Program-made: the position numbers and the translations under genes | IMG/VR virus record: IMGVR_UViG_3300045988_021627 | Coordinates: 1 to 33,792 of that record | DNA from: a virus | Strand: one strand, 5' to 3' | Length of the DNA stretch: 33,792 nt | Notes under the pieces: generated by a model | Database searches by the model: none | The model's input: the letters and a program-made list of their open reading frames with translations, nothing else | What the model was told of the DNA's origin: nothing | Shown: positions 1 through 33,792 of the stretch, piece by piece | How positions within the stretch are numbered: position 1 is the stretch's first letter | Layout of the letters: the number at the start of each line of letters is the position of its first letter

Positions 1-119
1 AACTTCGTTAAGAACCTAATTATTTCCGGGCTTAAGTATTTGCATGACCAGTTACCCGAGGTTAACAAAATTACTGTAATCGGTATATGTGGAAACCATT
101 CAAGAACTACAAAAAAAAT
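1..119. repeat. Terminal overlap copy 1. It is identical to 33674-33792, so the genome is circular or terminally redundant with a unit length of 33,673 bp.
   Basis: Read directly: 1-119 (aacttcgttaagaacc...caagaactacaaaaaaaat) matches 33674-33792 base for base. An ORF crosses the junction in frame. Confidence 0.95.
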
Positions 120-558
120 GCAGTTTAGCAACGGTTTCGAGATGAATTATGAATATTTTATGTACAAGGACGTAGAGCATACATTAACACTTATGGGGCT
201 GACAAAATTCAGTTTCATTATCCCCGAAAGTGAATTTGCATATATCGACGTGTACGGAAAGAAAGTGCTATTTGCGCACGGGCATCAATTCCGCACGGCT
301 GGCGGCATCGGAGGTATTTACCCGTCTATGATGAGATGGTACGCCAAAATGAACCAAACAATACAAATTGATAAAGCCTTTATCGGGCATTACCACCAAA
401 TGATATATACTAAAGAGGTTTGCGTGAACGGTTCTTTGAAAGGCTTCGATGCCTTTGCGATGGGACACGGGTTGGCATACGAAGAGCCACAGCAAACATA
501 CGTTATTCTGAACGAAAAGAGAGGATTTATTTTCTACTCACCTATCTTTGCCGATTAA
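1..558 (+). CDS. Calcineurin-like metallophosphoesterase, C-terminal part. It continues 33131..33792 across the circular junction; the full protein is about 366 aa.
   Basis: The frame matches 33131..33792 when 33674 is mapped to 1. Motifs present: GICGNHS (GNH), FAHGH and IGHYH (GHxH). Stop TAA at 556-558, followed by a terminator. Confidence 0.85.
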   Translation, partial: NFVKNLIISGLKYLHDQLPEVNKITVIGICGNHSRTTKKMQFSNGFEMNYEYFMYKDVEHTLTLMGLTKFSFIIPESEFAYIDVYGKKVLFAHGHQFRTAGGIGGIYPSMMRWYAKMNQTIQIDKAFIGHYHQMIYTKEVCVNGSLKGFDAFAMGHGLAYEEPQQTYVILNEKRGFIFYSPIFAD

Positions 559-563
559 GTTAA

Positions 564-606
564 AGGGCTACTAATTGTTAAATAGATGCAATTGGTAGCC
601 CTTTTT
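564..606 (+). terminator. Rho-independent terminator after the metallophosphoesterase gene
   Basis: A 14-bp stem, AGGGCTACTAATTG (564-577) with CAATTGGTAGCCCT (589-602), has one G-U pair and is followed by a T-run (602-606). Confidence 0.8.
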
Positions 607-637
607 CTTGTTTATTAAAAACATTGTTGTACCTTTG
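607..637 (+). promoter_or_regulatory. Bacteroidota-type promoter upstream of the DNA polymerase gene
   Basis: TTG at 608-610 and the -7 box TACCTTTG at 630-637 are separated by 19 nt. This fits the Bacteroides -33 TTTG / -7 TAnnTTTG consensus. Confidence 0.6.
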
Positions 638-673
638 CCGTTATAATAGTAATAACAATTAAAACAAGTGATT

Positions 674-2692
674 ATGCGAAATTTATTTATTGACTTCGAA
701 ACATTTAGCACTACAGACATCAAAAAAGCTGGTAATTATAAATACTGTGAGGACGAGAATTTTGAAATTCTCCTTTGCGGTTTCATGTGGGACACAGATA
801 CGGACGTTAGGATTATAGACCTAACGAAGCCCGGGGGGTTGGACGAGTTCAACACGTTGTTCACGTATGTACAGAGCGCCGAGGACGTTATGATAGTAGC
901 ACACAACGCTACGTTTGAACGTATCTGTTTGCGTGAGTACGGGTTTGACATCAGCCCTATGCGTTTTTTCTGTACTGCTAATATGTCCTTGTATTGCGGT
1001 ATGCCTGCATCGTTGGAAGCGGTATCTAATATCCTCAACCTGGACGATAAGAAGAAGGGCACGGGCAAAAACCTAATACGCTACTTTTCTATCCCCTGCA
1101 AACCTACCAAAACAAACGGAGGCCGCACACGTAATTTGCCGGAACACGCCCCCGAGGACTGGGAGGAGTTCATCGACTACCTACGTTATGACGTGCTATC
1201 TGAAAAGGAGATTTTCGGTAAGCTGTCAAGGTTTGAATTCCCGGAAGAAGAGCAGCGCATTTATGCAGCCGACCAGCGTATAAACGACTACGGTATATTG
1301 GCCGACCTCGAGCTGGCACACGCCGCCCAGGATATGGACGAAGAATATAAGGCGCGTCTAACCGAGAAAGCAGAGAAGGAATTCGGGCTAAGTTCTCTAA
1401 AGTCCATGCCACAGTTAAAAGGCTTCATTAAAGAGCGTACAGGCTTGGTTATCGATTCACTCAATAAGAATAACATCGAGGGGGTGATAAGGACCATAGT
1501 GAGCCTCAAAAACGTTACTGACGGGGATAAGCAAGCAGTGTTAGACGTTATCGACCTACGTAGGGAGATAGGTAAAACGTCGAACGCCAAATACACCGCC
1601 ATGCTTGCAAGCGCCGGGAGAGGCAACCGTATTAGAGGACTGTTCCGTTACTATGGTGCGAGCCGTACCGGGCGATGGGCTGGGTGCTTAGTTCAATTAC
1701 AGAACCTACCGCAAAACCACATCGAAGACCTGGACGGGGCGCGAGACCTGGCAAAGATGCACGATTTGGACATGATGGAAGTTATATATGACAAGCCTAC
1801 GCATATACTTTCGCAGCTAATACGCACCGCGTTTATCGCCCCCGAGGGGTACACGTTTTCTGTGGCAGACTTCTCGGCAATTGAAGCCCGAGTAATTGCA
1901 TGGGTTGCTAATGAGCAATGGCGTTTAGACTTATTTAATGACCCGAAAGCTGATATTTATTGCGCCTCGGCATCTAAAATGTTCGGTGTCCCAGTACACA
2001 AGGGGGACGACTTAAGGCAGCGAGGGAAGGTTGCAGAGCTTGCATTGGGTTATGGGGGCGGCGTTAATGCTCTTACTACAATGGATATTAAAAAAGCGTT
2101 AAAAGACGAAGAAAAACCTCAGATATTGTCAAAATGGAGAGAAGCTAATAAAAAAGTAGTATCTTTGTGGCGTTCGTTAGAAGATTGCGCAAAGCGATGT
2201 ATCGGAACGAGACGCGAACAAGTTTATAGGATAGACGACGTTTCAAGTATTATTTTCCGATATGAGAGCGGCGCGATGACTATTGAACTACCGAGCGGTA
2301 GAAAGCTATTCTACCCGTCGGCAAGAATGGGGAAACGTACCATAGAAGGCGTTAACGGCTCTTTTGAGGTTGAGGACATCTCCTATATGGGTCAAGACCA
2401 AACTTCCGGGAAGTGGGTTAAGCTAAACACCTACGGCGGCAAGCTAACCGAGAACGTTGTGCAGGCGATAGCCCGTGACTTGCTGGCGAATGCAATTTTC
2501 AAGGTATTTGATTTAGGCTTTAATATCGTGTTGCATGTTCACGATGAGATAGTCGCCGAGATACCGAAGGACGGAAACGAAGAAAAGACGCTGCAAATAA
2601 TGAGCGATGCCATGTGCAACGCCCCGAGTTGGGCAAAAGGCATTCCGTTAAGAGCAGCAGGATATATTACTGATTATTACAAAAAAGATTAA
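674..2692 (+). CDS. Family A DNA polymerase with an N-terminal 3'-5' exonuclease domain
   Basis: 672 aa counted from ATG 674 (the track ORF opens at GTG 668). Exonuclease motifs: FIDFETFS, HNATFE, YLRYDV. Polymerase motifs: DFSAIEARV (A), RQRGKVAELALGYGGG (B), HVHDEIV (C). Confidence 0.93.
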   Translation: MRNLFIDFETFSTTDIKKAGNYKYCEDENFEILLCGFMWDTDTDVRIIDLTKPGGLDEFNTLFTYVQSAEDVMIVAHNATFERICLREYGFDISPMRFFCTANMSLYCGMPASLEAVSNILNLDDKKKGTGKNLIRYFSIPCKPTKTNGGRTRNLPEHAPEDWEEFIDYLRYDVLSEKEIFGKLSRFEFPEEEQRIYAADQRINDYGILADLELAHAAQDMDEEYKARLTEKAEKEFGLSSLKSMPQLKGFIKERTGLVIDSLNKNNIEGVIRTIVSLKNVTDGDKQAVLDVIDLRREIGKTSNAKYTAMLASAGRGNRIRGLFRYYGASRTGRWAGCLVQLQNLPQNHIEDLDGARDLAKMHDLDMMEVIYDKPTHILSQLIRTAFIAPEGYTFSVADFSAIEARVIAWVANEQWRLDLFNDPKADIYCASASKMFGVPVHKGDDLRQRGKVAELALGYGGGVNALTTMDIKKALKDEEKPQILSKWREANKKVVSLWRSLEDCAKRCIGTRREQVYRIDDVSSIIFRYESGAMTIELPSGRKLFYPSARMGKRTIEGVNGSFEVEDISYMGQDQTSGKWVKLNTYGGKLTENVVQAIARDLLANAIFKVFDLGFNIVLHVHDEIVAEIPKDGNEEKTLQIMSDAMCNAPSWAKGIPLRAAGYITDYYKKD

Positions 2693-2695
2693 ATT

Positions 2696-5134
2696 ATGGA
2701 TTTACGAAAAATGGTTTTTAAAATTGCTACAGCGAGTAGCGCGAAGTCTACTTCATGGAAAAACCGTTCTTTCTCATGGGACGAGTTAACCGAGAAGCTG
2801 ACAAAGGCAACCGTTACGGATGAGACGTACCGGGAGTTTATAAGCGCGAGCAAAGCCGAGCAGGGTAATATTAAAGACGTAGGCGCATTCATGGGCGGCG
2901 AATTGTTCGGTAGCCGTAGAAACAAAAACAATGTAGGCGAGCGTTCCATTTTGGCGCTTGATATTGACTACGGAGAAAAGAACTTCCCCGAAATGTTCTA
3001 CTCTGTTATTAATTGCGCATGTATCATTCACGGAACGCACAGGCACAACCCGAAAGCGAATACACTTCGTTACCGTGTTATCATTCCGTTGTCCGAACCA
3101 GTGGATGGGGAGCAATACGAGGCTATCGCCCGTAAGGTCGCCGAGTTGACGGGTATCGACTTGTACGACAGAACGACGTTTCAACCCGAACGCTGTATGT
3201 TTTTCCCGTCGGTTTCCAAAGACGTAGAGTATGAGTTTATAGATTACTCGGCATTCAACGAAAACCCTTTGGACGTGCAAAAGTATTTGGATATGTACGA
3301 CGATTGGAGCAATACGACCGAGTGGGCGTACCACAAGGACGAGAAAGGCGAAGCCCGGACGCTTGCTAAAGAACAGCAAGACCCCACACTAAAAGAGGGT
3401 AATGTGGGTGACTTCTGTAGAGCCTACACGATTAGCGAGGTTATCGCGGAATACCTATCGGACGTTTACGAACCTACCGAGCAGGAGGACAGATGGACGT
3501 ATACGGGTGGTTCTACTTCAGGCGGTATGCTTACCTTCAATGATATGTTCGCTTATTCGTTCCATAACAACGACCCGATACAGGGCAACCACGTGTTCAA
3601 CGCCTACGACCTTGTACGTGTACACAAGTTCGGTAAGCTGGATAAAGGCGCGGATAGGAAGAACTCGACCGAAGCCATGAACGAGTTGGTAAACAAGGAT
3701 GCAAAGGTAGCCGCGGCACGTGCCCGGATGCTGGCAGTTAAGGCTGGTGAAATCATGGACGATTTCGACGACGTTATAGAAGTAGAAGAAGCAACAGACA
3801 GCGACGTAGCGACAACGTATGAGGACGCGATGGCGAAGCTCGAAACGGACAAGCGCGGCGCTTACCTCCCATCTGCAAAGAATTTAGGGTTGATAATGAA
3901 GTATGACCCGAATTTAAAGGGGCTTATAGCGCGAGACCTATTTAAAGAGCGCCGGGTTGTTACCCGTGTACCTCCATGGCGCGCGAAAGATACCTCTTTG
4001 GACTTCCAGGACGTGGACTATTCGGGCGTACGTAAACACATTGAGGATATTTATGGCATATCGAATAGTGCAAAGATTGACGATGCTATAGCGCTGTCCG
4101 CGGAAATGAACTCATTCCACCCCGTGCAGGAATACCTAACCAAATTAAAGTGGGACGGTATCGAAAGAGTTGATAAAGCGCTTACCCATATCATGGGAGC
4201 GGAAGATAACATATACACCCGTGAGGCATTCCGTATCATGATGGTAGGGGCTGTTAAACGTATATTTCAAAAGGGGTGCAAATTCGACAGCATGTTAGTT
4301 CTACAGTCCGAGCAGGGCGCAGGAAAGAGCACATTCATCCAAAAGCTGGGTAAGCAATGGTTCTCCGATAGCCTTTCAAGTATGGACGGTAAGGGCGCTT
4401 TTGAACAATTGCAGGGTAACTGGATATTGGAGGTAGCCGAGTTGTCAGCAATGAGACGTTCAGAAGTTGAAGGCGTGAAAAACTTTATTTCCAAAACGGA
4501 GGACAGCTTCAGACCGGCATACGGACGCGTTACCAAGAACTTCCCCCGGCAATGCGTCTTTATAGGTACGACCAACCGGGACGAATTTCTAAAGGACGAT
4601 ACGGGCGGCAGACGCTTTTTGCCCGTGAAGGTTAAGGCGAACGCGAATACGCATCTTATCTTTGAAAAGGGGTTCGACGATTATGTAGACCAGCTATGGG
4701 CTGAAGCCGTACAAATGTATTTCCGCAAGGTAAGTACGTTACTATCTCGCGAAGCCGAGGCGATTGCCGAGGAAGGACGCGAAGAGCATTTCGAGGCAGA
4801 CCCCCGTACCGCATCGGTGGAGGCGTATTTGGATATGCTTGTACCTACCGATTGGAGGCGCATGTATGTGAATGAAAGGCGCATGTACTTTAGAGAGTAC
4901 GACGAATCGAAGGTAGACCCGGAAGACTTTACACTGGGAAAGATGGACTTCGTGTCCATTATGCAAATCGCTACAGACGTGTTCGAGATGGAAGTAGGGC
5001 GCGTAACCGCTAAAGAGAGCAGAGAGATAGCCGCCATCATGTCTAAGGTACAAGGGTGGCGGCGATCGGCGAACGGGAAAACCGTTATGGGTATCGGACG
5101 CGTACGAGGGTTTGAGCGTATTGTTAACGAGTGA
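2696..5134 (+). CDS. Primase/helicase fusion: an AEP (prim-pol-like) N-terminal domain plus a VirE/D5-type P-loop NTPase
   Basis: 812 aa. The N-terminal half has the acidic motif LALDIDYG. The C-terminal half has Walker A SEQGAGKST and Walker B WILEVAELS. The start lies 4 nt after the polymerase stop. Confidence 0.8.
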   Translation: MDLRKMVFKIATASSAKSTSWKNRSFSWDELTEKLTKATVTDETYREFISASKAEQGNIKDVGAFMGGELFGSRRNKNNVGERSILALDIDYGEKNFPEMFYSVINCACIIHGTHRHNPKANTLRYRVIIPLSEPVDGEQYEAIARKVAELTGIDLYDRTTFQPERCMFFPSVSKDVEYEFIDYSAFNENPLDVQKYLDMYDDWSNTTEWAYHKDEKGEARTLAKEQQDPTLKEGNVGDFCRAYTISEVIAEYLSDVYEPTEQEDRWTYTGGSTSGGMLTFNDMFAYSFHNNDPIQGNHVFNAYDLVRVHKFGKLDKGADRKNSTEAMNELVNKDAKVAAARARMLAVKAGEIMDDFDDVIEVEEATDSDVATTYEDAMAKLETDKRGAYLPSAKNLGLIMKYDPNLKGLIARDLFKERRVVTRVPPWRAKDTSLDFQDVDYSGVRKHIEDIYGISNSAKIDDAIALSAEMNSFHPVQEYLTKLKWDGIERVDKALTHIMGAEDNIYTREAFRIMMVGAVKRIFQKGCKFDSMLVLQSEQGAGKSTFIQKLGKQWFSDSLSSMDGKGAFEQLQGNWILEVAELSAMRRSEVEGVKNFISKTEDSFRPAYGRVTKNFPRQCVFIGTTNRDEFLKDDTGGRRFLPVKVKANANTHLIFEKGFDDYVDQLWAEAVQMYFRKVSTLLSREAEAIAEEGREEHFEADPRTASVEAYLDMLVPTDWRRMYVNERRMYFREYDESKVDPEDFTLGKMDFVSIMQIATDVFEMEVGRVTAKESREIAAIMSKVQGWRRSANGKTVMGIGRVRGFERIVNE

Positions 5135-5214
5135 TAACAGAGGGGGTGTAAAAATCCCCAAATGTTAACTAACTGTTAACAGAATAACTAAATGCGATTT
5201 ATTTCTTAAATGGT

Positions 5215-5256
5215 GTTAACGGAATATACAACCTATCATTATTTGCCGTATATTTG
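5215..5256 (+). promoter_or_regulatory. Early-class phage promoter E1
   Basis: GTTAAC 5215-5220, AACCTA 5230-5235 and TATATTTG 5249-5256. Six other sites share the same 15-nt and 19-nt phasing. Confidence 0.7.
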
Positions 5257-5298
5257 TAATGTCAAAAGGAAATAATAACAATTTAAAAACAAAAGATT

Positions 5299-5466
5299 AT
5301 GAATGACAGAGCAGAAGTAGTTAGGTTAAAAACATTCGGTAGGATAGCTTTTCAAGTGAACATAATAAATACCGAAACGGGATTGTACCGAAATAGTCTA
5401 TCCCGAAGATTTGAAACAAAGGCAGAAGCTTTAGAATTTATATCAGCTTACAGTTTAACAATTTAA
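5299..5466 (+). CDS. Small hypothetical protein (55 aa), absent from the ORF track
   Basis: My translation: MNDRAEVVRLKTFGRIAFQVNIINTETGLYRNSLSRRFETKAEALEFISAYSLTI. The conserved leader TTTAAAAACAAAAGATTATG and promoter E1 lie directly upstream. Confidence 0.6.
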   Translation: MNDRAEVVRLKTFGRIAFQVNIINTETGLYRNSLSRRFETKAEALEFISAYSLTI

Positions 5467-5478
5467 AAACAAAAGATT

Positions 5479-5889
5479 ATGAAAAAGTTAGTAGTATTAG
5501 CAGTGTTAATTCTTACAAGTGTATCAATGTTTAGTCAAATCACGTCGCAGGGTAAGCCCGAGGTATTGAAATCGTTCCGTATGGGCGTTTGCAAATTGAT
5601 TGATACCAATGGGGAAATAACCATTGAGGCATTGACGGGCAAGACCGGAACGTATAATATGATAGTCCATTTAGGTACGCCCGAGGAAGCGAAGGTAACG
5701 CTTGCAAGCCTTGCAGAATACAAGCCCGGTAAGGGCGAGACGGTCAACCTCAACAACCCGAGCAACAGCAAAGCGTATTTCTCAAAGCTTTACGGTACAT
5801 GGGTAATCACACAGGGGGTAACGGAGTATTTCGAAATTTCAGTTAGTCGCAGAGAGCTTAGGAAAATGGTTGAGGCGTTGAACAATTAA
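5479..5889 (+). CDS. Secreted or periplasmic protein of unknown function
   Basis: 136 aa. N-terminal signal peptide MKKLVVLAVLILTSVSMFSQ. The conserved 20-nt leader lies upstream. Confidence 0.7.
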   Translation: MKKLVVLAVLILTSVSMFSQITSQGKPEVLKSFRMGVCKLIDTNGEITIEALTGKTGTYNMIVHLGTPEEAKVTLASLAEYKPGKGETVNLNNPSNSKAYFSKLYGTWVITQGVTEYFEISVSRRELRKMVEALNN

Positions 5890-5930
5890 AGAAGTGTTTT
5901 TGTTATTACAGTATATAAAAAGAAAAGATT

Positions 5931-6134
5931 ATGAAAAGTGGAAATTTTATTGAACTGACGTTCGTAGTTAAAGGTGAATCGCAAGTGGAGTATATCAACG
6001 TTGAACACGTATCGCGTATTATGTACGTGGGTGGCAAACCGTTTATCGGTATGCTGGGGCAGACCTACACGCGCCAACTCACAGAAACGAGCATGAAGGA
6101 GCTAACAGAGTGTATTAACTTGGAAAACAATTAA
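5931..6134 (+). CDS. Hypothetical protein (67 aa)
   Basis: ORF preceded by the leader variant TATAAAAAGAAAAGATTATG, in the same orientation as the operon. Confidence 0.6.
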   Translation: MKSGNFIELTFVVKGESQVEYINVEHVSRIMYVGGKPFIGMLGQTYTRQLTETSMKELTECINLENN

Positions 6135-6135
6135 A

Positions 6136-6297
6136 ATGGTTACTATCTTAAAAGTTATCGCCGTAAACGAAAGGGAACGTACCTCGTATTATCCTACCCC
6201 GGGCGATGGGGTGTTTCCAACCGTGGAGATGGCACGGGAGTTTTATAAAAATGAGTTCAAAACAAATAAAATAATATTGTGTTATGTCAGCAAATGA
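6136..6297 (+). CDS. Small hypothetical protein (53 aa), absent from the ORF track
   Basis: My translation starts MVTILKVIAVNERERTSYYPTPGDG. The ATG is 2 nt after the previous stop, and the end overlaps the next start by 14 nt, so it fills an otherwise empty 150-nt gap. Confidence 0.45.
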   Translation: MVTILKVIAVNERERTSYYPTPGDGVFPTVEMAREFYKNEFKTNKIILCYVSK

Positions 6298-7042
6298 AAA
6301 AGTACAGAGTTACAACGTAGGCAAGTCCGATTACGCAAAGCATGCCATCCAGCCGTGGGACATTTGGAAAGAGTATAACCTTAACCCCTGGGACGCGGAT
6401 ATAGTGAAACGCGTGCTACGCACCAAGGAGGGCGAACCCCGAACAGTGGATTATGAAAAGATTATCCACATATGCAAGTATCGCATTGCGGAGCTATCTA
6501 AGGAAGTCTTAAAGGAAACCAAGGTAGTTGCACCAGTTGAGGAAGAAAAGCCCGTAGAGGACGAGGAAAGCGACGATACAACGGTATTTTGCCTGAGCGA
6601 GACAATGAAGCCTGCAACGTTCTATATTGAGGGGGTGAAATGGGACGGTAAGTACATAGGCTACTCGGTGTTCATGTCTGGTAACAGTCCCTATATGTAT
6701 TTAGGTGTCAACGCAGCGGGCAGCCACTTATACGCAGACCTTTCGGTGTTCGAACAATGGCTTTACACCTCGGAAGCGCACCTGCCGCAAAAAACGTTCG
6801 AGCTAAATTGCACCAGCCTTTTCGGCAATCACAGAAGCTCGTTAAAGATAGGGCACGTAGGTACGAACTACGAGAAGCACGACTATATAATAGCAGGGAA
6901 GGGCGTACTACTCCGTTACTTTGGAACGAGGGGAAGCAAGTTTGTCTACCGTAATATGTCGGCAAAACGTGCAGATGGTACACACCCCGAGTTCTTAAGC
7001 AATGTTAAGATAGAAAACAAAGCAATTCAATTCACGTTATGA
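6284..7042 (+). CDS. Protein with a DUF3310-like N-terminal domain and a C-terminal domain of unknown function
   Basis: 252 aa. The N-terminus, YNVGKSDYAKHAIQPWDIWKEYNLNPWDADIVKRVLR, resembles the phage DUF3310 (SaV-like) family. An acidic linker is followed by about 150 aa that I do not recognise. Confidence 0.6.
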   Translation: MSANEKVQSYNVGKSDYAKHAIQPWDIWKEYNLNPWDADIVKRVLRTKEGEPRTVDYEKIIHICKYRIAELSKEVLKETKVVAPVEEEKPVEDEESDDTTVFCLSETMKPATFYIEGVKWDGKYIGYSVFMSGNSPYMYLGVNAAGSHLYADLSVFEQWLYTSEAHLPQKTFELNCTSLFGNHRSSLKIGHVGTNYEKHDYIIAGKGVLLRYFGTRGSKFVYRNMSAKRADGTHPEFLSNVKIENKAIQFTL

Positions 7043-7224
7043 TAAGCGGACAAGAATACGCGTACGGTATCGGAGACGAGATAGTACATAACGGAGAGGT
7101 TTTAAAGTATAGGGGCTATTATAACGGACACCTCTACACAACTACAGTAGACCACGAAGCCGGGGAATTCTCCGAAACAGTGGTATTTGAAAACAAATTG
7201 AGAAATGAAGGATATAATAAGTGA
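7039..7224 (+). CDS. Hypothetical protein (61 aa)
   Basis: ATGA start/stop overlap with the upstream gene suggests translational coupling. Confidence 0.55.
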   Translation: MISGQEYAYGIGDEIVHNGEVLKYRGYYNGHLYTTTVDHEAGEFSETVVFENKLRNEGYNK

Positions 7225-7543
7225 AAAAGATTTAGAGCGTACATTCTCCGAGAAGCTTAACCGAACAAAAAAAGTGTGGGTAATAAAACTATTATCCACC
7301 TTTATAAAAGGTTTGCCGGATAGAATGATACTTTGCCAGGGTGGATATGTAGGCTTCGCCGAGATAAAGACCACGGGTAAGAAACCAACCAAGATGCAAT
7401 TACTGATACACAGCAAGTTAGAGGCTTTGGGCTTCAAAGTATTTGTTATCGACGATTTGGAAAGCAGGGACGCTGCAATAAGTTTTTTCTTAAACAATGT
7501 TAAGGGAATAAACAACGTACCGGGAAAAGGGTTATCTTTGTAG
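7205..7543 (+). CDS. VRR-NUC domain nuclease
   Basis: 112 aa. PD-(D/E)xK signature GLPDRMIL...GFAEIKTTGKKPTKMQ, typical of VRR-NUC. An SNF2 helicase is encoded nearby, as in many phages. Confidence 0.8.
   Translation: MKDIISEKDLERTFSEKLNRTKKVWVIKLLSTFIKGLPDRMILCQGGYVGFAEIKTTGKKPTKMQLLIHSKLEALGFKVFVIDDLESRDAAISFFLNNVKGINNVPGKGLSL
7499..7540 (+). promoter_or_regulatory. Early-class promoter E2, embedded in the 3' end of the VRR-NUC gene
   Basis: GTTAAG 7499-7504, AACGTA 7514-7519 and TATCTTTG 7533-7540, with the same phasing as E1. The ATG of the methyltransferase lies 28 nt after the box. Confidence 0.6.
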
Positions 7544-7567
7544 TATCAAATTTAAAAATAAACAAGT

Positions 7568-8284
7568 ATGAAGTATTTAGGAGGTAAGACAAGAATAGCA
7601 AAGGAAATCTTGCCTATAATTTTGGCAGATAGAAAGGAAGGGCAGTATTTCGTCGAGCCGTTTTGCGGTGGGTGCAATGTGACTGCCAAGGTATCGGGAA
7701 ACAGGATAGCAAACGATTGCAACGAGTATTTGATAGCTATGTTTGTAGGTTTGCTATCCGGGGAAAAATACCCCGAGCAAATAGACCCCGAACTGTATAA
7801 TGACGTTAGAGAGTGCTTTCGTTCGGGGTCTGACAAATACGACCTTGGTTTTATGGGCTGGGTGGGGTTTATGGCTTCTTACAGGGGCAAATTCTTTGGT
7901 GGCTACTCCGGCGCATACTGGAGAAGTGACGGCAGGCACATAGACAGCATATCCGAGGCTGTGAGTGGCATAGCAAAGCAGATACCCAAATTGCAGGGCG
8001 TGGAGTTTCGCTCCGGGGACTACAAGAACCTACGAATTCCCGATGAGTCCATAATATACTGCGACCCCCCATATATGGGTACTACAGGATACTCGGACGA
8101 TATAAAACACGATGAGTTTTGGCAGTGGTGTCGGGAGCGTGTTTACGACGGTCATAAAGTTTATGTATCCGAATATCAAGCCCCGGACGACTTTATTACA
8201 ATTTGGGGGAAGCCAATACAGAATTGCATTAGCCTCGATAAAAAAGCTACCGAGAGATTATTTATTTATAAAGGACAATTTTAA
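7568..8284 (+). CDS. N6-adenine DNA methyltransferase, D12 (Dam) class, with no partner restriction enzyme
   Basis: 238 aa. KYLGGK N-terminus, AdoMet motif FVEPFCGG and catalytic motif DPPY. Confidence 0.88.
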   Translation: MKYLGGKTRIAKEILPIILADRKEGQYFVEPFCGGCNVTAKVSGNRIANDCNEYLIAMFVGLLSGEKYPEQIDPELYNDVRECFRSGSDKYDLGFMGWVGFMASYRGKFFGGYSGAYWRSDGRHIDSISEAVSGIAKQIPKLQGVEFRSGDYKNLRIPDESIIYCDPPYMGTTGYSDDIKHDEFWQWCRERVYDGHKVYVSEYQAPDDFITIWGKPIQNCISLDKKATERLFIYKGQF

Positions 8285-8294
8285 AACAGAAATC

Positions 8295-8537
8295 ATGAAA
8301 AAGAGAAGTTTAAAAGAAGAGATAGAATACCGTTTAGGCATGTACTTCGGCATCAAGTCCGGCGCGCTGTATGTCCGCGACGATAAGTTCGGTAACACAG
8401 AGGAAATACTAAACCAGTTGCAACGCGATATTACCCGAGACGTTAATTTCCTTTCGCGTAAAACACTGGGATACGTATCGGATGAGCAGGACTTCAAAAG
8501 CATTTGCGTGTTTTACAAAACAAAATTAATGAAGTAA
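8295..8537 (+). CDS. Hypothetical protein (80 aa)
   Basis: I use the internal ATG 8295 (MKKRSLKEEIEY...). The track ORF 8112..8537 would overlap the methyltransferase gene by 170 nt. Confidence 0.6.
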   Translation: MKKRSLKEEIEYRLGMYFGIKSGALYVRDDKFGNTEEILNQLQRDITRDVNFLSRKTLGYVSDEQDFKSICVFYKTKLMK

Positions 8538-8544
8538 TAGGGCT

Positions 8545-8721
8545 ATGGTAAACTATATAGATTTAAAGTTAAAGTGTATCGCAGGACACACCGAAATAGT
8601 AATGAATGGTCAGCGCATTAAGTGCGCTGCCGATTACGACAGAGTAATAGGGCACATAACCCCGGCAGCTCTCCATGAGTTCAGCGCCCAGTTATCAATG
8701 ATAAAAGCAATGTTATGTTAG
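8545..8721 (+). CDS. Small hypothetical protein (58 aa), absent from the ORF track
   Basis: My translation starts MVNYIDLKLKCIAGHTEIVMNGQRIKCAADYDRVIGH. It fills the gap before the SNF2 gene and overlaps that gene's start by 7 nt. Confidence 0.45.
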   Translation: MVNYIDLKLKCIAGHTEIVMNGQRIKCAADYDRVIGHITPAALHEFSAQLSMIKAMLC

Positions 8722-10103
8722 AAAGAAAGCAATTACATGAATACCAAGTAAAGGGAGTGCAGCATATTATCGGCAACGAGTTTTGCGCGTTGTTCCTCGA
8801 TATGGGTTTGGGCAAAACAGTAACAACCCTAACCGCCATCAAAGACCTTTTGGATAATTGCATCATATCTAATTGCCTGGTAATTGCCCCTAAGAAAGTA
8901 ACACAAGTCACCTGGAGCGACGAGATTAAAGCATGGGCACACCTTAAGGACTTGACGATATCAGTAATAGACGGTACGGTTAAGCAGCGCCGGGAAGCCT
9001 ACCAGAAGCAAGCGGACATATATGCAGTTAGCCGTGATAACATTGTTTGGCTTGTAATGGAGTTCGGAGGTGTTAAACTTCCCTATGACATGGTTGTTAT
9101 CGATGAGCTGAGCAGTTTTAAGAACTACGCGTCAAAGCGTTTTAAAGCCCTTAGAAAGGTGCGGAAGTTCATACCACGAGTTGTAGGCTTGACGGGTACG
9201 CCATCGCCAAACGGACTGATAGACCTATTCGCTCAAATGTATTTGATAGACCAAGGGCAAAGGCTCGGAAAATCAATCACAGCGTACAGGGATAGGTTTT
9301 TCAGACCCGACAAGCGGAACGGCGATATAGTGTTCAGTTATGCACTGAAAAGCCCCCAGGAAGAAACGGAGAAGCAAATAAGCGACCTTATAAGTGATAT
9401 AACCATATCAATGACCGCCGAGGACTATTTGAAGATGCCCGACCGCATTAACATATACGACCGCGTGGAGCTGTCGCCTAAAGTGCTGGCACAGTATAAG
9501 GAGTTCGAGAAGGAGCAAGTATTGGAGCTTATCAACTCGGACGAACCGATAAGCGCAGCAAGTGCGGCGGCTTTATCCAATAAGCTGCAACAATTCGCAA
9601 ACGGCGCAATATACGATGCCGACCGAAAGGTAATCGAGGTGCACGACGAGAAGCTGGAGAAGCTTGAGGAGCTTGTAGAGGCCGCGAACGGTTCGCCCGT
9701 ATTGGTTGCCTACTCATACAAGCATGACCTTGAACGCATAATGAAGAAGCTAAAGGCGTATAGGCCCGTCAAACTGGAGAAGCCCGAGCAGATAGCCGAG
9801 TGGAACGCCGGTAAGATTAAAGTGCTTGTAACGCACCCGGCGAGCGCAGGGCACGGGCTTAACCTACAGAAAGGCGGGCATACGCTTATATGGTTCGGTA
9901 ATACCTGGAGTCTGGAGCTGTACATGCAGTTCAACGCCCGGTTGTACCGCCAGGGGCAAACGCACCCCGTAACCGTCCATCACATCCTAACCACTGGAAC
10001 GGTAGACGAGAAGATAATAAAAGCCCTGGAAGGTAAGAAACAGACGCAGGACGGGCTTATGCAGAGTATTAAAGAGCTTATGGAATTTTACAGTAAGAAA
10101 TGA
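8715..10103 (+). CDS. SNF2/Rad54-family (superfamily 2) helicase
   Basis: 462 aa. Motif I LDMGLGKT, II VIDELS, III LTGTPSPN, V-like AGHGLNLQ and VI QFNARLYRQGQ. Confidence 0.9.
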   Translation: MLERKQLHEYQVKGVQHIIGNEFCALFLDMGLGKTVTTLTAIKDLLDNCIISNCLVIAPKKVTQVTWSDEIKAWAHLKDLTISVIDGTVKQRREAYQKQADIYAVSRDNIVWLVMEFGGVKLPYDMVVIDELSSFKNYASKRFKALRKVRKFIPRVVGLTGTPSPNGLIDLFAQMYLIDQGQRLGKSITAYRDRFFRPDKRNGDIVFSYALKSPQEETEKQISDLISDITISMTAEDYLKMPDRINIYDRVELSPKVLAQYKEFEKEQVLELINSDEPISAASAAALSNKLQQFANGAIYDADRKVIEVHDEKLEKLEELVEAANGSPVLVAYSYKHDLERIMKKLKAYRPVKLEKPEQIAEWNAGKIKVLVTHPASAGHGLNLQKGGHTLIWFGNTWSLELYMQFNARLYRQGQTHPVTVHHILTTGTVDEKIIKALEGKKQTQDGLMQSIKELMEFYSKK

Positions 10104-10249
10104 AAAAGTTAATAGCAGTTATCGCAGTCCTACCCCTATTGGTAGGCTGCACTGTAGTACAGAACGCAGCGGACAGCATACAACGTAATTTCGGGCTACA
10201 GCAATTAGAGTACGGGCTATCACCGAAGGATAGTTTAATACTTAAATGA
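10100..10249 (+). CDS. Small lipoprotein (49 aa), absent from the ORF track
   Basis: MKKLIAVIAVLPLLVGC has a lipobox (LVGC). ATGA overlap with the SNF2 stop. Confidence 0.6.
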   Translation: MKKLIAVIAVLPLLVGCTVVQNAADSIQRNFGLQQLEYGLSPKDSLILK

Positions 10250-10250
10250 T

Positions 10251-10292
10251 GTTAACGAAAGAACCAACGTAACTGGAAAAGCGTTATATTTG
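10251..10292 (+). promoter_or_regulatory. Early-class promoter E3
   Basis: GTTAAC 10251-10256, AACGTA 10266-10271 and TATATTTG 10285-10292. The ATG lies 27 nt after the box. Confidence 0.7.
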
Positions 10293-10318
10293 TATCAACG
10301 ATTTAAAAACAAAAGATT

Positions 10319-10591
10319 ATGGAAAAGTATTCAAAAGCAGTTAGCGAGATGTATTCGCAGTTTGAAAAGAGAGAAGCCCACCCGATGGAGAAGTATATAG
10401 GGAGATTGGCTAAATGCAACGGCGAGAAATTGGAAGTAGTGGGGTATAGGGACAATGAATGTAACTTTCCGCTTATAGTAGAAGTTTCCAAACTCGGAGG
10501 ATGGTATTGTGAGTTTTTAGACCCGCAAGATGTTGTAGTCAAAGAGTGCGAAAGATATTGGTATGTCAGTGTTAACGATTTAATAGATTAG
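10319..10591 (+). CDS. Hypothetical protein (90 aa)
   Basis: ORF directly downstream of promoter E3 and the conserved leader. Confidence 0.65.
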   Translation: MEKYSKAVSEMYSQFEKREAHPMEKYIGRLAKCNGEKLEVVGYRDNECNFPLIVEVSKLGGWYCEFLDPQDVVVKECERYWYVSVNDLID

Positions 10592-10596
10592 AGGTT

Positions 10597-11007
10597 ATGG
10601 TTAGAAACAAGGATTTTGCAGTACTGTACGCAGGCCGTGCAGTATTCAACAAGAACGGCGAGTTTGCCGGTGTGGTGGTCGGTTGGAACGAAATACGCGG
10701 TGTGATAGTGGACGGTTGGTCATCCTGGGGTGCTAACGGTATGAGCGTGTCCGGGGATGGATTTTTGTCCTACGAATACCGCAACGCCGGGACGCTGGTA
10801 GAACCGGACGAGCTGATGGATGAGGAGGAAGTCTCAAAGCATATGACGATAGGCGAGCTTATCAAGGGGCACGAGGGCGTGCAGGGCGTCCAATTCTCTA
10901 CGGACGGGCAAGGTAGCGTACAAGCCGCCTATATCCGTGGTAAGCACGGCGGCTTGAAGCTTGTAAGCATGGGAGACGGCTTAGAAAATGTATCATCAAA
11001 AATTTAA
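10597..11007 (+). CDS. Hypothetical protein (136 aa)
   Basis: Tightly packed ORF in the operon. I recognise no motif. Confidence 0.6.
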   Translation: MVRNKDFAVLYAGRAVFNKNGEFAGVVVGWNEIRGVIVDGWSSWGANGMSVSGDGFLSYEYRNAGTLVEPDELMDEEEVSKHMTIGELIKGHEGVQGVQFSTDGQGSVQAAYIRGKHGGLKLVSMGDGLENVSSKI

Positions 11008-11012
11008 AAGAT

Positions 11013-11126
11013 ATGGAAGCATTAATGTGTTTATTTGGAATTGCGATAGGCGCGGGTTTGGTAACTGGTTTGTGGCTTGTGGCTAAATTTGCAGCCCGTT
11101 ATATAGATGGTGAGTACAACGAATAA
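11013..11126 (+). CDS. Small membrane protein (37 aa), absent from the ORF track
   Basis: MEALMCLFGIAIGAGLVTGLWLVAKFAARYIDGEYNE has one transmembrane helix. TAATG overlap with the next start. Confidence 0.4.
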   Translation: MEALMCLFGIAIGAGLVTGLWLVAKFAARYIDGEYNE

Positions 11127-11452
11127 TGGGAGCAAGGAAAATAATGGCAGTGTTAGCGGTGGTACTTTTATCGTTGAAAACTGCACGCGGTAGGAAACCC
11201 GAGTATTTCAATAGTGGGTATAAGCCGGAACACGGCACGGAGTTTTGCCGGGCGCATCTTGTGGGTAAGGTATACCGACTCGATAATAGAGCGCTGTACT
11301 TGGTTGAGATACACCCCAAGGACGCGGCCAAAGCGCGTGCGTGGGGCGTCCCGGAAACGGAGCTACGCGGAGTGTATTTACTGGAGAGAGGAAAATTTTA
11401 TAAATTGGCATTTAAAGAAGAGTTATATGAAAGAACCAAAGCTACCCCATAG
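11126..11452 (+). CDS. Hypothetical protein (108 aa) with a hydrophobic N-terminus
   Basis: ORF with an N-terminal hydrophobic segment, IMAVLAVVLLSL. Confidence 0.55.
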   Translation: MGARKIMAVLAVVLLSLKTARGRKPEYFNSGYKPEHGTEFCRAHLVGKVYRLDNRALYLVEIHPKDAAKARAWGVPETELRGVYLLERGKFYKLAFKEELYERTKATP

Positions 11453-11711
11453 GCTTAAATGGGGCGATCGGACGGCCGCAAAGGTTGCCGAAGTAGATTA
11501 CCTTATCGGTATCAGATTAGTGGGCTACACGAGCCTAAAGGACGTGATTATAGTGGAAGTACATGGGAGTGTGGCAGACGAGGTGGGTGCATGGAGCGCG
11601 CCCGAAGGTTTATATAGCGCAGGCAGCAGCGACGTGTTCGTGAAGAAGCCGCGAGCCGGGGCGTATTACAAGTATATAAAACTTAAAAACATCGTGCATG
11701 AAGAAAGTTAG
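11427..11711 (+). CDS. Hypothetical protein (94 aa)
   Basis: I use the internal ATG 11427 (MKEPKLPHRLKW...). The upstream part of track ORF 11214..11711 overlaps 11126..11452 out of frame and is Arg-rich, like a shadow frame. Confidence 0.5.
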   Translation: MKEPKLPHRLKWGDRTAAKVAEVDYLIGIRLVGYTSLKDVIIVEVHGSVADEVGAWSAPEGLYSAGSSDVFVKKPRAGAYYKYIKLKNIVHEES

Positions 11712-12093
11712 TTTTATGGATATGGCGGTATGCCTCAACTGCCATGTATTCATCATATGGGAGTTCATACGAAGGTACGGATATACCGCCGGGGTAACAA
11801 AGGACAAGTACGGGCGCGGTTATGTGGAAGCCGGGCTTTGCAACGGTTGGATTGATAAGCTGGCAAAGTATGTAGCTGCCCAGGACTTCACATATAAGCA
11901 GCCTATCAATAAAAGGCAGTATCTCATCAGAGACGAAGCCCGGTTAGCCGAGGAGAAAAGAAACGAGCAGGACATATCAAGAACATACGGGATAGACCCG
12001 GAAGGAAGGATAAAAAGGGTGTCAACGTTCAAGGATGGAACGGTTCAGACGTGGTATTGGTATCGGTCTTCGCTCGGGTGGAAATTGACATAA
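11698..12093 (+). CDS. Hypothetical protein (131 aa); last gene before the non-coding hub
   Basis: ORF with a CLNCH motif near the N-terminus. Two direct repeats and a terminator follow it. Confidence 0.55.
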   Translation: MKKVSFMDMAVCLNCHVFIIWEFIRRYGYTAGVTKDKYGRGYVEAGLCNGWIDKLAKYVAAQDFTYKQPINKRQYLIRDEARLAEEKRNEQDISRTYGIDPEGRIKRVSTFKDGTVQTWYWYRSSLGWKLT

Positions 12094-12105
12094 TGTAAGC
12101 ACCCT

Positions 12106-12160
12106 CAAAGGACGTGTCGAACTAAGTGCCAACACCCCCGAAGGACGTGTCAAGTCAAGT
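12106..12160. repeat. Two copies of a direct repeat, AAGGACGTGTC(G)AA(C/G)T(A/C)AAGTG, spaced 33 bp apart
   Basis: The 11-mer AAGGACGTGTC occurs at 12108-12118 and 12141-12151 with similar flanks. Confidence 0.7.
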
Positions 12161-12170
12161 GATAGCGATT

Positions 12171-12213
12171 AGCCCGAATCTGATTACAAAATGTCAGATT
12201 TGGGCTTTTGTTT
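12171..12213 (+). terminator. Rho-independent terminator ending the early/middle operon
   Basis: A 13-bp stem, AGCCCGAATCTGA (12171-12183) with TCAGATTTGGGCT (12194-12206), has one G-U pair and is followed by TTTTGTTT. Confidence 0.85.
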
Positions 12214-12249
12214 ATAATTAGAAAAAAGGGGCTCTAAAATTAACAGAAT

Positions 12250-12464
12250 TTAACCACACCTGCACAGTAAAAAATCGCTACTGTGCAGGTCTCTGTGCAC
12301 TCTAACTCTCTATATTATAATATATTATATGTAAATGCACAGATGCACAGTAAAAAGAGGGTAAAACATTATTTTGGAGAAAAGTGTATTTTAGGGGGTG
12401 TAAAATATACTATATCCTATATTAAAGTTATGAAAAAAAGGTGTGTGTCTGTGCAGGTGTCTGC
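12250..12464. repeat. Non-coding element A, homologous to 29057-29282, with six CTGCACAG/CTGTGCAG-type motifs
   Basis: Block-wise alignment with element B. Shared blocks include TTAACCACA..CCTGCACAGTAAAAAATCGCT.CTGTGCAGGTCTCTGTGCA, ACAGTAAAAAG.GG.TAAAACATTATT.TGGAGAAAA, ACTATATCC and TCTGTGCAG. Confidence 0.85.
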
Positions 12465-12566
12465 AACGTTCAGTGAGATAGGTAGTTACAGTGTACACAT
12501 ACAGAATATTGTAAATATAATTCATTTGTAAACTTTATTTGTAAAAAAGGCCTAACTGACCGTAGG

Positions 12567-12597
12567 TTGGTCTGATGCGATTTGTTGCCTACCTTTG
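12567..12597 (+). promoter_or_regulatory. Bacteroidota-type promoter facing the repeat array and terS (candidate late promoter)
   Basis: TTG 12567-12569 and TACCTTTG 12590-12597 are separated by 20 nt. Confidence 0.55.
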
Positions 12598-12626
12598 TGC
12601 CATGATTGAAACGATACGTATCGCCG

Positions 12627-12924
12627 TCCCAATACCGGGATAGTCCGAATACCGGGATAGTCCGAATACCGGGATAGTCCGAATACCGGGATAGTCCCAA
12701 TACCGGGATAGTCCGAATACCGGGATAGTCCGAATACCGGGATAGTCCGAATACCGGGATAGTCCGAATACCGGGATAGTCCCAATACCGGGATAGTCCC
12801 AATACCGGGATAGTCCCAATACCGGGATAGTCCGAATACCGGGATAGTCCCAATACCGGGATAGTCCCAATACCGGGATAGTCCGAATACCGGGATAGTC
12901 CGAATACCGGGATAGTCCCAATAC
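12627..12924. repeat. Tandem array of a 17-bp unit, TCC[G/C]AATACCGGGATAG: 17 full copies plus a 9-nt partial copy, with no spacers
   Basis: I counted the units one by one. Sixteen of the 17 positions are invariant. Position 4 is G or C, in the order C GGG C GGGG CCC G CC GG (C). Confidence 0.97.
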
Positions 12925-12996
12925 TACTCGTGCATCTCTTTAAGAGACCGCGAGCACACGCGCGATACCTCATTAATACCAACTAACAAACAAACT

Positions 12997-13623
12997 ATGG
13001 CAGGAAGAGCAAAGAAGGAAGCCGCCCCCGATACGAAGGCGGCAATTACCAAGGGGCAAGCGACGGGCAAAGCCCCAGCCCCTAAAGACGATTTGAAGAA
13101 GTGCAAAGAACTTTACGAGGTCGTGCAGACGCGCGGTTGTAAAGGCGCAACGTTGTCTACCGTCGAAGAGTGCGTCGATTACGTAGCCGAGTACATGAAC
13201 TTTTGCGCGCGTAACCCGTTCATCACTTTTGAAGTGCTGAAGGGTGGGAACGCGGCAGGGCAAAAGATACCTATAGAGAAGAAACGCGCGCCATCGCTGG
13301 GGGGCTTCTGCCTTTTCATCGGATGGACTTTGCAAGCGTTCAAGAAGAACGGCGCACGGCTTGAAAAGCTGGCAGAGGATGGGAACGAAGACGCGGCTAA
13401 CCTTTTGACCGGGTACGCCCTAATCGCTGAACTCATCGCAACCGATATGGACGAGAGCGCGCTCGCCGGTGTGGTTGATGCTAACTACATGGCAAAGCTT
13501 AGAGGGCTACGAGACCTTAAGGACGTCACAAGCAACGGTAAGGAGGCAGGCACGAAGGCTATGCAGGTGAACGTACTTTCAGAGGATGCGGTGAAGAACC
13601 TACAGAAGTTAGGAGGCATCTAA
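12997..13623 (+). CDS. terS: Terminase small subunit
   Basis: 208 aa, immediately upstream of terL. A Lys/Ala-rich N-terminus is followed by PSLGGFCLFIGWTLQAFKKN and ANYMAKLRGL, which resemble the Terminase_2-type small subunit pattern. Confidence 0.7.
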   Translation: MAGRAKKEAAPDTKAAITKGQATGKAPAPKDDLKKCKELYEVVQTRGCKGATLSTVEECVDYVAEYMNFCARNPFITFEVLKGGNAAGQKIPIEKKRAPSLGGFCLFIGWTLQAFKKNGARLEKLAEDGNEDAANLLTGYALIAELIATDMDESALAGVVDANYMAKLRGLRDLKDVTSNGKEAGTKAMQVNVLSEDAVKNLQKLGGI

Positions 13624-13626
13624 AGC

Positions 13627-14772
13627 ATGAACGTTACATTTACTTTTGAAAAGATACTGGCGGCTTTCGTAGACCCGAAGATTCGCGGCGTAGCCTCTAA
13701 AGGCGGCACGCGTAGTGGCAAGACGTGGGCAATCCTACAGATGCTGCACATACTTGCATTGAGCAACCCCCAACCGCTCGTTATCTCGTGCGTATCGGCT
13801 ACGTTCCCTATGGTGAAACGTGGTATGCTCCGTGACTTTAAAGCCATGGTTGCAGCCGAGGGCTACTGGGACGAGAGCAAGTTTAATAAAACGGAAAGTA
13901 CATATGAATACTCGAACGGCACAATAGTTGAGTTCTTCTCCTGTGATAACGCCGGCAAGGTGCACGGTCCGGCACGTGATATACTTTTCGTCAACGAGGC
14001 GCAAGGCATACCGCGTGAAATCTTTAGGCAGCTTGATATCCGTACCCGTAAAAAGGTCATCATCGACTACAACCCCGTACGGAAGTTCTGGGGCGAAACC
14101 GAGTTCGTAGGTGATAGATACGTTACGATACATTCGACGTACAAGGATAACCCGTACTTGACCCCCGAGCAGGTGGCGGCCATTGAGAAGAACAAGGGCG
14201 ATGCCAATTGGTGGCGCGTGTACGGTGAGGGCTTGACGGGCGGCGTAGAGGGTAACGTTTACCCCGAGTACGAAGTAATAGACGATATGCCGGAAACCTT
14301 CACGGGTAGATGCCTGGGGCTTGACTTTGGTTTCGTGAATGACCCCACCGCGATTGTCGATATCCGCATGGAGGGCTGGGACTTATACGTAGACCTACTT
14401 TGCTATGAACAAGGCTTGCTTAACAGCCATATAGCGGACTACCTGAACGCCAATGCGCTTAACCGTGTGGTAACGGTGTGCGATAGTGCGGAGCAAAAGA
14501 GTATCGTGGAGCTACAGCAAAAGCGTATCAAAGCAATACCGTGCGTCAAGGGGCGCGGCTCTGTGGCGGCTGGTATTGCACAGGTGAAGCAATTCAAGTT
14601 GCACGTAACGAAGCGTTCGGTCAAGCTGCTTGATGAACTGGATAACTACAAATGGATTAAGGACGAAGTATCGGACACATACACCAACGAGGCGATAGAC
14701 GCGTGGAATCACGCACTCGACGCGCTCCGTTACGGTGTGGACTTCCTGATACGCAAATACAGACCCAAATAA
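13627..14772 (+). CDS. terL: Terminase large subunit (PBSX-like family)
   Basis: 381 aa. Walker A GGTRSGKT, Walker B LFVNEAQ, and nuclease motifs GLDFGFVNDPTA, CDSAEQKSI and DALRYGV. Confidence 0.9.
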   Translation: MNVTFTFEKILAAFVDPKIRGVASKGGTRSGKTWAILQMLHILALSNPQPLVISCVSATFPMVKRGMLRDFKAMVAAEGYWDESKFNKTESTYEYSNGTIVEFFSCDNAGKVHGPARDILFVNEAQGIPREIFRQLDIRTRKKVIIDYNPVRKFWGETEFVGDRYVTIHSTYKDNPYLTPEQVAAIEKNKGDANWWRVYGEGLTGGVEGNVYPEYEVIDDMPETFTGRCLGLDFGFVNDPTAIVDIRMEGWDLYVDLLCYEQGLLNSHIADYLNANALNRVVTVCDSAEQKSIVELQQKRIKAIPCVKGRGSVAAGIAQVKQFKLHVTKRSVKLLDELDNYKWIKDEVSDTYTNEAIDAWNHALDALRYGVDFLIRKYRPK

Positions 14773-15383
14773 TGAAAAAGTTTATATTGAGGTGGATTTA
14801 CCGCATAACAGCGATTAACAACCGAAAGGTTTTATTGAGAGTTGCTAACCTACCAGCTAACGGCACGGTACGCATAACCAAGGACGAGGAGAAGTTGCTA
14901 AAGGATATGATTAAATACTGCCGGCCCTCACAAGTCGCTACGCGCAATGGGAGGGCTGTGTACAGACTTAGGGACGTCGAGGGTATAACTCTATGGTCTA
15001 TGCTTGAAACGCGCCGTGCAGAGGGCGCAAACGAGCGTATCAAGGCATGGACTGATGACAACTACGAACCCGAGACCATTCTCGATGCCGCGAAGCTTGA
15101 TAAGTTCATAGTGTCACAGATGGAAATCGCGGACGGTCTCGAGCAAATCGTGTTTCAGAACATGAAGCAGACGGGCGAAAGCGCGTTGACGGGTGACGAG
15201 ACGATTAAACAAGCAAAGAACCTTCTCGGGCTTGTGCAGATTACAGCAGAGCTTTTCCACTGTAGCTTTGAGGACGCGAAGCAAATCAACTATTCGGACG
15301 CTATGCTTGCCATCGCCAAACGTAACGACGAGATAGAGAAGGAGAAGCAAGAAATGAAGAAACAACAAATGAAAAACAGATAG
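14772..15383 (+). CDS. Hypothetical protein (203 aa) in the morphogenesis operon
   Basis: I use ATG 14772 (MKKFILRW...), which overlaps the terL stop as TAATG. The track start at 14703 would overlap terL by 70 nt. Confidence 0.6.
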   Translation: MKKFILRWIYRITAINNRKVLLRVANLPANGTVRITKDEEKLLKDMIKYCRPSQVATRNGRAVYRLRDVEGITLWSMLETRRAEGANERIKAWTDDNYEPETILDAAKLDKFIVSQMEIADGLEQIVFQNMKQTGESALTGDETIKQAKNLLGLVQITAELFHCSFEDAKQINYSDAMLAIAKRNDEIEKEKQEMKKQQMKNR

Positions 15384-15385
15384 TT

Positions 15386-15790
15386 ATGACTTTTGAAACA
15401 ATAATTAACACAGCGAACGCCCGGGCTACAGCACTGGGCAAAACGCTGATATTCGGGGATACCGCAGTACAGAACGTAGCGGCTAACGAATTGGGCGATG
15501 ACTTCTTTACGCTTGACGTAACGGCTGGAAGCTATACGGACACGAACGTACCTAACAGCAGCGCCTACACGGTAGTCATTCGCTGTATGGGTACATCAGC
15601 CTATATGCGAGACGACGCAGTAGAGATAGCAACTTTGATACGTACCGACCTTCTCCTGCATGGGATGCTTAAAAGCTTCATATGCGGCTACGAGATAGGC
15701 TCGCTCCGTATCGCCAAAGTACAGAACCAGTACGATACAATCAAATCGGGCTGGGAGGCAACGTTCGACGTGTACAAGTACGGGGCGTGA
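15386..15790 (+). CDS. Hypothetical virion-module protein (134 aa)
   Basis: ORF starting 3 nt after the previous stop. Confidence 0.6.
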   Translation: MTFETIINTANARATALGKTLIFGDTAVQNVAANELGDDFFTLDVTAGSYTDTNVPNSSAYTVVIRCMGTSAYMRDDAVEIATLIRTDLLLHGMLKSFICGYEIGSLRIAKVQNQYDTIKSGWEATFDVYKYGA

Positions 15791-15801
15791 ACTTAATACA
15801 G

Positions 15802-15833
15802 TTTGTTTTCTGATGGTTTACTTCGTACTTTTG
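15802..15833 (+). promoter_or_regulatory. Bacteroidota-type promoter inside the structural module
   Basis: TTTG 15802-15805 and TACTTTTG 15826-15833 are separated by 20 nt. The leader TTTAAAAACAAAAGAGCATG follows. Confidence 0.6.
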
Positions 15834-15857
15834 TGCACTGTTTAAAAACAAAAGAGC

Positions 15858-16202
15858 ATGAAAATCATCAGAAACAACATTATCCCGGTTAAGGGCTTCA
15901 AAGCTATTAACCTATTCGGCATTCTCTTCGTACGTGGTAACGCGGTTATAAGCGAGAAGACGCTAAGACATGAACACATTCACACGATGCAAATGCGTGA
16001 AATGCTGTACGTGCCTTTCTACCTTTGGTACGGTATCGAGTGGGTGATACGTTACTTTGCGTGGAGTTTTGAAAAGAAGCCATGCGACCCGAACGACAAG
16101 CCCTATGACCGCATGAGTTTTGAGAGGGAGGCATACGGCAACGAGCACGATGTATACTACCCGAGGACGAGGAAACATTACAGTTGGTTTAAATACATTT
16201 AA
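15858..16202 (+). CDS. Small HExxH zinc-metallopeptidase-like protein (114 aa)
   Basis: It has an HEHIH motif preceded by AINLFGILFVRGN and followed by Q and FEREAY. The pattern resembles DUF4157-type zincins, but I could not verify this with an HMM. Confidence 0.55.
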   Translation: MKIIRNNIIPVKGFKAINLFGILFVRGNAVISEKTLRHEHIHTMQMREMLYVPFYLWYGIEWVIRYFAWSFEKKPCDPNDKPYDRMSFEREAYGNEHDVYYPRTRKHYSWFKYI

Positions 16203-16204
16203 CT

Positions 16205-16645
16205 ATGAACAAGGAAGTTACCCAATTAGTTAGGCAGATACGCGACGAGATAGTAGCTAACTACTATCGCATGAGGCTTAACGCTTCGGGCCGCTTCGAC
16301 AGAGAAACAGAAGTGGTGGAGTATGCAGGCGGCGTGAAGATAGAAAGCCCGGCATACATCTATCAGATGGAGGACGGGAGGGCGGCTGGTAGCTTCCCAC
16401 CCGTTTCTGCCATCAAGCAGTGGATTAAAGACAAGAACGCGAACGCCGGTACGGACATACCAGAAGAAGCGGCATACGCAATAGCATACGTTATCAAGCG
16501 CGACGGTATTCGTGTACCCAACGAGCACAACGAAGGAGGCGTAGCAAGCAAGATACTAACCCCCGAGATGATGCAACGTATCACAGTAGAGGTGTCCCGG
16601 ATAGTAAGGGCGGAGATATTAACCATTTTAACTAAAAAGCAATGA
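16205..16645 (+). CDS. Hypothetical virion-module protein (146 aa)
   Basis: ORF starting 3 nt after the previous stop. Confidence 0.6.
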   Translation: MNKEVTQLVRQIRDEIVANYYRMRLNASGRFDRETEVVEYAGGVKIESPAYIYQMEDGRAAGSFPPVSAIKQWIKDKNANAGTDIPEEAAYAIAYVIKRDGIRVPNEHNEGGVASKILTPEMMQRITVEVSRIVRAEILTILTKKQ

Positions 16646-17661
16646 TTATAAGAAATCTATTAACTAACGATACGGTAACGGCGGCTGGATTTATGAATAT
16701 CGGAGGCATAGGCGCAGGCATATACCGCCCTATACGTTTGGAGCGGGTGGGTTCGGTTACCAGTATAACCTTTTTCTTTTCGCGTAATGGAGCTTACAAG
16801 GCAGCAGCAACCGTAACCCCATACGAGGGCGCGGTATTGGACATGTCGATGATGGCGGCAGCCACGCCGAGCATAACGGAGAGCATCAACGCAGGCTTGG
16901 GGCTTACCGATTTCGTGGACAACGTGTCTATACAATACCGGGAGGGCACGCTGAAGTCTATCGTCCTCCGAGTAATCCACTCCCCGGCGGCAGACGCCCG
17001 ATTTACGTCAACGGCGAGCACGCGCAACCTATCGGACTACGGTAACGGGCTGTTTAACCAATTGGACTTTAGTTGTGCTTCGTTTCTTAACAGCCCGTTG
17101 ACCGGCGTGCCGTTTAACTTTGCTTTGAGGTATGGTCAATATAAGGCAAACTCGGACGGTAGACTACGTTACAGGTACGGCAGTTCGGTAACATCCGGCA
17201 TTTGGGCTATGACTACCAATACAGACATCGCCAATATGAACACATTTACGTTCAGAACCTACGACGACGCCGACGTATGGGGCTACGCACGTTTTGAACG
17301 TAAGTACCCGTATTGCCCCGACCCCAATAAACGGGTAACGCTCCGATGGCTTAACAGCAAAGGGGCGTATGATACGATGTACTTCGACCAATACCGCATT
17401 GTGCCTACTTATCTGGTTAACTTCTCGGGAGGCAACCGTGTGTTGTCCTACGACGTTACGATAAACGTAGTAGTAACGGAGGATAACCAAAACGCGCTGT
17501 ACTGGCTTTCACGTTCTGGCGAGGTTGCCGGGGTGTTCCCTTTGGCTACCAACCAGTGGGCGCGTGTCACGATACAGAACCCGAATGCGCTGAACATACA
17601 AGGCGGTGCAACGGGACGGGTAGCGGCATTTAAATGCAAGTTTGAAATTATAGAACCTTAA
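16642..17661 (+). CDS. Putative virion structural protein (339 aa)
   Basis: ATGA-coupled ORF in the structural operon. It is Ser/Thr/Asn/Gly-rich, like tail or baseplate proteins. Confidence 0.6.
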   Translation: MIIRNLLTNDTVTAAGFMNIGGIGAGIYRPIRLERVGSVTSITFFFSRNGAYKAAATVTPYEGAVLDMSMMAAATPSITESINAGLGLTDFVDNVSIQYREGTLKSIVLRVIHSPAADARFTSTASTRNLSDYGNGLFNQLDFSCASFLNSPLTGVPFNFALRYGQYKANSDGRLRYRYGSSVTSGIWAMTTNTDIANMNTFTFRTYDDADVWGYARFERKYPYCPDPNKRVTLRWLNSKGAYDTMYFDQYRIVPTYLVNFSGGNRVLSYDVTINVVVTEDNQNALYWLSRSGEVAGVFPLATNQWARVTIQNPNALNIQGGATGRVAAFKCKFEIIEP

Positions 17662-17665
17662 CAAT

Positions 17666-19270
17666 ATGGATTTAACAATACGAATTGATGGCGAAGTGAT
17701 AGACGGCATAACCGCGAACTCGGTGAAGCTGACTATCAACAACCCCGACCCCCTTAAGTTCACGGAGCAAACGGTGAGTTACTCCGGGACAATCAACGTA
17801 CCCCGGTCAGAAGTAAATGACCGTGTGTTCCGTTCCGAGCGTTTTCCGGGGAAGTTCATAAGGACATCCCCGTACCGTGCCGAATTGCATTTCGGGGGCT
17901 TTAGCATTCCGTTTGGCAGCGGTTTGTTCCGTGTACGTGTAACGGCAGACGAGGACGGATATAGCCTTGAACTGATAGAAAACATATCAAAGCTTTCGAC
18001 ATTGCGCGCCCCGGTGGTTGCAATACCTAAGTTTGAAACACCGGCTTATCAGTTTTCGACGTATATAGATAGCCTTAACTACGCGTACCCGAACGACGTT
18101 ATTATACCTACAATATACGCGGCGGACGGGTCAACGCCCGTACTTATGTCCTACATTGCAGACCGAGTCACAAAAAAGGCAGGTGATTACAAGGGCGCAG
18201 AAAGTCAGCTGGTTTTTAAAGGTGCGCACGATGGGCTGGACGGCTCTGTATATTCGGCTAACTACATGATAGCGGAAAGCAACGAGGTTGCAACGTGTTT
18301 TACATACATGGTTGGTTCTGCATTCGATTTAAGGTTTACAAATGATTCGTTTATTGTTCTCCCACCTTCCGCTCCTGCTACGGTTTATCTTAGAAGCAAC
18401 GGCGGTACATTCGCTTTGGCGTTTGCACGCGGTGCTGTAAGACCCGATGGCCACTACAAGTACAGCCCGGTACGCCCGGGTTCTACGTCTTGTTTGGTTA
18501 CGCCAAGACCGACACACGATTTGAACTTCGGTTTCACTACCTCCGCCTCGTCTATGGTATATTCGGGAACGCCTATTACGACAGTGCCGAATACGGAAGC
18601 GTATTTCCTATCGTTCAAGATTAATTCGGTCACAGCCCCTACCTATGCATGGGACTTGGTGGAAACAATGGGCATAGATACGCCTTTCGAGATTGTGCAG
18701 GCATTCTGCAAGGCCTTCTGTTGGACGTATGAATTTAAATCAAGCCCGTTTGCGTTGATACTGAAACCTTTTATCAACCCGTCTACTATTTCTACGTACC
18801 GGGTAGACTGGACGGGGAAAATTGACAAATCGAGCATAAAGGTTGCAGAAGCCGCGGGCGCTGCGAGAACATATGCGGTGCAGGTAGGCTCAATCAAACA
18901 GACGGTAGGCGGTTACGGTGGGGCTATATCTACGCAGGAGACAGTAGGCGAGAGCGCGTTCCCGGTAAATCCCGGTGCGCAAAGACCATATGCCTCTATG
19001 ATTAGGTTGGCAGGCTCGTACGTACCAGATAACTATTTCAACCGTGCAAGCGGTTACCGTGCTACGATAGCAGGGCATTATGACCGTTTTTCCCCTGGGT
19101 GGCAGGTGACGGCTAAAATGAACCTATCATATTTTGATATACAGAAAATGAAGTCCGACGCGCTTTATTTCGTAGGTGAGCTTAACCACTGGTTCTACCT
19201 TAGAACTCTTAGCAATTGGGACGTGTCAACAGGAATTGCGGACGTTACGTTAATTGCAGTTAAAAATTAA
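17666..19270 (+). CDS. Putative virion structural (tail) protein (534 aa)
   Basis: Large ORF immediately upstream of the tape-measure-like gene. I recognise no enzymatic motif. Confidence 0.6.
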   Translation: MDLTIRIDGEVIDGITANSVKLTINNPDPLKFTEQTVSYSGTINVPRSEVNDRVFRSERFPGKFIRTSPYRAELHFGGFSIPFGSGLFRVRVTADEDGYSLELIENISKLSTLRAPVVAIPKFETPAYQFSTYIDSLNYAYPNDVIIPTIYAADGSTPVLMSYIADRVTKKAGDYKGAESQLVFKGAHDGLDGSVYSANYMIAESNEVATCFTYMVGSAFDLRFTNDSFIVLPPSAPATVYLRSNGGTFALAFARGAVRPDGHYKYSPVRPGSTSCLVTPRPTHDLNFGFTTSASSMVYSGTPITTVPNTEAYFLSFKINSVTAPTYAWDLVETMGIDTPFEIVQAFCKAFCWTYEFKSSPFALILKPFINPSTISTYRVDWTGKIDKSSIKVAEAAGAARTYAVQVGSIKQTVGGYGGAISTQETVGESAFPVNPGAQRPYASMIRLAGSYVPDNYFNRASGYRATIAGHYDRFSPGWQVTAKMNLSYFDIQKMKSDALYFVGELNHWFYLRTLSNWDVSTGIADVTLIAVKN

Positions 19271-19281
19271 TAATTTGGATT

Positions 19282-21789
19282 ATGGCAACAGAAAAAGTTA
19301 CTCTATTAGACCTTTCGTTTGATACGTCATCAGCCCTCGATGGGCTGGACGCTCTTATAGCAAAGTCCGTCGAACTGGCAGAAACAAAGAGCCAGCTAAT
19401 GACAGCGCTTAAGGACGAAAAGAAGCAGTTGGACGATGCAGGCAAGGCGTACAAAGCCGGGACAATCGGACAAGACGAGTATAAAAAGGCAGTAGGCGAT
19501 GCGGCAAAGGCTCAAATAGAATTGAAAAAGCAGTTGCTAGATGTCAACGCGTCAATCTCCGATAACAACCGCGAGATAAAGACGAACACGACGCTCTTAA
19601 ACAGCCAGGAGGACAGCGTTGATGCGTTACGTGCGCAGCTTGCAAAGAACACCAAGGAGCTAAACGCAATGAGCGCAGCGACGCGCAACAACACGGACGA
19701 GGGGCAGAAGCTTGTGACTGAAACAAAGGAGATAAGCGACAAGCTTAAGGACATGGAAAAAGCTGTAGGCGATAACCGCAGGAACGTAGGTAACTATGCG
19801 GAAAGCATCCAGGAGGCAATGGGCAGCACGAAGGGGCTTTCCGGGGCTACGGCGGCTATGGCTACCTCTCTATCCGGGGGCGTGAACATCTTAAAAGTGT
19901 TTAATGCTACGTTGAGAGCCAACCCGATATTGGCGGTAGTTTCCGTTATCCTTGTTCTTGTGTCCACTATTGAAAAGCTGATGAAACGCAATAGTGAGAT
20001 GGCGGCAAACCTAAAGGCGGCATTCGCTCCGTTTGAGGTTATCTTCTCGCGCATATTGGACGGCGTTACCGAGCTTCTCGGGGGTGTGGCAAAGGCTTTT
20101 GAATGGGTAACGGAGAAGGTTGTTAACTTGCTTTCGTCTATCGGTCTTATTACCGAGGAGACCACGAAGGCAGCGAACACAGCCAAAGCACTCACCAAGC
20201 AAGAGCTTGCAATATACGAGGCAGAAACCGACAACCTTGTAACGCTGTCGGCGATGCGTAGGGAACTGGAAGCGCAACGTACCATTGTGGGAGACCAACT
20301 AAAGACCGCAGAAGAACGAAACGCGGCAGCGCAAAAGGCTATCGCGATTTCCAAGCAGATGGAAAAAGCCGAAATAGACGTGCTGCAACAGAAGTACAAT
20401 CAAATCAAGGCGCAGAACGAATTGAGTTACACAAGCAAGGAAGACAGACGCGCCGAGATGCAAGCACTGGCAGACCTGCAAGCACGCCAAGCCGATTATA
20501 TCGGGCAGCGTAAAGAGTTGGAGAACCAGGCGAGCGGTATTGTAAAGGCGCAGATAGCAGCCAACGCAGCAGCATACAAGGCATCCGAGGCAGCAAAGGC
20601 ACAAGCCGCAATAAAGGCAGCGCAGAACGCGGAAAACCAAAAGCGCGCTTTGCAAGAAGCTACAATCAAACAGATGGAAACAGCGTTAACGGCTCTTAAC
20701 CTTTCAATGCAAGCTAAGGAACTGGAAAACAATACCATAGAGACGAAGTTAGAAAACGAAAAGGCATACGTAGAGGAAAGTTTAAAGCTTGAAAAGTACA
20801 GATTAGAGCAGGGTCTCATCTCAAAGCAGGAATACGCCAACAAGGAAGCCGAGTTTGATTTAGGCATACAACAGTTGGAGATGCAACGCAAAGAAGAGCA
20901 AGACGCTCTTATGAAGGAACGCGAAGCGATGGACGCGGCAAACTTGCATGAGCTTAAGATGGCAGAAGTTACCAACGAATTCGATATGCGCCAAATGCAA
21001 CTCGATGCGCAATACGCGCAAGAGATGGCGGCAGCCGAGAAGATAGGCGCGGACACCGCGTTGATACAAGCCAAATATGAGAAGGCGAAGGAAGAGAACA
21101 CCAAGGCACGCGTTAATGCAGAACTGACAATGACGGCAGGACTTGCAGGACAAATGTCAACACTGTTAGGGGAGCAAAGTGCTATCGGTAAGGCATTTGC
21201 GGTTGTTCAAGCGACAATAAATACTTACTTAGGTGCAACAAAAGCGCTGGCAAGCGGTGGTATATTCGGTATTGCACAAGCCGCTATCGTGATTGCTTTC
21301 GGTATGAAACAAGTTGCTACGATTGCAAAGCAGAAAGACCCCGATACGAAAATTAACACATCGGTCAAGAAGTATGCAAAAGGTGGGCAGATATACGGGC
21401 GTTCCCATGCGCAGGGCGGTGTGACGTTCCGGGGCGATAACGGGCAGGTGTTCGAGGCAGAGGGCGGTGAAAACGTTTATATCCTGAAGAAGACAGCAAG
21501 CGCCGAGATTAACGCACTGTCTGCACTCAATGAGGCGCACGGGGGCAATTCGTTCGGTACGTCGGGGCTTTACAAGTTTGCTGATGGCGGTATGGTTGCC
21601 GGGCTTTCCGAAGCTAACCGGGTAGTTAAGCAAGCTGGGAGCATGAAGTTATCAAACGAAAGTATTAACCAACTCGCCGGGGTAGTTATCGACGCAGTGA
21701 TGAGCATGCCTAACCCCGTTGTATCGGTGCAGGACATCAACAACGGACAAAACGATGTTTCGGTAGTCCAGGGGTTGGCAACATTTTAA
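19282..21789 (+). CDS. Tape-measure-like protein or ejection protein (835 aa)
   Basis: Long Ala/Lys/Glu/Gln coiled-coil stretches. Hydrophobic segments PILAVVSVILVLVSTI and GIFGIAQAAIVIAFGM. Gly-rich C-terminal motif GGQIYGRSHAQGGVTFRGDNGQVFEAEGGE. Confidence 0.6.
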   Translation: MATEKVTLLDLSFDTSSALDGLDALIAKSVELAETKSQLMTALKDEKKQLDDAGKAYKAGTIGQDEYKKAVGDAAKAQIELKKQLLDVNASISDNNREIKTNTTLLNSQEDSVDALRAQLAKNTKELNAMSAATRNNTDEGQKLVTETKEISDKLKDMEKAVGDNRRNVGNYAESIQEAMGSTKGLSGATAAMATSLSGGVNILKVFNATLRANPILAVVSVILVLVSTIEKLMKRNSEMAANLKAAFAPFEVIFSRILDGVTELLGGVAKAFEWVTEKVVNLLSSIGLITEETTKAANTAKALTKQELAIYEAETDNLVTLSAMRRELEAQRTIVGDQLKTAEERNAAAQKAIAISKQMEKAEIDVLQQKYNQIKAQNELSYTSKEDRRAEMQALADLQARQADYIGQRKELENQASGIVKAQIAANAAAYKASEAAKAQAAIKAAQNAENQKRALQEATIKQMETALTALNLSMQAKELENNTIETKLENEKAYVEESLKLEKYRLEQGLISKQEYANKEAEFDLGIQQLEMQRKEEQDALMKEREAMDAANLHELKMAEVTNEFDMRQMQLDAQYAQEMAAAEKIGADTALIQAKYEKAKEENTKARVNAELTMTAGLAGQMSTLLGEQSAIGKAFAVVQATINTYLGATKALASGGIFGIAQAAIVIAFGMKQVATIAKQKDPDTKINTSVKKYAKGGQIYGRSHAQGGVTFRGDNGQVFEAEGGENVYILKKTASAEINALSALNEAHGGNSFGTSGLYKFADGGMVAGLSEANRVVKQAGSMKLSNESINQLAGVVIDAVMSMPNPVVSVQDINNGQNDVSVVQGLATF

Positions 21790-21831
21790 ACCATTAACTC
21801 GTACAGAGATGGCAGTTTACTATATACTGCC

Positions 21832-21839
21832 TATCTTTG
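21832..21839 (+). promoter_or_regulatory. Candidate -7 box (TATCTTTG) upstream of the protease/scaffold gene
   Basis: TAnnTTTG match 27 nt before ATG 21866. I see no clear -33 element. Confidence 0.4.
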
Positions 21840-21865
21840 CACGTGTTACAACAAAAGCAAATTAT

Positions 21866-22837
21866 ATGAAATTTAAGAAACTTAGAATTATTCAAGCCGG
21901 GGTGACTACCAACTTTGGAGTACATGAAGGCAAGGAATTTCCGTTAGTCATTACGGAGACCGCAGTTCAAAGCGTTGTAACGCTCGGCAACCTAAAGCCT
22001 ATCCATTGCAGGCGCACCCATAACGGGGCGGATATGCTGGACGGCTATTTAGGAAAATTCACTAACTTCGTGTTTGAAGACGGCGTAGCCTATGCCGATT
22101 TGGAATTATCCGAAGCCCTACAAGCCGCCTACCCATCAGAGGCAAAATTCATCTCCGAGATGATAAAGAACGAACCCGATATGCTGGGCGTTTCGGTGGT
22201 AGGCATAAACAATCAGACATTAAACGGTGATGTGCTGGAAGTTACCGAATTTTTTGAGTTATACTCTTGCGATTTGGTCGGTTTACCAGCAGCCACCACA
22301 AGCTTATTTAATAATCAAAACGAAAAGAAGATGAACAAATTTTTTAGTTCTTTCGCAGAGCTATTCAAGAAGTCGAGTTTTGCGACCGAGACAGTAGAAA
22401 CCGTAGACGGCTCAAGCATCACGATTGAAGCGGCTGGCGAAACAATGGCTATCGGTGACAAGGTTTTCGATAGCGAAGGCAACGTTCACCCGGACGGCAA
22501 AGTAGAAGTGCAGGTTGAGGACGGTGTATTGGTTATCACCATTGCAAACGGAGTTATCGAAAGCGTAGAAGCTAAGGTAGAAGAAGAGGAAAAAGAAGAA
22601 GAAATTGAAGTTGAAACCCCGGCTACCGCTGATGTACCCGAAGAGTTTGCAAACCGTATGGCAGCTTTGGAAACCTCGGTTACTGAACTTACCGCAACAC
22701 TGGAAGCTATGACGGCTCAATTTAACAGAGCGACACCGAAACCCGGCGTACCGCCCGTTAACATGCCGAAGAAGAAAGAAACAAAATTATCAAAAGAGGC
22801 TGTAGCAGAAGCAGCTAAAAGATTTTACAACAAATAA
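21866..22837 (+). CDS. Prohead protease fused to a scaffold-like C-terminal domain
   Basis: I use ATG 21866 (MKFKKLRIIQ...). The N-terminal half has RRTHNG, GVSVVG and ELYSCDLVGLPAATTS, resembling HK97-type (S78/U35) proteases. The C-terminal half is an acidic coiled coil (EEEEKEEEIEVE). The gene is directly upstream of the capsid gene. Confidence 0.6.
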   Translation: MKFKKLRIIQAGVTTNFGVHEGKEFPLVITETAVQSVVTLGNLKPIHCRRTHNGADMLDGYLGKFTNFVFEDGVAYADLELSEALQAAYPSEAKFISEMIKNEPDMLGVSVVGINNQTLNGDVLEVTEFFELYSCDLVGLPAATTSLFNNQNEKKMNKFFSSFAELFKKSSFATETVETVDGSSITIEAAGETMAIGDKVFDSEGNVHPDGKVEVQVEDGVLVITIANGVIESVEAKVEEEEKEEEIEVETPATADVPEEFANRMAALETSVTELTATLEAMTAQFNRATPKPGVPPVNMPKKKETKLSKEAVAEAAKRFYNK

Positions 22838-22854
22838 CTAAAAAACAAAAGATT

Positions 22855-23805
22855 ATGGCTCTTACATTTACAGACCTTAACAGATTAAACCTCAACTCAT
22901 TAAACGAGGTTATTTCCTTAACCGTAGGACTTGCCGGCGAAATCGCACAAGGCATCACAGTGATGAACGGTATCCCTAACGGTACACCCGTTGTTTCCCT
23001 TACAGCAGCCGGCAAGGCTTTGCGTAAATCAGCAGGATGTAACGGTGAATACTTTTATAATAGCGTAGCTGACAAGGTTAAATATTACCAGCACGTACCT
23101 ATCGAATTGCCTATTGAGATTTGCTTGCAAAGCTTGTGGGGTAAGATGGTTGCAAAGGGTATCAACCTCGACGATAACTTCTCTGAAACCGAATTGGCTG
23201 GTTTTATCCAGTCCGAGGTATTGAAGGTATTGGAAGCTGATTTGCTTCGCTTGGCTTGGTTGGACGGTAACGTAAAGACAGAAGTAACTGGTTACGGTAT
23301 CTTCACTAACGGCGGTATTATCAAGCAGTACAAGGACAGCACAATGACTGAAAACATATTGGTTCTCGATACTGATGGTGTTCTCGCTGCATTGCGTGGC
23401 GCTATAGACGCACAGCGCCCCGATACGCTTGACAACTCTGAGTTCTTCGTTACTTCCAACGTTATGCGCTTGTACAAGAACTTGTTGCAGACACGTGATA
23501 ACAGCGTAGCGCAGTCCGATATCGTAGACGGCCGCCCGGTGTATTACTTCGAGGGTTACAAGATTAACGAGCTGAGACACGTTTCTAATGCAGCTATCGC
23601 TGACGGTTTGGACACCGCATTTATCGCGTTCACTCCGAAAGATAACCTTCAGATTGCACTTGAAAGCGCTGGTACAGTTATCGCTCCGTTCATCCAAGAT
23701 GCTAAGAGCCGTAACTACTACTCACAGACTTTGCTCGCGGCTGATGTTATGTTGGTAGCACCCGAGAAGATGCAGTTGTGGTCGACCGCAAGAGCAGCTG
23801 GATAA
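22855..23805 (+). CDS. Major capsid protein (HK97-fold type expected)
   Basis: 316 aa. It follows the protease/scaffold gene, has the conserved leader CTAAAAAACAAAAGATTATG, and is followed by a strong terminator. Confidence 0.7.
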   Translation: MALTFTDLNRLNLNSLNEVISLTVGLAGEIAQGITVMNGIPNGTPVVSLTAAGKALRKSAGCNGEYFYNSVADKVKYYQHVPIELPIEICLQSLWGKMVAKGINLDDNFSETELAGFIQSEVLKVLEADLLRLAWLDGNVKTEVTGYGIFTNGGIIKQYKDSTMTENILVLDTDGVLAALRGAIDAQRPDTLDNSEFFVTSNVMRLYKNLLQTRDNSVAQSDIVDGRPVYYFEGYKINELRHVSNAAIADGLDTAFIAFTPKDNLQIALESAGTVIAPFIQDAKSRNYYSQTLLAADVMLVAPEKMQLWSTARAAG

Positions 23806-23828
23806 ATAAATCATTTACTAATTAAAAG

Positions 23829-23860
23829 GGGGTTGGGATATTAACCCAGCCCCTTTTTTA
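23829..23860 (+). terminator. Rho-independent terminator or attenuator after the capsid gene
   Basis: A 9-bp stem, GGGGTTGGG (23829-23837) with CCCAGCCCC (23845-23853), is followed by TTTTTTATTT. Confidence 0.8.
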
Positions 23861-23871
23861 TTTCAAATAAT

Positions 23872-24399
23872 ATGGGAAAACAATGTTTAAATAAGCTTAG
23901 CGGCAATATTACGGTAGGGTGTGCCATCAACCCGGTGGGCGTTAAAAACCTATACCTAATGCACGTTGAGGATACGACGTTTAACGTAAACGAACTGATT
24001 GTGCAGGGTGCAACTTTTGCGAGCGGTGCAACCGTTATTCTCGTAGAAGGGTACAAACAAAATATCCAGGTTACTGCTTCGATGCTTTCTTTGGACGCTT
24101 CGGCAAAGATGAATTTTTCGGTGTCCTTCAAATTGCAACGTTCCGTTTCTGGAGCGCATTCAAAGCTTCGTTCCTTACTTACGGGCAAGTTCTACGTAAT
24201 GGCAGAATATAATGACGGTTCTAATATGGTTATGGGGTGTCTAACTCCGTTAGAGTGTTCCGGCATAGATTGGGATAGCAACGCCAATTCCGGGCTTGCA
24301 ACCATCACTTTGGCGTGCCCCGAGGGTTCGGCAGGTGATTATTTTAGGTTTGCCGACGCAAAGGCGTTAGGTCAAATCAAATCAAAAGTAGGAGGTTAA
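23872..24399 (+). CDS. Structural paralog 1 of 3 (175 aa); candidate major tail or decoration protein
   Basis: It shares an N-terminal C-x11-C pair and overall pattern with the next two genes. Confidence 0.6.
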   Translation: MGKQCLNKLSGNITVGCAINPVGVKNLYLMHVEDTTFNVNELIVQGATFASGATVILVEGYKQNIQVTASMLSLDASAKMNFSVSFKLQRSVSGAHSKLRSLLTGKFYVMAEYNDGSNMVMGCLTPLECSGIDWDSNANSGLATITLACPEGSAGDYFRFADAKALGQIKSKVGG

Positions 24400-24403
24400 A
24401 GAT

Positions 24404-24943
24404 ATGGCATGTATTTCAAAATTGGCAAGAGCAATTCCTTATAATTGCGACAGCGGCGCGACTGGCTTAAATAGCGCGATTATCATTAATAAGGCGGACA
24501 TCGCCAGCTTTTCAGTGGACGGCAGCACTATGGTTGTGTCGGGGGTCACTTTAGCGGCAGGGGCGAAGGCTTACAAAATCGACACGGTTAAGAGGTCACT
24601 TGTTTTGTCTACCGCGTTGAAGGTTAACGACGGCGCTCCAAATGCAAACACGCATTCCGCGTCAATTGTATTTACCGATACGGTAGACGTCGCTTGGCGT
24701 CAAGTTATGCAGTCCTTTACTAACGGTTCGTTTGTGATTATCGCGAAGCCTACCGATGGGATGTTTCCGCGCGTCTACGGACTGTATTACGGACTATCTG
24801 CTACGGCAATAGATAACAATTCGCATGAGAACGGTAACTGGACTACGTTCACTTTGGAAACGCCCGAAAACGTTATCGGTGAGGATTCCGTAGCTATGAC
24901 AGTGGCAGACTACGACGCCCTTTATAAGGCAGCAGTAGAATAG
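24404..24943 (+). CDS. Structural paralog 2 of 3 (179 aa)
   Basis: It starts MACISKLA...C, against MACIGKIA...C in paralog 3. A shared YGL motif occurs in the C-terminal half. Confidence 0.65.
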   Translation: MACISKLARAIPYNCDSGATGLNSAIIINKADIASFSVDGSTMVVSGVTLAAGAKAYKIDTVKRSLVLSTALKVNDGAPNANTHSASIVFTDTVDVAWRQVMQSFTNGSFVIIAKPTDGMFPRVYGLYYGLSATAIDNNSHENGNWTTFTLETPENVIGEDSVAMTVADYDALYKAAVE

Positions 24944-24973
24944 TAATTAATTAAAAAAGAAAGGAAAAATAAT

Positions 24974-25534
24974 ATGGCATGTATTGGAAAGATAGCTTCG
25001 GGGTTGGCGATGCCTTGTGGCGCTCCAAGAACCCCCGATTTGGGGGTTATAGCAGGCGCACGGGTAATTAATGCGTCGGACATTGCGAGCTTTACAGTAA
25101 ACCCCAATACCGCAGTAGCGAGCATTACGAGGGTAACCGGAACGGTAGGGTATGACCTTACCACTGCTAATAACTCAATGGTAATAACGGTAGGTCTCAA
25201 ATCGCAGGACATTACGCCTGGGGCTTATGACGTCGCAATAACGTTCAAAACGTTTTCCGGACATGGAGATTTTGCGAGCTCAGGAACACCTCTGGGCGGC
25301 GCAGGCAGACTTGCGAACGCTGAACTCGTATTTGCCGTAAAACATGGCGGTGGGCGTTACAAAATTTACGGATTAGGTGCTCCGTTGGTTTGTACCGAGT
25401 TGTCGGGTGATTCGAGCGCGAGCGACTTGGTAACGTACACCTACGGCGTAGAGGATTGGCAAGTAGGTACGACGGTTCATTACATAGACGAGGCGACTTA
25501 TGCTGCGTTGGTTACCCCAGCCCCAGCACCCTAA
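24974..25534 (+). CDS. Structural paralog 3 of 3 (186 aa)
   Basis: It starts MACIGKIASGLAMPC. Other shared motifs are INASDIASFTV (against INKADIASFSV in paralog 2) and YKIYGLG. Confidence 0.65.
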   Translation: MACIGKIASGLAMPCGAPRTPDLGVIAGARVINASDIASFTVNPNTAVASITRVTGTVGYDLTTANNSMVITVGLKSQDITPGAYDVAITFKTFSGHGDFASSGTPLGGAGRLANAELVFAVKHGGGRYKIYGLGAPLVCTELSGDSSASDLVTYTYGVEDWQVGTTVHYIDEATYAALVTPAPAP

Positions 25535-25550
25535 TTAAATAAAAAAGAAA

Positions 25551-25907
25551 ATGGCAGAAGAAAAAACAAATAATACCGGGCAGGGCGAAAGCACCAGCCC
25601 GGAAGTTACTCAACCAAAGGAAGTAACATTACAGGAAAAATTAGACGCGTATTACGCAATGACGGGTCTAAAACTTGACCCTAATTGCCACATGGATATG
25701 GAATATTTATCTTTGTGGTACGAAACGAAGTATTTAACTAAAGTGGTTTACAGATGGGCGATGAAGCCCGGGGCGCGTATCGTGCATTACGTTGACGGCA
25801 TCGTGTATAAGAGCGCGAACATGACCGACGAAATAGCGGAACGCCTTATGACTGAAAACCCGGCTTATGCGGAATGCTTCGTAGAAATCAATAAAAAGGA
25901 GAAATAA
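25551..25907 (+). CDS. Hypothetical virion-module protein (118 aa)
   Basis: ORF with an A-rich leader. Confidence 0.6.
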   Translation: MAEEKTNNTGQGESTSPEVTQPKEVTLQEKLDAYYAMTGLKLDPNCHMDMEYLSLWYETKYLTKVVYRWAMKPGARIVHYVDGIVYKSANMTDEIAERLMTENPAYAECFVEINKKEK

Positions 25908-25909
25908 AT

Positions 25910-27067
25910 ATGATAGGTTACAGACGTTTCGCGCTTGTTGTCGAAAAGGCGCTTAAGTTGTCCGCTAATACGGGCGATAAGATTATTAACTACGGAGACG
26001 GCAACTTATATCCGCAGGAAATAGCCGAACTTATATACGCTTCAAAGACAGCTACGGCCGCGGTTGAGAAAATGACCGAGAACATTATTTGCGAGGGATT
26101 CAAAAACGAAGACTTCGCAGCAATGACAAACGGTAACGGCTGTAACATGGACGATGTTTTAGAAGCTACGGCGAACGATGTCGCACGTTTTAGGGGCTGG
26201 GCCTGGATAGTCCAATACGGTTTGACACCCGAAGGCTACAAGCCCCGAAACGTGTACAACGTTCCGTTTGAGTATGTCCGTGCCGAGATGAACGACAACT
26301 ATTTGAAAGACCCTACCATAAAGAGATGGCGTGTTTTCAATAATTGGGACAGGCAGAACGTAAAAGCAACGAGCAGCGCACAGAACTCCACAGTATACCC
26401 GACCTTTGACCCGGAAAACTTCGCATCAGAGGTTGAGGAGTGCGGCGGTATTGAAAACCATAAGGGGCAGCTACTATATGTGAACCTTGGAACAACGCGC
26501 CCGTATCCCCTTAGTACGTTCCATTCGGTACGTAACGAGATGGGAGCGGAGGACAAGAACGGCAAATACGTTAACCGTACTTTGGGCAGGGGTTTCCACA
26601 TGTGTAGCATCGTGTCGCACGGTGATTTTGAGACAGAGCAAGCACAGCAGGAGTTCCGCGATACGCTGGCAGATATGATGGGTAGCGAGAACGCAGGTTC
26701 AGTTCTTACTGTAAGAGACGAGAACGTAGCCACGGACAAACCGTTTATCAAAGTAGACCAGTTGGGAAGCCCGATAGATAGGGAGCTTTACAAGGCTTAT
26801 GTAGAACCCCTTAGAAAGGATATCGCTATATCGGCTTATAACATACCGTTACCCCTTATTGACAGTTCGCTGATGACCTACTCAAACGCTTCGGGCGAGG
26901 TTATAAAAGAGCTGCAAAAGGTCTATCGCAATAGCTTGCAGAAGATACGTCAGCGCATTTCGCGCGAGTTGTACCAGGTTTTCGGGGTTGACCCGTCAGT
27001 TACAGAAATTAATAATAAATTTGAAGAAGATGGCATATCCGATAGCGCTGTTCCGTCAGTTGTTTGA
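25910..27067 (+). CDS. Putative portal protein
   Basis: 385 aa. The segment MMGSENAGSVLTV...KVDQLGSP resembles the G-x-EN-x-G-K region conserved in HK97/PBSX-type portals. No other ORF fits a portal. Confidence 0.5.
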   Translation: MIGYRRFALVVEKALKLSANTGDKIINYGDGNLYPQEIAELIYASKTATAAVEKMTENIICEGFKNEDFAAMTNGNGCNMDDVLEATANDVARFRGWAWIVQYGLTPEGYKPRNVYNVPFEYVRAEMNDNYLKDPTIKRWRVFNNWDRQNVKATSSAQNSTVYPTFDPENFASEVEECGGIENHKGQLLYVNLGTTRPYPLSTFHSVRNEMGAEDKNGKYVNRTLGRGFHMCSIVSHGDFETEQAQQEFRDTLADMMGSENAGSVLTVRDENVATDKPFIKVDQLGSPIDRELYKAYVEPLRKDIAISAYNIPLPLIDSSLMTYSNASGEVIKELQKVYRNSLQKIRQRISRELYQVFGVDPSVTEINNKFEEDGISDSAVPSVV

Positions 27068-27461
27068 GATAGCAACGGACGTTAAGGACAATAAGATAGA
27101 AAAGGCGTTCTTTGAGGCAGACCTACTCGATATATTGCCCCAAGTTGGCAGCATGTATGAGGCTGTTCCGGGGCAGTATATCCCGGACGGGTCTGACTTC
27201 GCAGGACTTGAAAAGGTTATCTGTTATTACGCGTTCGCGCGGTATTTGCAGATAGCAGACCAAAACAGCACGAGCACGGGTATGAAGATTCAGACCTATG
27301 GTGGCTCGGTAGTCGTTCCCGATACAAGCAAGGTTAAAAGGTTTGAAGCCGAACGGGGCAAAGCAGACCTTTTCATAGAGCCGTTGATTTGCCGAATGGA
27401 GGCAGACGGATTTATAAAGGCATGTACAGTATCGAGCACCCGTATAGGGTTAATTAAGTGA
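27030..27461 (+). CDS. Hypothetical protein (143 aa); possible head-tail connector
   Basis: I use ATG 27030 (MAYPIALFRQ...), which overlaps the portal gene's end by 38 nt. The alternative start at 26988 would overlap by 80 nt. Confidence 0.5.
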   Translation: MAYPIALFRQLFEIATDVKDNKIEKAFFEADLLDILPQVGSMYEAVPGQYIPDGSDFAGLEKVICYYAFARYLQIADQNSTSTGMKIQTYGGSVVVPDTSKVKRFEAERGKADLFIEPLICRMEADGFIKACTVSSTRIGLIK

Positions 27462-27937
27462 TTGAACAACTGGAGGCCTATTTCCGCACGTTTTTTGCTG
27501 TTACCGTTCTGGCAGTAGTTACGGATATACGGGACTTTATATTTTTAGTGGTTATCGTTACCGCGTTGAACTGGTTGGTAGGTTATTTGGCAGACAGGGC
27601 GAAAGGAAAGCCCTACAAGCACAAAAAGGCCATGCAGGCAGTTAAGGAGTTGTTCCTAACCAATGCGATTCTTTTCTTTGTAGCGCTCACTTGCAATATG
27701 CTCGAGCCCGGGATAGATTATCAGCTTTTAGTTAAAGCGCTCACTGGTATATTCCTTATTATATACGCGCGTAACATAACAAGAAACCTACGGGTGGTTC
27801 AGCCGGGAAATGAATTTGTGAAAGTGCTTAACAGCATAGCGAACAGCAAGTATTTCCAACTTAAAAAAAAGATTAAGGATGGCGAATTTGAAACACCCTT
27901 AGAAGAAAAGGAGAAAGAAGATGGCGAACAGCAGTAA
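27458..27937 (+). CDS. Holin-like membrane protein
   Basis: 159 aa with 3-4 hydrophobic helices (FFAVTVLAVV, FIFLVVIVTALNWLVGYL, AILFFVALT, LTGIFLIIYA). GTG start overlapping the previous stop (GTGA). It lies directly upstream of the endolysin gene. Confidence 0.6.
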   Translation: MIEQLEAYFRTFFAVTVLAVVTDIRDFIFLVVIVTALNWLVGYLADRAKGKPYKHKKAMQAVKELFLTNAILFFVALTCNMLEPGIDYQLLVKALTGIFLIIYARNITRNLRVVQPGNEFVKVLNSIANSKYFQLKKKIKDGEFETPLEEKEKEDGEQQ

Positions 27938-28436
27938 GTTAGTACCGTTCATCCTGCAATGGGAGGGCGGTTTCGTTAATGACCCCGACGACCTCGGGGG
28001 CGCAACAAACAAAGGTATAACTATAGGCACATTCACCGAATACAAGAAGCGGAAGGGGCAAAAAGCCCCGACCGTTGAAGACTTGAAAAACATATCGGAT
28101 GCAGACTGGCACGATGTTTTCAAGTCCTTGTATTGGGATAGGTGGAAAGCCGACGAGATTAAAAGCCAGGCAGTAGCCAATATCTTAGTTGACTGGGTGT
28201 GGGCTTCCGGTTCGCACGGTATAAAGCGCCCACAACGTCTTTTGGGCGTCAAGGCGGACGGTATTGTAGGTAAACAGACCATTGCAGCCCTTAACGCTAT
28301 GGACGCGGCTACGCTCTTTAAAATGATTAAAGACGATAGGGCAAAGTTCATTGATGAGATATGCAAGGCGAGACCCAAAAACGAGAAATACCGCAAGGGG
28401 TGGATGAACCGTATTAACGCGATACGCTATGAATAA
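27921..28436 (+). CDS. Endolysin: GH108-type lysozyme with a C-terminal peptidoglycan-binding domain
   Basis: 171 aa. The N-terminal sequence ILQWEGGFVNDPDDLGGATNKGIT is the GH108 signature. The C-terminal ...GWMNRI fits PG_binding_3. Confidence 0.85.
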   Translation: MANSSKLVPFILQWEGGFVNDPDDLGGATNKGITIGTFTEYKKRKGQKAPTVEDLKNISDADWHDVFKSLYWDRWKADEIKSQAVANILVDWVWASGSHGIKRPQRLLGVKADGIVGKQTIAALNAMDAATLFKMIKDDRAKFIDEICKARPKNEKYRKGWMNRINAIRYE

Positions 28437-29007
28437 ACTACAAAAGATAATTATAGGCTTTGCAGTCCTTATGGTGCTATTCGGTGCAATAACCAAGATG
28501 GTAGACACCATAAGGAAGCAAAGAGCCGAAATAGGACGTTTAGAGCGTAACGTTGAGGCGATGAGCGACGTGCAGATAGAGTACAAAACAAAGCTCGGTG
28601 ATGCAGCAGTGAAGCATAAAGCTTTAGAGATGTCGCACAAGGAGTTAAAGAAGACGAACGCGGAACTATATAAAGAGGTGGACGCGCTTAACGTTCGGGT
28701 GAAAGACGCGCTTTCCGCGACACGTACCGTTACCAAGACCGTAATAAAGGAGGTAGTACGTACCGATACGGTAGCCGGGGAGCTTATAGCCGAATACCGG
28801 GACGCATGGAACACGATACAAGCAAGGGTTAAACGGGATAGCACGGAATTAAGCTATCAAGGCAGGGACACGATAACGGGTGTTATCACAGTCCGAAAGA
28901 AAAAGTTTTTGTTTTTCAGATGGGGGGTCAAGGCTATAGAGCACGACGTATCGAATAAAAACCCCAAATCGAAGATAGATATAGACATAGCGGTAAAGCT
29001 AAAATAA
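28429..29007 (+). CDS. Spanin-like or lysis accessory protein (N-terminal membrane anchor plus coiled coil)
   Basis: 192 aa. Transmembrane anchor IIIGFAVLMVLFGAI is followed by a charged coiled coil. It is the last gene before a terminator. Confidence 0.5.
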   Translation: MNKLQKIIIGFAVLMVLFGAITKMVDTIRKQRAEIGRLERNVEAMSDVQIEYKTKLGDAAVKHKALEMSHKELKKTNAELYKEVDALNVRVKDALSATRTVTKTVIKEVVRTDTVAGELIAEYRDAWNTIQARVKRDSTELSYQGRDTITGVITVRKKKFLFFRWGVKAIEHDVSNKNPKSKIDIDIAVKLK

Positions 29008-29014
29008 TTAGGAG

Positions 29015-29046
29015 ATGGAGGGCTGTTAACAGTTCTCCATTTTTCG
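29015..29046 (+). terminator. Rho-independent terminator ending the late/lysis operon
   Basis: Stem ATGGAGGGCTG (29015-29025) with CAGTTCTCCAT (29030-29040), loop TTAA, followed by TTTTT. Confidence 0.8.
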
Positions 29047-29056
29047 TTTACATTCG

Positions 29057-29282
29057 TTAACCACAGCCTGCACAGTAAAAAATCGCTGCTGTGCAGGTCT
29101 CTGTGCAGTCATAACTCCTCTATATCAACTACTTATCTATACTTGCACAGTAAACACAGTAAAAAGGGGTTAAAACATTATTCTGGAGAAAATAGCATTT
29201 ACCACTATAGAACGGGCTGTAAAAACCACTATATCCGAAATGAAAGTTTAGAAATTTAGGCGTGTTTCTGTGCAGTGCAGTC
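29057..29282. repeat. Non-coding element B, homologous to 12250-12464, with five CTGCACAG/CTGTGCAG-type motifs
   Basis: It has the same ordered conserved blocks as element A. Motifs occur at 29068-75, 29089-96, 29101-08, 29144-50 and 29268-75. Confidence 0.85.
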
Positions 29283-29375
29283 TACGCCATTGGGAATCAG
29301 CACTTTAGCCCGCACCGACTGTTTCTTTACATCTTTTCACTTTTGATTAAGGTTTATTAGCACAAAAAGAGATAC

Positions 29376-29402
29376 AACCTATCAGTATTTGCCGTATCTT
29401 TG
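29376..29402 (+). promoter_or_regulatory. Early-class promoter E4, a near-duplicate of E1 that lacks the upstream GTTAAC
   Basis: AACCTA 29376-29381 and TATCTTTG 29395-29402. The 45-nt block ACAACCTATCAGTATTTGCCGTATCTTTGTAATGTCAAAAGGAAA differs from 5228-5272 at only 2-3 positions. Confidence 0.7.
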
Positions 29403-29603
29403 TAATGTCAAAAGGAAACAAGGTTGTTCTTTACCGAAACTAAGAACACGACACCCTTAAAAGGAAAGTTTGAAAAGTGAATGGGATTCAAACACCGGGT
29501 TACCCAACGACAAAGAAAAGAGGTCACCAAGACATTAAACTGGAAATAACCGTGAACAAGTAAGAACGTAGATTTGTTACTAGCGTATAAAACGAAGCGA
29601 AGT

Positions 29604-29786
29604 ATGAAAGCAATTGATTTAATTTTTAGGGAAACGCTGACCGCCGGTCAGTTCGAGATGAAAAGCCACGTATTAGTATTTATAGACGAGGCAGGCAACG
29701 AGTATAGCGATACCTTTTCAGAGGTACGCCATAACGGAAGATTTGAAACATACCAATACAATGGTATGACTTACCCACACATGTAG
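29604..29786 (+). CDS. Hypothetical protein (60 aa)
   Basis: I use ATG 29604 (MKAIDLIFRE...). The track start at 29574 is a TTG. Confidence 0.5.
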   Translation: MKAIDLIFRETLTAGQFEMKSHVLVFIDEAGNEYSDTFSEVRHNGRFETYQYNGMTYPHM

Positions 29787-29816
29787 AACCTTATGGAGGC
29801 TATTTTCTTAAATAAG

Positions 29817-29858
29817 GTTAACAAGTGAACCAACGTATTTGCAAAAGCGTTATATTTG
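29817..29858 (+). promoter_or_regulatory. Early-class promoter E5
   Basis: GTTAAC 29817-29822, AACGTA 29832-29837 and TATATTTG 29851-29858. The ATG lies 27 nt after the box. Confidence 0.7.
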
Positions 29859-29884
29859 CATCAACAATTTAAAAAGATAAAGTT

Positions 29885-30160
29885 ATGAATGGGCAAAAGT
29901 TTATTATCGACGAAGTGAAAAAGCACTTGCAGGCGAGCGCGAGAAAGAACAAATACCAAGTTATCGACGCGGTGCAGGAAATGCCGACATTTGAGGGCTT
30001 TATACTTCCTTACTACGTCTCCACAATGGAGGGAACGAAATACCTCGTGAACGTTGAGGAAATGTATATCTACTGCGACGAGTGGGACGGGTTCTATAAC
30101 GAGACGGTAGCCAAGGTTGCACAAGCCATTTTGGAAGCCGAACAAATCAAAGAAGCATAA
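29885..30160 (+). CDS. Hypothetical protein (91 aa)
   Basis: ORF directly downstream of promoter E5. Confidence 0.65.
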   Translation: MNGQKFIIDEVKKHLQASARKNKYQVIDAVQEMPTFEGFILPYYVSTMEGTKYLVNVEEMYIYCDEWDGFYNETVAKVAQAILEAEQIKEA

Positions 30161-30192
30161 ATTAGTTATTCACCATATAAAAAGAAAAGAAA

Positions 30193-30747
30193 ATGAAGAT
30201 TACACCGTTAACAATCGATTTTGACGTTACAAACGCACAAGAAGTAGAATTTGTAAATGACCTAATGAACCGTCTATTTGGAAGCGCGCCGCTTAAGGCT
30301 ATGCCAGCGACTACAGAGAACCCAGTAAACAGTACAAGCGTACCGACGTTTAGCGAACCGACGCAGACCGCTGCACCCGTTCAGGAAGTGAAGGAAGAGC
30401 CGAAGCAAGAAAATATCACCGAGGCTATCGCAGAAGTGAAAAAAGAAATGAAAAAACCTGAAAAGGTAACGAAGCCAAAGACCGTAAAGGAAGCCCCACA
30501 AGCGACGATTGAACCCGAACCCGTACAAGCTCCCGTCGAAGAGGAGAAAGCCCCGGAGAAAGCCTCAAATGAGCCTCTAACGGCAAAGGACATGCAGGCA
30601 TTCATGATTGATTTAATGAAAACCGGGAAAATCACCCGACCGCAATTAACGGATATCATGCTGGAGTTCGGTGGTGCATCCCTTATGCGTATCAAGCCAG
30701 AGAAGTACGAGCTATTGAAACAACGTATTGAAACCTATAACGATTAA
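30193..30747 (+). CDS. Hypothetical protein (184 aa) with a Pro/Glu/Lys-rich central linker
   Basis: ORF with a low-complexity PEPVQAPVEEEKAPEK region between two small folded-looking ends. It lies upstream of the nuclease gene. Confidence 0.6.
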   Translation: MKITPLTIDFDVTNAQEVEFVNDLMNRLFGSAPLKAMPATTENPVNSTSVPTFSEPTQTAAPVQEVKEEPKQENITEAIAEVKKEMKKPEKVTKPKTVKEAPQATIEPEPVQAPVEEEKAPEKASNEPLTAKDMQAFMIDLMKTGKITRPQLTDIMLEFGGASLMRIKPEKYELLKQRIETYND

Positions 30748-30751
30748 AAAA

Positions 30752-31930
30752 ATGAAAGTACAAATAGACCACACAAGTAGGGCACACGCCCTACTTTCTC
30801 CGAGCAGCTCGCACCGATGGCTTAACTGCACACCGTCTGCACGGTTGGAAGAACCGTACGAGAGCACGAGTAGCGCAGCATCAGAAGAGGGAACGGTAGC
30901 ACATGAGTTGGCAGAGCACGCGATAGAAAAGTATTTAGCCGGGGAATACCTACCGTTATTGGACGAATTGCCCGTACCCGACGAGATACGTAACAACAAA
31001 TACTATAGTTCAGAAATGGAACACTACGTAACCGACTACGTTTGCTACGTGTGTGACATATACGAGTTGGAGGAAGGCGCTAAAATGAGTATAGAGCGAA
31101 AGTTCGACCTAACCACGTACGTTCCCGAGTGTTTCGGTAGCTGTGACTGTGACATAGTAGGCGAGACCGTTCTAAACATCGTCGACTTGAAGTATGGTAA
31201 GGGCGTACAAGTAGACGCTAACGGAAATAGCCAGTTAATGATGTACGCTATCGGCGTTCTTAATTCCTTAGAGCCATGCCACCGCTCGAAGATTGAAAGG
31301 GTACGTATGCACATCGCACAAGTACGGTTAGGCAATTACTCGGTATTCGAGATGTCCGCACGGGACTTGACACACTGGGCGATACACGTACTTCGCCCCA
31401 CTGCTGAAAAGGCATGGGCCGGACAAGGGGAAACCAAAGTAGGCAGCCACTGCAAGTTCTGCAAGTTCAAAGCGCAATGCAGGGCGCAAAAAGATGCTTT
31501 AGTTAACGAGTTCGAGACCCACGGGGACACCAAGGCGTTAACGCTTGACGAGATAGGCGATATACTAAGCAAGTCCGATATGTTCACCGATTGGCTGGCC
31601 TCGGTCAAGACTTTCGCGATGCAAGCCGCCACACGAGGCGAAAAGGTCAAGGGGTGGAAGCTTGTAGAGGGTAGGTCAGCGCGTGTCATAAACGACACGG
31701 AAACAGCCATAGAGCGCCTAAAGGCTATCGGGCTATCTACCGAGGACGTAACTAACAGAAAACTGAAAGGTATCGGAGACCTCGAACGTCTGGTAGGTAA
31801 AAAACCGCTCGCCGCAACGCTTGACGGTCTGATAGTCAAGCCGCAAGGACTACCAACGTTAGTCCCGGAAAGCGATAAGCGCGAGGCGTTAAGCCCAACT
31901 ATAGACGACTTCGAGGAATTAAATTCATAA
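30752..31930 (+). CDS. PD-(D/E)xK nuclease, Cas4-like (DUF2800 type)
   Basis: I use ATG 30752 (MKVQIDH...). N-terminal LSPSSSHRWLNC, catalytic core CDCDIVG...IVDLKYGKG, and C-terminal Cys cluster CKFCKFKAQC. Confidence 0.8.
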   Translation: MKVQIDHTSRAHALLSPSSSHRWLNCTPSARLEEPYESTSSAASEEGTVAHELAEHAIEKYLAGEYLPLLDELPVPDEIRNNKYYSSEMEHYVTDYVCYVCDIYELEEGAKMSIERKFDLTTYVPECFGSCDCDIVGETVLNIVDLKYGKGVQVDANGNSQLMMYAIGVLNSLEPCHRSKIERVRMHIAQVRLGNYSVFEMSARDLTHWAIHVLRPTAEKAWAGQGETKVGSHCKFCKFKAQCRAQKDALVNEFETHGDTKALTLDEIGDILSKSDMFTDWLASVKTFAMQAATRGEKVKGWKLVEGRSARVINDTETAIERLKAIGLSTEDVTNRKLKGIGDLERLVGKKPLAATLDGLIVKPQGLPTLVPESDKREALSPTIDDFEELNS

Positions 31931-31935
31931 AAGAA

Positions 31936-31977
31936 GTTAACGAAAGAACCAACCTATCAGATAAAGCGTTATATTTG
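31936..31977 (+). promoter_or_regulatory. Early-class promoter E6
   Basis: GTTAAC 31936-31941, AACCTA 31951-31956 and TATATTTG 31970-31977. The ATG lies 27 nt after the box. Confidence 0.7.
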
Positions 31978-32003
31978 CATTATCAATTTAAAAACAAAAC
32001 GAT

Positions 32004-32333
32004 ATGAAAAGTAACAACGGTATTTTAACGGAGAAAGAGATTCAAGCAAGAACAAAGTTTTGGAACAAAAAGCAATTCCGCACCTGGGGTAAAAAAGAAC
32101 TTGAAAGAACCTCTAAAGACATGCAAAATCTTTTGGTAGCTATAAAGGAGTTCAGCCTGGACGAGATTGAGGCTATTAGAAAGTTAGAAGAGTATGGCTA
32201 TAAAGCATACGTGTATGGCCTTAGGGCATACGAAAAGAAGAGCCCAGAGTATATCATATGTATGGCGGACCAAAGAGACTTAGATTATGCTATTTCGATA
32301 GCACCGAAAACTTTTAAAGTTAAACAAGGTTAA
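32004..32333 (+). CDS. Hypothetical protein (109 aa)
   Basis: ORF directly downstream of promoter E6 and the leader TTTAAAAACAAAACGATATG. Confidence 0.65.
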   Translation: MKSNNGILTEKEIQARTKFWNKKQFRTWGKKELERTSKDMQNLLVAIKEFSLDEIEAIRKLEEYGYKAYVYGLRAYEKKSPEYIICMADQRDLDYAISIAPKTFKVKQG

Positions 32334-32370
32334 CAGAGTAAACAACCTATTGAATTATTTGTTATCTTTG
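32329..32370 (+). promoter_or_regulatory. Early-class promoter E7
   Basis: GTTAAC 32329-32334 (overlapping the upstream stop codon), AACCTA 32344-32349 and TATCTTTG 32363-32370. Confidence 0.65.
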
Positions 32371-32433
32371 CAACATCAAATTAAAAACGGAACGCCCAAA
32401 CCGATTAGAGGGCAAAAACAAAACAAGTTTATT

Positions 32434-32973
32434 ATGAAATTAATGATTAAGAACGTGAGATTGAGTTATGTTAGATTGTTTGAAGCGCAACAAGTCAACG
32501 GACAAGGAGAAGCAAGTTACAGTGTATGTTTATTGATTCCGAAGGATAGCCCGGAAGTTCCAAAGATTAAGGCAGCTATTGAAGCCGAGTTTTCAGCCCT
32601 TAAGGTACGTTATCCGAAGCTGAACGGCAAAGACCCGAAGGTATGGACTAACCCGTTAAGAGATGGGGATGCCGAGAAAGACGGTGCAGAGTATCAAGGT
32701 TGCTACTTTATCAACGCAAAGCGCAAAGAGAAGCAAGGCGCGCCTATCGTAATCGACGGTAGAAAACAGTACATCACAGACCCGAACGAGGTTTATAGCG
32801 GTTCATGGGGCAACGTAGCCGTATCATTCTACCCCTATGAGTTTACCGGGAAATACGGTATCGGCGTAGGCTTGAACGGTGTGCAGAAGGTAAGAGACGA
32901 CGAAAGACTGGACGGCGGTACAAGCATTGACGATTTCGATTTTGAAGACGAGAACGACGATTTATTCAACTAA
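32434..32973 (+). CDS. Phage ssDNA-binding protein (DUF2815 type)
   Basis: I use ATG 32434. The N-terminus MKLMIKNVRLSYVRLFEAQQVNGQGEASYSVCLLIPKD matches the DUF2815 pattern, and the C-terminal tail is acidic (DDFDFEDENDDLF). The track start at 32350 lies inside promoter E7. Confidence 0.75.
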   Translation: MKLMIKNVRLSYVRLFEAQQVNGQGEASYSVCLLIPKDSPEVPKIKAAIEAEFSALKVRYPKLNGKDPKVWTNPLRDGDAEKDGAEYQGCYFINAKRKEKQGAPIVIDGRKQYITDPNEVYSGSWGNVAVSFYPYEFTGKYGIGVGLNGVQKVRDDERLDGGTSIDDFDFEDENDDLFN

Positions 32974-32981
32974 ACAGATTA

Positions 32982-33014
32982 ATAACCGGGCGGTGTAATG
33001 CCGCCCAAAATAAA
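32982..33014. repeat. 33-bp direct repeat, copy 1 (contains a hairpin), on the 5' side of the tRNA
   Basis: ATAACCGGGCGGTGTAATGCCGCCCAAAATAAA is identical to 33090-33122. The internal stem is GGGCGG/CCGCCC with loop TGTAATG. Confidence 0.95.
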
Positions 33015-33090
33015 GTCCCATAGCTCAATTGGTTAGAGCACTACACTGATACTGTAGAGGTCGGCAGTTCAACTCTGCCCGGGACTACCA
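33014..33090 (+). tRNA. tRNA-Ile, anticodon GAU, with an encoded CCA end
   Basis: Manual cloverleaf: acceptor AGTCCCA/CGGGACT (one mismatch at 7-66), U8, D arm GCTC-AATTGGTTA-GAGC, anticodon arm CTACA-CTGATAC-TGTAG, variable loop AGGTC, T arm GGCAG-TTCAACT-CTGCC, discriminator A, then CCA. Confidence 0.85.
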
Positions 33091-33122
33091 TAACCGGGCG
33101 GTGTAATGCCGCCCAAAATAAA
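33090..33122. repeat. 33-bp direct repeat, copy 2, on the 3' side of the tRNA
   Basis: Identical to 32982-33014. It starts at the last A of the tRNA's CCA. Confidence 0.95.
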
Positions 33123-33130
33123 AAGCAAAA

Positions 33131-33792
33131 ATGGGGAAATATGATTCGTACGTAAACGCAGAAGGCGTTAGAATTTCAAAAGCGACGGGCAAACCGTTGA
33201 AGAAGTATAATAAAGTCAACAAGGCATATTGGGCGGCTCGTGAGGGCAAAACGGTAGTAGCAGTACAGCAACCTATCGTTGAGGCTGACCCGTTGATAGA
33301 GGAGCTTAAAAGCTATTACAACGAGGAAGAGCTAAAGGGTATTATCGGTTTGAAGAAGGACGCGCCCCCCGTCGAACTGGTAGACATCACACCGAAGAAA
33401 AAGACATCACTCGATGAGGGTAACACGGGCTTTCTTATTGCATCAGACTGGCATGCTGACGAAGTGGTAAAAGCTTCTACGGTGTTGGGCAAAAACGAGT
33501 ATAACAAGGATATTGCAGAAAAGCGTATCACTAATTTCTTTGCAAATGCCGCGTACATGATAAAGAGAAAGCCCGTAGATAACCTGGTTATCGGTTTGAT
33601 TGGTGACATGATAGGCGGCTACATACACCCCGAACTCGAGCAAACAAATAGCATGTCACCTATGCGAGGTGTTAACTTCGTTAAGAACCTAATTATTTCC
33701 GGGCTTAAGTATTTGCATGACCAGTTACCCGAGGTTAACAAAATTACTGTAATCGGTATATGTGGAAACCATTCAAGAACTACAAAAAAAAT
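33131..33792 (+). CDS. Calcineurin-like metallophosphoesterase, N-terminal part (runs off the window and continues at 1..558)
   Basis: My translation starts MGKYDSYVNAEGVRISKATGKPLKKYNK... and contains ASDWHADE (DxH) and GLIGDMIGG (GD). There is no stop before the window end. A-rich leader. Confidence 0.85.
   Translation, partial: MGKYDSYVNAEGVRISKATGKPLKKYNKVNKAYWAAREGKTVVAVQQPIVEADPLIEELKSYYNEEELKGIIGLKKDAPPVELVDITPKKKTSLDEGNTGFLIASDWHADEVVKASTVLGKNEYNKDIAEKRITNFFANAAYMIKRKPVDNLVIGLIGDMIGGYIHPELEQTNSMSPMRGVNFVKNLIISGLKYLHDQLPEVNKITVIGICGNHSRTTKK
33674..33792. repeat. Terminal overlap copy 2 (identical to 1-119)
   Basis: Read directly from the sequence. Confidence 0.95.

Follow-up and report, generated by a model that had tools for sequence, protein, structure and literature searches.

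The stretch of DNA analysed here, referred to as the window (33,792 bases), belongs to a clade of siphophages, with genomes of ~34 kb, from Bacteroides uniformis and its near relatives. It carries an accessory methylase gene (Table 1) whose product has the motifs MKYLGGK (aa 1-7), FVEPFCGG (aa 28-35, motif I) and DPPY (aa 166-169, motif IV), as an earlier note on this DNA had pointed out. The match to the Pfam family PF02086 (D12) lies above threshold, and the AF2 model (pLDDT 86.7) has its best Foldseek matches in EcoDam, T4Dam and DpnM, with TM scores of 0.55-0.62. A DNA-reading β-hairpin is predicted at about aa 116-126 (pLDDT ~86).

Table 1. Features of the window discussed in the text, with their positions
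Feature	Position	Strand	Evidence or remarks
Whole phage genome	1..33792	.	Apparently full length; 88-90% identity to Bacteroides uniformis siphophages
Residual GATC	5064..5067	.	In VapE-like primase-helicase gene; private to the window's genome
Small nuclease-like gene	7205..7543	+	Annotated VRR-NUC or endonuclease in relatives
Junction segment (nuclease gene 3' end and spacer)	7482..7558	+	Repeated after the second methylase in two-methylase relatives
Methylase cassette, approximate limits, ~720 bp	7559..8276	+	blastn junctions in BU183P1, C2_18_80S2P, EMB1 and BU1-1
D12-class N6-adenine DNA methyltransferase, accessory, 238 aa	7568..8284	+	PF02086 (64 bits), AF2 model, Foldseek
Methylase codons aa 105-135 (loop and β-hairpin)	7880..7972	+	Most variable segment among alleles
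Residual GATC	11466..11469	.	Private to the window's genome
Residual CTAG	19537..19540	.	In tape-measure gene; private; relatives have TTAG or TTGG
Residual CTAG	29580..29583	.	Private to the window's genome; relatives have CTAA or TTAA

The methylase gene is present at 15 of 57 clade loci, about a quarter, and is cleanly missing from the four relatives that define the cassette limits. In gene-free relatives, blastn joins window position 7558 straight to ~8277. Two mutually divergent methylase genes stand in tandem in BU730P1 and BX788P2, and decayed copies with a stop, a frameshift or only a remnant occur at L028, L022, L060, L014 and L029. The repeated junction segment lies at 29019-29095 in L002 and at 27555-27631 in L006 (92% identical). 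Within it, 27 nt upstream of the methylase ATG, is TATCTTTG (7533-7540), which we take to match the Bacteroides -7 promoter word TAnnTTTG and to be a candidate promoter. The nuclease-like gene, for which no Pfam match was found at E<=0.001, marks the cassette insertion point. It is kept clade-wide with or without the methylase, and it was rejected as a restriction partner.

A full count of the window finds only two copies of GATC, both embedded in GGCGATCGG, in agreement with the visual scan of the earlier note. GATA has 240 copies, and the remaining GATN words are likewise abundant. Where the note expected about 100 copies, base composition predicts 126, a second-order Markov model 76, and 1000 synonymous-codon shuffles, which preserve every protein and the codon usage, give 83.0 ± 7.4 with a minimum of 63. 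By our own arithmetic, the Poisson probability of two or fewer copies at an expectation of 76 is ~3e-30. The strong counter-selection proposed from the scan is supported: the depletion is extreme, behaves as expected of selection against restriction targets, persists under the Markov and codon-shuffle nulls and is found across the clade. At the 5064 site, the 44 aligned related loci have GAGC, GCGC, GTTC and similar words, while the 41 aligned at the 11466 site have GATA or GACA. The identical 9-mer around the two sites is coincidental: at both positions all relatives carry non-GATC words one substitution off, for example GCGAGCGG and GCGATAGG.

Singling out GATC, as had been done before, was too narrow. 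CTAG (2 observed, 45-68 expected, 45 ± 5 in one null) and GGNNCC (0 observed, 63.6 ± 6.8 expected) are equally depleted, and about six more motifs are 3-7-fold low in the window: GGCC (21 observed, 83-93 expected), GGNCC (8, 48), GANTC (21, 62), CCCGC (7, 46), CTSAG (6, 35) and CCTGA (8, 38). General compositional bias was rejected: for the control words GTAC, AGCT, CCWGG, GATGC and GATATC, observed/expected stands at 0.9-1.0. TCGA, which like GTAC and AGCT has the composition of the depleted words, is also at a normal level.

Avoidance of GATC and CTAG is common to every clade member, with totals of 34 and 56 copies in 1.03 Mb from ~57 related genomes and fragments. Comparison with related phages, as had been suggested, shows that the depletion is much weaker in the remoter relatives L059, L061 and L063-L067, where observed/expected for GATC is 0.5-0.95. 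Other Bacteroides phages are unpurged for GATC (157 observed and 119 expected in BK687P1; 70 and 122 in SJC15), and CTAG is also normal in them. The profile for GGNNCC and GGCC is unlike even between 88%-identical phages: GGNNCC is absent from the window versus 0.4-1.6/kb in most relatives, and GGCC is absent from BU183P1 and C2_18_80S2P versus 21 copies in the window. No description of avoidance in this phage clade was found in the literature searched.

Phage restriction-site avoidance is reportedly the subject of classical work by McClelland (1985) and Sharp (1986). Palindrome avoidance in phage genomes has also been surveyed (PMC6286503). As in that phenomenon, short and mostly palindromic targets are nearly eliminated from the window, and the signal is far past Markov expectation, common to relatives and matched to host-group motifs. 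The window is broader, however, with three words near zero and about six 3-7-fold low in 34 kb, and the clade has a fast, lineage-specific layer (GGNNCC, GGCC) over a fixed one (GATC, CTAG).

The words depleted in the window match motifs methylated in Bacteroides-group strains. For example, GATC 6mA, CTAG 4mC and GGNCC 5mC occur together in one isolate, B. salyersiae BFG-256, and GGNNCC, CTSAG, CCTGA, RCCGGY, CTGCAG and GGCC are listed in the motif tables (PMC10333322 supplements). RGATCY is methylated in B. uniformis D7 (bioRxiv 10.1101/2022.11.07.515285), and GATC methylation varies by strain in Bacteroides and Phocaeicola (PMC10333322; PMC4101878). At 3.59 GATC/kb in the B. dorei chromosome, GATC is not scarce in the host genus, and that whole chromosome is methylated by a prophage-borne orphan Dam (PMC4101878). 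Some Bacteroides GATC methylases are orphans (PMC4101878), which would exert no selection for GATC avoidance.

The step from D12 motifs to a GATC-specific Dam, taken in the earlier note, turned out to be weak. On the curated Dam model TIGR00571 the methylase fails at 54.7 bits, below the cut-off of 114.85, whereas the T4 Dam control passes with 239.5. It is instead a member of a large family of short (~235 aa) D12 enzymes outside the curated Dam family. It shares its fold with the GATC-specific, alpha-class D12 enzymes T4 Dam, E. coli Dam and DpnM (PDB 1YFL, 2G1P, 2DPM), as well as the order of N-terminal GxK loop, FxGxG, helical and β-hairpin recognition region, and DPPY. However, identity to these enzymes is ~25% or less, the TM scores are modest, and the protein is 20-40 residues shorter (238 aa vs 259-278 for T4Dam and EcoDam). 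Its hairpin has no reliable alignment with theirs; the phmmer and hhalign alignments to T4Dam differ by one register there, leaving the equivalence of GATC-contact residues ambiguous. Klebsiella phage KW1 encodes both a member of the family and a T1-type Dam homologue (62% identity to T1 Dam), a co-occurrence that argues for non-redundant specificities. Enterococcus phage IME-EF4 has a family member and no GATC.

Methylase carriage and GATC depletion are evolutionarily uncoupled: the methylase is an optional cassette, and GATC density is alike with the gene (0.025/kb) or without it (0.045/kb, p = 0.3). Among the 4-6-mers and the degenerate motifs tested, none is significantly commoner in methylase-carrying relatives, so no protected motif was identified. 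The alleles differ almost only at aa 105-135, 169-181 and 213-226, which are the hairpin and two loops, with four hairpin types in the clade alignment and an entropy peak at aa 111-130. dN/dS is 0.3-1.1 in the variable regions vs 0.07-0.15 (~0.1) in the core, which is under strong purifying selection. The region at aa 105-135 coincides with the β-hairpin predicted in the AF2 model, and specificity is probably set by this hypervariable element.

A true GATC-specific Dam-type enzyme, acting on host DNA or serving as insurance, is an unlikely reading. On the host it would perturb replication, repair or gene expression, or disarm a host system; as insurance it would methylate GATC sites newly made by mutation or imported by recombination. 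In sequence as in fold, the solved structures that match the protein best all belong to GATC enzymes, and under the phmmer alignment the N-terminal GGK loop and the Arg of the SYR segment could equal GATC-contacting residues. Among the 6mA motifs reported from gut phages, GATC clearly dominates (PMC10711547), and the B. dorei prophage provides a precedent for methylation of an entire host chromosome. Yet the wide failure on the curated model and the coexistence with a Dam homologue in KW1 speak against this reading, and the core of the gene is strongly purified although three carriers (BU2-1, BU730P1 and BX788P2) have zero GATC. Avoidance of GATC is not relaxed in carriers, GATC-rich relatives lack the gene, and one fixed specificity is a poor fit to hypervariable hairpins and divergent tandem copies. 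Action on host DNA, suggested in the earlier note, found no support.

Less probable still is a relaxed or near non-specific enzyme (Hia5- or M.EcoGII-like) that would blanket the genome with 6mA for broad protection. Hia5, Hin1523 and Nma1821 are phage- or prophage-borne non-specific adenine methylases thought to be broadly anti-restriction (PMC3299994), and by description they share with the window's enzyme a DPPY adenine methylase and a divergent recognition region. The short protein with its compact recognition region fits this reading, which would also account for the fact that no single motif associates with carriage. However, the allele-variable part is the predicted β-hairpin, which points to sequence reading and discrete specificities, divergent tandem copies would serve no purpose, and the adenine-containing words GATC, CTAG, GANTC and CTSAG are still avoided in carriers.

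CTAG is scarce in many bacterial genomes for causes unrelated to restriction, and orphan GATC methylases occur in Bacteroides, but a depletion without restriction, whether from biased mutation or composition, from limits on codon pairs or from selection against host methylation or repair signals at GATC, is highly improbable: the depletion holds under the Markov and synonymous-codon nulls, touches only restriction-type words, differs for GGNNCC and GGCC between 88%-identical phages, is missing for CTAG and GATC from other Bacteroides phages, and has no counterpart in the Bacteroides chromosome, which is not GATC-poor.

We favour, with moderate confidence, multi-motif site avoidance combined with an accessory adenine methylase that counters restriction and probably has a target other than GATC. 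The phage would then have two independent anti-restriction devices. In the first, target words of host restriction-modification systems would be purged from the lineage by point mutation, with restriction enzymes of the actual host as the likely selective agent. GATC and CTAG, purged in all clade members, would form a fixed layer, while GGNNCC, GGCC, GGNCC, GANTC, CCCGC, CTSAG and CCTGA would form a variable one whose degree tracks the systems that each sub-lineage meets. New sites would arise by single mutations and later be removed, and the two GATC and two CTAG copies are private novelties of this kind. Losing GATC rather than methylating it would be safe against a next host that cuts GATC in either its unmethylated or its methylated form, an advantage that we infer because GATC methylation is strain-variable in Bacteroides. 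The idea of escape from both methylation-sensitive and methylation-dependent restriction is thus reasonable for GATC removal, its basis being that published variation.

The second device would be the orphan N6-adenine methyltransferase, whose cassette undergoes gain, loss, duplication and decay across the clade. The enzyme most likely modifies an adenine-containing, non-GATC motif, shielding unpurged sites from a strain-specific restriction system. A different specificity is the best supported of the three explanations first put forward. In Bacillus phages, SPR, phi3T and rho11s encode multispecific C5 methylases, which are orphan, anti-restriction enzymes with exchangeable recognition modules. 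Like them, the window's methylase is an orphan: no restriction gene lies next to it, close relatives may carry or lack it, and variation is confined to the DNA-recognition part on a conserved catalytic scaffold. The Bacillus phage enzymes are C5-cytosine methylases with several modules per polypeptide, whereas those of the clade are single-hairpin N6-adenine enzymes occurring as alternative alleles or tandem genes.

The window adds one more case of phenomena already known. As the methylase is optional and likely non-GATC, and many words are purged, the apparent GATC paradox probably reflects nothing beyond the usual anti-restriction biology of phages.

Full counting over the 33,792 nt of the window gives two GATC sites, each inside the same 9-mer, GGCGATCGG, where base composition predicts 126 and a second-order Markov model 76 (observed/expected 0.026 under the latter). 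The earlier note had given this count, these positions and an expectation of this order, and the Markov comparison bears it out, with GATC far from expectation. Shuffling synonymous codons in the coding 85% of the window, which leaves proteins and codon usage unchanged, gives 83.0 ± 7.4 sites, with a minimum of 63 in 1000 trials. CTAG is depleted like GATC (2 observed against 68 Markov-expected and 45 codon-shuffle-expected). GGCC is reduced four-fold, with 21 copies where 83-93 are expected. The remaining 13 of the 16 palindromic tetranucleotides are normal, so the depletion of many unrelated tetranucleotides that would signal compositional bias is not seen.

Degenerate motifs drawn from published Bacteroides methylomes extend this list. 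GGNNCC, the NlaIV-type word, is wholly missing from the window (0 observed, 63.6 ± 6.8 expected). Others are thinned, namely GANTC (21 observed, 62 expected), CCCGC (7 and 46), GGNCC (8 and 48), CTSAG (6 and 35) and CCTGA (8 and 38), while CTGCAG, ACCGGT, GGTACC and GGCGCC have zero copies. Codon-shuffle z-scores are -11 for GATC, -9.4 for GGNNCC, -8.4 for GGCC and -7.7 for CTAG. General skew can be ruled out because observed/expected ratios are 0.9-1.1 for the control words GTAC, AGCT, CCWGG, GATGC, GATATC and CATATG. The under-representation thus goes beyond composition, Markov and coding constraints: restriction-type words have been selectively removed, and with about nine targets depleted, GATC does not stand apart.

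Siphophages of ~34 kb isolated on Bacteroides uniformis (BU2-1, BU183P1, C2_18_80S2P, EMB1/2, BU1-1 and BU730P1) and B. xylanisolvens (BX788P2) match most of the window at 88-90% identity. These isolates have been placed in a proposed family, and each is reported to infect its own isolation strain only; methylases and restriction are not discussed in the paper describing them (PMC12694917). The gene content of the window is typical, with a family-A DNA polymerase, a VapE-like primase-helicase, an SNF2 helicase and a small nuclease gene, as well as packaging, head, tail and lysis genes. Eight isolate genomes carry 0-2 GATC and 0-2 CTAG each. A further 59 loci were retrieved from IMG/VR with the small nuclease gene, which adjoins the methylase gene, as the query. 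Across the 57 close-clade members (1.03 Mb) there are 34 GATC (0.033/kb) and 56 CTAG.

The depletion is therefore clade-wide, and it fades with distance: GATC observed/expected rises to ~0.5-0.6 in loci L059 and L061 and to 0.6-0.95 in L063-L067. Cellulophaga phage phi12:1 is near expectation, and neither BK687P1 of B. ovatus (GATC 157 observed/119 expected; CTAG 106/85) nor SJC15 of B. thetaiotaomicron (GATC 70/122; CTAG 72/73) has been purged. All four residual GATC and CTAG sites in the window are private, and aligned relatives differ there by one substitution (GAGC, GCGC or GTTC; GATA or GACA; TTAG; CTAA). These sites thus arose by recent mutation or through sequencing error, and the two GATC sites share GGCGATCGG by coincidence.

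This fixed layer of GATC and CTAG avoidance is overlaid by a variable one that involves GGNNCC, GGCC and CCCGC. GGNNCC is near zero in three other IMG/VR loci (L016, L057 and L062) and in BS162P3, and occurs at 0.4-1.6/kb in most relatives, with 17-35 copies in most of those that are 88-90% identical. Its purge is thus specific to the window genome, these few loci and BS162P3. GGCC is absent from BU183P1, C2_18_80S2P and locus L010, and stands at 0.6/kb in the window. The B. uniformis phages have few CCCGC (about 10 copies, against 100 in BS162P3). BS162P3, a B. salyersiae phage, has an avoidance profile of its own, in which GANTC (3 copies), GGNNCC (2) and GGCC (1) are nearly erased.

The methylase gene is an optional cassette in these genomes. 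It is present in 15 of the 57 clade loci, always directly after the small nuclease gene. In BU183P1, C2_18_80S2P, EMB1 and BU1-1, which lack it, the sequence at window position 7558 joins that at ~8277 directly, so the cassette comprises ~720 bp and the methylase alone. BU730P1 and BX788P2 carry a tandem pair whose copies are ~78% identical to each other and differ mainly in a hairpin (a 4-aa insertion, GK to AT) and two loops. In both phages, the 77-bp junction that precedes the pair is found again behind it, and this segment may mediate cassette gain and loss. Within it lies TATCTTTG, which resembles the Bacteroides -7 promoter word TAnnTTTG. Decayed copies, with a premature stop (one locus), frameshifts (two) or only remnants (two), are found at the same insertion point. 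A 141-aa ORF, which overlaps the methylase gene at its 3' end in a different frame, matches neither Pfam nor PHROG and is probably spurious; in relatives, the annotated ORF is one of 243 bp downstream.

Other sites also vary among the relatives. BU2-1 has a C5-cytosine methyltransferase (TIGR00675, 142.7 bits) at a second hotspot, which is absent from the window and all other fetched loci. Several relatives have an HNH endonuclease gene between small ORFs and the SNF2 helicase gene, marking another variable cassette site; this gene is absent from the window.

Coordinates of the features discussed, in the window and in fetched loci (L001, BU2-1; L002, BU730P1; L006, BX788P2; the L-numbers otherwise denote further fetched loci)
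Feature	Window	Fetched loci	Remark
GATC sites	5064-5067; 11466-11469		private
CTAG sites	19537-19540; 29580-29583		private single-base novelties
Small nuclease gene	7205-7543 (+)		directly before the methylase gene
77-bp junction segment	7482-7558	L002 29019-29095; L006 27555-27631	
TATCTTTG	7533-7540		in junction segment
Methylase gene	7568-8284 (+)		238 aa
Tandem methylase genes		L002 27506-28234, 28237-28965; L006 26041-26757, 26782-27501	
Decayed methylase, premature stop		L028 ~10362-11078	
Decayed methylase, frameshifts		L022 10364-11075; L060 10364-11079	
Decayed methylase, remnants		L014 7354-7739; L029 10355-10522	
ORF overlapping methylase gene	8112-8537 (+)		141 aa, probably spurious
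C5-cytosine methyltransferase gene	~30160-30193 (hotspot)	L001 15562-16455	absent from window
HNH endonuclease gene	~8714-8721 (site)	L003 29403-29927; L001 29551-30084	absent from window
Winogradskyella methylase homologue		L084 10001-10705	chromosomal

The methylase ORF and its motifs were confirmed as the earlier note had described them (MKYLGGK, FVEPFCGG and DPPY). The protein's Pfam PF02086 (D12) score of 64 bits exceeds the gathering cut-off of 22 (E = 2e-17), with the match spanning positions 1-196 of the 253 in the profile, and motif I (FVEPFCGG, aa 28-35) precedes motif IV (DPPY, aa 166-169) in the alpha-class order of D12 enzymes. Both motifs are invariant across a 50-member family alignment. 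An AF2 model (pLDDT 86.7, pTM 0.84) has the D12 fold, with Foldseek retrieving EcoDam, T4Dam and DpnM at probability 1.0 and a TM of only 0.55-0.62. Sequence identity to T4Dam is ~25%. The further step from D12 motifs to a GATC-specific Dam is a weak one: the protein scores 54.7 bits on the Dam model TIGR00571, below the cut-off of 114.85 (T4 Dam control, 239.5), and 16.8 against a cut-off of 441 on the E. coli Dam equivalog NF008152.

Nor does the pairing of GATC avoidance with a D12 methylase, which had seemed odd, need to be a paradox. Depletion is equal with or without the methylase (0.025 GATC/kb in carriers vs 0.045/kb in non-carriers, p = 0.3; zero GATC in three carriers). The simplest account, which we somewhat favour, combines site avoidance with an accessory methylase of probably non-GATC specificity. 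The lineage would avoid GATC and many other words by sequence and, separately, would sometimes carry an orphan adenine methylase covering a motif that has not been purged. A Type II restriction-modification pair is not what is found: the small nuclease gene occurs in all 59 related loci, which were themselves fetched by that gene, with or without the methylase, so it is not the methylase's partner. Queries with C5, N4/N6 and T1-Dam-type methylases found no second methylase in the window.

That the enzyme's own target is something other than GATC seems fairly probable. The short D12 family to which it belongs (~235 residues; 3005 cluster representatives at E<=1e-10) is seen in phages of Bacteroides, Vibrio, Cellulophaga, Klebsiella, Enterococcus and Arthrobacter. 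Klebsiella phage KW1 has both a family member and a homologue of the T1 GATC methylase (62% identity), and this co-carriage suggests non-redundant targets. That the enzyme does target GATC, with host DNA as its substrate or as a form of insurance, is unlikely, even though every solved structural relative is a GATC enzyme and GATC dominates gut-phage 6mA motifs (PMC10711547, a PacBio data set of 22,673 phages). Still less probable is a relaxed or non-specific adenine methylase. A comparison of 15 carriers with 42 methylase-free relatives over all 4-6-mers (2603 tests) found no protected motif (best p = 8e-4, threshold 2e-5), and none of 11 degenerate restriction motifs survived correction in the same comparison. 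This is what one would see if cassette turnover outpaced the response of word frequencies.

Several routes to the specificity were discarded. A link between GGCC count and methylase carriage, seen in nine isolate genomes, was gone in the 57-locus set. Contacts could not be transferred residue by residue from T4Dam: the N-terminal GGK is conserved, but phmmer and hhalign disagree in the hairpin, where phmmer places R106 on T4Dam R116, hhalign shifts the register by one with low confidence, and the position is family-variable. Phage T1 Dam, considered as a characterised relative, is unrelated in sequence. Partner nucleases of bacterial homologues offered no guide either. In Winogradskyella, a 43-46%-identical homologue is a conserved chromosomal orphan in >25 species (L078-L134), flanked in the one locus examined by branched-chain amino-acid and EamA transporter genes, and the B. 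fluxus homologue has no recognisable nuclease beside it in the mobile element that contains it.

The pairing of GATC avoidance with a D12 methylase recurs in an unrelated host group. Enterococcus phage IME-EF4 has 0 GATC (71 expected) and 0 GGCC, and its short D12 methylase is 34% identical to that of the window, which adds to the hint given by KW1. Several unrelated Bacteroidales MAG contigs with family members are likewise nearly devoid of GATC, with observed/expected of 0/34 in L072, 0/31 in L097, 1/32 in L111 and 1/62 in L142; these are probably other phages or mobile elements.

Variation among the clade methylases is concentrated in three segments (aa 105-135, 169-181 and 213-226), outside which the alleles are nearly invariant. 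Four distinct versions of aa 105-135 exist in the clade, one with a four-residue insertion, and tandem copies always differ in the version they carry. The window, the BU730P1 gene DAM_2, L045 and L013 exemplify the four. In the AF2 model, this segment coincides with a predicted β-hairpin (strands 116-118 and 124-126). A β-hairpin is the base-reading element in the T4Dam and EcoDam structures, and by analogy it is presumed to be so here. Pairwise dN/dS is 0.07-0.15 outside the three segments and 0.3-1.1 inside them, which argues that selection maintains the methylase while its presumed recognition surface diversifies. More tentatively, the clade methylases could form an allelic series in which a swappable β-hairpin and two neighbouring loops on a near-identical scaffold re-programme the target. 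Phages would then shuffle, tandem-stack and discard cassettes according to which restriction systems the individual Bacteroides strains possess.

The avoided words GATC, CTAG, GGNCC, GGNNCC, GGCC, CTSAG, CCTGA and CTGCAG are published methylated motifs of B. fragilis-group isolates, a record of methylation rather than cleavage and from strains other than the window phage's host. All five species of that group that were studied include at least one isolate with methylated GATC, which is often restricted to sub-lineages (PMC10333322). One isolate, B. salyersiae BFG-256, combines GATC 6mA, CTAG 4mC and GGNCC 5mC, and GGNNCC, GGCC, CTSAG, CCTGA, RCCGGY and CTGCAG appear in the motif lists of others (PMC10333322, supplements). 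GATC methylation differs completely between two B. dorei strains (PMC4101878), and a B. uniformis strain methylates RGATCY (bioRxiv 10.1101/2022.11.07.515285). The hosts themselves are not GATC-poor, since the B. dorei chromosome has 3.59 GATC/kb (PMC4101878), a published value used here because the Bacteroidales contigs sampled were mobile-element-like only.

Treating restriction enzymes as the agent that selects against their target words is conventional (PMC6286503), and it is by this reasoning, from methylation in other strains, that word depletion in the window lineage is very probably restriction-driven. A cause other than restriction is highly improbable, with the control words at expectation. 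Since strains vary in whether they methylate GATC, erasing it plausibly guards against enzymes that cut the unmethylated site as well as those that cut the methylated one, as the earlier note had suggested. The full text of the paper on B. fragilis phage ATCC 51477-B1 makes no mention of missing GATC sites.

Avoidance of restriction sites is textbook phage biology, and so are orphan methylases. The window is a clear and extreme instance of both, apparently undescribed, in an abundant gut phage clade. Two leads go beyond what the earlier note described, namely a total, genome-specific absence of GGNNCC and a hairpin allele series with tandem stacking. Restriction-modification is the main strain-level barrier for Bacteroides phages, and the window shows the reach of sequence editing alone, with three target words essentially erased and about six thinned. 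The differing erased words among close relatives are a readable record of the restriction systems that each lineage met. One caution for annotators is that GATC specificity does not follow from a D12 match being labelled 'DNA adenine methylase/Dam'. Hairpin sequences could also be related to target motifs through the allele series. Both matter for host-range prediction and for the design of phages or plasmids that survive entry into gut Bacteroides. If the alleles do re-programme the target, the family would supply alpha-class adenine methylases with a compact 'recognition code' and offer a means of predicting which gut strains a phage is compatible with.

Follow-up and report, generated by a model that had tools for sequence, protein, structure and literature searches.

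The Rep proteins of SaPIs (Staphylococcus aureus pathogenicity islands), satellites of Gram-positive bacteria, are self-loading helicases that also serve as replication initiators through a C-terminal winged-helix domain, which recognises penta- or hexanucleotide (5-6-nt) iterons (PMC9371898). A SaPI origin contains 6-12 iterons; close to its middle there is an AT-rich region, flanked on either side by two or more iterons, those of the two sides facing opposite ways (PMC9371898). The complex of SaPI1 Rep1 with DNA is represented by PDB entry 7PDS (PMC9371898). In Bacillus phage SPP1, two elements of the same repeat-plus-AT organisation, oriL and oriR, are both bound by gp38; oriL fires, and the proposal for oriR is that gp38 bound there stalls the fork and triggers a switch from theta replication to concatemer synthesis, with an exonuclease, an annealing protein, an SSB and a resolvase as helpers (PMC6316719, PMC3485210).

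Here we compare these systems with two elements, A and B, in a virus sequence of 33,792 nucleotides (IMG/VR record IMGVR_UViG_3300045988_021627, positions 1 to 33,792), hereafter the window. We conclude that both elements are real and functional. They are probably duplicated Rep-iteron arrays of the SaPI type, located about half a genome apart and read by the primase-helicase of the phage, with a probable role as origins.

Source genome and its two module junctions

Bases 1-119 of the window are identical to bases 33674-33792, from which it follows that the assembly is circular (or circularly permuted) with a size of 33,673 bp. The window is the full circular genome, 33.7 kb, of a lytic Bacteroides uniformis siphovirus, with 87-89% identity to the lytic B. 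uniformis siphoviruses EMB1/EMB2, BU1-1, BU2-1, BU3-1, BU241P1, C2_18_80S2P and others. Siphoviruses of this group, about 34 kb in size, are common lytic phages of human-gut Bacteroides, and to our knowledge nothing has been described about their replication and regulation. The proposed family "Bacteroiduroviridae" takes them in (PMC12694917).

All genes of the window are on the + strand and are arranged in two modules. The early module, for replication and recombination, begins at about 29.5 kb, passes over the start of the window and ends at 12.1 kb. Its products, as judged from the annotations of relatives and our own Pfam and PHROG searches, are a DUF2800 exonuclease, a DUF2815 single-strand-binding or annealing protein, a metallophosphatase, PolA, an 812-aa VapE-type primase-helicase (Rep), a VRR-NUC protein and an SNF2 helicase. 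The late module (13.0-29.0 kb) contains the genes for terminase, structural proteins and lysis. Elements A and B are located at the two early/late junctions and are separated by 16,808 of the 33,673 bp, nearly exactly half the circle; in the complete isolate genomes for which the distance was computed it was 0.48-0.54 of the genome. This spacing may perhaps be no more than a consequence of the two modules being equally large. The GC skew is uniformly positive along the window, since all genes are on one strand, and was of no help in locating an origin. A gene for tRNA-Ile (anticodon GAT, 33014-33090) is flanked by two identical 33-nt repeats (ATAACCGGGCGGTGTAATGCCGCCCAAAATAAA, region 32982-33122), each of which holds a GC-rich hairpin.

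A first-pass annotation, made from the sequence alone, had placed both elements immediately after a terminator that ends a module and ahead of the promoter of the next one. This placement was borne out for A as well as for B by terminator-like hairpins upstream and Bacteroides-type -7 boxes downstream (Table 1). Promoters were searched for with the pattern TAnnTTTG; a sigma-70 scan was set aside as not meaningful for Bacteroides. No TAnnTTTG box was found in the scan inside or just upstream of A or B, and in the window the distance from the last iteron to the -7 box is about 130 bp for both elements.

The window also contains a family of early promoters, at approximately 5198, 7482, 10234, 29800, 31919 and 32320, with the shared architecture TTAAA-N4-GTTAAC ... 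AACCAAC ... GTTAT(A/C)TTTG, the last block being the -7 box. The common upstream part suggests a shared upstream activator or an UP-like element. A leader, AAAAACAAAAGATTATG, is common to many genes. A near-perfect tandem array (12626-12924) of a 17-bp unit, GTCCGAATACCGGGATA, in 17.6 copies with 97% matches, separates the candidate late -7 box (12590) from the start of the terminase small-subunit gene (12997). In relatives this array is absent, shorter or built from a different unit, and the region between A and the small-subunit gene varies from about 250 to 1376 bp. The array could serve for packaging or terminase binding; alternatively, it could form a hypervariable 5' leader.

Architecture and conservation of the two elements

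The block-by-block similarity of A and B that the first-pass annotation had reported was upheld by formal alignment. The mean column identity was 84% with MAFFT (12230-12480 versus 29037-29300), and BLASTN aligned 221 nt with 78.7% identity (E = 1.6e-42). The exact 8-mer CTGCACAG or its complement CTGTGCAG is present in 7 copies in the 33.8-kb window, all of them inside A or B, as compared to a chance expectation of 0.44 and a maximum of 3 copies in 100 shuffled sequences, none of which reached 7. For the 7-mer TGCACAG, 11 of the 12 copies in the window are located in A or B. The earlier motif coordinates were all correct, as were the inverted repeat in A, its AT-rich stretch and the observation that the ORF at 12283-12531 is without a counterpart in B. 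In our analysis the inverted repeat, CCTGCACAGT/ACTGTGCAGG, has 10-bp arms and an 11-nt spacer. The extents given for the elements needed a small revision: the homology itself was confirmed, but it starts about 10 bp earlier than had been indicated, at TTAACA near 12240. Its right end coincides with the last motif copy.

Both elements have the same core, in which two iterons are followed by a 36-bp AT-rich spacer and by two iterons of opposite orientation. Around this core there is one outer iteron on the left and, on the right, a conserved segment of about 100 bp that ends in a distal iteron. Counted as 7-mers, there are six iterons in A and six to seven in B (Table 1).

Table 1. Coordinates of elements A and B, their parts, the flanking signals and the rep gene in the window (+ and -, strand;., no strand)
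Feature	Position	Strand	Description and basis
rep gene	2696-5134	+	812-aa fused primase and VapE-like helicase, proposed iteron-binding initiator
Rep residues 788-797	5057-5086	+	GW-RRSANGKTV, hypervariable beta-hairpin "wing" of the C-terminal domain; covaries with iteron sequence
Terminator-like hairpin	12171-12206	+	closes early module, just upstream of A
Element A	12240-12457	.	iteron array between end of early (replication) module and terminase genes; homology to B; syntenic in 11/11 fetched isolates and in IMG/VR relatives
Iteron m1	12261-12267	+	TGCACAG, outer copy, inverted repeat with m2
Iteron m2	12281-12287	-	TGCACAG
Iteron m3	12293-12299	-	TGCACAG, abuts AT-rich spacer on left
AT-rich spacer of A	12300-12335	.	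83% A+T, putative DNA-unwinding element; read from sequence, AT-window map
Palindrome	12311-12324		14 bp, TATATTATAATATA, inside AT-rich spacer of A
Iteron m4	12336-12342	+	TGCACAG, abuts AT-rich spacer on right
Iteron m5	12344-12350	+	TGCACAG
Non-iteron segment of A	12351-12448	.	conserved, with ACTAT and AAAGTT blocks; alignments of 24 and 47 elements
11-mer	12362-12372		TAAAACATTAT, in non-iteron segment; invariant in 47/47 aligned elements
Iteron m6	12449-12455	-	distal copy, right end of A/B homology
-7 box	12590-12597	+	TACCTTTG, Bacteroides type, candidate late promoter downstream of A; TAnnTTTG scan
Terminator-like hairpin	29011-29044	+	closes late module, just upstream of B
Element B	29047-29279	.	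paralogous iteron array between lysis module and first early genes
B iteron	29069-75	+	
B iteron	29089-95	-	
B iteron	29101-07	-	
Spacer of B	29108-29143		69% A+T
B iteron	29144-50	+	
B iteron	29153-59	+	AACACAG
B iteron	29268-74	-	followed by an overlapping partial copy
-7 box	29395-29402	+	TATCTTTG, Bacteroides type, first early promoter downstream of B; TAnnTTTG scan, early promoter repeat family

All of the 13 related isolate records gave at least two BLAST matches each, and each of the 11 whole isolate genomes that were fetched had one element of the A type and one of the B type, located at the same two junctions. In these 11 isolates, the identity of the A orthologues is 80-93% with A as compared to 72-82% with B; since they are closer to A than to B, the two copies are old paralogues, with local signs of occasional gene conversion between them. 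Another 23 elements came from a pattern scan of IMG/VR, and 67 IMG/VR loci were retrieved with rep in the middle and 10 kb on either side, many of which include both elements; synteny was kept across these loci. There was no presence/absence polymorphism: at Rep identities between 96% and 58%, all examined relatives for which the region was recovered have retained both copies. Relatives without either element, to which the first-pass annotation had pointed as counter-evidence, were thus not seen among those examined.

The motif, on the other hand, differs between lineages: we observed TGCACAG, TGACCAG, TACACAG, GACACAG, GGCACAG, GGAACA, GTAACA and GTGACA. In every genome examined in the lineages with 95%, 72-75% and 58% Rep identity, the same over-represented motif was found at both junctions. 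Within the close group most genomes have TGCACAG and others TACACAG or GACACAG, and the more distant lineages have GGCACAG, GGAACA, GTAACA or GTGACA. In phage BU183P1 and its relatives, TGACCAG is present at all forward copies and at m3 in both elements, while m2 and m6 read CTGGGCG. The lineages with 72-75% and 58% Rep identity carry about 3-11 copies per element of their own 6- or 7-mers. Phocaeicola phage BV283P3, with a Rep about 59% identical, has a homologous pair of elements at the same two junctions (309 bp, 76% identity) with a wholly different motif, GGAACA/TGTTCC, and a copy number and orientation that differ between its two elements. The non-iteron segment is partly kept in the GGAACA lineage.

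A few genomes deviate from these patterns. In element A of BU3-1 and BU1-1, two of the six iterons are variant, with CTGAGTC at m2 and TACTCAG at m4, which are mutually complementary, and element B retains the standard copies; the deviant copies could result from templated repair between inverted copies or represent a second specificity. Element B of one IMG/VR relative (L140) has TGCACAG iterons in its left half and TACACAG iterons in its right half, its element A and its Rep wing being of the TACACAG type, and is apparently a recombinant origin-like array. In the lineages with 59-62% Rep identity, no obvious short iterons were found in the two junction regions. These lineages (BS162P3, L186-L190 and L197, with BS162P3 as L131) have a different C-terminal Rep tail (…DWEFRG…), and the two junction regions of BS162P3 have a 45-nt segment in common, in inverted orientation.

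A scan of 185,579 bacterial and archaeal species genomes produced one true copy of the element, the other hits being chance matches. This copy is of the A type, 91% identical to the window, and is located at approximately 786-805 on a 15.8-kb contig (CAZYSQ010000029.1) binned in an "uncultured Acholeplasmataceae" MAG. The contig is probably mis-binned phage DNA rather than a host copy.

Rep and the covariation of its wing with the iterons

The Rep protein matched the Pfam VapE-like domain PF05272 (E = 5e-80) as well as primase and helicase families in PHROGs, and its residues 393-732 matched SaPI1 Rep1 in PDB entry 7PDS (E = 1.4e-77). An AlphaFold2 model of residues 393-812, based on 64 homologues, had a pLDDT of 92.4; an earlier model from a shallow alignment of 15 sequences (pLDDT 37) was discarded. 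Foldseek superimposed the model on 7PDS over approximately 432 columns with TM scores of 0.82 and 0.77, the C-terminal domain included. The C-terminal end of the model consists of helices followed by a beta-hairpin (helix-helix-beta-hairpin, model residues 360-416), and Rep is accordingly predicted to have a C-terminal winged-helix DNA-binding domain. In a sequence-profile search of the PDB with this domain, the match to 7PDS reached the linker only. Matches of the domain to triosephosphate isomerase were considered spurious.

No DnaB-type helicase or loader is listed in the record annotations, and none of the small early proteins belonged to a DNA-binding family by Pfam or PHROGs. The segment immediately 3' of rep (5135-5298) contains no iterons; of the two arrays, one is 7.1 kb downstream of the gene and the other 7.3 kb upstream.

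The hairpin GW-x-R-x-A-x-x-x-x-V at residues 788-797 is the only hypervariable patch in Rep proteins that are otherwise 94-97% identical, and its sequence goes with that of the iterons. Wings with ANGKT, AKARP, AGQKA or ARQIA are found with TGCACAG, AGR(R/K)A with TGACCAG (4 genomes), A(D/E)A(K/R) together with K/R at 789 with TACACAG (8 genomes), ANARPVV with GACACAG, SRQRVKSYGQQ with GGCACAG, (A/S)TRRSKAYG with GTAACA and (G/S)VRR(C/N)KA with GTGACA. The GGAACA iteron is found with SRRRCKAHGN on a Rep backbone 75% identical to that of the window (L170) and with S(R/K)RR.CKAYGN on a backbone 58% identical. The occurrence of similar wings with the same iteron on these two backbones indicates that the wing tracks the iteron and not the rest of the protein. 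The code is degenerate, with at least four wing variants accompanying TGCACAG.

We calculated the normalised mutual information between alignment columns and iteron class in 47 genomes. The values for Rep residues 793, 794, 796 and 789 were 0.77, 0.68, 0.64 and 0.53, whereas the best column in 13 control proteins reached 0.43 and most were below 0.3; these statistics are descriptive, since the genomes are related, mosaic and recombining and the samples are not independent. The controls include genes located between rep and each of the elements, so that linkage does not account for the signal. Variable small ORFs beside or downstream of rep did not track the iteron class. No protein stood out by its whole-protein identity in the TGACCAG phage BU183P1, and a column-wise analysis was therefore required. 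From this comparative covariation, the iteron sequence appears to be specific to the cognate Rep variant.

Proposed origins, alternative readings and biological meaning

Because the wing, the part of Rep predicted to read DNA, varies together with the motif among related gut Bacteroides phages, A and B are most likely twin docking platforms for the primase-helicase. By analogy with the SaPI proteins, the C-terminal winged-helix domain of Rep would read the iterons through its beta-hairpin wing. Rep oligomers formed on both sides of the spacer would then melt the AT-rich DNA and load themselves as helicases, after which the fused primase would prime and the phage PolA would extend. Both copies may fire, or one may fire while the other, bound by Rep, serves as an auxiliary site or as a fork barrier in the manner of SPP1 oriR. 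We infer these steps, from binding to melting and initiation, as well as any division of labour between A and B. An origin had been among the options raised in the first-pass annotation and is the one that fits best, with the Rep homology, the layout and the covariation now added to it. The same annotation had matched the elements to nothing described, a statement that no longer holds: SaPI origins are a described analogue, and oriL and oriR of SPP1 are a precedent for the two copies.

The likeness to SaPIs covers the homologous initiator, as seen in the profile match and the predicted fold, which is fused to a primase as in SaPI5 PriRep, and the array of 6-7 short iterons with a central AT-rich region and at least two opposed iterons on each side in both A and B. 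In both systems the iteron sequence is tied to the cognate Rep variant, a link that is suggested here by covariation. The differences are that the host of the system is a lytic Bacteroides siphovirus and not a Gram-positive satellite, that the iterons have 7 nt with an invariant CAG, and that there are two copies at module junctions about 7 kb from rep, whereas a SaPI has one origin immediately 3' of the gene. Elements A and B also add the conserved non-iteron segment and the distal iteron, and their role as origins is putative.

The window resembles SPP1 in that a single circularised siphovirus genome contains two homologous elements with repeats and AT-rich DNA, of which one belongs to the late region, and in an analogous set of recombination and restart proteins (the DUF2800 exonuclease, the DUF2815 protein, VRR-NUC and SNF2). 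The initiators are unrelated, since the partners of gp38 are a DnaB-type helicase and a loader and the candidate here is a VapE-like primase-helicase. Moreover, the SPP1 repeats are direct and not opposed short iterons, oriL is located inside gene 38, and oriL and oriR are about 13 kb apart in a genome of 44 kb as compared to half a genome here. In the satellite phage P4, the C-terminal domain of the alpha primase-helicase binds the same octamer iterons in ori, which fires, and in crr, which is auxiliary. The fused primase-helicase as candidate initiator and the same short iterons in two separate cis elements are features in common with our phage, but ori and crr have distinct roles and are not homologous over their full length. 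The large T antigen of SV40 is a replicative helicase and initiator with GAGGC pentanucleotides as its repeats. Viruses of this type, with SF3 helicases, likewise have opposed short repeats beside an AT-rich tract, in the control region that separates early from late units, although they are eukaryotic viruses with one origin and a DNA-binding domain without detectable sequence homology, so that the comparison is an analogy only.

The position of each element after a terminator and upstream of the -7 box of the next module would also suit arrays that act mainly in transcriptional control, as operators, enhancers or insulators at which Rep or another phage factor times the early/late switch or blocks read-through, like a viral initiator that represses early and activates late promoters. 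In BV283P3 the distal motif copies even adjoin promoter parts: the -7 box for the late genes (TACCTTTTTG) at one junction, and at the other the element upstream of the first early promoter. In the window, however, either -7 box is some 130 bp away, no separate regulator covaries with the motif, and other early promoters of the same family are without such arrays; opposed iterons around an AT-rich spacer are the layout of an initiator-helicase and are unnecessary for an operator. We therefore consider transcription an unlikely main function, while a regulatory side-role at the junctions is possible and would be compatible with Rep binding and an origin. The array for a phage regulator that the first-pass annotation had suggested accordingly stands as a protein-binding array, but the likely protein is a SaPI-Rep-like primase-helicase and not a classical regulator.

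That annotation had also raised the option of paired cis-acting structured RNAs, which might be put- or nut-like antitermination sites or small RNAs with stems formed from the inverted CTGCACAG/CTGTGCAG copies. Both strands of A do fold better than shuffled sequences (z = -4.2 and -5.8), with nested m1:m6, m2:m5 and m3:m4 helices, but any set of inverted repeats would fold into such helices. Changes in the m1:m2 hairpin look compensatory in some relatives (L033, L081 and L093), yet in a comparison of 97 unique elements, similarity was as high between copies of one orientation, which are unable to pair, as between opposed copies, and the m2:m5 cores were identical in 31% of the elements and in 13% if either copy was non-standard. 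Given this orientation-blind covariation, a copy number and orientation that vary between A and B and among lineages, a motif that tracks a protein segment and the lack of an Rfam match to A or B at E values up to 1 (the search of the whole window gave only the tRNA), a structured RNA is very improbable; a location after terminators and before promoters is also the wrong place for put or nut sites. Slightly less credible still is a selfish or neutral duplication, either MITE-like and bounded by the 8-10-bp inverted repeats m1/m6 or a relic of recombination. The outer copies could be read as terminal inverted repeats (ACCTGCACAG...CTGTGCAGGT in A), their length, about 200 bp, is in the usual range for a MITE, and there are the signs of occasional conversion between A and B. 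Against this, both copies are at the same two positions in every relative for which the region was recovered, the motif changes jointly at all of its copies, and the only true copy in the species genomes is on a contig that is probably phage DNA. An invertible promoter flanked by m1/m6 was rejected, as there is no -7 box inside, no annotated recombinase gene and far more than two motif copies. A packaging site was likewise discarded, B being far from the terminase genes.

Several observations do not fit easily with arrays of iterons for Rep. The spacer of B is less AT-rich than that of A (69% versus 83% A+T), the strongly conserved non-iteron segment of about 100 bp, with the invariant TAAAACATTAT in it, falls outside the model, and the arrays are not adjacent to rep, unlike those of SaPIs. 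To these can be added the deviant ACTCAG/CTGAGT copies in element A of BU1-1 and BU3-1, the missing obvious iterons in the lineages with 59-62% Rep identity, the degeneracy of the wing code, and a winged-helix assignment that comes from a predicted structure.

If A and B are origins with Rep as their initiator, as we think probable, they provide candidates for both components in gut Bacteroides siphoviruses, and would bring phages of Bacteroidota into the range of the SaPI type of system, with its self-loading helicase and iterons, beyond the satellites of Gram-positive bacteria. The duplicated, opposed placement at both early/late junctions is a departure from the SaPI layout. The matched wing and iteron variants form a natural series, where one or two altered bases are matched by a few residues. 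Possible uses are the dissection and re-engineering of initiator specificity, phage-derived replicons for Bacteroides and the prediction of replication compatibility among co-infecting phages. A bolder version, which we hold to be conceivable but doubtful, is that A and B are a programmed pair and not redundant: one would fire, and Rep at the other would form a barrier to forks and transcription, triggering the switch from theta to concatemer replication and insulating early from late genes, with the pairs of wings and iterons as a specificity code for replication incompatibility groups of co-circulating phages. If this were true, the placement of the two elements about half a genome apart at both module junctions would be a selected feature of the whole family of gut Bacteroidales siphoviruses.
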